The notes under the pieces: generated by a model
Told to the model about the DNA's origin: nothing
The model's database searches: none
Seen by the model: only the letters and a program-made list of their open reading frames with translations
Part shown: in pieces, positions 1 to 64,000 of the stretch
Position numbering within the stretch: the first letter of the stretch is position 1
How the letters are laid out: every line of letters begins with the position of its first letter
Position numbers and translations under genes: made by a program
Source of the DNA: Octopus vulgaris
Taxonomy: Eukaryota
DNA: 64,000 nt
Direction: 5' to 3'
NCBI GenBank assembly: GCA_951406725.2
Contig: OX597838.1
Location: forward strand, 26,474,001-26,538,000

Positions 1-24
1 GTATGGAGATGCAAATGAAGGATT

Positions 25-366
25 TCAAGTCAGTTGCCAGGCGTCTGAGCTTCAATGTATCCATGCCCAGGAATGCAAGACGTTCAGAGTATGGTAGATG
101 TCTGACTGTGGGTATTCACTTTGTTGCACATTTCTGAACAGTTTCCAGGAGATTTATATGCTGAGCAAGAGAGGGGTTCCAGGCTGGTGATGCAAATTCC
201 AAGTGTGGACACACCATTGTCGTATACAATTTTAAATAGATAGCTGGAGAGTAGCTGAAAAAGGTCTTACTGAGTGATGCTAGCACCCCCTCAGCCTTTA
301 TGACAATCTTAGATATGTGGTTTGTCCAATGCAGATTGTTGTTTACAATAATACCCAGATCATGTC
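25..366 (-). mobile_element. CR1/L2-like LINE 3' fragment (decayed RT C-terminal region), inverted copy of 1033-1374
   Basis: Reverse complement matches 1033-1374 with about 7 mismatches counted by eye; encodes the PHLEFASPAW / YSERL-type segment. Confidence 0.8.
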
Positions 367-959
367 TGTTAAGTGGGTAGATTTGGTTTCAAATTTCAAG
401 CAGAGCCAAGCAAGAAGAGACAAAGGATTAAGACAGCTGCCAAAGAAAAGAGAAAGAGTGAAACATGTTAGTTCTGTGACAGTTGCCAAGAGAAGAAAAT
501 GTTCATCTACAAGGGATTCATATTTATATTTGTCCCACAACTGAAGTGGGTCAGAATAACAATGGAAATGAATGGGTTTATATCTGGGTTGAACTGGCTT
601 TCAACTAAGATGTGGGTGAATTTGACAGACGACACATATAAGATCTGAGTATAATGGAAAGTGGCAGGAAGAAGGAATCAGTTTGAGGTTTCAATGCCTG
701 ATCGAAAATAATACAGTCTCTTTTTGCTACAGCCAAACACCCTCCCACACACACACATGTTGTCATCGTCATCATTATCAAGGCTAAGAATACCAGCAGA
801 CCATTTACTGATGGGGTGACTCAATACTGAATGTAGAGTTAAATTCACTGTTAAGTTTGGGCTTTACAATATGTTTGTGTGTGTGTGTATTATATTATAA
901 TGGAGGAGGTCAGTTTATGGGGTTTCCCTGGGTTTCTTGCTCATAAGTCCAGCAGTGTT

Positions 960-1680
960 TGGAATCTGATTGGGAAAAATCCAGCCTTTACATACTCCCT
1001 CAACAACACCAATCTCAAGAAGTCTTCTAGTGGACATGATCTGGGTATTATTGTAAACAACAATCTGCATTGGACAAACCACATATCTAAGATTGTCAAA
1101 AAGGCTGAGGGGGTGCTAGCATCACTCAGTAAGACCTTTGTCAGCCACTCTCCAGCTATCTATTTAAAATTGTATACGACAATGGTATGTCCACACTTGG
1201 AATTTGCATCACCAGCCTAGAACCCCTCTCTTGCTCAGCATATAAATCTCCTGGAAACTGTTCAGAAATGTGCAACAAAGTGAATACCCACAGTTAGACA
1301 TCTACCATACTCTGAACGTCTTGCATTCCTGGGCATGGATACATTGAAGCTCAGACGTCTGGCAACTGACTTGATTGACACCCACAAGATTATCCACCAT
1401 ATTTCCAACAACAACCTTGGGTACCTTTTTGAATTCCATATGACAAACACTCACGGACATGCTTATAAAATCAAAAAACATCACAGCTCCCATGACTTTC
1501 GGAAACAATTTTTCATGCTCAGAATTGCAGAAGCATGGAATAAACCACCCGCATCAGTTGTTAGCTGTCGAGACACTACATCCTTCAAAACTTCCATGTG
1601 TCCTGAAATCCACCAACAGTACACCTGATGGCCATTTTTTTCTTTTTAGTTGTAGTGCACCTGAGTACTGTATACAACAA
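960..1680 (+). mobile_element. 5'-truncated, decayed CR1/L2-like LINE 3' end
   Basis: ORF pieces [67 protein letters not shown] are typical of the end of CR1-clade ORF2; in-frame stops present; 3' end gttgtagtgcacctgag shared with the copy at ~59 kb. Confidence 0.85.
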
Positions 1681-2299
1681 TTTCCTTCATCATTATATAT
1701 GTGTGTGTGTTGACTTTCTGTGCAACATTTTATGGCTGTTACTCAATATAATGTCACACACCCACTTCTGTTCCCACTCAGTGGTACCCTACACAGTGTT
1801 CAATATCTGGTGCAAAACTGTCTCTCTTTTCTATCTATTTCTCTGTCCTTCTCCTCTCCCCTCTATCTACCTGCTGCTTTTCTCTCTTTACTGCCTTCCA
1901 TTTCTTCCTCTGTCTTTATTCCCTTATTTCTCCGCACTCTCTCTTTTTTCCTACTTGCTCTTTCCTAACCTTCTCTACTCTCTTTCTTCATTTTTTTGGT
2001 ACCAGAAGACAATCCAATTTTTTGTCACTCATCGTTTTCCTACTTGACCAGTGCATAGGTAAGACATCATTGTTTAATGTCCATTTTCCATGCTGGCATA
2101 GGTTGAACGGTTCGACTGGGGCCTGGGAAGCCAAGAGGCTGCACCAGGCTCCAGTCTGATCTGGCAGTGTTTCTACAGTTGGATGCCCTTCCTAACGCCA
2201 ACCACTCTTACTGCTTATGTTAGCTCTGCTTGATACATTTCCAAAATTAAACATTTTAATATGCAAAATATACTTCACATTATTACATATACTATGCAT

Positions 2300-2800
2300 T
2301 AATGCAAAAAATATTATGTTTATTGGCTATCTTCAAAATGATCACACCATCAATGGAAAATTTCAATGCCAACTTCCTAAGGCAGTTATGAAAGACTATC
2401 AAGACCAAACACCCAGAAAAACTGATAAATGGGGTTTTGTTTCATTAGGACAATGCTTCAGCACACAAGTCCTTGGTTTCAACGGCTGCTGTGTGTGACT
2501 GGCTTTGAACTGGTTGATCACTTTCCCTATATTAGTGATTTGGTTCCTTCTGGTTATCATCTGTTTCCCAACATAGAAAAACACTCAGCTGAGCACCAGT
2601 ATCACTATGATGAGAACATCTTATCTGTTGTTGATGACCATTTTGATCAACAGAAAAGCTTCTTCACCGGTGCGATCCAAGCACTGCAACTACTTATGGA
2701 AGTGTGTGGACAGTAAGAGGAACTATGTTAGAAAATGAACTTCATTTGGTCACATTCCATTGAGAGTGTTTTGCTCAGATTATGAACAATTCAACCCACC
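2300..2800 (+). mobile_element. Decayed mariner transposase C-terminal fragment
   Basis: GFELVDHFPYISDLVPSGYHLFPN resembles the mariner HPPYSPDLAPSDYHLF motif; frameshifted. Confidence 0.75.
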
Positions 2801-2986
2801 CACATAATAATAAAAATTATTATTATACCTGCATTTGTTTTAATGCTACATTGGAAAAAATCCACATTTTTCATTAAAAAAATTAGGACCTGGGTCTACA
2901 CCCCCTAAGCAAATTTTGTTGCTTGTGCCACCTCAGGGCTTGTGAATGGATTTGGTAGACAGAAACAAATAGCAGCCTATCGTGTA

Positions 2987-3018
<32 letters not shown>

Positions 3019-3083
3019 CGCGAGTATTTCTCATAACACTGCTTGACAATCAATGTTAGTTTTCTAAAGTCCCCGTAACCTAT

Positions 3084-3450
3084 TTCTTTACTACCCACGA
3101 GGGGCTAAACACAGAGAGGACAAACAAACGGATTAAGTCGATTACATCGACCCCAGTGCGTAACTGGTACTTAATTTATCGACCCCGAAAGGATGAAAGG
3201 AAAAGTCGACCTCGGCGGAATTTGAACTCACAACAACGGCAGACGAAATACCAATTTCTTTATTACCCACTAGGGGCTAAACAAGGACAGACATAGGTAT
3301 TAAGTCGATTACATCGACCCCAGTGCGTAACTGGTACTTAATTTGTCGACCCCGAAAGGATGAAAGGCAAAGTCGACCTCGGCGGAATTTGAACTCACAA
3401 CGTGACGGCAGACGAAATACCGCTGAGCATTTCGCCAGCTTGCCTCGTAG
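3084..3450 (-). mobile_element. Dimeric SINE (family B, Deu/Nin-like core) nested in a family A SINE
   Basis: Two body units with the core gcctttcatcctttcggggtcgataaa; 15-bp target-site duplication gtccccgtaacctat at 3069-3083 and 3451-3465. Confidence 0.85.
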
Positions 3451-3804
3451 GTCCCCGTAACCTATCATTTTGGCAACAGAGGCCAACAGAATAAAGTATC
3501 GCTTAAAAATTAAGCGCTGGGGTTGATTTGTTACACTCAACAACTTCGAAGCAGTGTCCCTACCATCGCCATAATCTAATGATAGAAACAAATAAAGATA
3601 TAATATGACAGAATATACAACTAAGCCTCTCAGCTGGCTCGAAATAGCAGTCAAATCATCCTCAAATTACAATGCCTTAAAAAAGAACGGAAAAGTGGGA
3701 GACAGAAACGAAATAGCTGTGGTTATAACGCATTCGGTGACATGAGGATGACCTAGGGCTAAAAAAAAAAAAACATAAACAATTATTACTACACGCTTAA
3801 CGTT

Positions 3805-3880
3805 CTAATCACGTGAGTATCTAATCCGACGTTTTGATTGGCTGGTTTTTCTGATTGGTTCGATTTAAACGAAGCGCGGC
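3805..3880 (+). promoter_or_regulatory. Candidate cell-cycle (G2/M) promoter of the kinesin-6 gene
   Basis: E-box TCACGTGA 3809-3816, inverted CCAAT boxes ATTGG 3837-3841 and 3854-3858, CHR variant TTTAAA 3864-3869 with GC element gcgcgg 3874-3879 four nt away; CpG-containing, repeat-free patch upstream of a strong donor. Confidence 0.6.
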
Positions 3881-3889
3881 TAAACTTTT

Positions 3890-4062
3890 ATTTGGATTTC
3901 TGTTTATTTTTCCTTGTTAAAAAAAAAAGATATTCGCTAACAAAGTTGTTTGTTTTTTTACATTAATTCACTATTTTTCACTCGTTTTGTTTTTTTTTGT
4001 CTACAAAACTCATCAATTCGTGATATTTCTTCATCAAACTGACACGTTAAACTATTAATTAG
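3890..4062 (+). other. KIF20A/B: Putative non-coding first exon (5' UTR); start approximate
   Basis: Strong donor AG|GTGAGT at 4062/4063 just downstream of the promoter motifs; alternative donor AT|GTAAGT at 4152/4153; first coding exon has an acceptor at 9117 just before the ATG. Confidence 0.5.
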
Positions 4063-4888
4063 GTGAGTAACTTCGGAAGTTTTCCTTCATATTAATTCCA
4101 TTGACACAAGTTTTAACGTCTAAACCAATTATATACACAAGCATCTCGAAATGTAAGTAGCCTCTGGCTTTTTTGAAAGAATTATTTCTAGAAATAAATG
4201 TCATTTAATGCATTTGAATACTTAATCTAGTATTTAGTAGACATTCCTTGTGCTATTTTCAATGGCTTGACCCGTTTCATACCAGTTATTTAAGTAAATT
4301 TAGTTTGAAAAAGTTAACGGCTATCTCTTAACGTGAATGTAGTGCAAATGATTATATTTTCGGGGTATTCAAAGCACTTTCTTTTAAAACCTTAATTTAA
4401 GTATAGGCCCACTAGGTTCGATATTGTATATCCAAATATACAGGGCTGAAATGTATTATCCTATATAATGTATATTGCTAGTATTTTTTTTTTGATTACT
4501 AATTATTATGGTTTTTATTATCAGTTCTTACTTTGGTAGCACTTGAGTTGTTCGCATATATTCTACCCTTGCTTAGCGGTATTTCGTCTGTCGTTACGTT
4601 CTGAGTTCAAATTCCGCCGAGATCAACTTTGCCTTTCGTCCTTTCGGGGTCGATAAATAAAGTACCAGTTTCGCACTGGGGGGCGATATAATCGACTCAA
4701 TCCCTTCGTCTGTCCTTGTTTGTCCCCTCTATGTTTAGCCCCTTGTGGGCAGTAAAGAAATATATATTCTACCCTCTCACGAAATACTTAATTTATATAT
4801 ATATATATTCATATACGTATATATATTTGGGTAAATTTACCTATATGTAATGCGAGCATGTTCTTAGTTATAAAAGATTGTGCGTGCG

Positions 4889-4920
<32 letters not shown>

Positions 4921-5514
4921 ACGGAGCAAGTGATTTGATCTGAGATCGTGTTCTGAAACGAAAACAATTGCAGCGTGGAAGGGTGTTTGTAAGCCATTTA
5001 AGAAACACACAAAAGCCATTCGATTCACTTCAACATTTAAGTTTAATTTGTCAAAATATTTTCGTCGCTTTAAGGACCGCGACCTGTTCACTGACAAAAA
5101 TCCGTGCTGCATCTAAGCAGTATACATACATCTCCCACTGTATATCAACACTGATAAATCTTGGTAGTGTTTATATAAAACTGAAATTTACATTTCATGT
5201 GAAAATGGCGCAATTCATAGAACAAGATGAAGCACCTCCCTTCACTCGTCTTTTAGTTCCACTCACGCTAGTGCCAGTCCACATGCCATTTGTATTTTTC
5301 GTTATAGCTGATGTGTCAGCATTTAAATGAATGACTGTATTACAATGGCAAATAACTTACAAATATTGTAACGGCGTGAAACCATTTATGTTTAAAAAAA
5401 ATTAGATGTGATGAAATGTAGCTAAGTGGAATGAAATTTGAAATTTACTGTTTTTTTAAAATGAAAAGACGGTTTGACATGTTAACAAAAGAAAGGAAAT
5501 ATAAATAGGATATC

Positions 5515-5710
5515 TCTTTACTCTTTTACTGGTTTCAGTCATTTGACTGCGGCCATGCTGAAGCACCGCCTTTAATCGAGCAACTCGACCCTGGGACTTA
5601 TTCTTTTGTAAGCCCAGTACTTATGCTATCGGTCTCCTTTTGCCGAACCGCTAAGTAACGGGGGACATAAACACACCAGCATCGGTTGTCAAGCAATGCT
5701 AGGGGGACAA

Positions 5711-5759
<49 letters not shown>

Positions 5760-5944
5760 TATATATATATACATATATACGACGGGCTTCTTTTCAGTTT
5801 CCGTCTACTAAATCCACTCACAAGGCATTGGTCGGTCGAGGCCATAGTAGAAGACACTTGCCCAAGGTGCCACGCAGTGGGACTGAACCCGGAACTATGT
5901 GATTGGTAAACAAGCTACTTGCCACACAGCCACTCCTGCGCCTA
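5515..5944 (-). mobile_element. tRNA-derived SINE family A, full length
   Basis: Head ggcgcaggagtggctgtgtgg...gggttcagtccc (A/B-box-like), ccttgggcaagtgtc, internal (TA)/(CA) tract, tail gactgaaac(a)agtaaaagagta; more than 15 related copies in the window. Confidence 0.85.
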
Positions 5945-6014
5945 TCTCTATTTTTTTTTAATGAGAAATTGTTTTGTTTTTTCACGTGACATTGCAGCAA
6001 TTAGTTAAGCGACT

Positions 6015-6165
6015 GGATCGTTTCCTTTTGAACGGCAGCATTTTCTCAAGAAAGCCAAGAGAAAAAATTGTTTTATTTTGACACATTCTACCAGTATACG
6101 AAGTTTAAAGGTGTTTAGTTAACTAGAAATTGTGTTGAAAACTGCCGTTCAAAAGGAAAAGATCC
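6015..6165. mobile_element. GGATC-ended TIR MITE (Merlin/Mutator-like), short form
   Basis: Ends ggatcgtttccttttgaacggcag / ctgccgttcaaaaggaaaagatcc; 8-bp TSD aagcgact/aagcaact. Confidence 0.75.
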
Positions 6166-6384
6166 AAGCAACTTTGTTTCCATTCAAATTCTGCCGATGT
6201 GGTCTTTGCCTTTCACATTTCAAAAGTTGATGAATATAAAGTACAGGGCCTGGTTCTTCCCTAATCGACTGTAATTTAATCTTCAGATTTGTAGTTTGTG
6301 CTTTGTTGGAAACCTGGTGCATTCCAATATAATAAAATTGGAAATTATGTAGGGCACACAAAAAAAAAAAAAAAAATTCGAGTA

Positions 6385-6750
6385 TGTAGGAGTAGCTGTG
6401 TGATAAGTAGGTTGTTTACCAACCACATGGTTTCGTGGTTTCGTGGCACCTTGGGCAAGTGTCTTCTATTAGCCTCGGGCCGACCAAAGCCTTTGTGAGT
6501 GGATTTGGTAGACGGAAAATGAAAAGAAGGCCGTCGTATGTGTCTGTGCTTGTCCCCCCCCCCCCACATCGCATGATAACCGATGGTGGTGTGTTTACGT
6601 CCCCCGTAACGTAGCGGTTCGGCAAAAGACACCGATAGAATAAGTACTAGGCTTACAAAGAGTAATCTCGGTGGAGGGGGGGTGATTTGCTCGACTAAAG
6701 GCGGTGCTCCAGCTTGGCCGCAGTCAAATGACTGAAACAAGTAAGAGTAT
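6385..6750 (+). mobile_element. SINE family A
   Basis: Same consensus as 5515-5944, opposite orientation. Confidence 0.8.
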
Positions 6751-9127
6751 AATACCAATCTGCAAAAGAAAGATCGGTAAATCAATGAGGAGTGAGGTGG
6801 AATTTTATCGTTTTTTTTTTTTTTTCTTGGATTTATGTTACCTGTAATTTCGAGAAATAATATCAAATATATGAAGCAAACTGAAAATAGCATTTTGTTT
6901 GTTTTTTTTTCAAAAGAAAGTCAAAAATTTACAGAAAGGCCCAAGGCAAAAATCCCCTCATCTACACACACATACACACACAAGAGTGGGTGCTGAAAAG
7001 TTCCTGGCTTTAACCCTTTAGTGTTCTGATTATTCTATCAAACATAATGCCTATTGATTCCCATTGATTTGAATTAATCATGCATTATCTCATATCTTCA
7101 AGATCTTGATGGTGTAATTACTTAATGTAGAATAACATTGTAGGGTAGGTGTGAGAGCCTGGATCTGGTCAGTTTGAACATCAAACAGATTAGCTATTAT
7201 GGCCGGTTTAAATACTAAAGGACTAAGGGCATCGCGAAGGGCCTGGTTGGATGCCCAACCTCCAAGTTCTTTTACAGGGCTGAGAAAAACTGAAGGACTG
7301 TTGCAATAAGTGTATGAATCTGAGGGGAATATGTTGAATAAAATCATAATTAACTGATCCTCCTGTGGAGCGTCATTGTGGTTGTTTGAACTTCGAATCA
7401 TCATTGTTTAACGTCTGCTTTCCATGCTAGCATGGGTTGGACGATTTGACTGAGTACTGGTGAATCAGATGGCTGCACCAGGCTCCAATCTGATCTGGCA
7501 GAGTTTCTACAGCTGGATGCCCTTCCTAGCGCTAACCACTCCAAGAGTGTAGTGGGTGCTTTTATGTGCCACCTGCACAGGAGTCAGTCCAGCGGCACTA
7601 GCAACAACCTATGATGGGCTTCTTTAAGTTTCTGTCTACCAAATCCATTCACAGGGCTTTGGTTGACCCGAGGCTATAATAGAAGACACTTGCCTAAGGT
7701 GTCATGCAGTGGGACTGAACCTGGAACCATGTGGTTCGTAAGCAAGCTACTTACCACACAGCCTCTCCTACTTCTATAGATACCAGAATTAGTTGAATAC
7801 TGGACAAAATTTCTTCACATTTTCGGTTCAGATCATAAGCGTGACCTATCCCCTACCCCACTCCCTTCATACATACCCTATTACTGATTTAGCTTGTTTA
7901 CCAACCACATGGTTCAGTCCCACTGCGTGGCACCTTGGGCAAGTGTCTTCTACTATAGCCTCGGGCCGACCAAAGCCTTGTGAGTGGATTTGGTTGACGG
8001 AAACTGAAAGAAGCCCGTCGTATATATATATGTATGTGCGTGTATGTTTGTGTGTCTGTGTTTGTTCCTCTAGCATTGCTTGACAACCGATGCTGGTGTG
8101 TTTATGTCCCCGTCACTTAGCAGTTCGGCAAAAGAGACCGATAGAATAAGTACTGGGCTTACAAAAAATAAGTCCCGGGGTCGATTTGCTCGAGTAAAGG
8201 CAGTGCTCCAGCATGGCTGTAGTCAAAATGTCTGAAACAAGTAAAAAGAAAAAGATTCCGGGTCTCCAAGGGTCCTAAGTCTATTGTATTGATCCCAGTC
8301 TTGACTAGATGAAAACTGACAAGCCCATGATCATTTAATGTCTGTCTTCCATGCTGGCATGTGTTAGATGGTTTCACAGGCGCTGGCAAGCTAGAGAGCT
8401 GCACCAGGCTCCACTTGTCTGTTTTGGCAAGGTTTCTATGGCTGGATGCCCTTCTCTGGTGCCAACCACCTTACAGAGTCTACTGGGTGCTTCTTATGTG
8501 ACACTGGCACAGATTTGTATATATGGATCTGTGTATGTTTGTGTGTTCTTGTCTTGACATTGTGTGGTTGTCATTCATTTCCAAGTGTTCTGGCCTTGGG
8601 GAAATATTACCTTGCTTGGAAGCGGGTAAGGGTTGGCGACAGGAAGGGCTCCCAGCTGTAGAAAATTGTCCTCAATAAGCTTGGTTCACCTGATGCAAGC
8701 ATGGAAAAGTGTATATTAAAATGATCGTGGTGACAGTTACCCCACCATCACATTACTCAACGCACACACTCTTGGGTTGTAATATACAATTATAAAATGT
8801 CCCCAAGGACAAAAGTTACCAACCTCCACCTCTACCCCTTGTGACATTTTTCTGCAGTTTGTCCATTTCCTCTCATACACTGACTTTTTATTCATTTGAA
8901 TAACAATCAGGAATCTATGAAAGCTCCCACACCTGAGGACAGTGCTCCAGCATGGTCACAATCAAATGACTGAAACAAGTAAAAGAGTAAAAGAGCTGGA
9001 AGGACATCTGGCTGTAGAAAATCTTCAACAACTTTCATCTGACCCACACTAGCATGGAAGTATTGAAAATTTTTTTAAATGTTCTTTTTTTTTTTTTTTT
9101 TTTTTTTTTATTTTCAGAATTTTCATT

Positions 9128-9313
9128 ATGACGAGTAGAGAAACAATTTTGTCATCGGGGGACGCGGAAGATGAGGACAAGGACAAGGTAGATGGTCTGC
9201 GTAAAAACTTACTCGATGAATTTTACAGCGAAACTAATGACAACTTTGAAAAGCTAAAGGTCTATTTGAGAGTTCGACCATTCACACCTGAGGAACAGCA
9301 GAACAAATATCGG
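9128..9313 (+). CDS. KIF20A/B: Coding exon 1, N-terminus and start of motor domain
   Basis: Poly-T tract and acceptor at 9117; MTSRE...LRKNLLDEF...[12 protein letters not shown] resembles human KIF20A RKNLL...[11 protein letters not shown]; donor CGG|GTGAGA, phase 0. Confidence 0.92.
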
Positions 9314-12300
9314 GTGAGATTCTGTTTAATCTGTGAGATTGAGATAAAGGCTGATGTGTGTGGGTGGTCTTTAAAGTTGGAAAACCATGTGTGTGTGTGT
9401 CTGCATAGAGGGAGGGAGGGAGAGTTTTAAAGTGATGTACAGATATTGTATATTTAGAATAATAAGGTAGCCAGGATGTTGGATGGCTATGTTTATTTAT
9501 TTACATCTTATTTACATTTTTAGCGCTTTCTTCCATTATTGGATTTTTTGACAAACCCAATAACGGAAGAAAGTGCTAAAAATTTAATTAAATAAAAAGA
9601 AATATATAATCAACCAACATTCTGATTACCTTATTCTAAATACACACACAAATGTAGGTTTGTGATCCAGAGTTTTTTTTTTAAATTAAGAGATTTGTTC
9701 ACCCAACGATTGATGTTTGCTAAGCTCTGATGCTTTTGGCTAGGCTTGGCAGCGTGGTAAGAGACTTACTCTCTTTCTCTCTTTTATTTGTTTGTCATTT
9801 GACTGCGGCCATGCTGGAGCACTGCCTTTAATCGAGCAACTCGACCCCAGGACTTATTCTTTGTAAGCCCAGTACTTATTCTATCGGTCTCTTTTGCCGA
9901 AACGCTAAGTGACGGGGTCATAAACACACCAGCATAGGTTGTCAAGCAATGCTAGGGGGACAAACACAGACACACACATACATATATACGACGGGCTTCT
10001 TTCAGTTTCCGTCTATCAAATCCACTCACAAGGCTTTGGTCGGCCCGAGGCTATAGTAGACACTTGCCCAAGGTACCACGCAGTGGGACTAAACCTGGAA
10101 CCATGTAGTTGGTAAGCAAGCTACTTACCACACAGCCACTCCACCTATGACTTGCTTCCAGGCTCACATGGGTTTTGATTCAGTTCCACTGTGGCAAGTG
10201 TCCACTATAGCCCTGGGCTGACCAAAGCCTTGTGAGTCTATTTGGTAGATGCAAACTGAAAGAAACCTATCATATTCATCATCATCATTTTGGGTTTGTT
10301 TTCCATGCTGGCATGGGTTGAATGGCCTGACAAGAGCTGGCAAGTTAAAAGACTGCACTAAGTCCTGATGCCTGGTTTGGCTTGGTTTCTATTGCTGGAT
10401 GCCCTTTCTAATACCTATTTCTTTACTACCCACAAGGGGCTAAACACAGAGGGGACAAACAGATTAAGTTGATTATATCGACCCCAGTGCGTAACTGGTA
10501 CTTAATTTATCGACCCTGAAAGGATGAAAGGCAAAGTCGACCTCTTGGCTTGGTTTCTACTGCTGGATGCCCTTTCTGATACCAACTGCTTTGCATACAT
10601 GTGTGTGTGTGTTGCATGATGTCTAGTCACGAGGGGGAAAATATTCCCTTGTTTTGAAGTGAGGGTTATTGATAGGAAGGGCAGTCGGTCATAGAAAATC
10701 AGCCTCAACAAAACACCTTCTGACCCATGCAAGCACGGGAAAGTGGATGTTAAACTGTTGATGATGATGCCTTCTTTTCATTAAACTTTTTCTTACATCT
10801 TCTAGAGCTGTCTGACAATCTGTGGCAAGACGGTCACAGCTTGGGCCCCAAAGGATTCCAACACGTACAAAAGCAACACTTACACTACCAACAAGAACGT
10901 TCAGACATTCAAGTTCTCAAGAATTTTCGATGAACAGACATCACAGAGCGACTTTTACAGCGAAACCTGTCAGGGACTCGTGAAGAACTTCCTCAATGGA
11001 CAGAACTGCCTCATGTTTGCTTATGGAGTAACCAACTCGGGCAAGACATACACAATACAAGGTATTCAATCTTTTATCTTTTACTTGTTTCACTTATAAT
11101 GCTGTGGCCATGCTGGGACACCACCTTAAATCTGTTAGTTGAATGAATGGCCCTGGTACTTTTTTTAAGCTTGGTACTATGTTGGTCTCTTTTGCCAGAC
11201 AGGGCAACTTTCAGTTTCTGTCTACCTTAATCCACTCACAAGGCTCTGGTTGGCCCAAGGTGCCACAGAGAGGGGCTTAACCTGTAGCCGTGTTGGCAAG
11301 CAAGCTTCTTATTTCTTTATTGCCCACAAGGGGCTAAACATAGAGGGGACAAACAAGGACAGACAAAGGGATTGTCGATTGCATCAACTCCCAGTGCGTA
11401 ACTGGTACTTAATTTATCAACCCTGAAAGGCAAAGTCGACCTCGGCGGAATTTGAACTCGGAACATAGACAAAAAACTGCTAAGCATTTCGCCTGGCGTG
11501 CTAACGTTTCTGCCAACTCGTCACCTTATGTGGTAAGAAGCTTGCTGTGCCTATGAAATATGTAATAATTTATTACGCATATCATATATACACATTACAT
11601 AGAATATACAATACATGAAAAAAGGGTAAAAATTCCCTTTGGTCTTGAATGACCCAAGAGACTGCACATTAGAAAGTTTCCCTCCCAGGCTCAAGTCTGG
11701 ACAAGGTTGTTTATGGAAGACCAGTAGTTGCCCATGCATGCCAGCCTCTCCTCTCCAAGTCACCAATGTTATCTCAGGGAAAGACAAAGGCCGATACATC
11801 TTGGCACCAGTGACATCGCAACTCATTTCTACAGCTGATTAAACTGGAGCAATGTGAAAATAAAGTGTCTTGCTCAAGAACGCAACACACTGCCTGGTCT
11901 GGGAATCGAACTCACTGCCTCATGTTTGTGAGCCAAACACTCGAACTGCTTAGCCATATAATGCAAAAGCATCCTGTGGTCTGCAATAGTCAGTAAAATG
12001 GAAATAAAAATTTTTTTTATTTCTTCTCTCTGTGTGGTATAATACTAGATGATTCATGGTCAGGCACTGGTCTATGGCCCAGTGGTTGGGGATCTCCACT
12101 CTTTAGCCAAAACTTGAAAGCAACATTCAGTTAAAGGCCAGCAATTTTGGGGGTGGGGTGGGGGATAAGTCAATTATATCAACCCCAGTGTTTCATTGTT
12201 ACTCATTTTATTAATTCCGATAGGATGAAAGGCAAAGTCAACCTCACCGGAATTTGAACTCAGAACGTAAAAGACACATAGAATGCCCACTAAGCACTTT

Positions 12301-15300
12301 GTCTCTTGTGCTGATAATTGTTATTTCTTTACTGCCCACAAGGGGCTACATGCAGAGGGGACAAACAATGACCCCCAGTACTCAACTGGTACTTATTTCA
12401 TCGACTCCGAAAGGATGAAAGGCAAAGTCGACCTCTGTGGAATTTGAACTCCGAACATAACTGCAGATGAAATACTGTTAAGCATTTTGCCTGGCGTGCT
12501 AATGGTTCTGCCAGCTCGCCACTTTATGTGTGCTGAGGATTCTGCCAGCTTCTTGCTCTTAACTGAATATTAAATGGTTTAATATTTTGGAAGTGTTTGA
12601 AAATAATCGTTTTCTTATTTTTTTGTACTAATTTATTATCATTTCATTCGGTCCACTCAGCTGGCAAAAATGAGTAGTACCAGTAATTCAAAGGGCCAGC
12701 CTTGTGTCACACTGAATCTCCCTGAGAACTACATTAAGGATTATTTATATAGGACAGATAAGTATTGTCACCTTATTGTTACTACAACATTTCAGCTGGT
12801 GTACTCTACAGCCTTCATCAGGTGTCTTGGTGGAATTTTGAATCCAACCCTTTATTTGACTAATGGGGTACTCTGTAGAGCAGTATTACATTAAGGATAA
12901 ACGTACATGTCTGTGGAGTACTCAACCACTTGCACGTTAATTTCACAAGCAGGCGGTTCCGTTGATCGGATCAACTGAAGCCCTTGTCAGCATAACCAGC
13001 AGAGTGCCGGCTGTTGTTATACCATTTTGTCATTTATTCTCTCAGCGAAAAAATCATATTCTTTGTTTGCTGTTTCAGGTACACCGAAAGAACCAGGTAT
13101 ATTACCTCGTACGCTTGAGACAATATTCAGCCACATCTCCGGTAAACTGTGGCACGGTCTCGACCTAAAACCAAAAATGTATTTAGACGTCATAAAACTA
13201 TCGCCCACCTTTGAAGCTGACGAAAAACAAAGGAAAGAAGAGCTTTTGCGGTTAGCTTCTTTTGATGTGAGTTGTTTACTGTATTACTTTCTGAATTTTC
13301 CATCTTTCATCGTTTAACCCTTTTGTTACTAACCCGGCCGAAACCGGCTCTGGCTCTGTGGTAAAATGTTTTGTTCTCAAAAGTTTTGAATTAAAATATT
13401 CCACCAAACCTTAGTCACAATTTATGTTCCTAACACTAGCCTAATGATAACTAAGTTATTTTACTAAATTCTTTGTTACATGTAAAATAATTGAAAGAAA
13501 CACAGAGCATCTCAAAATACAGTAACGAAAGGGTTAATTTAAAATATCTTGGTGTGGTCAGTAAGTGAAATATGTATTTTATCCCGTTTTCATCTAACTG
13601 CAGTTCTTTTGTACCATGCTGGGATATAAAGGCACTTGAAATGAGAGGTGTCAAATATCTTGACTTTGTAGTAATATTACTACTAATGCAGTAATATTTA
13701 ATCCATTTGTTCACATGAATCTTACATATACAGTAAGGTCTCGAAATATGAGTTAATTTGTTCCCGAGACTGCTCATAACGCAAAAACTTGTCAAGCAGA
13801 GCAATAATTTCCCATAATAGCAATGTTATAAATTGCATCTTGTTCTCAGAAAAATATTTTACCTATAAAATTTACAATACTCGTAAATAAATGGCAATAA
13901 AACAACAGTGGAATGTAAAGAATATTCTATGTAAAGTAAAAATGTGAAGATCATATATAATAAAAATCACTTTCACTCACACTAGACATGCACTCATCAC
14001 TTGTAGACGCGAATGCCAATTCACAAGCACTTGTAGACACACCTGTAGATTCCTTTTTAAAAAACAAGTTTAGAGTTTGCTTTTTTATTTTTTTCCCCCC
14101 TACTCTCAGAACCTGTATTGTTACATGTTGCAACGTTGCCACATGCACAAAATTTCGTTTTGGGATTTGGTTTGCAAGATTCTTTATGTCAGTTCGTGTG
14201 TTGAAGCATATTCTGTTGTGTCTGGGGAGAGTCATTTTCTTTTTGTGCCTTATAATATAACTCACTCACCGGTAAAATTTCCACTTTTTTTCTTATTTTT
14301 ATTTCCATTGCGTCTTGCAGCCTTTTCAATAGTCTTGACTCTCTAAAAATAAAATTTGTAAAGCCAGTACTTGAAAAGTGAGGTATTACTGTATTTTACA
14401 ACCTGTATTCATCTCCATTTGGTCCGTTGCCAGCCACGCCTGGCCCCCGTGCCGGTGACACGTAAAAGCACCATCCGTTCGTAGCCGTTTGCCAGCCTTG
14501 CCTGGCCCCCGTGCCGGTGACACGTAAAAGCACCATCCGTTCGTGTCCGTTGCCAGCATCGCCTGGCCCCGTGCCAGTGACACGTAAAAGCACCATCTGT
14601 TCGTGGCCGTTTGCCAGCTCTGTCTGGCACCTGTGCAGGTGGCACGTAAAAAGCACCCACTACACTCACGGAGTGGTTGGCGTTAGGAAGGGCATCCAGC
14701 CGTAGAAACATTGCCAGATCTGACTGGGCCTGGTGAAGCCTTCCAGCTTCACAGACCCCCAGTTGAACCGTCCAACCCATGCTAGCATGGAAAGCGGACG
14801 CTAAATGATGATGATGATGATTTCTTTTGTACCTTGCCAGGATATAAAGACACTTTCAAGTGAAAAGTGTCAAATACCTTGACAAAACCATATGTTAATG
14901 CAGTGGTATGCTTAAATCATTTATATGAGTATAACATATATTTCTATTTGTACATTACATATATTTATACATACATTTTTTTATATTACAGGAATCTGAT
15001 AACCAGAGCACTTTTGCAGACAGTGGTCGTGAGTCATGTACCTTAGATGCCCAAGAGACCACCCACGGTGAGGATGTGGCAACAGCCAAAGAGAGGGTGG
15101 TGGTGGTGGGGGGCATGCATTCTCATTATGAAAAGTAAATGGAGGGGTGTCTGTTGTTGTAGAACTATCGGGCGGATTACTAAGCCAGGGAGCTAAAACC
15201 TCTTCACATCTTCGACTGAGGACATGGCCTCTCATTACTCATTTACTTGTTTCAGTCATTTGACTGTGGCCATGCTGGGGCACCGCCTTTAGTCGAGGAA

Positions 15301-18300
15301 ATCGACCCCAGGACTTATTCTTTGTAAGCCTAGTACTTATTCTATCGGTCTCTTTTGCCGAACCGCTAAGTAACGGTGACGTAAACACACTAGCATCGGT
15401 TGTCAAGCGATGTTGGGGGGATAAACACAACACACAAACATACACACATATACATATATGCGACAAGCTTCTTTCAGTTTCCATCTACCAAATCCACTCA
15501 CAAGGCCTTGGTCGGCCCGAGGCTATAGTAGAAGACACTTGCCCAAGGTGCCACGCAGTGGGACTGAACCCGGAATCATGTGGTTTGTAAGCAGTCTACT
15601 TACCACACAGCCACTCCTACGCCTTCACTATTTAATGTTTTTGCCTTTTAATTGATGACTGATTAATTACCATATATGTTTGTAATTAACCCTTTAGCAT
15701 TCAGATTACTCTGTCAAATATAATGCTTATTTAAAAACTTTTTTTTTTTTTATTTATCTAGTTTCAGCTCACGAGCTGTGGCCATGCTGGGGCACCGCCA
15801 TTTGTTCACGTTGTTTTGAAATAACCATGCATTCTTTCATGGTTTTGAGATTTCAGTTTTGCAATTGTTTATTTTTGGAATGACAGTGTAGAATAGGTGA
15901 GATAGGCCAGATCCAGTCAAGACAAAATTTTAGCCTGATATGGCCTGGTTAAATTGCAGGACTTTATCAAAGAACTGCATGTGACTTATTGCTGTGCATT
16001 AGAAATTTGCAGCTTGCACTAATGCACAATCATGTGCACATCAGTGCCGCCTTAGCTGGCTTCCGTGCCGGTGGCACGTTAAAAGCTCCAACTGATCGTG
16101 GCCGATGCTGGACCCCCTGGCACCTGTGCAGGTGGCACGTAAAAAGCACCCACTACACTCGCGGAGTGGTTGGCGTTAGGAAGGGCATCCAGCTGTAGAA
16201 ACTCTGCCAGGTCAGACTGGAGCCTGGTGCAGCCCCTGGCTTCCCAGACCCCGGTCAAACCGTCCAACCCGTGCTAGCGCAGAAAATGGACGTTAAACGA
16301 TGATGATGATGATGATATGGTTATTTCAGTGAAGCGATTGAAACAAGTAACAGAATAACCCTTCCAAATGCTGACCACTTTACAGTGTGAACTGGATGCT
16401 TTTTGCTTGGCACCAGCACTGGTAGGGTCACCAAGTAACTTGCAAGACAAGGAATTTTGAGTGGGGCAGGGGAATTTGTGTCAGAGGATGAGAAGTTAGA
16501 ATATGACAGAGAGGCAGAAACAGGGGTCTTGACATAGAGGAGGTGCATGGTACTGAGTAAGATAGGCACAAGAAGTTTCTATGTCCTGAATTCACTTTCA
16601 CAGCTTTTGAGAACCTAGAAGTATAGCAGACAGTATTTGCTCGAGGTGCCATGCAGGAGGAAAGAACCTGTGAATCGTGTAGTTGTGAAATGAACTTAAC
16701 CCTTTTGTTAGCAACGCGGCTGAAACCAGCTCTGGCTCTTTAGTACAAATGTCTGGTTTTCAAAAGTTCTGAATTAAAATCTTCCACCGAACCTGAGTCA
16801 CAATTTACGTCCCTAACTCTAGCTTAACCCTTTAGTGTTGAGATTACTCTGTTAAATGTAATACTTTTTCACTCAAATTGTTTTGAATTAAATCATGCAT
16901 TATCTTATAGCTTTGAGGTTTCAGTGATGTGATTGTTTATTTTTAGCATGACATTGTTGGTTAGGTGTGAGAGGTTAGATATCGCCAGTTGAATATAAAA
17001 CATTTAGAATATTTGGGCCTGATATGGCCAGTTTAAACACTAAAGGGTTAATGATAATGATATTATTTTACTTAATTCTTTGTTATATTTAAAATAATTG
17101 GAAGAAACGCTGAGCATCTCAAAATAAATTTAGTAAGGAATGGGTTAAAACGGTCGTGTGATCCTTAGGAGCTTCCATAGAATTTACCAACATTTTCATA
17201 ATTTACGAATTTAAAATAATGTCAATTGTTAAGACATACCTCAAACATGAATTTGTTTTTCTCCTCAGATTCTGATGTTAATGAAGAAGACTTGCTGCGT
17301 TCCACCCACCTGGATGACTCTGCGTTCTCAGGCCAAATAAAGTATTCAGTATGGATCAGTTTTGCTGAGGTATACAATGAGAATGTGTTTGATCTTCTGG
17401 TTACTCCTCTCCATAAGAAGCGGAATCCCTTGAAGTTGGGTCAGGACAAAAACAGTAACCATTACATTCGTGGTGAGTAATATTTCTTTTGACTTTTGTA
17501 TGGTAACAGTTGAGTTGGATGGATGCACCTCAATGGTTTCGTTAACATCCTCATCACCATCGTCATCTAATGTCCACTTCTTGCATAAATCGGATGGAAT
17601 TTGACAGATTTTCTTGGGCCAGATGCCTTTCCTGTCTCTGACCCACACCTATTTCTAAGTAAAGTTTAACCATGGCCAGACATGTTTTCACGGCAGATTT
17701 GTATTTAAGGGTCACTGGTAGTAATGACATGTCACTCATTTACAACTATCATGCGTTAGGAAAGGCATCCGACTGTAGAGGCCAAATAAGACTGGAACCT
17801 GGTGCAGCTCTCCAGCTTACCAGTTCCAGTGAAACCGTCCAACCCATGCCAGCATGGAAAAAGCACATTAAATGATAATGATGGTACAATATCAAGAAAA
17901 GGTCACATAAAACACACACTGCATAAAACAGGTTTCTTTGATTTTCTGTCTACCAAACCTGCTGACAAGGCTTTGGTTGGCCTAGGGCTATAATTAAAGA
18001 CCCTTGTTCAGTATGCCATACATATACGTATAATGTGTGCTTTTTTTTTTCTATATTTTCATTCACATACAGGCGTGGCTGTGTGGTAAGAAGCTTGCTT
18101 TCTACTCACATGGTTCCGGGTTCAGTTTCACTGCATGACAGGTGTCTGCTACTATAACCTCAAGCTGACCAAAGCCTTGTGAGTGGATTTGGTAGACAGA
18201 AACTGAAAGAAGCTGGTTGTATATTTGCATATATATATGTGTGTGTGTGTTAAGAGCTTAACGTCCATTCTCACTTGACATCTTTTTCTGTCTTAAAATC

Positions 18301-19055
18301 CCAATCCCTGATTGCTTTTTGATACGCTTGTTTTCATTTCTTACACATGTGACAGGTTTGACAGAAGTAAATGTTTCATCCATTGAAGAGGCCCAGAAAG
18401 TGTTGATTCTTGGCCAGAAAAATCTCCACAAGGCTGCCACAAAACTCAATCACAATTCCTCTCGAAGGTAAGGCTACATCGTTGGTTTATTCCAGTGGTT
18501 TTCAACCAGGGTTCCGCCAGTACAGTCCAGGGGTTCCGCAAGAAGTTACAAAACTGCTAAAATCGGCAGTAATTTTTAAGTCTCCTGTGCAGATATGTGT
18601 GCATAAGACTATTAAATTATTGCACAGGGGTTCCTCGAGCCAATGGAATGTTTCCTTGGGGTTCCGCTCCAGCAAAAAGTTTGAAAAGCACTGGTTTATT
18701 CTTTTGTGGGCCCATGGTTCTTGCTATCATCAAATCTCATCTGTTTCCAAGTGGAGTAATAATATTCCTCCCAGTCCCTCACACAAGCATGGACTTGTCT
18801 AGACAAGTGAAATGCAAACTGGACACTGACCCACACACACGACAGAAAAGCAAGATATGGATGCAATATTCTTTTATTCTTGTTTCAGTCATTTGATTGC
18901 GGTCATGATGGCGCACCTCCTTTAGTTGAGCAAATTGACTCCAGGACTTATTCTTTGTCAGCCTATTACTTATTCTATCAGTCTCTTTTGCTGAACTGCT
19001 AATGTTATGGGGACGTGAACACACCAACATTGGTTGTCAAGTGGTGATGGACACA

Positions 19056-19086
<31 letters not shown>

Positions 19087-22000
19087 CATCATCATCATCA
19101 TCATATATATATCTGATGGGCTTCTTTCAGTTTCCTTCTACCAAATCCACTCATGAGGTTTTGGTTGGCCTGAGGCTATAGAAGTCTCCTGTCCAAGTTG
19201 CCACACAGTGGGACTGAACCCAGAACCATGTGGTTGGGGAGGAAGCTTCTTACCACATAGTTGCACTTGAGTGTGTTTGTATATATTCAAACATAGACAA
19301 CAGGCTTCTTTCAGTTTTCCATGTACCAGTTGTACTCAGGTCTTTTGCTGGCCTGAAGCTATAGTAAGAAACACTTGTCCAAGGTGCTACACACTGGGAC
19401 TGAACCCAAAACCATGTGGTTGGGAAGCAAACTGCTAAACCACACAGACTTCATATGAAAAATGCATTTAGATCTACTTGGCACTTTGTGGCATTCTGCC
19501 CACACGGGAGGAACCCAAGAAGAGGTTCTGGGACCATCTTAAGCTTGCCCTCAACTCCTGCAACGTTCAACTGGCACAACATGAATACTTTGCTCAGAAC
19601 TGGTAAACCTGGCGCTCCTTCTGCGACGAAAGAGCTGCACGCTTTGAACTAATCCGACATGAGAAATTTCAGGAAAAGAGACATGAACATCATCTCAGAC
19701 ACACCATCAGCATAATGGGCAACTTCTCTTGTCGTCTGTGTTCAGGGACATGCCATTCCAGGATCGGACTGTTTTCACATCTATCAACTCCCAAAATGTT
19801 GGGTGAGACTCCTAGAGTACAACATTGACAGACAGCTATAAGCAGTAAGGTAAAGGCTCTCAAAGAGAGGGTCAAATATGGCTCCTAGTTTGAGATTTTC
19901 TTCGTAATTATAAGGTTGTCCCAAAAGTTCGTAGAAAGTCTTGGAAAATAATGGTCTTTATTTTTAGGAATAATTTTTGTTGTTTTTGTTAGTACTTGGC
20001 GAGTAAAAATTCAATTTTCGCAAGTGTTTATGAACTTTTGGGACAACCTAATATAAGTTGTCACAATACGAGATTTTTTTTTTTGTCACATTATATGTAT
20101 GTCATGTGTCATAATATTAGGTTGTTATGATATTAAACTTGCTTCTTCTCATTCTTGTTGCAGCCATTGTATATTTAATATCAAACTTGTACAAGTTGTT
20201 AACAGAAAGAACCCAAGTGTGGCTAAAGTGAGCATGTAAGTACTCCTCGACGTTTGTTACAAATATTCCCCTCTCTTTGTGTCTGTATGTGTTGTTATTT
20301 GTTCCTTCTCGAGTGATGCCTAGCTCATAAGGGCTGGTTTCCTGGTTTCATTGGCCTATAGGTTCCTCAGCTGGTGGGCTGCTAGATGCAGGAGGAAAGA
20401 GTGAGAGAAAGTTGTAGCGAAAGAGTCAGTAGAAATTTGCCATTACCTTCTGCCGGAGCCACATGGATCTTCTGTATTTTGATCATAAACACACACATTG
20501 CCCAGTCTGAGATTTGAACCTGCGATCCTGCACCGCAAGTCTGTTGCTCTAACCACTAGGCCATGTCCCTCCACTGTGTCTCTATGTACATTATTATTAT
20601 TGCGTGAGCGAGTTGTTAAAGCATTAGATAAAACCTTGTGTCATTTCTAGTTACTTCCTGTTTGCATTGTACTCAAATTTCACTGAGTTTAAGTTTTGCT
20701 TTTAATTTTTTTGGGGTTGATGAAATAAAGGACCAGTTGAGCACCAGGGTTGATGAAATAAGCTAGTCCCTCTCCCCAAAAATTTCAGGTCTTCTACCAT
20801 TGAAACCATTATTATTATTAAGGCAGTGAGCTGGCAGAATTTTTGGCACGCTGGGCAAAATGCTTCACGGCATTTTGTCTGTCCTTACACCCCAAGTTCA
20901 AATTCCGCTGAGGTCGATTTAACCTTTCATCTTTTCAGGGCTGATAAATTAAGTACCATTGGAGTACTGAGGTTAATGTAATCAACTTTCCCTCTCCACT
21001 CAAATTCCAGGCCTTACTGCCCCCGAGTAAATTCTTCATTATTTTCAAAATTTAATTAAATTAAAGGCAGTGCATTTCCATTAGAAATATGGTAGCAAAA
21101 AGGTTAAAGTAGGAGTTCAAGCAGGTGCATGTATGATAGTGCTGTTAGATAGAACCCTTTACAATGATGTGATTTGTAGCTTCACTGCTGTTTCTAGCAC
21201 TTCATTTGGTTGTTAGAGGGAGGGCAGGCTTTGCTTTTTGGTTTAAGGCGTTGAACTAGCAGAATTATTGGCACATCAGACAAAAATACTTGGTGGCATT
21301 TTATCCATCTTTCAAATTCTTCCGATGTCGACTTTGCCTTTCATCCTTTCAGGGTTCATAAATTAAGTACCAGTTGTACACTTGGGTTGATGTAATCGAC
21401 TTAACCCTTTAGCATTCAGATTACTCTGTCAAATGTAAAGCCTGTTTAATTACGTTGTTTTAAATTAATTGTACAGCATATTGTAACTCTGAGATTTTGA
21501 TGATGTCCCTGTTTATTTTTAGAATGACTTTGTAGGGTAGGTGTGAGAGGTCAGAGCTGGCTGGTTTGAGCATATAACAAGACAATTTTGGCCTGATATG
21601 GCCGGTTTAAACTCTAAAGGGTTAAACTCTTTTCCTGAAATTGCTGGCCTTGCGCCAAAATTTGAATCTAATGGTTATTTGTTTTTGTATTTTTCTTTCT
21701 AGGTTGTCTCTCTGTGACTTGGCAGGTAGTGAGCGTACGTGTAAGACCAATTCCACAGGAGATCGTCTGAAAGAGGCTGGCAACATCAACACTTCACTGC
21801 TGACACTTGGCCGGTGCATTGAGACGATGAGAAGTAATCAGTTAAGAAAGTGAGTTTACTGATGTGGTTTCATTGAGGCAGGTTTTATACGGTTGGATGA
21901 TGCCTTTCCTGTCCCCAACCCTCATTTGCTGCCAAACAAGATAAAGTTTCCCCATAACTTGACATTTGAAGGAAAATAGTGTTGAAAAATATAAATCCGA

Positions 22001-22196
22001 CATACTCTGTTACTTGTTTCAGTCATTTGACTGCAGCCATGCTGGAGCACTGCCTTTAATCGAGCAACTCGACCCCGGGACTTATTCTTTTGTAAGCCCA
22101 GTACTGATTCTATTGGTCTCTTTTGCCGAACCGCTAAGTAACGGGGACATAAACACACCAGCATCGGTTGTCAAGCAATGCTAAGGGACAAACACA

Positions 22197-22252
<56 letters not shown>

Positions 22253-25200
22253 CATACATATATATACGACGGGCAGAAAACACTTGCCCAAGGTACCACG
22301 CAGTGGGACTAAACCCGGAACCATGTGGTTGGTAGACAAGCTACTTACCACACAGCCACTCCTGTGCCTACGACCTGATCGACTTAGGATCTGTCAGTCA
22401 GAACAGAACTCATAAGTGGAGGAGGTGTATTTTATGCTCTTTCAAAGGTCTGTGCAATGGCTGTTGTCAACCGACTGAACGGCTGTGTGTTATTTAATGG
22501 ATCTTTATCGGCTTCTATGATGAGTGTTTAGTCGTTTGATCAACTGAACTCCTTGCCTTGAATTAGCATGTAATTGGCTGAGTACTCTACAGTAATTTTC
22601 ATGTACAATTGCCATGATATAAAGGTTTGTGTGTGGGGGGCAGGCTTAGATGTGAACTGTATGGAAGTTTATCCATCTGACAAGCTTCCTTATAGTTTCC
22701 ATCTTAATTTCACTCACATGGCTTGAGTCAACCTGAAGCTATGATAGATCCCTTTTGACCAAAATGTGCAGTGGGATCGACCCGAGACCATGTGAATGTG
22801 AAGCACACCTTAGCCATTTGGCCATGCTTATTGTACCTTGATGGTATTTAGTTTTGGCCCCATTGCTGTCTGTGACCCTCATCATTATTTAATGTCCCAT
22901 GCTGGCATGGGTTGGTTGGATCAACAGTGAGCTCCAGTGTCTGTTTTGGCAAGGATTCTACAGTGGAGGCCCCTCCTAACACCAACCAATTTACAGAGTG
23001 GACTTGTACTGTTTCTTTGTTTTTTCATGGCATCGGAACTGTGTGACTTTGATGACCCCTATTACTGATGAAGAGTAGAAAAGAGAAGGAATGCGATAAT
23101 TCTGGCTGGAGTGATGAGGGACAGTATTTTGGATCTTTACCTTTTGACCTACAGTTTACTGATGTGGTTTCATTGAGGCAGGTTTTATACGGTTGGATGC
23201 CTTTCCTGTCCCCAACCCTCATTTGCTGCCAAACAAGATAAAGTTTCCCCATAACTTGAAGGAAAATAGTGTTGAAAAATATAAATCCGACATACTCTGT
23301 TACTTGTTTCAGTCATTTTACTGCAGCCATGCTGGAGCACCGCCTTCAATCGAGCAACTCGACCCCGGGACTTATTCTTTTGTAAGCCCAGTACTGATTC
23401 TATTGGTCTCTTTTGCCGAACCGCTTTTTTTGTAACTAAACACCAGACACTGGTAGAATGTGTCATATAAAACATCTTTTACTCTTAGCTTTGATTGGTT
23501 GAAAGTACCGAAATACGAGAACTTTAACGTGAAATAACTTCGTAAATATAAGCTTTTCTCAAAAACACTAAAAGTAAAAGATATTTTATATGACACATTC
23601 TACCAGTGTCCGAAGTTTGAAAGTGTTTCGTTACAAAAAATTATTTTTTAAATCTGTGGGTCAAAAGATAATAAAGATCCATCATTTTCTGATGTCGGTC
23701 GTGAAAATACCTTGCTTTATTTCATATCTCTTTGTTTTTTCCCCGTTTCTTATTTCTAGGGAGTTTCCAAAGTTGATTCCTTACCGAGACAGCAAGTTGA
23801 CCCGTCTTTTCCAGGGTTTCTTCAATGGTCATGGTGAGGCCATAATGATTGTCAACGTGAACAAATGCAGCACTTTGTTTGATGAAACTCTGCAGGTGTT
23901 CAAGTTTTCGGCAATTGCCAAGCAGGTAGTCATTCAAAAGGACCCACTGAAGTCACCGTCTGTCAACATCTCACCCGTGCTCCCTGTCAAGCCTCTCTCA
24001 AACCTTGAAAGGGATTCTATACCCTGGGCTACAGATGGTAAACAATTTTAATCACATTCACGTGTACACTTTTTAATTATAGCATGGAAGGCAGATGTTA
24101 AACAGTTAAATGATATATATATATATATAAATTAAGTACCAGTTACGCACTGGGGTTGATGTAATCGACTTAATCCCTTTGTCTGTCCTTGTTTAGCCTC
24201 TTGTGGGCAATAAAGAAATAAGAAATCTATGGATGATTTAGCAGGTTGCTAATGTCTATGCAAATGATTAAATTAGTCAGCTGTTGATGACTGAGGTAGT
24301 TAGAACACCTACAGTGCGAGAGATGAGAGCTAAAGCACTCTGATGCTGCACACACATGGTGGGTTTCTCTCAGTTTCCATCAACCAAATCTCCTCAGAAG
24401 GCCTTGATCAACCTGAAGCTGTTCTTTTTTTCCTTTTACTTGTTTCAGTCATTTGACTGCGGCCATGCTGGAGCACCACCTTTTAGTCCAGCAAATCGAC
24501 CCCAGGACTTATTCTTTGTAAGCCTAGTACTTATTCTATCGGTCCCTTTTGCTGAACTGCTAAGTGACGGGGTTGTAAACACACCAGCATCGGTTGTCAA
24601 GCGATGTTGGGGGGGACAAACATATACACACATACATACATATATATATATACATATATACGACGGGCTTTCAGTTTCCGTCTACCAAATCCACTCAAGG
24701 CTTTGGTTGGCCCGAGGCTATAGTAGAAGACACTTGCCCAAGGTGCCACGCAGTGGGACTGTTCTTGGAACCATGTGGTTGGTAAGCAAGCTACTTACCA
24801 CACAGCCACTCCTACGCCTATAGTAAAAATAAAAAATTAAAAAAACTGGCCCAAAGTGCTACACAGTAGGACTGAACCCGAAACCATGTGGTTGGGAGGC
24901 AAACTTTTAACCACACAACCAGCCAGCACCTTTGTCCATATTCATTCAATCTCACTGGAAAATTAGGTCCCATAACATTTCCTCTGTAGCTTGCAACAAA
25001 TTAATCTGAGTTTCACTGTTTCTTTGAAAATTCCTCAGTTAACCATTTCGCTATTAAGCTGAGAGGTTTGGCCTTAGTTGGATGCTAAATAAATGAAGGA
25101 TTTTACAGAGATAACATTTTATCCATGTAGTGGGGTTGACATGATGTTTTCTTGTTTTTTTTGTATATATATTTTCCCTCTCATCCAAACTGACTTCATT

Positions 25201-28183
25201 TCAAGGTATTTTGAGGGGTTTTCTTTTTTTTCTCACTCTTACTTTTTTTCCCCCTCTCATTCACTCTTTGTCTCTACCTCTTTCTTTTTCTCTCACTCTT
25301 ACTTTTACCCTTTCTTTTCAGTCATTTTCAACGAACCGCATCCATCTGATGTTGAACCACATCCATCTGATGTTGAAGACGAAACTTTTGAAGAAGAAGA
25401 ACTTACCGAAAGAGAGAGTGTAAATACTATTTTTGTCATTTTCCTTCTCATCATTCTTTGTTTCATTTATCCTGGCTTAGTGGTTAGAGTGTTACACTCA
25501 TGGATCATAGGGCTGTGGTTTCAATTCCTGTATCAGGCAGTGTGTTGTGTTCTGGAGCAAAGCCCTTCATTTCACCTCTCTTCCATCCATTCTGCTAACA
25601 AAAACAAGTAATCATGCAACAGACCAATGTCCCATCCAGTGGGGAATATATATATGCCTCAGAAAGCTGGAAACTTGGTCTTAGGAGTCAATATGACTCA
25701 AGGAGGAACTTTATCCATCCTCCGTATTTTGAAAGGATAACTGTGCCCTTTGGAGTAGCACCATCATCATCATAATCCCTTCTATTAAAGGTACACAGCC
25801 TGAAATTTTGGAGGAGGGGGACTAGTTGATTACATCAACCCCCCAGTGTTTCACTGGTACTTGATTTATCGATCCCAAAAGGATGAAAGGCAAATGTCGG
25901 CCCCGGTGGAATTTGAACTCAGAATGTAAAGACGGATGAAATGCCGCTAAGCATTTTGCTAGTGATTCTGCCAGCTCGCTACCTTTACCCTTTTGTTACT
26001 GTATTTATTTTGAGATGCTCCGTTTCTTTCAATTATTTTAAATATAAGAAAGAATTTAGTAAAATAACTTAGTTATCATTAAGTTAGTGTTAGGGAGTGT
26101 AAATTGTGACTAAGGTTTGGTGGAATATTTTAATTCAAAACTTATGAAAACAAGACATTTTACCACAGAGCCAGAGCCGGTTTCAGCCGGGTTAGTAACA
26201 AAAGGGTTAAATAATACTTTTGGCGTAAGGAAGGGCATCCAGCTGTAGAAACTCTGCCAGATCAGATTGGAGCCTGGTGCAGCCATCTGGCTCAACAGTC
26301 CCCAGTCAAACTGTCCAACCCATGCCAGCATGGAAAGCGGACGTTAAACAATGATGATATGAGTACTAATAATTCTTACTACTATAGGCACAAGGCCTAA
26401 AGTTTAGGGAAGGGGACTAGTAGATTACAATAACCCCAGTACTCAACTGGTACTTATTTCATTGACCCCCAAAAGGATGAAAAGTAAATTCAACCTTGGT
26501 GGAATTTGAACTCAGAATATAGTGGCAGACGAAATACCACTAGGCAATTTAGCTGATGTGCTAACGATTCTGCAAGCTTGCTGTCTTAGGTCAAATTACT
26601 GATATAGGCACAAGGGCTGGTATTTTTTTTTTTATCTAGTTTCTAGCTCACAAGCTGGGGCACCGCCATGGTGAGGTTAGGCAATACCATTAACTCAGTG
26701 TTTGTCTGGTGCCCTTTTTTTCTTTATTGACCTCACCTCCTCACTTCCAAAGGATGAAAGGAAAACTTGACCAAGGCCGGATTTCAACTCAGAGAAAATG
26801 CCTCCAGGATCATAGGGCTGTGGTTTCAATTCCTGTATCAGGTAGTGTGGAAATGCCTCCAGGCATTTTCTCTGATGCGCTAATGATTTTTCCCAGCTTG
26901 GCAGAGAAAGGGCTCGGTCGATATTAACCCCAGCACTTGGTTGGTAATCTATTTTAAAGAGTGTAGGGGCAAAGATGACTATAGCAGGATTTGAACTCAG
27001 AATGTAAACAGCTGGAAGAGATACAGCACTGTATTTTCCCCCATCAATCCTGCCATCTTGCTGCCTCCATAATAATATTCTTTTTAATCTTGACACAACA
27101 CTAAATAAAATGAAGTTCTAGTCAAGTTTGCTGTTGATGTAATCGATTATCCCTGTGCCTCTAATATTGCTGGCCTTATGTGCCAAAGTTTAAAGCAATT
27201 AAATGGCGAGGTGGCAGAATCGTTAGCACGCCTGGCAAAATGCTTAGCAGCATTTTGTCTGTCTTCACATTCTGAGTTCAAATTCTGCTGAGGTCAACTT
27301 TACCTTTTAATCTTTCAGGGTCAGGAAAACAAGTACCAGTTGAACACTGGGGTCAATGCAATCGACTTACCCCTCTCTCAAAATTGCTGGCCTTGTGCTA
27401 AAATTTGAAATTGTTATCATTATCACCGTTGTTGTTGTTGTCGTCGTTAGGGTGGCAAGCTGGCAGAAGTGTGAGCACGTCAGGTGAAACGCTTAGCAGT
27501 ATTTTGTCTGCTGCCACATCCCGAGTTCAAATTCCACTAAGGTCGACTTGGCCTTTCACCCTTTCAGGGTCAATGAAATAAGTACCAGTTACACACTGGG
27601 GTCAATTTAATTGACTAACCCCCAAATTTTCAAGGCCTTGTGCCTAGAGTACAAATTATTATTATTATTATCCTGTTTTGTCCCTTTATGTTTTCTAATC
27701 ATGTGTGTCAGCCCTTGTGGCCAATAAAAAGAATTAATTATTATTATTATTATTGTTTGTCTCAGGGATTGTTGAACATCATAGAGACGTGCAAGACAAA
27801 GATTTCTTGGCTACAGAAATTGTTGACCGAGGAGAAAAAGAACCGAATGTTGGACGAAATAAAGATACGAGAAGAAGTGACCAAAGAGGTGATGAAGCAG
27901 TTTGTTATCATTGAAAAGAGTTACAAGTGAGTAGACCGGTTTTATTTGTTGCTTAAATACACAGCTTCATTTGCTCTTTACTCTTTTATTTGTTTCAGTC
28001 ATTTGACTGCGGCCATGCTGGAGCACCGCCTTTAGTCGAGCAAATCGACCCCGGGACTTATTCTTTGTAAGCCCAGTACTTATTCTATCGGTCTCTTTTG
28101 CCGAACTGCTAAGTTACGGGGACATAAACACACCAGCATCGGTTGACAAGCGATGTTGGGGGGGCACAAACATATACCCACAC

Positions 28184-28226
<43 letters not shown>

Positions 28227-31200
28227 CATACACACGACAGGCTTCTTTCAGTTTCAATTTTCCAAATCCACTCACAAGGCTTTGGTCAGCCCGAGGCTAT
28301 TGTAGAAGACACTTGCCCAAGGTGCCACGCAGTGGGACTGAACCCGGAACCATGTGGTTGGTAAACCAGCTACTTACCGCACAGCCACTCCTGCGCCTGT
28401 CAGGATCATTTGATGGGTTTTTTTTTGTTGTTTTTTTTCCACCCTTTTCATGTCAACTTGCCTGAACCCATACTTGGCCCTGTCATACAAACACCCTGCT
28501 TAAAAGTGATCTTAATTAAAACCTATCAAAGTTTCATAGTAATTTTTTTTTAGGCATGGCTGTGTGGTAAGAAGGTGGTGAGCTAGCAGAAACATTAGCA
28601 CGCTGGGTGAAATGCTCAGCGGTATTTCATCTGTCTTTATGTTCTGAGTTCAAATTAATCCGTTTGTCTGTCCTTGTTTGTCCTCTCTGTGTTTAGCCCC
28701 TTGTGGGTAGTAAAGAAATAGGTATTTCATCTGTCTTTACGTTCTGAGTTCAAATTGTGCCGAGGTCGACTTTGCCTTTCATCCTTTCGGGGTCGATTAA
28801 ATAAGTACCAGTTATGCACTGGGGTCGATATAATTGACTTAATCCGTTTGTCTGTCCATGTTAATTTATAATCAGAGTACCAGCTTGAAGACACTAATTA
28901 AAATTCATGTTAATTTATAATCAGAGTACCAGCTTGAAGACACTAATTAAAATTCCATGTTAATTTATAATCAGAGTACCAGCTTGAAGACACTAATTAA
29001 AATTCCATGTTAATTTATAATCAGAGTACAAGCTTGAAGACACTGATTATAAATTAACATGGAATTTTAATTAGAGTACCAGCTTGAAGACAGTTAATTT
29101 ATTAACCTTATTTTCAAGTATAATTGAAGTGTATATCAACAGGAATATGATACTGAAAGGTTTAAATAAATGCAGGCATAATTAATTGATATTCATCTCT
29201 GTTTTCATTTGGTAACAGTGAAAAGCTCCGTGCAAGTCAGCTGGAAGCAGAAGAAAGGTCGAATCGGTGTGTATTGAAGATGCTGAACACCGTAAGCTCC
29301 AAGAAGCGTTCTCATGATGAGGTGGAGAGTGAAGAGAAAGTTGTACCTTTGCATGTATTTGAAGAACTGCAGGAGAAGAAACAGGTAGGCTGGATAATGG
29401 CTTCTTTGGATCTGAAATGTGTTTGTGTTGGTGGTATTTGTATCTCTTCAAAGGCGGCGAGCTGGCAGAATCGTTAGCATGCCGGGCGAAATGCTAAGCG
29501 GTATTTCGTCTGCCGTTACGTTGTGAGTTCAAATTCCGCCGAGGTCGACTTTGCCTTTCATCCTTTCGGGGTCGATAAATTAAGTACCAGTTGCGCACTG
29601 GGGTCGATGTAATCGACTTAATACCTATATCTGTCCTTGTTTGTCCCCTCTCTTTCTAGCCCCTTGTGGGTAATAAAGAAATAGGTATTTGTATCTCTTC
29701 ATGAGGCGGCAATCTGGCAGAAACGTTAGTATGCCGGGTGAAATGCATAGCTGTATTTCGTCTGCTGTTACATTCTGAGTTCAAATTCCTCCAAGGTCGA
29801 TAAATTAAGTACCAGTTGCGCACTGGGGTCAATATAATCGACTCGATCCGTTTGTTTGTCCCTCTGTGTTTAGCCCCTTGTGGGTAGTAAAGAAATAGGT
29901 ATATCGTCTGCCACTACGTTCTGAGTTCAAATTCCACCGAGGTCAAGTTTGCCTTTCATCCTTTCGGGGTCGATAAATTAAGTACCAGTTGCGCACTAGG
30001 GTCAATATAATCGACTTCATCCGTTTGTCCTTGTTTGTCCCCTCTGTGTTTAGCCCTTTGTGGGTAGTAAAGAAATAGGTATTTCGTCTGCCACTGCGTT
30101 CTGAGTTCAAACTCCACCGAGGTCGACTTTGCCTTTCATCCTTTCGGAGTCGATAAATTAAGTACCAGTTATGCACTGGGATCGATATAATTGACTTAAT
30201 CCGTTTGTCTGTCCTTGTTTGTCCCCTCTGTGTTTAGCCCCTTGTGGGTAGTAAAGAAATAGGTATTTGTATTTCTTCATCTCTCGGGGTTGTTGGTGTT
30301 TAGTAGTGCTTGTATGTCATATGGCATTGTTTGATTGTGTTGCTGGATGCCAACCACTACAAGGGTGTAGTAGGTACTTTTTACGTGCCACCACCATCGG
30401 CCATGATTACAATCTCACTTGGCTTCTCAGGTCTTCACAAGCACGGTATATCAACAACTGAGACCTTTGGCAAAACTACCATGCTTGTGAAAACCTGTCA
30501 GGCCAAGTGAGGTCGTGGCCGATGCCAGTGTCTCATCAATGGCACCCATCCTGGGGGTACATAATAAGCACCCACTGCACTCTTGGAGTGGTTGACATTA
30601 GGAAGGGCATCCAGGCATAGAAACCAAGCCAAATCAGATGGGGACCTGTTTGCAGCTCCCCGGCTTACCAGTTTTCAGTCAAACTGTCCAACCCATGCCA
30701 GCATGGAAAAAGCAGATGTTAAATGATGATGATGATGCTGTTATTTGATAGTATGTGTGGTTGTCTCTTGATGTATGTGTATACATGTAATGCACACCTG
30801 TAGTTGGCACTTAGGTGATAGTGTTGTTATGTATGTGTGTGCGTATCAGAGAGAGAGGCAAGCAATCATGTCATTTGAAATTATTAAAAAACTAATTGTA
30901 TTTAAATTATATTCTCTCTTTTCCTTCTGTCAGGAATGTGAATTGAAAATCGAAAAACTAAACCAACAGCTCGAATCGACAAAAGCTCAGCTGCGAAGGC
31001 TGACATTGGATCGTTCTGCATTGCAATCAGAGAAGACCTCCTTACAACTGCAATTAGAGGTTCCTGGTCTCTACAAGAATCCGGTAAGTCTCTTGGCTAT
31101 GAAATGAAATGAAATGCCTCATTATCCTTAACCCTTTTGATACCAACCCGGCCAAAACCGGCTCTGGCTCTGTAGTACAAATGTCTTACTTTCATAAGTA

Positions 31201-34200
31201 TTGAATAAAAATCTTCCACCAAACCTTAGTCACAATTTATGTTCCCAACACTAGCTTAATGATAACGAAGTCCCTTTACTAAATTCCTCGTTATATTTAA
31301 AATTAATTGAATGAAACACACAACATCTCAAAATAAATACGGTAACAAAAGGGTTACAAAGGGAACTTGTTTGGCAGTCACTGAGTATTAAAAGAAACAT
31401 CTGATGGTTTATTCTATCCTCTTGTGTTCTGAGGTCAGCTTTACCTTTCATGTTTCTGGGATTCATAAAAGGCAAATGAGTCTATGGCAGCCAACTTGTG
31501 GGATTAAAGCATCTCACAAGATACATTATAATATCTTTATCTTTACTCTTTTACTTGTTTCAGTCATTTGACTGCGGCCATGCTGCAGCACCGCCTTTAA
31601 TCGAGCAACTCGACCCCGGGACTTATTCTTTTGTAAGCCCAGTACTTATTCTATCAGTCTCTTTTGCCGAACCGCTAAGTAACGGGGACGTAAACACACC
31701 AGCATCGGTTGTCAAGCAATGCTAGGGAGACAAGCATACACGCACACACACATATATATACGACAGGCTTCTTTCAGTTTCCGTCTACCAAATCCACTCA
31801 CAAGGCATTGGTCGACCCGGGGCTATAGCAGAAGACACTTGCCCAAGGTGCCACGCAGTGGGACTGAACCCGGAACCATGTGGTTGGTTAGCAAGCTACT
31901 TACCACACAGCCACTCCTGCGCCTATCTGATTCAGTTCTTTGCATTCTTAGTTCAACTCCTGCCAAAGTCTAATACTTATACTTCAGCCTTTCTCTTCTG
32001 TAGGCCATCGATGGATTTCCTCTTGACTCTGGCCTGTCCTTTTTGCATTCCTCATATTAGATTCCTGCTTTTTTTCAGCTCTATCTCAGTATCCTACCAC
32101 CAGCTATTTTATCTTCTACCTCCCTTATGACTTCTAGGTCAGAACATGACGTGTAATGCAGAATGTTGGTTTCCATAATATGTGGTCTGTCCTTTCAGAT
32201 TTTGCTGCACCCCATCGTGTTTCCCTGAGAGAAGGCTTTTCTCCACTGTTCTGTTCTGTTCTTAAACTTGGGCTGTCTCTTCTGCTTCTCTCTCATCATA
32301 TCCCTGCTTTTACCATCTCTACCTCAGTGCCCTACCACCAGCTACTTTTGGAGCATTCTCTCTTCTTCCCCTTATGGGTTCTTATGGGTTCTAGGTTAGA
32401 GCCAGATGTTGGTTTCCTTTTATTTCCCCAAGGGAAGGCCTCTTTCTCCCAGGTTTTGTTGGTGTTCAATTACCATTGATGCTTCTTTGTTTTTTGTTTT
32501 ATCTAGAGGTGTCGGTCCGACATAAATCCATTTTCACCTCTGGGAAGAGGTGGTCTATATTATCTGACCTCTTCCTTTGACCTGTTAAGCATGGGAGACC
32601 CTAACCAGGAACTTGCACTCTGCTAGCATAATTCTCAGGGTCATTGAAGCACCCAAGTCATTACACTGTAACAAGGACTGGACCTTGTGGTGACCATAAC
32701 CTAATTAGGTGTAAGCTTTTCATCTGTAGGGCAGGGTCTGGTGGGGACTTTAGTCGAGTTGTTGCATTTTTACAAGCCAGGTATCCTGTTTGAGTACATC
32801 TTTGCCTTCTTCCTCTGCTTCTCCAATCTTGGAGTCCCTGGAAATTGTCATGGACAGTACCCTTCCCTCACGACTAAACAATATTACCAAAAGAAAACAA
32901 AGCAACTTGTCTGATCTGATCCTTACCATGAGAAACAAGTCTTCCCCTGGATAACGTGCTAGTCCACTTTGTAATCCTTAGCAACTAGGCCAACTGTGGG
33001 ACACGTAGACTTACATTTAGTCTAGTTTGTTTTTAATGTTTTAGTCAGGGTATGGTAGAGGGCAGTAGCCATATCTTCAGTTGAACCCCTACAGTAGCTG
33101 GAGATGTAGCAGAAGACACTTGCCCTAAGTGCTGCTCAGTAGGACTCACCCTGGGACCAATGGTTGGGAAACAAGCTTCTCAGCCACACAGCCACACTTG
33201 CACCTATTCTTCCTCTATTTAAGATAATGTTGTTTAACCCTTTTGTTACTAACCTGGCCAAAATCGGCTCTGGCTATGTGGTAAAATGTCTTGTTTTCAT
33301 AGGTTTTGAATTAAAATCTTCAACCAATGGTCATGGACAATACCCTTCCCTCACGACTAAACAATATTACCAAAAGAAAACAAAGCAACTTGTCTGATCT
33401 GATCCTTACCATGAGAAACAAGTCTCCCCCTGGATAGTCACAATTTATGTTCCTAACACTAACTTAATGATAACTAAGTTATTTTACTAAATTCTTTGTT
33501 ATAGTTAAAGTAATTGAAAGAAACACAGAGCATCTCAAAATAAATACGGTAACGAAAGGGTTAATATAGACTTTAAAAAAATATCAAGTATTTTACCTGT
33601 CATATGAAATGTACGATTATTAGGCAGTCTGTATGATATTTATTTTGTTCGTTTTGTTCAGGTGGATAATACAAGTATGGGCGACAACATTGAACAGGCA
33701 AATGTCTTGAACAAATTGACCAGTATGCTTAGAGACACCCAAGAAAAACTGGGAAATAAGGTATGTTTTAATCCTTTTGTTACCATATTCCTGTTAAAGA
33801 AATATATCCACTTTATTTCAATTAATTTAAAAGATAATGAATATAGTAAAATAATTTCCATATTCCTATCAAAATATATTTCAATTAATTTCCAAGATAA
33901 AGAATATAGAGGATATATTGGAGCAAAGATTGTTTGCCAACATAACATGGCAGTCCTTGTTTAGGACGAATGTTGCTGTAATTTAGCTCCAGGAGACATC
34001 ATCTCCAGATGGCTATATGACACGATCTGTGTCATTTTCGAACAACAATATCTGGATCTTTTCCTTTTGATCGGCAGATGTCAACACAATTTCTAGTTAA
34101 CTAAACACTTTTAAACTTCATATACTGGTAGAATGTGTTTATAAAACATCATATATTATAAAACCTCATAATTCTATAGTTTGTAACATATTTCCACTAT

Positions 34201-37200
34201 AAAATCGAGCATTTTGGCAATTTTAACCAATCAAATATGTCCATTTGGAGTCAAAACATACCGTGCTGTATGAATATGCCCCCTCGTTTAAGAAACAGAT
34301 TGGGTTTATTTACATTTGCGAAGAAAAAAGATACCCTTTCCCCATCCCACCCACCCCTAACCCTAATCCTAAAATAGATTGAAATGCAATAGATCGATAC
34401 CAGGGCCATAATTATGGGTGACATTTTCATTTGACACCGCTAGAAAAAAGTCCCATTTTCCATAACGGTGTCGTATGAAATCGTCACCGATAATTATGGC
34501 CCTGGTATCGATCTATTGCATTTCAATCTATTTTAGGGGTGGGGGAAGGGTGTCTTTTTTTCTTTGCAAATGTAAATAAACCCAATCTGTTTCTTAAACA
34601 AGGGGCATATTCATACAGCACAGAATCTTTTCACCCCAAATGGAAGTGAGCGATTGGTTAAAATTGCCAAAATGCTTGAGTTTAAAGTGGGAATATGTTA
34701 TAACATATAGAATTTTCTCAATAAAGCCAAGAAAAAAATGATATTTTATAAACACATTCTACCAGTATACGAAATTTAAAAGTGTTTAGTTAACTAGAAA
34801 TTGTGTTGACATCTGCCGTTCAAAAGGAAAAGATCCCAATATCTGTATCGTGATTTCCGGGTTGTTTCCTTTTGTCAGCACAGAATAACTGTTCGGCTAG
34901 AGGTGGCGCTGCCAAATTCCCGTTGGAAATACATAGCTTTCAAAGTGACAACTAGTCACTGATCTATAAATTAGGATATATTCCTGGCAAAATATATCCT
35001 CTTTATTTCAATTAATTTCAAAGATAATGAATATAATAAAATGATTTAAGCTGATTGATGGGACATAAACTAACCTGAAAATTTTAATAGGAAATTTTAA
35101 TTTACATCACTAGATGCCCTTCCTAATGCGAACTACTCCGAGAGTGTAGTGGGTGCTTTTACATGCCACCGAAACGAGGGCCAGTTAGGTGGTACTGGCA
35201 ACGGCGATGTTCAAGTGGTGCTTTTTACATGTCACCTGCACAGGTGCCAGTCCAGCGTCACTGGCAACGACCTCGCTCAAATGTTTTTCATGTGCTGCCA
35301 GTAAGGTGCCGCTGGTAATGATTATGTTTGAATGGTGCTTTTTATGTGCCACCAGCATGAAAGCCAGTCAGCTGCTCTGGCAGCAATCACGCTCGGATGG
35401 TGCCCTTAGCGCTCCACTGGCATGAGTGCCAGTTATCGAATTTGTGAATTTGGACATGCTTGCTTTTCCATGCTTGCATGGGTTGGATGAAATTTGTTGA
35501 GGCAGATTTTCTACAGCTTGATGCCCTTGTTGTTTCCATCCTCTACCTGTTTCCAGGTAAGGTAATACTTCTCACCTGGACACGTTTCTCATGGTGATGC
35601 TCGTTTACAATCATTAAATGATGCCAAGTCAAGACTCTAAGCACACATGACAGGCTTCATCAGCATCACCATCATCGTTTAACATCCACCTTCCATCCTG
35701 GTATGGGTTGAATGGTGTGACGGGAGCTGGCCAGGCAGGAGCCTGCACCAAACTTCTGTGTCTGTTTTGGCAGGGTTTTTTACAGCTGGATACCCTTCCT
35801 AAGGCCAACCACTTTACAGAGTGTACTAAGGGCTTTTCAGGTGGCACCAGCACAGGCGAGGTTAGTTTTGGCATGATTTTTACAACTGGATGCCCTTCCA
35901 AATGCCAACCACTTCAGAGTGGACTGGATACTTTTTATGTGACATCAGTAGTGGCAGGGTCACCAAGTAACTTGCAAGATAAGAAACTTTTGAAGGGGGA
36001 TGGGGAGTTGGTGGAGGTGTTTCTCTGCACCAAATCCACTCATGAAGTTTTGATTGGCCCAGGATTATAGTATAAGACACTCGACCAGGGTATAACACAG
36101 TGAGATTGAACCTGAAATCAAAGTGGCCAGGAAGAAAATTTTATCGCAGCCATGTCTGACTAGGCATTTGAGAAATATCGTGAAGGTAAGGTGTCAGGAA
36201 AGATTTAACTGCTTTTTCTTGCATGGTGAGAGGTCTAATTACGCTTGTAGTCATGGAAGTTGCTTTGATGTTCTAGGAATCTGCCGTGAATGAATTGGAA
36301 GAGCAGCTCGAAGAAGCTGGTGAAACTTTCAAAGAACAACAAGAGAAGATAGAGCAGCTGGAGAAGATGGTGAAAGAAATGAAGAAGGTAAGAAAGATAT
36401 TGTTGAACTCTTTGTTTGGTTTATGCTTCGGTAGATGTAAGGTGTCTTTCTTCAGTTGTGAGACTCATAGGGTAGATGTAAAGTGTCTTTCTTGAGTTGT
36501 GAGACTCATAGGGTAGATGTAAAGTGTCTTTCTTGAGTTGTGAGACTCATAGGAGTGCTTTCCTGGTTTCCATCATCATCATCATCATCATCTAGCTTCC
36601 GTTTTCCATGCTGGCATGGGTTGTACGGTTTGACTGAGAACTAGTAAGCTGGGGAGCTGCACCAAGTTCCAATCTGATTTGGCATGGTTTCTATGGTTGA
36701 ATGCTTTTGCCTTTCCTAATGCCAGCCACTCTTGAGAGTGTAGTGAGTGTTTTTTTTACATACCACTGGCATTGGTCACAACTACGATCTCACTTCGTTT
36801 GACAGGTTTTCTCAAGCACAGTTATATCACCAAAGGTCTTGGTCACTTGTCACTGTCTCTGTGAGGCCCAACATTCAAATAGGACTGTTGCCATAGTAAC
36901 GACACTAAAGCAAAAGTCTTGGTCACTTGTCACTGCCTCTGTGAGGCTCAACATTCAAATGGGACTGTTGCCATAGTAACAAAACTAAAGCAAATGTCTC
37001 GGTCACTTGTCACTGCCTCTGTGAGGCCCAACATTCAAATAGGACTGTTGCCATAGTAACAAAACTAAAGCAAATTTCTTGGTCATGTGTCACTGCCTCT
37101 GTGAGGCCCAACATTCAAATGGGACTGTTGCCATAGTAACGAACCAAAAGCAAATGTCTTGGTCACATGTCACTGCCTCTGCGAGGCCCAACATTCAAAT

Positions 37201-40059
37201 GGGACTGTTGCCATAGTAACAAAACTAAAGCACGCAGAGTAAAGTTTCTTGGCAAAGATTGACCTTGAACCTCTGCTGTGCATGGGTGGCACTAAGTTTT
37301 AACATTCTAGCTCACTTCTGTTTACAGCAGTGCTTTGAAGGAACGTGTGTAGCGTGTTATTGTCGCATTGACCATGACAGAGAAAGCTGTCATCCTGATA
37401 CCTGCTCAGAGGCCTATGCACAGTTGCAGAGAGTGTATGGGCCTCACACAAGTGTACAAGTGGTTCAGACGTTTCTTAGATGGCTGTAAAAATGTCGGTA
37501 TTGATGAACGTTCTGGAAGACTGGCAACCAGCAGAACTGAGAAAAATATCGCAGATGTGCATGCAGCTGTGAGGGGAAATCATTGATTATTACACACATG
37601 TGAGTGAGAACACTTTGAGATATTTTTGGTATCTAACATATGTCAGATACTGCGAGCGCTGCTTCTGATGACCCAAGGTCACAGTGACAGCACTGCTTCT
37701 GATTGGTCAATTCATGGTGATGACCCGAGGTCACGGTGACTTTTGTCATTCATAAGTTACAACTAAACGTGAAGAATTTAGTTATTGGGTTAATAAAATA
37801 TGGTCGTTTATTCATGTGTAATAAATAAAATACCAAACTCATTCCCTATGGATACCGTATTTATTACAACTCGTGGCTTGTAAACGTATCTAACGAGCGA
37901 AAGCGAGTTAGATACGTTTACAAGCCACGAGTTGTAATAAATACGGTATCCATAGGGAACTCGTTTGGTATTCTCTCTATCTCCGTCCATGAGTTATCAG
38001 ATGATGTGCAGATTAGTTATGGTTCAGTTCAGTCCATTATCACTGAAGATTTGAGTACGAGATGTGTGTCTGCCAAGTTTGTGCCAAAACTTCTTAGCTG
38101 AACTAAAAGACACTCGGGGTTTCAGTTGTGCAAAATCTCCTCGATTGTGTCGAGAACAACGAAAGCTTTTTGCAGACTTTGCATAGGTCTCTGATTAGGG
38201 ATTGCCAAGATTTGATGCAGATTTCCTGTTCAAATTTCTGTCATGGTCAGTGTGACGATCACATGCTACACACCTTCCTTCCAAGCAGTGCTGTAAACAG
38301 CAGAAATGAGCTAAAGTGTTAAAACTTAGTGTGCGTGCAGAACAGAGTTTGTGCCAAGCAGCTTCACTGTACGTGCTTTCGCTTTGTTACTATGGCAACA
38401 ATCCGGATACTTATTGATCAGACCCAGTATACTCAACATGCACACAACACATCCCACATGCATACATTGAGCTATTTTTCATTTGCCAACTCCACTGACA
38501 AACCTTTAGTTGTCTGGGAACTATAGCAGAAGGCATTTGACCTGGTTGCCATGCAGTGGAATTGAACCAGAAATCATGTGGTTGGGAAGCAAACTTAACC
38601 ACACAGCCATTCCTGTAATATAAATAGCATGATTAAAGTTTTTTTTTTTTTTTTTTTTTCCCCAAAAAAAATTTTCTCTTTTCAGACATCGACAGAATGC
38701 AAAGTGTGTCTGGAGCGAAGTGAAGCTGGGTCGCCAGTCGGGTCAAAAGCTAAACTGCAGAAGATGGAGTCTGTTCCGGAAAAGGCATCAGGTACAAACA
38801 CTACTCTTCCTTTTCAAGGCACAACCAATGAAAAACGAGTTACTAGGAAAATGGTTTGTAATGGTATGGCTGCAAATGGACACAGAACTAATGATCTCAT
38901 CACCACCAGTGTCCGTGGTGTCGTTGTGGAGAAGGCAGACGAGTCTCGTGTGCTACGGCTTTTGCTCAACAATACCAATAGCAGTAACTTGGTTCCAACA
39001 CCGACAAAGACCAGCTTGCTACGCATGAAGAAATTTTCTTTGAAACAGTCTGACATTGAAAATAGCCCACCTGGTTTTGTTGGTAAGCTTAATAAGGGAG
39101 GCAAGAAGAAAGAGAGCTTGCGACATCGTTTGCTGGCGCCGATCTGCTCCAATCTGATTGCTGACAAGAAAAAGAAGAAAGGCGAAATAAGGAATCGGCG
39201 CCGCTCTAGTTTAGTTTGCAATAAACGTACTTCTCTTGATATAAACAAAAAATATAATTTACGAAGCAAAAGATGATTCCATTTTAGATTAATTTAAACA
39301 GGAAGATTATACCAAAAGAATTAGGGGCTGTCTTGGGTAAATTGATACCAGAAAGGTTAATAATGTGTATACTATTTATGGTGAAATAAAACATATTTTA
39401 GAAACGTAACATTATGTAGCAGAATGAAATATTGTAATGACCGGGCAATTTGTACATTGTGAGCCTTGCAGCTACAGTGAACTAGAAAAGTTTCAATATC
39501 TGACAGCAGATGTTATTGACAAGGGTCAGATTTCATTACAATATTAAAACATTTGCAGGTCTTTCATTTTCCTTGGCTAAAACCACGTTCAACTAGTTTA
39601 AAAAGTGGCACCTTTTAGAATTATCATAAATAAGATATAGCAATTAGATTTGTCTGTGGATCCCAAATGTCTCATTTTTTTTTTTATTTGTTCATATCAA
39701 TCTCTAAACGTGATACAGACAAAACTGTTGTGGAAAACCAATATTATATACCATCTGAATCAAAGTTGCAAATTTTGTAGTTGGTAGTTTTATACAAGAC
39801 AATCTCAAATTTAGAGGAAGTGACGCAAAAACAAATGTCTTTAAAGCATCAATGGCCATGTTATTTCAGAAGCAGGGGAAGGTTCCTTTTATCATTATTA
39901 TTTAAACTTTTTAATTTTTCGAGATTTCTTTTAATTTGCTGGAGTATGTCGTGGATAATAATACTGAATTGATTGTGAATCTGTGTAATAACTACCTGAA
40001 TTATGATGAATGTCTGCAATCAGTCTGTTGTGGATGAGATGTGAGGACTTGAATTAACC

Positions 40060-40097
<38 letters not shown>

Positions 40098-43000
40098 TTT
40101 GATCAGAGATTAAATGAAAGCTGATTTATCTCTTACATATCATTGTCCATGATGTTTGGTGTTGACAGTGATGATGATTGTCGTGAATGTGACAGATTTT
40201 ATTGAAAGAATCAGAAATTATGGAATAAATTTGTAAAGGTCCCGGCAAATTTTTGTTGTCTTGTTCTTTTTTTTTTTCTTTTTTTGATTTGTTTTGTTGT
40301 ATTGATTGAAGGGAATTCATTTCCCCCCTTTGAAAACCAGAGAAATCTTCACCTGAAGTCAATACTAACCTAAACTTTTGTTTTGGTTTCAGGTGAAGAC
40401 CATTCCTGGCTGTTTGACCACACGGTCTCAATATGGTTTCAGTTTTTATTTATTTATTTTTCTCACTCCACCTCACGAGCATGTCTTGGCTTGCATCCTG
40501 GCCCAGGGTGGTGTTCGACAAAGGTGTAATCTGATGTCATGTGATACTAGACTGCACCTTGACCTTGGCTTTTCTCTCTCTCTCCTCCTCTCTCTCTCCT
40601 CCTCCTCTCTCTCTCCTCCTCTTTCTTCCTCCTTATCTCTTTTTCTCTCCATTTGCACAATACTCAGAGCCATGCTACAAACTGGAGTTTTGCCTCTTAA
40701 ATTTAATCAATACTGGAGCCAGGTATTGTTGTCATCATTGCTGTTGCTGTAATCAATACTGGAGCCAGGTATTGTTGTCATCATTGCTGTTGCTGCTTAG
40801 ACCCATAAACGTATGACCAAAGGTATTTTAACTGACCAATGTGTCATTTCCATTTTTAAGATGCTCAGGTGTGATTTGAGGGAAATGCAACTCCTAGCAG
40901 ATCAAGCTCCCTCCATTCTACAGACTCTATCTCTCGCTTGTATGGCTTAAAAGTTGTATTGAAAATGTGATGATTAATCTGTTTTGAGCAAGATCTTACT
41001 ACTATTTCTAACAAATCGAGTCCCCTCCCTACCATAGTTTCTCTCTGGTTGTCTTGAAAATATGGTGACCAAGGGGGGGTTACTTCTGTTGGGAACAAGA
41101 AAGAAGCTAGTGAGAGTAGATTATCTCCCCTTAACAGAAGCTAGTTTACATAAAACATCAGCATGAGAATAACGTATGTAGATCAGTGTTCTGCAAGCGG
41201 CATGCTGGGGTGCCACAAGGCGATGCTAGGTGTGCCACAGTGTAACCTGAATGTAATTTTTTTGTCCCCTATACTTTTACTTATATTTATTTCAAAATTC
41301 AGTGGCACACCTAAACTAAAAATATAAGTCTTGCAATTGAAAAAAAACCCAAAAGATTTGCAGAGCACTAATGCATGTGTGTTAGTTTCCCAACTGCTTG
41401 ATAACCAGTGTTGGCTTGTGACTTAGGGGTTACTGAGAAGAACGACTACTTTAAAAACTAATTATGTGTTATGGCTAGATTTTTATCTACCTGGCTGTGC
41501 GATAAGTAATTTGCTTCCCAACCACACTGTTCTGGGTTCAGTCCCACTATGTGGCACCTTGGGCAAGTGTCTTGTGAGTGGATTTGGTTGGCAGAAACTG
41601 AAAGAATCCTTTTGTGTGTGTTTGGCACCACCACAACTGCTTGACAGTTGGAGTTGGTATATTTACATCTCTGTAACTTAGTAGTTCAGCAAAAGAGACT
41701 GATAGAATAGGATCTTTCCCTTTTGACCGACAGATTTAAAAAGTAATTTTCTTTAAGTTAACACTTTCAAACTTCGGACATTGGTAGAATATGTCATAAA
41801 ATATCTTTTACTCTTAGCACTTTTGAGAAAAGTTATATTTGTCTTGCTGACAAATAACGGCAGTAATTTTATTCAGCTGAATACCCGTCATTGATTGTTT
41901 GAAATTACCAAAATATGAGAACTTTAGCGTGAAATAACTTCGTAAATATAAGTTTTTCTCAAAAGTGCTAAGAGTAAAAGATGTTTTATACGACACATTC
42001 TACCAGTGTCCGAAGTTTGAAAGTGTTTAGTTAAAGAAAGTTATTTTTTAAATCTGTAGGTCAAAAGGTAAAGATCCATAGAATAAGTACTGGAGTGGAT
42101 TGGCAGAATTGTTAGAGCATTGGGAAAATTCTTTGTGGGACTTGTTTCTGTTCTTTACATTGAGTTCAAATCCCACTGAGGTCAACTTCTCTTTTCACCT
42201 TTTCTAGGTCAAGTTGCAGCATATTTTATCTTTATGTATAAAAGTGAAGTTGTGTGAGTGTCTGTCTCCTACGATTTAGATTCCTAACTACTCCCACATT
42301 TTGCGGTGCAGTTAAACCAAAAGCGGGTATCTTATAGTCTTGGTTCATATTGAGCCCTTCTGGGTATTAGTGCGCATCTACGATTTAAAAAAAAATTTAC
42401 CACCATTTTTAATGCATTTTTTGCTATTATATAAGGGAAGTAACTCTCTAAAAATGCTTATATAGTTATTTCCCTTGCAACGCCGGGCGATACTGCTAGT
42501 AATGAATAAAAGAATTTTCAGTTTAGACTAGTATAAGGAAAGTGATGCCATCTGGTGTCTTTTTTTTTTTTTTAATTTTGGTTGTGTGGTTGCAATTGCG
42601 AACTCAATGAAAAAGGGTGCTTGTTGCTGCCAATAGCTGGACTGGAGGACAAAGGTTCGGCTCTCTAGTCCTTCTTGTCTTGCTTTACAGTTGTGAAACA
42701 AACCCTGTCTGGGGCTCTTAGGAGCCACCTGAATTCCTCTGGTACCAAGATGCTTTGCAGGATAATGGGTTACCATTGGTTGGTTTTTGTATCTGACCAA
42801 CAACTCTACTCCGAAACTGGCATGCGTCTGGTTACTTGTATGATTTGAGAGTGTCAGCTCAGACTGTTTTGTCATGCTTGGATTTTTTTCCCTTTTCCGA
42901 GCTGGATCCTGTGTACCATGCTTTCTTTGAGGATCCAGCTGGTGGGTGATGGTTTGTGTTAGTTGACAACATGCCACCGCAGAAATGGAGGACTGCCTGG

Positions 43001-46000
43001 GATGACCTGAGCAGATACTGACAAATGGTGGATGCTGCAGCGGCGCATTCCCTTACACCTGACCTGGGGGAAGGAGGAGGGCAGGATCCTCAAACCAGAG
43101 GCCTGGCTCCCAAATAGCTGTAGCAGATTGGACTTTGTTAAGGGCACTCAAAGACCAGGTAGTGATGCAAAACCAGCCTCTCCCCAGTAGGGTTTGAACT
43201 TACAAAAACAAATACTGCAAGGTATCACATCTGAATCTAACATTTCTGCCAGTCCATATAACTTAATAAAAGGTTATTTGTAAAAATTTATGATAGAATG
43301 TAACATTTTTGCCTCCCGTTGGAGACACCCCCAGGCTATATTCTTGATATTCCATGGAATTCACCACCAATTTGCGATAGTGATATTTTTTGTCTGAAGT
43401 CTCACATTACTGTAATTCAAACCACATTATCCAAATTTTAGGAATTCTACAGAACTTGGATATGAAAAGAGTATAGAATTTCTGTCGTTTCCTTCATTGG
43501 AGTGCTGTCCTCCATAAAATAATTTCTGTGAAAAAGAAGCAATTAATGCTTATACAAGGTGTTCAAAAAGTCTCTCCGCAGTGAATTTTTTCATCCTGAC
43601 TCTCCAAGATGCATTTCAAAACATGTGTAGAAGAGTCAACTTATGTATTGAAAATGAAGGACAACACCTCTTATAAAGTTTTTTAAAGTCTAATGTATTC
43701 TTTTGTAGTCTTATGCTATCTTAAAAATTATTTTGCTATAAAATACTTACTGCGGAGAGACCTATTGAACACCCTGTTTAATATAATCTGACACGTAAGT
43801 GCTGGTGTGGTAAGAAGTTTGTGTCCTAGCTGTTTGGCTCTGGGTTCTAGTCTCACTGCATGGCACCTGGGGCAAGTGTGTTTTACTATATTTTCAGGCC
43901 GACCGAAGCCTTGAGTAGATTTGGTAGACAGAAACTGAGAGGTGTGGGTATGTTTATTGTTCTGTGTCACCGCTTGAGAACCAGTGTTGGTTTGTTTCCT
44001 TCCCCATAACTTAGGTTTGGCAAACAAGACTGATAGAGTAAGTACCAGGCTTAAAGAAAAAAAAATATTGGGGTTAATTAGTTTGACTAAAAATTCAAGG
44101 TCATGTGCCATCATGGCTCCAGTCTAACCAAGGTGTCACACAGTGGGACCGAATCCAGAACCATGTGGTTGGTAAGCAAGCTACTTACCACACAGCCACT
44201 CTTAATATATATGCGTGTGTGTCTGCATCTGTGTTTGTCCCCCCATCATCACTTGACTACCTGTGTTGGTCTGTTTACATCCCCTTTAACTTAGCAGCTC
44301 AGCAAAAGAAACCACAGAATTAAGTACCAGGCTAAAAAGAAATGATAGTAAGTAATGGGGGTTGATTCATTCAACTAAGAGTTTGTCAAAGCAGTGCTCC
44401 AGCATGACCGCAATCTAGTGGCTGAAGCAAATAAAAAGATGGAGAAGATAAAAAAAATATGTATGTGGCACGTAAAAAGCACCATCTGAACATGGCCGAT
44501 GCCAGTGCCGCCTTCATTGGCTCCCATGCCAGTGGCACGTAAAAAGCACCGTCTGATTATGGTCAATGCCTGGCCCCTGTGCCGGTGGCATGTAAAAAAA
44601 AGCACCCACCAACACTCTCAGAGTGGTTGGCGTTAGGAAGGGCATCCAGCTGTAGAAACACTGCCAGATGAGACCGGAGCCTGGTGCAGTACGGAAAACG
44701 GATGTTAAACAATGATGTGCACTTGTGGTGGTTCCACATAAAATGCATTTGTGCCACTGCCATATAAAATGCCCTCTGCTGATGGCACATAAAAAGCACC
44801 CATGCTGGTGGCACATAAAATGCACCCAGCACACTCTAAAGTGATTGGCATTAGGAAGGGCATCCAGCCCTAGAAACCATGCCACAACAGACAGTTGGAG
44901 CCTGGACAGCTGTCCGGTTTACCATCTCCTGTCAAACTGTCCAACCCAAAGTTGGAGATATAATTCATAACCTCCTCTGAAATATTTAGGCAGAGGCATG
45001 ACTGTTTGGTAAGCAGTTTGCTTCCCAACCGCATGGTTCTGGGTTCAATACCACTGCATGACACCTTAGGCATGTATCTTCTACTATGGCCTCAAGCTGA
45101 CCAAAACCTTGTGAGTGGATTTGGGAATTGTTAGATGGAACTGAAAGAAGCCTATTTGTGTGTGTTTGTGATTGTCCCCCACCACTGCTTGACAACCCAT
45201 GTTGGTGTGTTTATGTCCCTATACTTTTGCAGTTTGGCAAAAAAGACCAATTGAATAAGTACCAGGCTTAAAAAAAAAGAAATAAGTATTGAAGTTGATT
45301 CCTTTGACTGTGGTAAGTAGCTTGCTTATCAACCACATGGTTCCAGGTTCAGTCCCACTGCGTGACACCTTGGGCAAGTGTCTTCTACTATAGCCTCGGG
45401 CCAACCAAAGCTTTGTGAGTGGATTTGGTAGACGGAAACTAAAAGAAGCCCATCGTATATATAAATATATATGCATGTGTGTCCCCCCCTACATCGCTTG
45501 ACAACTGATCCTGGTGTGTTTACGTCACCGTAACTTAACAGTTTGGCAAAAAAGACCGATAGAATAAGTACTAGGCTTACAAAGAATAAGTCCTGGGGTC
45601 GATTTGCTCGACTGAAGGCGGTGCTCCAGCATAGCCGCAGTCAAAATGACTGAAACAAGTAAAAGGGTAAAGGTGGTGCCCCAGCATGGCAACAGTCTAA
45701 TGACTGAACCAAGCAAAAGTAAAAGCTAATTAAAACACAGTGTGTAATTTCTTTTTAGAAATTGAGTCATATAAAAATTTTGGGTTTTATTTTATATTTA
45801 GGTGCAGGAGTGGCTGTGTGGTAAGAAACTTGCTTCCTAACCACATGGTTCTGGGTTCAGTTCCACTGCATGATACCTTAGGCAAGTGTCTTCTACTATA
45901 GCCTCAGGCCAACCAAAGTCTTACGAGTGGATTTTGTAGACAGAAACTGAAAGAAGCCCCTCCTCTGTGTTGTCCTCCTCCACCACCTCTTCACGACTGG

Positions 46001-49000
46001 TGTTGGTGCATTTACACCCCCATAACTTAGTGGTTTGGCAAAAATGAGATTGATAAAATAAGTACCAGGCTTAAAATTAAGTTGCAGGGGTCAATTTATT
46101 CAACTAAAAATTCCTCAAGGCAGTGCCCCAGCATGGCCACAGTCTATTGACTGAAACAAGTAGAAAAAAAAAGAAGGATAAAATTTATTGCCTTTCTAAT
46201 TTTCTTCATTCCTATATTAATTTTATCTCCCATTTCTTTCCAGAAGGCACCCAACCTGTGGAGAATGTTGCAGAATTTGAGCTGCGAGAACGTGCTTTAA
46301 TTCATGGTTACAATGCCGAGATAGCAAAGTACAAGCTATTGGTTCGGAAACTTCGTCAAGAACTTGGCTTTCGCAACACCAGTCACCTCTCGCCAAATAA
46401 AAGCTTACGTCCCGAACTCAGCAGTTGTCTAGAACATAATGAACTGAAGCAGTATTTACTGCGTCAGGTAAAGAAACTTCAAGACGAACTGGACAAAAAC
46501 TCTCAGTGTGTGTCTGAGTTGCTTCATGAACTCGAAGTTAAGAAGGCTGCAGAGACGGATTTAGAAGAGAGGTTAGAGAAGGAAGCGAAGGGACACCAGC
46601 AGGCCAAAGCTGCTGTGTCTGAGATGAGAGAGAAGCTGAAGAAAGTGAATGAAAGATGTCGTTCGTCGTCCTTCGAGGCAGAAAAAACTTATTTAACAAT
46701 CAACAGTGAGATGTTTGACAGTGGAGATTGTGTTCTGTCTTGCAAAGAGAACAAAGATGAGGAATTTGCTTTGGGTGTTAAGAAATCTGATGAAAACCAG
46801 TCTGAGCATAGTGATGGGAACAAGGAGGCAAGGGATAAAATTGTCAAGACGAAGAAAGAGGGTCCTCTTTTGAGTATCGAGAATCAAAATGACACGAAAC
46901 TGTCTGTGTTTGATAATCACAACTTGAAGGATAAAATAATTAATAAGAATAAGGAAATCTTGAAATTACAAGAGACACTGCTTTCATATTCAGAACTGGA
47001 CTCCAAATATCAAAAGAAAATTAAAGAAAATGAGGAACTTTTATGCGAAGTTCAAAAGCATGGAACTCTTGAACGTGATCTTAAAAAGAAAGTGAAAAAT
47101 TTAGAAGCAAAAGTAGAAAAGATTGTGGTGTTTGAAGTTGAAATAGAGAGCCAAGTTGCCATCATTAAACACCTTCAATCAGCGGTGGATGAGAAATCTA
47201 AATTATTGTCTGATCTTCAGAGTCAGAATGGTGGAGAAAGTCCCATGTTGAAACGGAAGATGGAAGAGATGCAAACTGTGATGGAAGGTTTGCGTGAAAT
47301 GGTCGACGACAGCACAAAAGAACTGGCCAAAAATAATGAGAAAATCGGTGATTTAGAAAACAAAGAAAAGATGGTGTCTTCTCTTCAGACAGAATTGGAA
47401 ACCTTGAAATCTTGTCAGAGTAGTTTGAAGTCTGAGGCTAAGATTAAGTCTGATTCTCTTCAGAGTAAACTTGATGAGTTGCAATCTGAGAAAGACAAGG
47501 TCTGCAAAGAAAAAAATTGTTTAGAGAATGAAGTGATTCAGCTGAAAGAGCTTGTTGAGAAGAAAACAGAAGAAATGTCTAGTTTGAGAACAGAGCTGAA
47601 AGCCAAAGACATTGAGAGTGAGAAAGAAAATGTATTGGTTATCAATAACTTGAAGAATACATTACACAATGCAGTAAGTGAACGGGAAGGTGTGGTGCAG
47701 GAATTGGCAGAAGCTAAAGAGAAACTGTTGGGAAAAGATGAAGAAATCTGCCAAATGTCCAAAAAGATTGAGGAATATGAGAAAAAATTAGAAGACTCAA
47801 AGACTGAATTGGAAGCTGTTCAGGAAAAGAAAAGTATTGAAAGTGATGCTCTGAATGATATAATTAACGAGATGAACAACAAAATAGCTAGCATGAACCT
47901 ACTGAAGGAAAAACTTCAGAAAGAAATAGTGAATGTTGCGGAACATTTGAAATCTTTGAAAACGGAACTGGCTACAGTTCGTCAACTGAAATTAGACATG
48001 GATGACAATGTGAAGAGCTATATGGCAGATCTGAAGTCTAACCTGAGTGAAATTACTGGTCTTACTGCAGCTGCCGCTCACTGTGATAAGTCGATGTTGA
48101 CCGATTTGGAGATGCTGCCTGAAAAGAAGGAAATTGAATCTCTGAATTTGAAGATAGTTGACTTGGAGAAAGATCTGGAAGACAATGTTCATGTGAGAGA
48201 AAATTTTATGATTGAAATTTCCTGTCTTGTGGCATCATTGAAAAATAAAGACCAACAAATAGAAAATTTAACCAAAGACAAAATCCAGGCATCTGAGGAA
48301 GAATCTTCAGAGAATAAAGTAAATCTTCTTGAAAGTGACGTTGGATCTGAACACACGAGGAATCGATTGTCCAGTGAGAAATCCGATGATCTGAGTTCAT
48401 CATCATCATCATCATCATCAGGTGAGAAACAGCACCATCAGGTGTCACCACCAAAGCAGGACAACCAGTCACCGCCACCAAAGAAACCAGCCCGTCAGTC
48501 GGCACCAACGAAGCCAAGAAGACAGTCATTATGTAAGAAACAAGATGGAGACACACAGACTTCTCCTGAGAAGCAGGACAGGGTTAAACAGACAACTCCT
48601 GAGATGCAAGTCGGATCCACGCAGACGTCTCCTGAGAAGCAGGAGAGACTTTCAAATGTGGTATGTAGAAAAATTTGCTGAGTTAGTAGTCTTAACCCTT
48701 TAGCGTTCAAATTAATATGTCATAAATGTGGAGGCGCAATGGCCCAGTGGTTAGGGCAGCGGACTCGCGGTTTCGATTCCCAGACTGGGCGTTGTGAGTG
48801 TTTATTGAGCGGAAACACCTAAAAGCTCCACGAGGCTCCGGCAGTGGATGGTGGTAATCCCTGCTGTACTCTTTCACCACAACTTTCTCTCACTCTTACT
48901 TCCTGTTTCTGTTGTACCTGTATTTCAAGGGGCCGGCCTTGTCACTCTCTGTGTCACGCTGAATATCCCTGAGAACTACGTTAAGGGTGCACGTGTCTGT

Positions 49001-52000
49001 GGAGTGCTCAGCCACTTACACGTTAATTTCACGAGCAGGCTGTTCCGTTGATTCGGATCAACCGGAACCCTCATCGTCGTAACCGACGGAGTGCTTCATA
49101 TGTCATAAGTAATCCTTTTGCATTTACATATTTAAAGATTAATCTGGTATTATCTTGTAGCTTCAAGATTTGAAAGATGTAATTGTTTATTTTTAGAATG
49201 ACATTGCAGGGTCGGTGTGAGATACTGGTTCTGGCCAGTTTGAGCATAAAATGAGTAGAATATTCAGGCCAGATATAGCCAGTTTAAACACTAAAGGGTT
49301 AAAGAAATTCCTCAGTTCATCTGTATTGTTACTGCGTTCTTTTATTATTATAGTCAAGGGTTCAATCCTATTGTGTAGCACTCTGGAGTCTTTTGCTCTA
49401 GCCCCAGGGGTTGACCAAAGCCTTGTGAGTGGGTTTGGTTGAAAGAATCCCATCACACACAAGCATGTACATGTGTACAGTTGCTCAACCTGCTACAAAT
49501 AGCAGCCAAATTGTTCTATCTTATAAAAAGATACCTTTAAAAATGTCATTTTGGATATCCGTCCGTCCGTCCGTCTGTCCGTCCGTCCGTCCATCCGTCC
49601 ATCCTCTATCCATCTATCTATCTTGCTAGCTAGCTAGCTATGCACCTGTCTGTCTGTAGCAAAGATGCTGCGTGTGAGTGACGAAACCACTTTGAGCATG
49701 ATCCTGTAAATCAAAAAAAGAGAGAGATAGCACTTTGCTCTCATGTGTTTATTCCCTCCCTGCCTAAGGTTACCATGGTCTTTCCCGTAGGCTTTTCTTT
49801 CCACGGATAAACCTAATCTTACTTTTTACATTTTTAGAACTCTTCAATATATATAGATGACCAATAGAATAAGTATTAGGCTTACAAAGAATAAGTCTTG
49901 GGGTTGATTTGTTCGACTAAATGCGGTGCTCCAGCATGGCTGCAGTCACATGATTGAAACTAATAAAAGAATAAAAGCAGGCGTGGCTGTGTGGTAAGTA
50001 GCTTGCTTCCCAACCACATGGTTCCGGGTTCAGTCCTACTTTGTGGCACCTTGGGCAGGTATCTTCTACTATAGCCTTGGGCCGACCAAAGCCTTGTGAG
50101 TGGATTTGGTAGATGGAAACTGAAAGAAGCCCATCGTATATATGTGTGTGTTCGTGTGTGTGTGTTGGTCCCCACCACCATCACTTGACAAGCAATGCTG
50201 GTGTGTTTATGTCCTAGGGTCAATTTGTTCGACTAAAGGTGATGCTCCAGCATGGCCACAGTCAAATGACTGAAACAAGTAAAAGAATAGCAATATATAG
50301 AATAAATGAAAAATATATTGGCTTTTCTCATGTTCCTTTATATTTTATTTTTTATTTTATTTTATTTTTATTTTTATTTACATTTTTTGTTCTTTATCAA
50401 AAAGACAAAGAAAGCAAAACAAGAAGAAAATGAAGAAACTATGCAGATGGATGAAACCAATTCAGAGAACTTTGGTGACAAGCATCATGTGAACTTGATG
50501 AAACAAGAGCTGGGATCGATGGCGTCAAAACTGGAGTCTTTGCAGAAGTTCTACGACGACGAGAAATCCTTAAACGATGAAGTCAAGTCTGAACTGAATG
50601 ATGTCAAGGTGAAGCTGTCCGAAGTGAAAGCTTCATACGAGGCTGAGAAATCTGTGACTCACCGGCTTCGTTATGATCTAAATGATGTGAGGAGCAGCTT
50701 GAACGAGGTGCTTGAATCATACGAGCAGTTGAACCTATCCCGGAGCGTAGTGCTTGGCGATGATCAACCTGAGGTTAATGAACAGACAATAAAGTCGTTA
50801 CTTAACGAGCTTACCCTTCCACAGCAGGACATCATCAACAGTAAGTATGTTGTTTGTGTTTTTTTTTTCTGTCATCAAGTGTGGCTGTGTGATAAGAAGG
50901 CGGCGAGCTGGCAGAAACATTAGCATGCCAGGCGAAATGCTTAGCGGTATTTCATCTGCCGTTACGTTCTGAGTTCAAATTCCCCTGAAGTTGACTTTGC
51001 CTTTCATCCTTTCGGGGTCGATAAATTAAGTACCAGTTATGCACTGGGGTCGATCTCATCGACTTAATCCCTTTGTCTGTCCTTGTTTGTCCCCTCTGTA
51101 TTTGGCCCGTTGTGGGTAGTAAAGAAATAGGTATTTCATCTGCCGTTACATTCTGAGTTCAAATTCTGCCGAAGTCGACTTTGCCTTTCATCCTTTCGGG
51201 GTCGATAAATTAAGTACCAGTTATACACTGGGGTTGATGTCATCGACTTAATCCCTTTGTCTGTCCTTGTTTGTCCCCTCTGTGTTTGGCCCGTTGTGGG
51301 TAGTAAAGAAATAGGTATTTCATCTGCCGTTACGTTCTGAGTTCAAATTCCCCTGAAGTTGACTTTGCCTTTCATCCTTTCGGGGTCGATAAATTAAGTA
51401 CCAGTTATGCACTGGGGTCGATCTCATCGACTTAATCCCTTTGTCTGTCCTTGTTTGTCCCCTCTGTGTTTGGCCCCTTGTGGGTAGTAAAGAAATAGGT
51501 ATTTCATCTGCCGTTACGTTCTGAGTTCAAATTCTGCCGAAGTCAGCTTTGCCTTTCATCCTTTCGGGGTCAATAAATTAAGTACCAGTTATGCACTGGG
51601 GTCGATGTCATCGACTTAATCCCTTTGTCTGTCCTTGTTTGTCCCCTCTGTGTTTGGCCCCTTGTGGGTAGTAAAGAAATAGGTATTTCATCTGCCATTA
51701 CGTTCTGAGTTCAAATTCCGCCGAAGTCGACTTTGCCTTTCATCCTTTCGGGGTCAATAAATTAAGTACCAGTTATGCACTGGGGTCGATCTCATCGACT
51801 TAATCCCTTTGTCTGTCCTTGTTTGTCCCCTCTGTGTTTGGCCCGTTGTGGGTAGTAAAGAAATAGGTATTTCATCTGCCGTTACGTTCTGAGTTCAAAT
51901 TCCCCTGAAGTTGACTTTGCCTTTCATCCTTTCGGGGTCGATAAATTAAGTACCAGTTATGCACTGGGGTCGATCTCATCGACTTAATCCCTTTGTCTGT

Positions 52001-53033
52001 CCTTGTTTGTCCCCTCTGTGTTTGGCCCCTTGTGGGTAGTAAAGAAATAGGTATTTCATCTGCCGTTACGTTCTGAGTTCAAATTCCCCTGAAGTTGACT
52101 TTGCCTTTCATCCTTTCGGGGTCGATAAATTAAGTACCAGTTATGCACTGGGGTCGATCTCATCGACTTAATCCCTTTGTCTGTCCTTGTTTGTCCCCTC
52201 TATGTTTAGCACCTTGTGGGCAATAAAGAAATAAGAGTGCATGGGTGCTTTATACGTGCCACCAGCACATGTGTGTTTACGCATCACTGACACGAGTGCA
52301 TTTCATGTGGCACTGACACCTGTGAAGGACAAGTCTGCATGGATGGATGATCACAATTTGTCTTACTTCAAATTTCATATGTCAGAGTAACCTCAATTCA
52401 TAATGGCAACCAGTATATGTCATCTAATTTTCAGCCAAGCCCATTTCTTATCTAAACAACAATAGCAACTTCTCTTTCACAAACAAGTTTAATAGAAGAT
52501 AAGAGAAGGGATAGGAAGAACTAGATAAATAGATAAAACGAATGAATGAATTAATGTTAAATCAGATACCAGGTATTTTTATAATCTATATTTCTCTAAT
52601 TCAATAATGTGAGAGTGTGGCTATATATATATATATATATATACTTTTTTACTCGTTTCAGTCATTTGACTGTGGCCATGCTGGAGCACCACCTTTAATC
52701 GAGCAACTCGACCCCAGGACTTATTCTTTGTAAGCCTAGTACTTATTCTATCGGTCTCTTTTGCCGAACCGCTAAGTGACGGGGACGTAAACACACAAGC
52801 ATCGGTTGTCAAGCAATGCTAGGGGGACAAACACAGACACACAAACATACACGCACACACATATACATATATACGACGGGCTTCTTTCAGTTTCCGTCTA
52901 CCAAATCCACTCACAAGGCTTTGGTTGGCCCGAGGCTATAGTAGAAGACACTTGCCCAAGGTGCCACGCAGTGGGACTGAACCCGGAACCATGTGGTTGG
53001 TAAACAAGCTACTTACCACAGAGCCACTCCTGC

Positions 53034-53116
<83 letters not shown>

Positions 53117-56100
53117 TTGTTGACACTAGTCAATCCATCTTCATTATCAGAATTGGTTCCACAATGACACTTATACAAACTACAAGTCATTCTGTCAACA
53201 TTACTGGGCAGAAATCTTATCAATGTGGATGACTCAGATATGTCAATCATATTGAACAGATAATTAATAACAATGAGTAAGAGTTTTTTTAAAATTCTAG
53301 TTCATTAAAAATAAATGCTAACAAAAAAGTATACTTAATTAAAGAAACAAAAAAATAATTGGAAAATAGTTGGGAATTCTTTAGAATTTAGTGCGAAAAA
53401 TCGATTTTTATAAAAAACAAAATAACATAGGCATAGGAGTGGCTGTGTGGTAAGTAGCTTGCTTATGAACCACATGGTTCCGGGTTCAGCCCCACTGCAT
53501 GGCGCCTTGGGCAATTGTTTTCTACTAAAGCCTCGGGCCGACCAAAGCCTTGTGAGTGGATTTGGTAGACAGAAACTGAAAAGAAGCCCATCGTATATAT
53601 GTATATGTATATATATGTGTGTGTTTGTGTATCTGTGTTTGTCCCCTCAACGTTGCTTGACAACCGATGCTGGTGTGTTTACTTAGCGGTTCGGCAAAAG
53701 AGACCCATAGAATAAGTACTAGGCTTACAAAGAATAAGATTTGCTCGACTAAAGGCGGTGCCACAGTCAAATGACTGAAACAAGTAAAAGAGTAAAGTGT
53801 ATATATTCACTGTGTGTTTATTATACTAACTACATAGTTAATATTTTACTAACTATATATTTATTATACAGGCGGCGAGCTGGCAGAAACGTTAGCACGC
53901 CGGGCGAAATGCGTAGCCGTATTTCGTCTGCCGTTATGTTCTGAGTTCAATTCCGCCGAGGTTGACTTTGCCTTTCATCCTTTCGGGGTCGATAAATTAA
54001 GCACTGGGGTCGATATAATCGACTTAATCCGTTTGTCTGTCCTTGTTTATCCCCTCTGTGTTTAGCCCCTTGTGGGTAGTAAAGAAATATATACATTTGG
54101 TGGCACGTAAAAAGCACCCACTACACTCTCTGAGTGGTTGGCATTAGGAAGGGCCTCCAGCTGTAGAAACTCTGCCAGATCAAGATTGGAGCCTGGTGCA
54201 GCCATCTGGTTCACCAGCCCACAGTCAAACCGTCCAACCCATGCTAGCATGGAAAGCGGACGTTAAACGACGACGACGATATTGTGTATATTTGTTAAAC
54301 TTACTGAATATCAATTTTATTTCTCTGCAGCCCTTCAAAAACAAGGACAAAGTTGGAAGAGAAAGTATGAAGAAACATCACTGGAACTTGTCTCAGAGCG
54401 CCAGAAACTTCAGGAAGACTTCTACACCAAAGCGGAAAATAAGAAGCTCAGAAAAGAACTGATGTCAACTGAAAAACAGCTGAAAGACGTTCAGTCTCAA
54501 CATGAAATCCATTTGATCACCATGGAAACGGAAAGGATGACGAAAGAGTTGATCGAGGAACGTAAGCGCAGTGAGGACCGTCATCTGCAAGAGGACATGT
54601 CGAGGTTACGACATCAGTTGCAGCTGGCGAAAGAAAACAGTGAAAAATATTCAAAGCTTAAAATCGAAGTGGAATTGCTGAGAGATGAGAATAATAATCT
54701 AAAGAAAAAGAAATCAGATGTTCCAGTTGATGATAAAAGTGATGATAAAGTAGATAAGGATAAAGATAAGCGGGATTGTAAATCCAGTAAAGAAGACATG
54801 GATTTAGGTGACATGTCAACGGCTAAAGGGAAGGAGGATTCGGAGGAGACATCAAAGGCAACAGTTGCTACGCAGACAGATCTTGACAACAAGGAAACCT
54901 GCGATGCGTGTGAACTGGTGAGGACCGAGAAGCAACAGTTGGCCGAAAAACTCAAAGTAAGTCAGAAAAAGATTCTTGCTTTCGAAGAAGACGTCGACGT
55001 TGCAGAAACTCCGCCATTCAGTCGAGTCGGAAGCAGTCGACAGCTGCGGCGGGAGAAGATTTTGGCAGAAACTGCCAAGATGGAAGCGGAATTTGCTCTG
55101 AAAGTTGCACAAGAGAAGATTCTCACGCTGACCAAAGACCTTGAAAAGCTACAAGAGACTAAATGCCAAGAGCTTTCTCAAAAGGTAAGATTTCTTTTTT
55201 TTTTTTTACATTTTTAATGATGAGTTTTAATCGTTAGTGATCAGAATTTGCATTTAGACTTTTTGTTTTTTGTTTAATTTGAAATTTAAAATATAATTCT
55301 GGAATCGTCATTGTGTCCTATGTTAGAGACTAATACTACTACTACCACCACCACCACCATCACTACTACTACTACTACTACTACTACCACTACTACCACC
55401 ACCATCACTACTACTACTACTACTGTTGGGTCTGTTTTTGTTCTCTCTAACTTTTTATCTAAATTCTTTGTCACCCAGGAAGTTTGGTCGGTGCCATCAA
55501 AGTCCTGCAGTTGCCAAACAAACGACATTTCTCTCATTGAAGACAAAAATGAAGAATTCAAGAAACTAAAAGATGATCTTGAAATGGAAAGAAGACGAAT
55601 TGTCACATCACAACAAGGTATGTATTTAGCAATCGTTCTCCTTCTCTTTGAAAATATGAGCCTTTGAACATTATTTACATTATTTACAATTGACGGATAT
55701 TTGTCCTCATCATGTTTGTTGTTAACACAATGTTTCGGCTGCTATACTCTCTAGCCTTCATCAAGGGTCTTGGGGAAATTTCAATCCTGGGTTCTCATTC
55801 CTAAGGTATTTTTGGATGTTATTATTATTATTCAGGATATCATCATCATTGTTTAATATCTGCTTTCCATATATATACAATAATAATAAAGGACGTTGCC
55901 GTATACATTTTTACAAACCAAGGACGTTATATAGACCTCCTTGACTAAAGTTAGAGAAGGGGTGTGTATTATACACAAGGTTTAGGTTTTTCAGAGGTAC
56001 AGCCCCCTAAAAATTCCCTGCGTATTATACTCAAGGGCGGACTATACTCGAGGATTTACGGTATATTAAATACATGACAAACAAAAAATGTATATATATA

Positions 56101-56822
56101 AAAATGTCCAACTTACACAGAGTACAAATGATATAGGAAATTAAAGGGGTGGAAGAAAGGTATTACAAATCCAACAGCTTCTTTCTCAGGGCTCGGCAAT
56201 CCATTATAATGGTTTGTAATCTTATATAGTTACTTTTCTCTGTATTTTCATCTGCTTTGGTCTCTTCTCTCCTCTGTAGATCTTCAGCAGAAGTCCTCTA
56301 TTATTGAAACCCTGAAAATGTCCCTAAAAGACCAAGATGACACCATTGTAGAGTTGGAAGATATCATGAAGAGGAAGGAATCCAAGATCAATGCTCTTGA
56401 AGAAGGTATGTAGTTCAACGTATAGCAGACTTTCCAGATAATCCTTGCTGATCCAAGAAAACAATTCTCTACTCAGCTCTACATCCACTCCCAGATTAAG
56501 ATTTAGTTTTCCAAGGTCTATTCTCAAAATCTTTGTTATTAAGTGTCACTAAATGGCAGATTCAGTAGAGCTTCACAAATGAGTTCAATGTTCTATTATA
56601 TATACACGCACATATATAATACTCTGCGGAGTGGGTGGTGTAAGGAAGGGCATCCAGCCATAAAAACCCTGCCAAAACAGACACAGTATCCTGGGATAGA
56701 CTTCTACATGGCCAGCTCCTGTCAATCCATCCAGCCCATGTCTGCATGGAAGGTGGGTGGTAAACGATGATATATATACACACACATACATGCATACATA
56801 CATACATACATATGTATGTATG

Positions 56823-56866
<44 letters not shown>

Positions 56867-56895
56867 CACACACACATACATGCATACATACATAC

Positions 56896-56943
<48 letters not shown>

Positions 56944-59900
56944 ATATGTATATATCATCATCATCATCATCGTTTAACATCCACTTTCCATGATAGCATG
57001 GGTTGGACGATTTGAATGATGACTGGCAAACCAGGCTCCAATCCGATCTGGCAGAGTTTCTACAGCTGGATGCCCTTCCTAACGCCAACCACTCCGAGAG
57101 CGTAGTGGGTGCTTTTATGTGCCACCGGCACAAGGGCTAGTCAGGCGGTACTGCCAATGGCCACGCTCAAATGGTGTTTTTTATGTGCCACCTGCACAGG
57201 AGCCAGTCCAGCAACACTGGCAACGACCTCACTTGAATGTTTTTTCATGTGCCACCGGCACAAGTGCCATATATATATAGGAGGAGCTTTCTGCCAGTTA
57301 TGACAACGAGGGTCCCAGCTGATACGATCAACAGAACAGCCTGCTCATGAAATTAAAGTGCAAGTAGTTGAGCACTCCACACCCACATGTACCCTTAACG
57401 TAGTTCTCAAGGAGAGTCAGCGTGATACAGACTGTGACAAGGTTGGCCCTTTGAAATACAGGTACTACTCATTTTTGCGAGCTGAGTGGACTGAAAGCAC
57501 CGTGAAATAAAGTGTCTTGCTCAAGGACACAACGTGCTGTTGGGAATTGAACTCGCGACCTTACAATCAAGAGCTGAATACCCTAATCACTAAGCCACTA
57601 TTTCATTTTTATATCGCTCTTTCCTTGACTATTTGGCAAAATGTCACAAAAACTACTGGAATCTCTTGTTATGAAATAAGCCCAAAAGACTTGTGATATT
57701 AATTTCAAATTTTGCGGGAGGCTGTAAGTTGATTCATTTTATTGACCCCCAAAAGGATGAAAGGCAAAGCCTACTCTGGCAGAATTTGAACTCAGAACAT
57801 ACCACTAAGTATTCCACCCAGCATGTTAACAATTTTGCCAGCTTGCTGCCATTAAAAGACTTGTAATATTCTTCTCTACTCTAGGCACAAGGCCTGACAT
57901 TTTTGGGAAGGGGGCCAGTCAATTAGATCAACCTCAGTACACAACTGGTACTTAATTTGCCGACCCCGAAAGGATGAAAGGCAAAGTTGACCTCAATGGA
58001 ATTTGAACTCAAAACATACCACTAAGCATTTCACTCAGCATGTTAACAATTCTGCCAGTTTACTACTATCAAAGTGAAGGCGCAATGGCCCAGTGGTTAG
58101 GGCAGTGGACTCGCAGTCGGAGGATCGCGGTTTCGATTCCCAGACCGGGCGTTCTGTGTGTTTATTGAGCAAAAACACCTAAAGCTCCATGAGGCTCTGG
58201 CAGGGGGTAGTGGCGACCCCTGTTGTACTCTTTTGTCACAATTTTCTCTCACTCTTTCTTCCTGTTTCTTGAGTAACACTGCGATGGACTGGCGTCCCGT
58301 CCAGCTGGGGGGAACACATATGCCTCAGGAACCGGGAAACTGGGCCCATGAGCCTGGCTAGGCTTGAAAAGGACGCATGATGAATAAAAAAAACTGCTAT
58401 CGAAAGACTTGCAATATTAGATATTGTTTCCATCCATAACTTTTGCGTGTGTTTCTGTTTTTCTAAAGAATTGCTACAAAAAGACGAAAAAGATAGAAAG
58501 AGAGTTGCTGCAACATCCGACAAATGTGAGCAATGCAGGTTATCACTTGTTGAAGGAAGCGCACCAGAAACGATGGAGTCTTCCAATGGCTCGGAGGGCA
58601 CCAGCAAAGATAGCAATCTTCAAACTGTTGTTTCACACCAAACGAAAACCATCCAAACATTGAGTCACGAGAAATCCCAAACGGAACTGACTTGCAAAAA
58701 CATGAACCTGGAAATGCAGCACATGAAGATGGCTTTGGCAGGTAAATTAAATTTATTAATTAGTGCTGCTTATTCTATAATGCCCTCGTTGGTTTCAGCC
58801 ACTGGTTTCATGCCCTGGGGCATTTGTCTCTCTCTCTCGCTCTTAATTTTGGTTTGTATTTAAAACTGTATACAGCTATGGTACGACCACACTTGGAATT
58901 CGCATCATCAGTTTGGAACCCCTATCTTGCTCAGAACATTGACCTCCCGGAATCTGTCCAGAGACGTGCAACCAAACGCATACCCTCCATCAGACATCTA
59001 CCATATTCTGAGCGCCTTGTTTCCCTGGGCATGGATTCACTGAAGCTCCGGCGTCTGGCGATGGACTTGGTAAACACCCACAAAGTTATCAACAACAACA
59101 CTGAACACCTTTTTGATCTCCATGTGTCTAACACACGTGGACATGCCTACAAAGTCAGAAAACAACACAGCACCCATGACTTTCGGAAACATTTTTTCAC
59201 GCTCAGAGTTGCTGAAGCATTGAATAAACTGCCTGCGTCAGTTGTTGACTGCCATGACACTGCATCCTTTAAGACCCTCATGCTTTCCGAAATCCGCCGA
59301 AACTACACCTGATTATATATACACTTTAGATGAGTTGTAGTGCACCTGAGCACTGTACACAATGTTTTATTATTATTTATAAGTTACCCATTTGCTTTAT
59401 GTTTCTTTGTGGATAAAGGTGTGGCTGTGTGGTAAGAAACTTGGTTCCAAAACACATGGTCCTGGGTTCAGTACCACTGTGTGGTGACTTTGCATGTGTC
59501 TCCTGCTATAGCCTCAGACCAACCAAGGCCTTGTGAGTGGATTTTGTAGACAAAGTTACCCGTTTGCTTTATGTTTCTTTGTGGGTAAAGGAATGAGAAT
59601 AGAGGCCTTCTCCTCTGGTGAAGATTCAACGAAGTATGAAATATGTTGGGACAATATAAATATTGTGTGTGTGTGTGTGTGTATGTATATATTATATATA
59701 TGTGTGTATATGTATATATGTATGTATATATATATATATGTGTCAGTATGTGAGTATGTATATGTTATAAACCCAAACTGGAATGTCTAAGTTTAAAAGG
59801 TTTTAACTAAAAATACAGCAATCTACAACACAAATAAAGATTGTTAAATTGTAAGCAAAACTAAACTTATATATATATATATATATAACCTTTTAAACTT

Positions 59901-61068
59901 TTAGACTTAGACATTCCAGTTTGGGTTTATAACAAGTAGAAAACATTTGCTGAAGGTACCATGCGTGGAACTGAATCTGGAATCACGAAGGACTAAATTT
60001 GGAATCATGGAAGTAAAATTCTTACCACACAACCACTCCTGTGCCTATAATGTGTGTACATGTTTTGCACCTAATTTTCTGCTATTAATAAAACTGGAGC
60101 ATGTGACAATAATTCTCATTATGTGACATGCTAACGAGTCTCCAGCAGAGGGTGGTGGCGATCCCTGCTGTACTCTTTCACCACAACTTTCTCTCACTCT
60201 TTCTTCCTGTTTCTGTTGTACCTGTATTCATTTATATATATGGAGGCGCAATGGCCTAGTAGTTAGGGCAGCGGACTCGCGGTTGCAGGATCGCGGTTTC
60301 GATTCCCAGACCGGGCGTTGTGAGTGTTTATTGAGCGAAAACACCTAAAAGCTCCACGAGGCTCCGGCAGGGGGTGGTGATCCCTGCTGTACTCTGTCAC
60401 CGCTCTTTCTCCCAGTCTTTCTTCTGTTGGCCTGCTCGTTTAGCCAGCGGGGTGGCGTCATTTGAAGGCTAAAACAATGCGAACGCATTGTGACCAGCGT
60501 TGTGTAACAACATCTGATGGTCTGGTCGGTCCCGTGATCCCGTGATATATATATATATATATATAAATATGTATGTGTGTGTATATGTCTGTATGTATGT
60601 GTGTATATATGTGTATGTATATGTGTGTTTTATATATATATATATGTATGTATATGTGTTTGTATATGTATATATGTGTGTGTCTGTGTATGTATAGAAA
60701 ATAAATTTCTAAGAATTTGAAGCATGAAACTTGTTTTTAAAGAAATCTTTTGTTTCTCCTTGCTTTAGTGATGGAATGTGAAAGAGATTCACTGCGAAAG
60801 CGGCTGGAGATGGTTTCCGGAAAATCAGTGCAAAGTCCAACCACAAACACACAGGGAGCTGCTACAAAATCTCACCAAAGTCCCATGGTGAGTGCCCATT
60901 CAGCTGCTGGGAAATCTTTCCAAAGTCCTGTAATGAAATCCTCAATCACTTCTGCAAAGTCTCAGCCAAGTCCTTCAAGGCTGATGCCACCACCACCATC
61001 ATCATCATCATCATCTTCAGAGGTAATATTATTCTTCCATTCCTCATTTAATCCAACATTGCAATTAC

Positions 61069-61124
<56 letters not shown>

Positions 61125-63459
61125 ATAATGATAATAATAATAATAATAATATGAGGGAATATTATTCCAAACTTACAAGGAAAAATTCAATTTAGAAATA
61201 CTAAATCAAATTTCATAAAATATAATATATATATATATAAATTAGTAAAAAAACCCACCTTATTTTACACATTACTTAATCATCGTTATATGTTCTTACA
61301 TTTAATCTTTCATATGTAATTTTCTAGATGGTATAATTTAATTTTTCATTATTGAATTGATAGGTGGGTTTTTTTTTTCTAATTTATATATATATATATA
61401 TATATATATACATACACACACATATACATATACACACAGAGTAATACCTCGCCATATTGCAGTTCACATATCACGATTTATTATTTAAGCTTACGTCGAT
61501 TCCTCTGTGGTGTTGTTTCATTGTGGTAATTAATTCATTGACCCCAAAAGGATGAAAAGCAAAGTCGACCTTGGTGGAATTTGAACTCAGGATATGCAGA
61601 TGGGCAAAATACTGCTATGCATTTTGTCCAAAATACTGCTATGCATTTTGTAATAATGATAATGATAATCCTTTCTACTATAGGCACAAGGCCTGAAATT
61701 TGTGGAGGTGGGGGTAAGTTGGTCTTATTGACCCCCAGTACTTAAGTGGTACTTAATTATGAACCCCAAAAGGATGAAAGGCAAAGTCAACCTCAGTGGA
61801 ATTTGAACTCAGAACGAGATATTGCTAAGCATTTTGCGTGGTTTACTCTCTTTTGTTTTACTCTCTTTTGTTTTACTCTCTTTTTACTTGTTTCAGTCAT
61901 TTGACTGTGACCATGCTGGAGCACCGCCTTTAGTCGAACAAATCGACCTCAGGACATAGTCTTTGTAAGCCCAGTACTTATTCTATCGGTCTCTTTTGCC
62001 AAACCGCTAAGTTACGGGGACGTAAACACACCAGTATCGGTTGTCAAGCGATGTTGGGGCGACAGACACAGACACACACAAACATATACACACACATACA
62101 TATATATACATAGATATGACAGGCTTCTTTCAGTTTCCGTATGCTAACAATTCTGCCAGTTTGCCTCCTTAGTTAATAATAATAATAAGAAGAATAACAA
62201 CAACAACACTGATAATTGTTTCGGATTTTGGGCACTAAGCCAGCAATTTTGAGAGAGGGGAGGATTAGCTGATTACATTGTAATCAGCTAATCCATTCCC
62301 CAGTACCTGGAAGGATGAAAGGTAAAGTTGATTTTGATGGGATATGAACTCAGAATGTAAAAGGTTGTAACTAAATACTACAAAGCAATTTGTCCATCAC
62401 TCTAACAATTCTGTATTTTAATGGTTTATAAAATAACCACAAGGCCACAGTCTTTGAATGAAGGGTCTTGTCAATTATGCCCAGTTATGCTTGTATTAAC
62501 CTCTCTTACTTCCATAAGAAACGAAGGGCAAAGTTCAAAGTTGGCATTGACAGAATTATGAGGACATGAAAACCTTTTTGGATCTGGTGCCATTTTAAAT
62601 GCACCCAGTACACTGTAAAAGCATCCAGTCTTTGAATCCTTGGCACAAATGGAATCTATGAGTGAGGCCAAGTCCTTACTTATGTATTTTCTTTACTGCT
62701 CTCCAAGATGAGTATGAGTGAAGCCTGTTTCTTGCTTGTATCTGTCTTGGAGAGCTGTAACTCCAAATAGGATTGGCTTGAATAGTGACCAACCCTCCTC
62801 TAACCCATGCCAGCATGGGTTGGATGTGTTGTCTAACATGAACTCAGAGCATAAAATAAAAGGACTAAATATTTCAGGGTATTTTGTCTCTGATGTTTCT
62901 TTGTAAAAATAAAGCTCCTTCCTGCATCTTAGCCCCTTAGGGCCAGTTTCCTGGATTCTGGGATGTATATATTCCCCACCAAGTCCATCGCAGGATTACT
63001 CATTTCTGACAGCTGAGTGGACTTGGGCAATGTGAAATGAAGTGTTTTGCTCAAGAACAGAACATGTTGCCTGTTCCAGGAATTGAAACCACAATCTTAG
63101 GATTTTTCCTATTTAATCAGCCATGACCCATGTTTGATTCGAGAAGATCTAAGAGGCCACTCTGTTTTCTTAAATTTCCTAGTACAAAAGGTGAGAACAA
63201 TAGGTTGAGGACTCGTAGGAAACTGGATTCAGTTTTGAATCCTGGCTTAAATATTTGGCAGCTGTTCAGTATATCCTAACCACTAAGCCATGTGCCTCCA
63301 TGTTCCCTTGATATGGTTTAAATAATATTCACTCTTTTAGTTATGTTTATCTTAATTTCTGCCTCACAGAGGAAAGACAATGGAAATGGTGCTGCCCAAA
63401 ATACAAAATCCGTGGAAGAGACTACGCCTGGAAAAGGTATAATGTTACGAAATGTTGAG
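9128..63459 (+). CDS. KIF20A/B: Kinesin-6 family (KIF20A/KIF20B-like) gene, long isoform, 3'-incomplete (>2,320 aa in window)
   Basis: join(9128-9313,10806-11061,13079-13266,14992-15028,17269-17472,18356-18467,20164-20235,21703-21849,23760-24037,25322-25419,27766-27926,29219-29384,30934-31083,33662-33760,36277-36387,38686-38791,46244-48660,50405-50840,54331-55184,55479-55617,56280-56405,58469-58741,60769-61022,63370-63459). All introns GT-AG with matching phases; kinesin motifs [38 protein letters not shown]. Confidence 0.85.
9775..10150 (-). mobile_element. SINE family A
   Basis: Full-length match to the family A consensus. Confidence 0.8.
10806..11061 (+). CDS. KIF20A/B: Coding exon 2, P-loop
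   Basis: Absent from the ORF track; translates SCLTICG...[13 protein letters not shown]...[22 protein letters not shown]; phase 0 to 1. Confidence 0.95.
13079..13266 (+). CDS. KIF20A/B: Coding exon 3, start of kinesin-6 L6 insertion
   Basis: [17 protein letters not shown]...[13 protein letters not shown]; ttcag acceptor, GAT|GTGAGT donor; phase 1 to 0. Confidence 0.95.
13318..13533. mobile_element. piggyBac-like MITE (family P1)
   Basis: TTAA|CCCTTT...AAAGGG|TTAA ends; related copies at ~16.7, 26.0, 31.1 and 33.2 kb. Confidence 0.75.
14420..14820 (+). mobile_element. Retroposon 3' end with (GAT)n tail (family C) and internal ~60-bp minisatellite
   Basis: 3-4 copies of gccccgtgccggtgacacgtaaaagcaccatccgttcgt, then gttaggaagggcatccagc...ggacgctaaatgatgatgatg; many family C copies in the window. 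Confidence 0.7.
14992..15028 (+). CDS. KIF20A/B: Coding exon 4, 37-nt microexon
   Basis: ttacag|GAATCT...GGTC|gtgagt encodes [12 protein letters not shown]; supplies the phase 0 to 1 shift required between the flanking exons. Confidence 0.8.
15240..15625 (-). mobile_element. SINE family A
   Basis: Full-length match to the family A consensus. Confidence 0.8.
16700..17144. mobile_element. piggyBac-like MITE P1 with a second piggyBac-like MITE (P2, 16828-17047) nested at its internal TTAA
   Basis: Both have TTAA-CCC...GGG-TTAA ends; uninterrupted P1 copies read agcttaatgata at the insertion point, confirming TTAA duplication. Confidence 0.8.
17269..17472 (+). CDS. KIF20A/B: Coding exon 5
   Basis: [20 protein letters not shown] motif; ctcag acceptor, G|GTGAGT donor; phase 1 to 1. 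Confidence 0.95.
18356..18467 (+). CDS. KIF20A/B: Coding exon 6, switch I
   Basis: [37 protein letters not shown](S); phase 1 to 2. Confidence 0.95.
18493..18693. mobile_element. hAT-type MITE
   Basis: cagtggttttcaa...ttgaaaagcactg termini; exact 8-bp TSD gtttattc. Confidence 0.8.
19912..20050. mobile_element. Tc1/mariner-type MITE
   Basis: TIR aggttgtcccaaaagttc / gaacttttgggacaacct flanked by TA. Confidence 0.6.
20164..20235 (+). CDS. KIF20A/B: Coding exon 7
   Basis: (S)[23 protein letters not shown](M) completes SSRSH; tgcag acceptor, AT|GTAAGT donor; phase 2 to 2. Confidence 0.93.
21405..21621. mobile_element. piggyBac-like MITE P2
   Basis: TTAA|CCCTTTAG...CTAAAGGG|TTAA. Confidence 0.75.
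21703..21849 (+). CDS. KIF20A/B: Coding exon 8, switch II
   Basis: [39 protein letters not shown]; phase 2 to 2. Confidence 0.97.
23131..23680. mobile_element. GGATC-ended TIR MITE carrying a captured ~270-bp copy of nearby intron
   Basis: ggatctttaccttttgacc...ggtcaaaagataataaagatcc ends; internal 23153-23425 duplicates 21853-22135. Confidence 0.7.
23760..24037 (+). CDS. KIF20A/B: Coding exon 9, end of motor domain and neck
   Basis: [29 protein letters not shown]...[17 protein letters not shown]; phase 2 to 1. Confidence 0.97.
24430..24820 (-). mobile_element. SINE family A
   Basis: Full-length match to the family A consensus. Confidence 0.8.
25322..25419 (+). CDS. KIF20A/B: Coding exon 10, acidic linker
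   Basis: Long pyrimidine tract; [32 protein letters not shown]; phase 1 to 0 fits both neighbours. Confidence 0.82.
27766..27926 (+). CDS. KIF20A/B: Coding exon 11, coiled coil
   Basis: GLLNIIE...[28 protein letters not shown], a kinesin-6 E-x-x-IR-E-E-V-type stalk motif; phase 0 to 2. Confidence 0.92.
27975..28398 (-). mobile_element. SINE family A
   Basis: Full-length match to the family A consensus. Confidence 0.8.
28857..29092. repeat. 50-bp minisatellite (18-bp core x5) with last 32-bp spacer inverted
   Basis: Core agtaccagcttgaagaca; spacer ctaattaaaattccatgttaatttataatcag, present as the exact reverse complement at 29043-29074. Confidence 0.9.
29219..29384 (+). CDS. KIF20A/B: Coding exon 12
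   Basis: [22 protein letters not shown]...EELQEKKQ; aacag acceptor, CAG|GTAGGC donor; phase 2 to 0. Confidence 0.88.
29453..30261 (+). mobile_element. Two family B SINE insertions (monomer plus trimer) at the same target
   Basis: Target ggtatttgtat(c/t)tcttca occurs three times (29433, 29684, 30262), bracketing two elements that each start with the ggcggc head. Confidence 0.85.
30934..31083 (+). CDS. KIF20A/B: Coding exon 13
   Basis: [23 protein letters not shown] heptads; CCG|GTAAGT donor; phase 0 to 0. Confidence 0.88.
31540..31925 (-). mobile_element. SINE family A
   Basis: Full-length match to the family A consensus. Confidence 0.8.
33238..33560. mobile_element. piggyBac-like MITE P1 carrying a 107-bp copy of nearby DNA
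   Basis: TTAA-CCC/GGG-TTAA ends; 33330-33436 duplicates 32847-32953. Confidence 0.78.
33662..33760 (+). CDS. KIF20A/B: Coding exon 14
   Basis: [33 protein letters not shown]; ttcag acceptor, AAG|GTATGT donor; 99 nt. Confidence 0.85.
34054..34836. mobile_element. 783-bp foldback (near-palindromic) GGATC-ended TIR element, Merlin/Mutator-like
   Basis: Left and right halves are imperfect reverse complements over ~380 bp; exact 8-bp TSD caatatct at 34046-34053 and 34837-34844. Confidence 0.85.
36277..36387 (+). CDS. KIF20A/B: Coding exon 15
   Basis: [37 protein letters not shown]; AAG|GTAAGA donor; 111 nt. Confidence 0.88.
36430..36553. repeat. 41-bp tandem repeat x3
   Basis: ggtagatgtaaagtgtctttcttgagttgtgagactcatag starting at 36430, 36471 and 36512. 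Confidence 0.9.
36831..37230. repeat. 80-bp tandem repeat x5 spanning a retroposon/mariner-TIR junction
   Basis: Units start at 36831, 36911, 36991, 37071, 37151; each ends ggactgttgccatagtaac..aactaaag, matching the inverted end at ~38375-38405. Confidence 0.9.
37200..38430 (+). mobile_element. Internally deleted mariner element (N-terminal HTH remnant) interrupted by a hairpin element
   Basis: [28 protein letters not shown], then [30 protein letters not shown]; right TIR ..ccggatacttattgatcagaccc. Confidence 0.75.
37842..37959. repeat. Perfect 53-bp inverted repeat with 12-nt loop
   Basis: 37842-37894 is the exact reverse complement of 37907-37959; loop gagcgaaagcga. Confidence 0.92.
38686..39276 (+). 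CDS. KIF20A/B: Coding exon 16, composite: internal donor at 38791 (long isoform) or read-through to stop (terminal exon of ~951-aa short isoform)
   Basis: ttttcag acceptor, phase 0; 196 open codons ending [12 protein letters not shown]; AATAAA at 39385-39390; internal CAG|GTACAA donor is phase 1 and matches the acceptor at 46244. Confidence 0.8.
   Translation, partial: TSTECKVCLERSEAGSPVGSKAKLQKMESVPEKASGTNTTLPFQGTTNEKRVTRKMVCNGMAANGHRTNDLITTSVRGVVVEKADESRVLRLLLNNTNSSNLVPTPTKTSLLRMKKFSLKQSDIENSPPGFVGKLNKGGKKKESLRHRLLAPICSNLIADKKKKKGEIRNRRRSSLVCNKRTSLDINKKYNLRSKR
39385..39390 (+). terminator. Candidate polyadenylation signal of short isoform
   Basis: AATAAA 109 nt after the stop at 39276; further ATTAAA 39543-39548 and AATAAA 40224-40229. 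Confidence 0.45.
41710..42077. mobile_element. GGATC-ended TIR MITE inserted in a family A SINE
   Basis: ggatctttcccttttgacc...ggtcaaaaggtaaagatcc; exact 8-bp TSD atagaata. Confidence 0.82.
42229..42499 (+). mobile_element. Non-autonomous Helitron-like element
   Basis: 5' tctttatgtataaaagtgaag and 3' GC-rich gcaacgccgggcg followed by ctag|t, typical Helitron termini; no TSD. Confidence 0.5.
43555..43776 (+). mobile_element. Tc1-like deletion derivative
   Basis: TIR caaggtgttcaaaaagtctctccgcagt / actgcggagagacctattgaacaccctg; internal [19 protein letters not shown] resembles a transposase C-terminus. Confidence 0.65.
46244..48660 (+). CDS. KIF20A/B: Coding exon 17, 2,417-nt coiled-coil exon of long isoform
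   Basis: ttttccag acceptor phase 1; ~805 open codons rich in E/K/L heptads; GTG|GTATGT donor phase 0. Confidence 0.9.
48730..49097 (+). mobile_element. tRNA-derived SINE family D inserted in a P2 MITE (48696-49298)
   Basis: Head ggaggcgcaatggcccagtggttagggcagcggactcg..ggtttcgattccc; TSD atatgtcataa; the same head recurs at ~58078 and ~60242. Confidence 0.75.
50405..50840 (+). CDS. KIF20A/B: Coding exon 18
   Basis: [11 protein letters not shown]...[10 protein letters not shown]; A|GTAAGT donor phase 1; exact acceptor AG slightly uncertain. Confidence 0.85.
50899..52236 (+). repeat. Family B SINE head followed by 7 tandem 184-bp body units
   Basis: Units begin ggtatttcatctgcc at 50946, 51130, 51314, 51498, 51682, 51866 and 52050; one head ggcggcgagctggcagaaac; terminal unit ends caataaagaaataaga. 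Confidence 0.92.
52645..53036 (-). mobile_element. SINE family A
   Basis: Full-length match; inverted relative to 53428-53795. Confidence 0.8.
53428..53795 (+). mobile_element. SINE family A
   Basis: Match to the family A consensus with small internal deletions. Confidence 0.8.
54331..55184 (+). CDS. KIF20A/B: Coding exon 19
   Basis: ctgcag acceptor phase 1; [14 protein letters not shown]...CQELSQK; AAG|GTAAGA donor phase 0. Confidence 0.9.
55479..55617 (+). CDS. KIF20A/B: Coding exon 20
   Basis: [12 protein letters not shown]...[21 protein letters not shown]; G|GTATGT donor; phase 0 to 1. Confidence 0.85.
56280..56405 (+). CDS. KIF20A/B: Coding exon 21
   Basis: Absent from the ORF track; (D)[41 protein letters not shown]; phase 1 to 1. 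Confidence 0.87.
58469..58741 (+). CDS. KIF20A/B: Coding exon 22
   Basis: (E)[11 protein letters not shown]...[12 protein letters not shown]; phase 1 to 1. Confidence 0.85.
58852..59365 (+). mobile_element. 5'-truncated CR1/L2-like LINE 3' end
   Basis: [61 protein letters not shown]; same family as 960-1680. Confidence 0.88.
60769..61022 (+). CDS. KIF20A/B: Coding exon 23, Ser/Pro-rich
   Basis: (V)[14 protein letters not shown]...[12 protein letters not shown]; GAG|GTAATA donor; phase 1 to 0. Confidence 0.85.
63370..63459 (+). CDS. KIF20A/B: Coding exon 24; gene continues beyond window
   Basis: cacag acceptor; [30 protein letters not shown]; GAG|GTGAGC donor; no stop reached. Confidence 0.78.
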
Positions 63460-63759
63460 GTGAGCACGTTTATATTTCTTCTTTCAGGTTGAACATAAAT
63501 GCATGGTACCTTGGGCAAGTCTCTTTTACTATAGTTCCAGGCTGATCAAAGCCTTGTGAGTGGATTTGGTGGATGGAAACTGAAAGAAGCCTACAATATG
63601 TGTGTGTGTGTGTGTATGTCATTTAATGTCCATGTTTCATACTGGCAAGGATTGGATGGTTTGAAAAGATTTGATGTGTCCATCAAGATCCAGTGTCTGC
63701 TTTGGCATGGTTTTTATGGTTGAATGCCCTTCCTAACACCACTCTGTGTGTGTGTGTGC

Positions 63760-63810
<51 letters not shown>

Positions 63811-64000
63811 ATGGTTAAGTAGTGATTGTATGAATCAGATAAATAAGTTAAAAACAATATTAATTGCTTGTTGAGATGGCCATTTGACACTCTGTTGGTT
63901 ACGACGAATGTTCAAGTTGATCCAATCAGCAGAACAACCTGCTTTTGAAATTAACGTGCACGTGGCTGAGTACTCCACAGACAGGTGTACCCTTAATATA

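Follow-up and report, generated by a model that had tools for sequence, protein, structure and literature searches.

Fixed-register SINE arrays in Octopus vulgaris may arise by tail-subtype-dependent targeting of the element's own head

Introduction

Octopus tRNA-derived SINEs, named OK, OR1 and OR2, were reportedly described by Ohshima and Okada in 1994. The element analysed here appears to share with octopus SINEs and MetaSINEs, as characterised in the available parts of PMC4824008, a tRNA-like head and a conserved central block that also occurs in a differently tailed sibling family. The available portions of PMC4824008, PMC4758252, PMC8967140 and PMC13282606 (with its supplement) contain no mention of multimers or self-targeting, and the literature searched held no description of such a SINE structure; Repbase or Dfam entries may describe a dimeric consensus.

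A general question is by what route dispersed SINEs give rise to satellites that have the same fixed unit at numerous loci. In the SINE-derived satellites (sSats) of squamates (Vassetzky et al. 2023, PMC10702118), the same unit is found at thousands of loci, and the available text gives no tested mechanism. In the octopus arrays, as in squamate sSats, tandem units are shorter than the SINE, variants alternate in a locus-specific manner and unit numbers range from few to many; as in snake sSat3, the unit starts in the head and includes the B box (here a B-box-like motif) without the A box (PMC10702118). However, sSats are held there to start from unequal recombination or from an insertion into the same locus, whereas here the unit boundary is the element's insertion motif, tied to tail subtype. 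The phrase 'target site duplication' does not occur in the available text of PMC10702118.

Tail-directed priming has precedents that we count in favour of the mechanism proposed below. According to the parts of PMC6007223 drawn on here, the 3′ end overlaps the start of the target site duplication (TSD) in RTE-, CR1- and L2-type elements and their SINEs, as it does in the octopus element, and elephant SINEs differing solely in their tail repeat have distinct TSD patterns. That overlap comprises one to several simple-repeat bases, whereas here it comprises 5–7 bases identical to a site within the head of the element itself; TSDs are quoted as 7–15 bp for RTE but reach 36–39 bp here. For R1Bm and SART1Bm, RNA carrying downstream target sequence is described as starting reverse transcription more accurately (PMC7265360, in part); these are autonomous site-specific LINEs at host rDNA or telomere repeats, whereas the octopus element is a non-autonomous SINE with itself as target. 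Animal non-LTR retrozymes, as presented in the available parts of PMC7229834, have units of 150–450 bp and resemble the octopus arrays in that a small unit occurs, scattered and with TSDs, as dimers to multimers. Their defining features are circular RNA and a type I hammerhead, whereas here a tRNA-like head is present and no hammerhead was detected.

Results

The window (the whole 64,000-nucleotide stretch of Octopus vulgaris DNA analysed) contains the head or core of the family at 28 loci, and 470,279 contig pieces with the family were found in one sequencing run. The element is short, interspersed and high-copy, with TSDs of 14–39 bp, which places it among SINEs. Its head shows A- and B-box-like motifs with a D-arm-like and a long-arm structure, in which neither ARAGORN nor Rfam recognised a tRNA. 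The central block presumably resembles the 66-bp Meta domain of MetaSINEs. A tail search of the window for a partner LINE gave no match outside SINE copies, and the tail and core patterns were absent from the metagenome, viral and prokaryote contigs searched. The monomers used in the comparisons were as follows.

29451–29683, forward strand: full-length monomer of the ATACCTAT/GGGTAA subtype; A-box-like motif at ~29463, 12-bp head arm, GGTATT at 29500, B-box-like motif at 29525
10416–10544, reverse strand: 5′-truncated GGGT-tail monomer in another repeat family, with a 39-bp TSD (10377–10415 and 10545–10583)
53870–54089, forward strand: GGGT-tail monomer, the exception, with no GGT after the tail and a CCGTATT head
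4570–4762, forward strand: GGGC-tail monomer (control), 14-bp TSD, no GGT
11310–11527, reverse strand: GGGC-tail monomer (control) in a family-A head at TAAGAAG
12322–12520, reverse strand: GGGC-tail monomer (control) in a sibling-family head, no GGT
24127–24220, forward strand: 5′-truncated GGGC-tail monomer (control) with a second AGAAAT repeat after it and no GGT

The sequence-only reading had reported multimeric arrays with a fixed tail-to-head join, and these were present at 3081–3448, at 28572–28862, at 29703–30261 (following the monomer at 29451–29683) and at 50897–52233, between coding stretches of a kinesin gene. We read the four arrays and four host sites base by base.

3081–3448, reverse strand: dimer of a shortened head, a ATACCTAT/GGGTAA-tail unit and an ATCCGT/GGGTAG-tail unit, joined at 3253/3252
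28572–28862, forward strand: older copy at a family-A head site with an inner insertion, interrupted at the 3′ end by a 50-bp tandem repeat
28657–28720, forward strand: 64-nt GGGT-type tail between 36-bp repeats (28621–28656 and 28721–28756)
29703–30261, forward strand: trimer joined at 29897/29898 and 30077/30078
50897–52233, forward strand: intronic 7-mer, head plus 7 × 184 bp, with its 5′ end at a family-A head site

The tandem unit is a 184-bp portion of the 233-bp SINE; TRF gave a period of 184 and 7.0 copies for 50897–52233. Within the window, all ten internal joins lie in the same register, and eight of them read AAAGAAATA followed directly by GGTATTTC. The two divergent joins have a tail ending in AAATT at 3253 and GGTATATC at 29897. 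As six of the ten lie inside the 7-mer and two inside the trimer, only four joins are independent. At least four middle monomers, the number used to define an sSat, were found in one of the four arrays (50897, five middle units), the remaining three being shorter.

Retrozyme-like rolling reverse transcription of a circular RNA, here taken as headless and 184 nt long, had been put forward as one route to such arrays. Unit size and the spread from dimers to multimers do resemble animal non-LTR retrozymes (PMC7229834, in part), and the unit ends are predicted to be able to pair. However, the unit fold was no better than that of shuffled sequences (z −0.64), a head stands at the start of all four arrays, and the subtype of the last unit differs from that of inner units. 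The proposed check against ribozyme models came out negative: nothing in the window reached an Rfam gathering score, and a search of two arrays as far as E 10 gave no ribozyme family; the CUGANGA hammerhead core was absent from both strands of three arrays. Dispersed short arrays with TSDs above 4 bp occur here as in retrozymes, but a self-cleaving ribozyme of a known class in each unit was not detected, and we consider this route extremely improbable. The sole array hits in Rfam, to osmY (E 0.42–0.44), were far below the cut-off and were dismissed as chance, as were loose pistol- and HDV-like motifs (0–2 per strand, no per-unit pattern).

The arrays are not copies of a single template, given the GGGC-type end tail of the 7-mer, the two subtypes of the 3.1-kb dimer, the recombinant unit of the trimer and the structure at 28.6 kb. 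Subtype-diagnostic sites vary among units inside one array. In the 7-mer, six inner tails are GGGT-type and the final one is GGGC-type; the inner units combine a GGGC-type body with a GGGT-type tail, and every unit carries four private body changes and the GGGC-subtype body marker ATCCCT. Unit 2 of the 3.1-kb dimer bears a GTTGTG variant belonging to the subtype of unit 1, which counts against the reading favoured below. The middle unit of the trimer is a mosaic: its 5′ half has derived bases in common with unit 3, its 3′ half with unit 1.

Unequal crossover, raised earlier as the ordinary alternative, holds as a second step, on the evidence of the trimer mosaic and the private changes shared across the 7-mer, but it does not explain the founding join. 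A purely post-insertion origin, by slippage or unequal crossover between the GGTATTT TSD flank and the head site of one monomer, would draw on the DNA-level exchange evident in these two arrays. Yet it predicts one tail subtype per array, whereas the 7-mer and the 3.1-kb dimer are mixed, and the 7-mer has no GGTATT flank. The 7-mer lies at TAAGAAG, the type of site also used by the GGGC copy at 11310. As sole mechanism it is contradicted in two of the four arrays, and we regard it as highly improbable.

Alternatively, a few linear dimeric or multimeric masters might be transcribed whole and retroposed, with priming at any tail through the GGUAUU that follows it, which would account for the host targets, with rare self-insertion and with unequal exchange lengthening the arrays. 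The consensus unit and join contain no T4 stop, and a single TSD pair encloses the whole 3.1-kb dimer. In the trimer, the head reads CTGTATT and GCTGTT where the units begin with GGTAT and GCCACT. Unit 1 thus retained no target duplication, and either rejoining farther upstream within the head or a dimeric template is required; the CCG head recurs at 53870. However, the three tail orders (ATACC/GGGTAA then GGGTAG; GGGTAG then GGGTAG; GGGTAG then GGGC) would need separate masters, each itself needing an origin, and both the 36-bp repeat at 28572 and a head-into-head joint in the contigs of one run speak against this account, which we find unlikely. Of the multimeric template suggested by the sequence-only reading, a linear form is compatible with the lack of T4 in the consensus unit but is not required.

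At 28.6 kb, two full body units had been claimed; the locus actually consists of a head, 36 nt, a 64-nt tail and a partial unit cut by the 50-bp tandem. The 36-bp repeats are identical at 35 of 36 positions, start at the head's GGTATT and fall inside the 14–39-bp range of TSD lengths. The tail at 28657–28720 reads as a putative truncated self-insertion into the head with a 36-bp TSD. A dimer that has lost 84 bp is an alternative reading of the locus; non-CpG divergence is 1/62 in the insert versus 2/36 and 4/88 in its flanks, with no sign that the insert is younger.

The join is dependent on tail subtype. Among the 20 tail ends in the window, GGT follows 14 of 15 GGGT-type tails but none of five GGGC-type tails. 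Counted as independent events, the ratio is 8/9 versus 0/5 (one-sided Fisher P 0.003), and at host sites only it is 3/4 versus 0/5 (P 0.048). A junction match of at least 5 nt was found at three of the four distinct GGGT-tail host sites, against a background of 194/115,090 (0.0017; P about 2e-8); the fourth, at 53870, lacks a match and breaks the GGT rule. Targets that start with a match to the sequence just past the recognised tail, as at these three sites, are in line with target-extension priming of the R1Bm/SART1 type, and so is the subtype contrast. The earlier claim that the SINE lands at GGTATT thus stands for the GGGT-tail subtypes but not for GGGC tails.

3069–3083, reverse strand: 15-bp tail-side TSD copy of the 3.1-kb dimer (partner 3451–3465), sharing ATA with the tail, 6-nt junction match
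29433–29450, forward strand: host target GGTATTTG..., in three copies (29433, 29684, 30262), hit twice, by different subtypes

The TSDs were confirmed, with lengths of 15 bp (3069), 39 bp (10377/10545) and 18 and 19 bp (29433/29684/30262). The tail-side T at 10.4 kb, pointed out earlier for its likeness to the junction, is no evidence of RNA templating, as it is the usual base of the host repeat, found in 13 of 19 copies (two TSD copies counted). GGTAT was read only at the insertion site among these host-repeat sites.

LINEs of the Dong-R4 and L1-Tx1 types have site preferences, and an endonuclease of the partner LINE that prefers GGTATT might account for the targets, RNA–DNA pairing being irrelevant. 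Both types appear among the recently active LINEs of Octopus vulgaris in table 1 of PMC13282606, and at three of the four host sites GGTAT or ATAGGT stands in the upstream TSD copy, for which RNA cannot be the template. However, GGGC tails, whose presumed LINE-recognised stem is nearly identical to that of GGGT tails, use AGA, ACA or TAT sites matching their own tail, and the match at 3069, spanning the tail end (ATA/GGT), tracks the RNA and not a fixed cut site. This preference is very unlikely to be the explanation.

A template jump, in which the reverse transcriptase completes a 3′ fragment whose start is the top of the long arm in the head, then switches to the tail of another RNA with the help of GAAAUA/UAUUUC pairing, would account for mixed subtypes within one array. 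A 12-bp arm is conserved in 11 heads, and the join falls on its loop edge. Just one 6-mer of the monomer is complementary to the end of the tail, and it is 2 nt from the join (chance ~0.003, post hoc). Such a jump leaves unexplained the preference of terminal GGGT tails for GGTATT host sites, and none of ten inner tails is GGGC-type despite the identical GAAAUA end of GGGC tails. We give it little credence as a general account; it may be the origin of the first join.

Contigs were compared across three runs from three studies under two species labels. The fraction of tail depth running into GGTATT(T) was 0.42–0.64, which is contig depth and not copy number. The CTGTG marker of GGGT tails made up 55–61% of contig depth, and depth past 29696 was near zero. 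About half of tail depth entering GGTATT, close to the GGGT share, is consistent with a subtype-dependent join. Among the best 15 of 766 joints, that from 29683 to 29500 occurred in four of four runs. Another of these 15, from 29514 to 29451 (three contigs, one run), places a new head ~15 nt behind a head's GGTATT; only one of its two sides was seen, and its source may be the sibling family. Junction contigs of two runs, presumed RNA, may stem from intronic or genomic copies and so have no bearing on expression or circles. The only raw-read run gave 15 matching reads out of 12.9 million, one crossing the junction, and was not used for proportions.

Separately, a depth step at 29499–29509 (60–80% of extension depth) hints that most extended tails are joins; sibling-family alignments start nearby, and the step was left unused.

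Discussion

On balance, we lean towards a reading in which an extension of GGGT-tail RNA primes reverse transcription at the GGTATT of the element's own head, one unit is added, and unequal exchange expands the array. It builds on the subtype-linked extension, the target match, the TSDs of 14–39 bp, the mixed-subtype arrays and the recombinant units seen in the DNA. The extension, match and mixing, together with the 36-bp duplication at 28572, support the earlier suggestion that the SINE targets its own GGTATT. Of the templating and priming ideas first offered, pairing with the target is retained on the same evidence, and circular, retrozyme-like rolling finds no support.

The steps that we infer are RNA extension, pairing, in-register rejoining and read-through. 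In GGGT-tail subtypes of this tRNA-like SINE, GGTATT(T) lies directly 3′ of the tail, and the RNA would continue beyond the tail end AAAGAAAUA into GGUAUU. By microhomology, this extension would bind to DNA at a nick and let LINE-driven reverse transcription start there, directing new copies to GGTATT in the element's own head. The far end of the cDNA, being homologous to the target, would pair in register, either with the duplicated target strand or with the head lying upstream, adding one 184-bp unit; an early cDNA stop would leave a short unit, as at 28572. Unequal exchange between adjacent units would then lengthen and homogenise the array. Because arrays have no internal Pol III stop, read-through could supply further GGUAUU-extended RNA in a feedback loop; alternatively, the extension might come from a monomeric master whose flank starts with GGTATTT.

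A broader proposal, possible but doubtful, is a ratchet from SINE to satellite. A founding join, favoured by pairing between tail end and head arm, would have retargeted subfamilies to their own promoter region, and arrays would read through and breed self-targeting RNA, making up about half of the family's tails genome-wide. The CCG-head variant would escape, its arm still paired and GGTATT lost.

The element would thus be a variant of known SINE behaviour, in which what appears new is self-head targeting tied to tail subtype. A change just past the tail would alter the target of a SINE, and the GGGC subtype offers an internal control for genome-wide testing. With every added unit, introns gain a B-box-like motif that is not accompanied by an A box. 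A unit boundary that is itself a subtype-specific insertion motif points to a mechanism in which retrotransposition would fix the boundary and recombination the length.

Family B and its genomic setting

The window is animal DNA rich in repeats, probably octopus judging from the repeat families, and family B copies lie in it between plus-strand coding stretches. These include two kinesin motor pieces (PF00225) of a gene that we take to be kinesin-6/KIF20-like.

9053-61154, plus strand: kinesin motor pieces (PF00225), then long coiled-coil-like open frames
46108-48681, plus strand: coiled-coil-like open frame, 857 aa

Family B is 233 bp long. Its head is tRNA-like and contains A- and B-box-like motifs, its central block is common to a sibling family with another tail, and its own tail ends in AAAGAAATA. 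ARAGORN and Rfam recognised nothing in the element. The head fold (z -2.6, computed for one head) contains a 12-bp arm that is conserved in 11 heads, among which 5 of the 21 predicted pairs show two-sided changes. A CCG-head variant was observed at 53870-53930 and 29703-29760 and made up 13-18% of head depth in public runs. Both bases of the arm's top pair are changed to G-C in this variant, which would be immune to self-insertion because GGTATT is removed.

The join depends on tail subtype

All four arrays of the sequence-only reading were located at the positions claimed: a dimer at 3.1 kb (minus strand), the array at 28572, a trimer (29703-30261) and a 7-mer (50897-52233). The near-invariant join, at which a tail runs into the head at GGTATT, was also recovered, with 10/10 internal joins in one register and 8/10 letter-perfect, these representing only 4 independent joins.

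Tail subtype decides the join. The window has 20 tail ends, 15 GGGT-type and 5 GGGC-type; GGT followed 14 of the 15 GGGT tails (10 joins and 4 host ends; the exception is 53870) and none of the 5 GGGC tails. Counted as independent events, the contrast was 8/9 versus 0/5 (P 0.003), and at host sites only, 3/4 versus 0/5 (P 0.048). GGGC copies were followed by AGA, ACA or TAT. Three family B copies (11310, 28558-28572 and 50883-50897) occupy the same TAAGAAG in family-A heads, a site that agrees with the AGAAAT repeat of the GGGC tail; 2 of the 14 family-A heads found by pattern search continue directly into a B head.

Host targets had been said to mimic the junction, and 3 of the 4 distinct GGGT-type host sites do match it by 5-7 nt in the upstream target-site duplication (TSD) copy, against a background of 194/115,090 positions (P about 2e-8). 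RNA cannot have templated that copy. The mismatch at 10.4 kb does not argue for RNA templating: the host repeat reads T there in 13/19 copies (both TSD copies included). The sole GGTAT reading among these copies is the site that received the insertion. TSD lengths were 15 bp (3069), 39 bp (10.4 kb), 14 bp (4570), and 18 and 19 bp at 29433, a target used twice, by different subtypes; 5/11 aligned ends had no clean TSD.

Arrays are mosaics

All units of the 7-mer have in common four private body changes and ATCCCT, the body marker of the GGGC subtype. All six of its inner tails are of GGGT type and have one more change in common; its last tail is GGGC-type. Differences between its units amount to 0-14 bases and form a patchwork. 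Two GGGT subtypes meet in the 3.1-kb dimer. The array at 28572 holds a 64-nt GGGT tail flanked by two 36-bp repeats (35/36 identical), each starting at the head's GGTATT, as would be expected if a truncated copy had inserted into the head of an older one. From such a precursor, exchange would yield precisely the 7-mer's inner units, with GGGC body and GGGT tail, and its GGGC last tail.

A 50-bp tandem repeat (4.8 copies, 28855-29092) starts within the last unit of the 28572 array, removes that unit's tail and finishes with an inverted partial copy of its own unit. A second SINE-internal multimer, of 62 bp and 3.7 copies (14422-14657), lies inside a copy of another SINE-like family.

Trimer unit 2 carries the derived bases of unit 3 at columns 66-67 and those of unit 1 at columns 144 and 158; it is a recombinant, as predicted for unequal exchange in a dimer. 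Unequal crossover, the alternative set against the original proposal, is at work in the arrays as a later step, but does not account for the founding join.

In PMC7229834, a type I hammerhead and circular RNA are the defining features of animal retrozymes. Rfam scored no ribozyme family in the window, nor in two arrays searched up to E 10, and the hammerhead core was absent on either strand of three arrays. The unit folded no better than shuffles. Every array has a head, and units are of mixed subtype. On these grounds the circular, retrozyme-like route is very unlikely; junction-primed pairing and self-targeting have the subtype-linked join, the host match, the 28572 repeats and the mixed subtypes within arrays in their favour.

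Joins in public runs

Four public runs were aligned to 29400-29701; X4, X5 and X13 are contig sets from three studies under two species labels. By contig depth, a rough measure and not copy number, fractions of 0.50-0.64, 0.42-0.54 and 0.44-0.56 of the tail depth, respectively, ran on into GGTATT(T), and the CTGTG marker of GGGT tails accounted for 55%, 61% and 61% of depth; depth past 29696 was near zero. The joint 29683->29500 occurred in four of four runs (1 read; 14, 2 and 3 contigs). Among the joints listed (15 of 766), 3/3 starting at the tail end re-enter 29500-29524. Among the rows with intervening letters listed (12 of 262), 6 begin at the tail end: 5 of them fall within one base of the join register, and the sixth reads GGTAT and 12 further nt before a new head, resembling the double hit at 29433. 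X4 also has a new head about 15 nt behind a head's GGTATT (29514->29451; seen from one side, in 3 contigs).

Of the 12.9 million raw reads of X24 (2026, same species label), only 15 match family B in spite of its high copy number, which sets this run apart from the others in content or label.

Proposed mechanism and related systems

Tail-directed priming is already known. CR1, L2 and RTE elements have 3' ends that overlap with the start of their TSDs, and TSD patterns change with the tail repeat (PMC6007223); SART1Bm initiation improves with a target-like extension, which R1Bm requires (PMC7265360). For family B, we lean slightly towards self-targeted priming plus DNA-level expansion. A GGGT-type RNA would extend into GGUAUU(U) and prime on a nicked strand that matches it. 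Perfect 7-mer sites number 18 inside the family (joins and TSDs included) versus 10 outside, in 57.6 kb; being as common inside as outside, they make heads prime targets. With a head as target, the cDNA would share homology with the duplicated strand at a distance of one unit, so that in-register rejoining would add one unit with an invariant join, and unequal exchange could afterwards alter unit number. As the consensus unit contains no TTTT (a private one occurs in one array), Pol III is predicted to read through arrays, which could regenerate the extension; alternatively, the extension might come from a monomeric master with GGTATTT as its 3' flank.

Arrays could instead descend from a dimeric master, which we consider unlikely. 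This explanation stays alive through several points against self-targeting: the trimer head differs from its unit starts, with no target duplication kept; unit 2 of the 3.1-kb dimer carries the GTTGTG variant of unit 1; 28572 is also readable as a deleted dimer, an age test being indecisive; and no partner LINE was found in the window.

The join enters the head at the top of the 12-bp arm's 3' strand. The tail end GAAATA is complementary to TATTTC two bases past the join, and the monomer has no second site of this kind (chance about 0.003, computed after the fact). Such pairing could have helped a template jump or a ligation to produce the founder join. As a recurring route it leaves the absence of GGGC-type inner tails unexplained.

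Sibling-family copies (same head and core, other tail) are head-to-tail neighbours at 20695-21030, 27205-27640, 57738-58058 and 61524-61816. In public runs their joints lead back to the first base of the head, and ATT repeats abound in the head flanks, which suggests that the sibling family obeys the tail-matching rule as well, its target being a microsatellite.

Snake SINE-derived arrays are alike in that their unit begins between the A and B box (PMC10702118). In the open literature searched, including passages of mollusc and cephalopod repeat papers, no description was found of a subtype-specific tail extension that equals a site in the head of the same element. The family B phenomenon is real, and apart from this link between extension, head site and subtype it is known SINE behaviour.

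Follow-up and report, generated by a model that had tools for sequence, protein, structure and literature searches.

A composite exon in the octopus KIF20 gene points to a short and a long kinesin-6 motor from a single locus

Results

The window analysed here, a stretch of 64,000 nucleotides of Octopus vulgaris DNA (assembly GCA_951406725.2, contig OX597838.1, positions 26,474,001 to 26,538,000), contains a kinesin-6 gene on its forward (+) strand, on which all features below lie; coordinates are relative to the window. Coding exons 1–9 (9128-9313, 10806-11061, 13079-13266, 14992-15067, 17269-17472, 18356-18467, 20164-20235, 21703-21849 and 23760-24037) encode the motor domain, amino acids 48-470 (Pfam PF00225, E 7e-96), whose best PDB match is KIF20A (E 3e-106; next-best other chain 5e-58). 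Exons 10–15 (25322-25419, 27766-27926, 29219-29384, 30934-31083, 33662-33760 and 36277-36387) encode a proximal coiled coil, which aligns with the proximal stalks of both KIF20A (HHalign 97.8%) and KIF20B (98.9%). Both sets of exons map exactly from records P0004 and P0008 and are common to the two forms of the protein described below.

The motor trees we built were unrooted and had no named KIF23 sequence; 132 motor regions were retained for the first (25 partial regions dropped, near-duplicates skipped), and a quick tree was followed by an 18-row tree under LG+G4. In the 18-row tree a third vertebrate clade clustered with KIF20A and KIF20B at support of 100/99, and AU tests rejected the grouping of the molluscs with KIF20A (p 3e-116) or with KIF20B (p 2e-32; 1.6e-32 before rounding). 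A search of the octopus genome (G000) for further close copies of two motor exons found none. Judged by its sequence, the locus is a single KIF20 (MKLP2/KIF20B-type kinesin-6) gene and the pro-orthologue of KIF20A and KIF20B, a status that a preliminary description of this DNA had proposed and that the trees and the absence of a second close copy bear out.

Exon 15 ends in phase 0, and exon 16 begins in phase 0 at an acceptor at 38686 and stays open for 196 codons (38686-39273) up to a TGA at 39274-39276. Within it, a shared 5′ part of 106 nt (38686..38791; phase 0 in, phase 1 out) ends at a weak internal 5′ splice site, CAG|GTACAA (38789..38797), the predicted donor of the long form. The intron from this site (38792-46243, 7,452 nt) would lead to a phase-1 acceptor at 46244, the codon across the junction being G+AA, Glu. 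The open frame, the phases and the fit of donor to acceptor are as the preliminary description had read them. The donor scores 3.3 bits, lower than 27 of the 28 other donors of the gene (leave-one-out 2.5-10.6). It is outscored by 4 of the 34 GT sites that lie in 38686-39276, three of them also in phase 1. The motif by itself is weak evidence for the site; the choice of 38791 is supported by annotation records and homology. Records P0004 and P0007 use it, and the O. bimaculoides RefSeq record P0005 uses the equivalent site. P0004 matches the window at 100% identity, probably annotates the same assembly and is thus not independent evidence. The junction 38791-46244 was absent from the 15 joints displayed of 451 (four runs over 37300-50900, repeat joints dominating). 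Annotations and homology make the predicted splice likely.

Transcription of exon 16 was followed in contigs from four transcriptome-sized runs, classed as RNA by software guess and by joining at the exon-16 acceptor, no record stating RNA. In all four runs contigs begin at that acceptor and cross 38791 unbroken (to 40020, 39685, 40054 and 39200), the donor being read through in mRNA. Two of the read-through contigs hold 2,290 and 2,373 nt of upstream sequence absent from the stretch, lengths similar to that of the coding sequence ahead of exon 16 (2,304 nt). The short form that results has 964 amino acids, a correction of the 951 first given, and maps onto the O. sinensis record P0008 with two differences. 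Its tail (38792..39276) comprises 161 amino acids with a pI of 11.1, is low in structure and without heptad signal, and contains three motifs kept in bivalves; exon 16 is kept at 39-41% over 97-98% of its length in cuttlefish, argonaut and one Logan protein. Coverage and conservation of 38792-39276, on which the preliminary description had staked its reading, were thus both found, in four of four runs and in cephalopods and bivalves. Pfam and Atlas gave no match for the tail (Atlas, queried with two short tails, returned no usable result). Duplication of the long C-terminus as the source of the short tail was unsupported (HHalign at most 0.7%).

The contig-covered 3′ UTR of the short form extends over 39277..40249, with AATAAA at 39385 and 40224. 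Contig pieces run to 40020/40054 and again over 40105-40249; they stop at 40247-40249, 20 nt past the second AATAAA, a skipped T-rich repeat begins at 40250, and cleavage may fall near there. The AATAAA noticed earlier after the TGA is present, but of the 3′ UTR of ~2 kb that accompanied it transcription is seen only to ~40249. With 40 of 913 candidates scored, dispersed-repeat matches occur from ~41170 on, and ahead of that point there were only simple repeats, a TG run and one match of 65 bp. Contig depth, which cannot rank parts of the gene and gives no isoform ratio, was higher over exon 16 than over exon 17 and nil at 40478-40931 in three of the four runs, a gap to which we give no weight.

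Exon 17 (46244..48660; 2,417 nt, phase 1 in, phase 0 out) starts a long acidic coiled-coil stalk. It matches the stalks of KIF20B-type proteins of abalone, scallop and clam (E 6e-24 to 1e-5), and heptad signal exceeds the shuffle 95th percentile in 49% of its windows; for the two stalk segments of the long form the proportions are 49% and 22%, where 5% is expected. Low-depth pieces of exon 17 occur in two of the four runs. Exons 18–24 (50405-50840, 54331-55184, 55479-55617, 56280-56405, 58469-58741, 60769-61022 and 63370-63459) map exactly from P0004, and six further exons lie past the window (window-relative 66421-92256, loci L001-L003), the last two encoding a C-terminal motif of KIF20B type. 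All 30 coding exons chain in frame to a long form of 2,727 amino acids (P0004) that ends 28 kb beyond the window, so that the lower bound of >2,320 first given is superseded. Its C-terminus resembles those of KIF20B (HHalign 70-81%, E about 1e-5 to 4e-5), and an HMM search of 188 proteins finds the motif at E 7e-4. No long form of squid, cuttlefish or argonaut was found among the listed matches (three, all Octopus, from at most 8,000 candidates). The O. sinensis RefSeq annotates the locus as two genes, the second being model P0009, for which Pfam gave no match.

At least 15 further short tails were found, the four named ones all from bivalves, and many Logan proteins of 952-1,000 amino acids, in oyster and in a decapodiform-like cluster, end in such a tail. 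By HMM the similarity between bivalve and cephalopod tails is weak (E 0.008 to 2.3, several unreported); profiles of the two compare at HHalign 66%, E 6e-5. Long and short forms part at a glycine, G/E in octopus and G/D in oyster after identical residues, and a clam pair splits G-T/G-D following 98.9% identity over 880 amino acids, the bivalve branch points being read from protein sequences only. The two clam records come from separate scaffolds and may represent two loci. Glycine at the branch point in octopus, oyster and clam fits a phase-1 G|GT donor. The residue that follows it is compatible with an A-initial codon, as a G|GTA donor requires, in 19 of 19 short forms (T in 16, otherwise R, M or I), which are related sequences with the cephalopod anchors placed by eye. 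Models P0200 and P0218 (Mytilus) and P0006 continue from the tail into long-exon sequence, and hence have the same genomic order. The two-tail layout that had been expected in other molluscs is thereby borne out at the protein level by the oyster and clam pairs, and the shared branching point makes it likely, on comparison of sequences, that the switch is an ancient mollusc feature. No short form was seen in gastropods or scallop among the records examined.

Outside molluscs, no short-tail homologue was named among 20 matches or found among the 223 proteins compared. Long forms are present in amphioxus, starfish, nemerteans, horseshoe crab, shrimp and lamprey, and the cluster records are all long in amphioxus (7/7), horseshoe crab (4/4) and starfish (1/1); amphioxus, starfish and lamprey gave long records only in a search of protein records, not of DNA or RNA. 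Among invertebrates the long form, with its KIF20B-matching C-terminal motif, is widely found and likely ancestral, and a short form of KIF20A type is therefore more likely the derived one.

Discussion

We consider it probable that read-through of exon 16 in the single octopus KIF20 gene yields a 964-residue form and that splicing from the weak internal donor likely yields one of 2,727 residues, by a switch that is likely common with bivalves and probably arose in molluscs. Direct support exists for the exon anatomy, the read-through contigs, the conservation of the tail, the homology with KIF20B-type proteins seen in exon 17 and in the long C-terminus, and pro-orthology; with the annotation records, the anatomy, contigs and homology likewise support the original proposal of one gene with two tails through a composite exon. 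By analogy, the combination of a weak donor, a 7.4-kb intron and a 2.4-kb next exon would let cleavage and polyadenylation ~1.4 kb past the donor compete with splicing. Both forms would share the motor and the proximal coiled coil, which in vertebrate MKLP2 is where the chromosomal passenger complex binds. With a basic, kinase-site-bearing tail right after that coiled coil, the short form may act as a compact, MKLP2-like midzone motor, and the long form, with its ancestral stalk and KIF20B-type end, as a long-reach midbody bundler.

That the exons from 46244 on form a separate, motor-less coiled-coil gene through gene fission, or are rarely joined, leaving the short form as the sole real motor, is unlikely. 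The two-gene RefSeq annotation in O. sinensis, the weakness of the donor, the absence of the junction from the joints displayed and the lack of a long form from another cephalopod among the listed matches speak for it. Against it, the first seven residues of the split model P0009 come from the end of a dispersed repeat (45700..45718) whose motif occurs 12 times in the window, and its start is likely an annotation artefact; the acceptor of exon 17 is in phase 1, a join at the equivalent donor is annotated in the O. bimaculoides RefSeq and all 30 exons are in frame. Membership of exon 46244 in a separate gene appears unlikely because its sequence matches stalk that in abalone, scallop, oyster and clam is continuous with a motor. 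It is very improbable that the short tail is an unselected intronic read-through or retained intron. Its low structure and want of Pfam or Atlas matches would fit, but the frame stays open, three collinear motifs are kept across cephalopods and bivalves, and read-through contigs in every run and the many Logan proteins ending in the tail have already largely refuted this reading.

We also regard it as quite unlikely that bilaterians ancestrally had the two-isoform gene, with a switch older than the protostome–deuterostome split and vertebrate KIF20A and KIF20B each fixing one isoform after duplication. The part of this pre-duplication view, taken in the preliminary description, that stands is the single pro-orthologue with a KIF20B-related long tail. 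In addition, the alignment of KIF20A to the mollusc short form stops at the branch point, amino acid 802 (in low-confidence columns), the short tails of both are basic (pI 10-11.9), similarity can fade in fast-evolving tails, and separation of isoforms after duplication is documented (PMC4494069). The later division of two isoforms between KIF20A and KIF20B found no support. The mollusc short tail had no similarity to KIF20A tails (HHalign 0.08-0.12%, E 0.5-0.7; three fish sequences from two species, a comparison of low power), yet cephalopod and bivalve tails still match; the short tails named are all from molluscs and the amphioxus, horseshoe crab and starfish clusters are uniformly long; and an RRSQR-type motif, which KIF20A has (PMC7337490), can be recognised in the two fish KIF20A sequences, but no counterpart shows in the octopus stalk aligned with them. 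Derivation of the KIF20A tail from distal KIF20B was unsupported as well (HHalign 1.6% and 3.8%). Were a pre-split origin nonetheless true, the KIF20B architecture would be ancient and KIF20A a fixed read-through product.

The best reading is thus a conserved composite-exon, intronic-polyadenylation switch of molluscs that reached a KIF20A-sized motor independently; it is likely a feature of molluscs and not the source of the vertebrate pair. From a long ancestral form, motors of KIF20A size would then have arisen twice, once through RNA processing in molluscs and once after the duplication in vertebrates. A conserved choice in RNA processing appears to give molluscs motors of both sizes from one gene; if true, this offers a natural experiment on the role of the long stalk, with the same promoter and motor and two tails. 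One gene with two tails would also explain why databases label the gene KIF20A in some molluscs and KIF20B in others, and sometimes split it. We found no report of such a switch in mollusc KIF20 in the main text of open-access papers.

The long form resembles vertebrate KIF20B (MPP1/MPHOSPH1) in its kinesin-6 motor, long coiled-coil stalk and related C-terminal motif. It differs in length (2,727 against about 1,800-1,900 amino acids), in coming from the same gene as the short form and in that the octopus gene is no exclusive KIF20B orthologue, as the AU test shows. In the literature KIF20B, a microcephaly-linked abscission motor, is called vertebrate-specific (PMC9603694; bioRxiv 2022.07.13.499883), and a possible tie to large nervous systems has been suggested; on the sequences compared here, restriction to vertebrates is true of the KIF20B paralogue, not of its architecture. 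The short form is like vertebrate KIF20A (MKLP2), its closest solved motor, and Drosophila Subito in size class, proximal coiled coil and short basic tail; the MKLP2 tail is described as a regulator of microtubule binding and a kinase target (PMC5940148). Unlike KIF20A, the octopus short form is an isoform and not a gene, its tail has no detectable homology to the three fish tails, and the orthology is again not exclusive. The separation of splice isoforms after gene duplication, the model invoked in the preliminary description, needs homologous alternative exons in the paralogues, and for the short tail none was found. The closest mechanistic likeness is to composite terminal exons with intronic polyadenylation, such as the IgM secreted/membrane switch, CSTF3 and sFLT1, with which the octopus gene has in common a weak internal donor, a large downstream exon and an alternative C-terminus by read-through; use of human composite intronic poly(A) sites is favoured by a weak donor, a large downstream exon and a nearby site (PMC10651852). 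In contrast to these cases, the octopus switch would remove ~1,900 amino acids of motor stalk and swap one basic tail for another, and it appears to have been kept in both cephalopods and bivalves.

Organization of the octopus KIF20 gene

The window (G000:C25:26474001-26538000 of the 2.8-Gb octopus genome) holds the greater part of a single kinesin gene on the plus strand. When the O. vulgaris record P0004 (named KIF20B, 2,727 aa) was mapped onto the window plus the next 30 kb downstream, 30 coding exons were placed, all in frame, the first starting at 9128 and the last ending at window-relative 92256. The record agrees 100% with the exon at 46246-48660; it probably annotates the same assembly and is therefore not independent evidence. 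Residues 48-470 match the motor domain PF00225, and the nearest solved motor is that of KIF20A (E 3e-106; next chain 5e-58). With two motor exons as queries, no second close copy of the gene was found in the genome, the next matches having E values of 2e-5 or weaker. Two full kinesin motor domains, at G000:C9:36833870-36834850 and G000:C2:123673495-123674475 (open frames 709 and 766 aa long), are intronless, in contrast to the remaining, multi-exon kinesins, and are possibly retrocopies. Tandem arrays with periods of 41, 80 and 184 bp (36430-36553, 36831-37232 and 50946-52000, respectively) are intronic, and the open frames 116-1628 and 58764-59312, the latter inside a long-form intron, resemble remnants of LINE reverse-transcriptase C termini.

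The preliminary description proposed that exon 16 (38686-39276) is composite, being either read through as the end of a short form or spliced from an internal donor at 38791 to exon 17 (46244-48660), the start of a long stalk. Its exon coordinates and phases all proved correct on sequence checking and exon mapping, whereas its short-form size of 951 aa is revised to 964 aa, as in P0008, an O. sinensis record named KIF20A. The 38791 donor scores a weak 3.3 bits, the gene's 28 other donors ranging over 2.5-10.6; of the 34 GT sites within exon 16, 4 have higher scores, and this donor would not stand out by motif alone.

Evidence for the short form and a probable long form

The short form is transcribed. 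At least half of the sampled words of 38686-40400 occur in 20 of the 24 runs listed, RNA being on record for none of the 24. Contigs from four of these runs, from four studies, were compared with the locus, and in all four a contig begins at the exon-16 acceptor and passes 38791 without a break. Two such contigs carry 2,290 and 2,373 nt of upstream sequence off the stretch, known by length only, as would be expected of spliced mRNA. Further contig pieces in three runs cover 40105-40249, stopping 20 nt past the AATAAA at 40224; since a repeat that was skipped starts at that point, they do not place the transcript end. Within the short-form 3' UTR, 65 bp (39831-39895) are 98% identical to L005:2357-2421, a locus on G000:C8, with dissimilar flanks.

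For the long form in octopus, indirect support is strong. The first 157 residues of exon 17 match mollusc stalks (abalone E 6e-24, scallop 1e-9, clam 1e-5) in proteins whose stalk sequence is continuous with the motor, and the O. bimaculoides RefSeq model P0005 makes the join at the donor equivalent to 38791. Exons 17 and 18 contain eight low-depth contig pieces, from two of the four runs. Alternatively, the octopus long form may have split off or be nearly unused. Junction 38791-46244 is not among the 15 contig joints listed, of 451 in the four runs, all 15 lying in repeats; protein searches found no long form in squid, cuttlefish or argonaut; and O. sinensis RefSeq gives the downstream exons as a separate gene of 1,925 aa (P0009). 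The first residues of that model, however, derive from a recurring repeat end at 45700-45718. Its motif is present at 12 places in the window, and the origin of these residues suggests an artefact of gene modelling; the repeat end provides a false-looking start and donor. We consider separation or near-disuse unlikely.

Conservation of the branch point and short tail

Bivalves were compared at the protein level throughout. One 90% cluster combines four oyster long records (2,302-2,309 aa) with several short-tail Logan proteins (assembled from sequencing runs; 952-956 aa), among the 15 of its 40 members listed. The oyster proteins correspond as far as one point, after which the short form reads G-T and the long form D-E. 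A Ruditapes pair, on different scaffolds and with a short record lacking the terminal motifs, shows 98.9% identity over 880 aa and thereafter G-T versus G-D, and octopus has G-T (short) or E-G (long). Each branch point fits a phase-1 donor within a Gly codon. In the short forms (19 of 19), a set of related sequences whose cephalopod anchors were placed by eye, the residue after the branch Gly permits an A-initial codon. An old Octopus model (P0006) and two models from Mytilus run from tail into long-exon sequence, which implies the same chromosomal order. Gastropod and scallop clusters showed long forms only. In Sinanodonta, P0026 and P0175 are near-identical short-form models (1,133 aa each) with nearby locus numbers and contigs of equal length, reflecting recent duplication or assembly duplication.

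The short form is conserved: exon 16 aligns with cuttlefish, argonaut and one Logan protein at 39-41% identity across 97-98% of its length. Searching 8,000 candidates with the tail alignment (E up to 10) returned 20 proteins, five of them seeds or near-seeds and 15 new, including four named proteins (Dreissena, two Mytilus and Magallana). Cephalopod and bivalve tails, separated by a split of Cambrian age, share three collinear motifs (SRVL-type, TK[TS]S[LM]LR-type and terminal YNLR); profile comparison gave 66% (E 6e-5), and HMM searches E 2e-5 one way and 0.008 or weaker the other. The octopus tail is basic (pI 11.1), without heptads, and has five kinase consensus sites, one CDK-type and four basophilic. 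Many bivalve tails (P0189-P0203) have a KEN tripeptide ahead of the final basic cluster, a possible APC/C degron; it is absent from the octopus tail. The composite-exon layout is real and conserved, in a known family and by a known mechanism, and a two-isoform gene in molluscs is, in our judgement, probable.

Relation to vertebrate KIF20A and KIF20B

It was also suggested that KIF20A and KIF20B originate from the two ancestral isoforms. A point in favour of this history is that the KIF20A alignment to the short form stops at the branch residue, although the columns there are of low confidence. Mollusc short tails have no match to KIF20A tails (0.1%; three fish sequences only). We consider this history unlikely. 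In the tree, a third vertebrate clade joins KIF20A and KIF20B in one group (support 100/99); AU tests rejected molluscs with KIF20A and molluscs with KIF20B, and two other trees agree, none with a KIF23 root. Every amphioxus member of its cluster (7 of 7) is a long form, and long forms are also recorded in starfish, two nemerteans, horseshoe crab, shrimp and lamprey. By HHalign, long-form C termini match vertebrate KIF20B at 82-99% in the arthropod-type, mollusc and deuterostome sets and at 70-81% for octopus by itself, an insect-like set giving no direct match. The simplest reading is an ancestral long form, with short motors separate in origin. The third clade (P0057, P0059, P0068), which includes a sawshark record, is well supported and distinct from both paralogues; its proteins are mostly short, at 819-1,223 aa.

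A search of mostly open-access literature found no paper on mollusc KIF20 isoforms. Many invertebrate long proteins are already named KIF20B in databases, yet these names conflict with the 'vertebrate-specific' wording of PMC9603694 and bioRxiv 2022.07.13.499883.

Proposed roles and comparison with known systems

Because of the properties of MKLP2 and KIF20B and the features of the short tail, we propose that one gene may provide a compact midzone motor (short form) and a long-reach midbody bundler (long form). The MKLP2 patch binding the chromosomal passenger complex is a coiled coil, aa 636-652 (PMC7337490), and aligns to stalk common to both octopus forms. PMC5940148 presents the MKLP2 tail as a lipid-associated regulator of microtubule binding and an Aurora B target; PMC9603694 and PMC5374676 describe KIF20B as a midbody microtubule bundler and state the purpose of its long stalk as unknown. 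The short form would arise by composite intronic poly(A) use at exon 16. According to PMC10651852, human composite intronic poly(A) sites in use are found near their donors, which are weaker, and beside larger exons, a pattern that the octopus locus fits.
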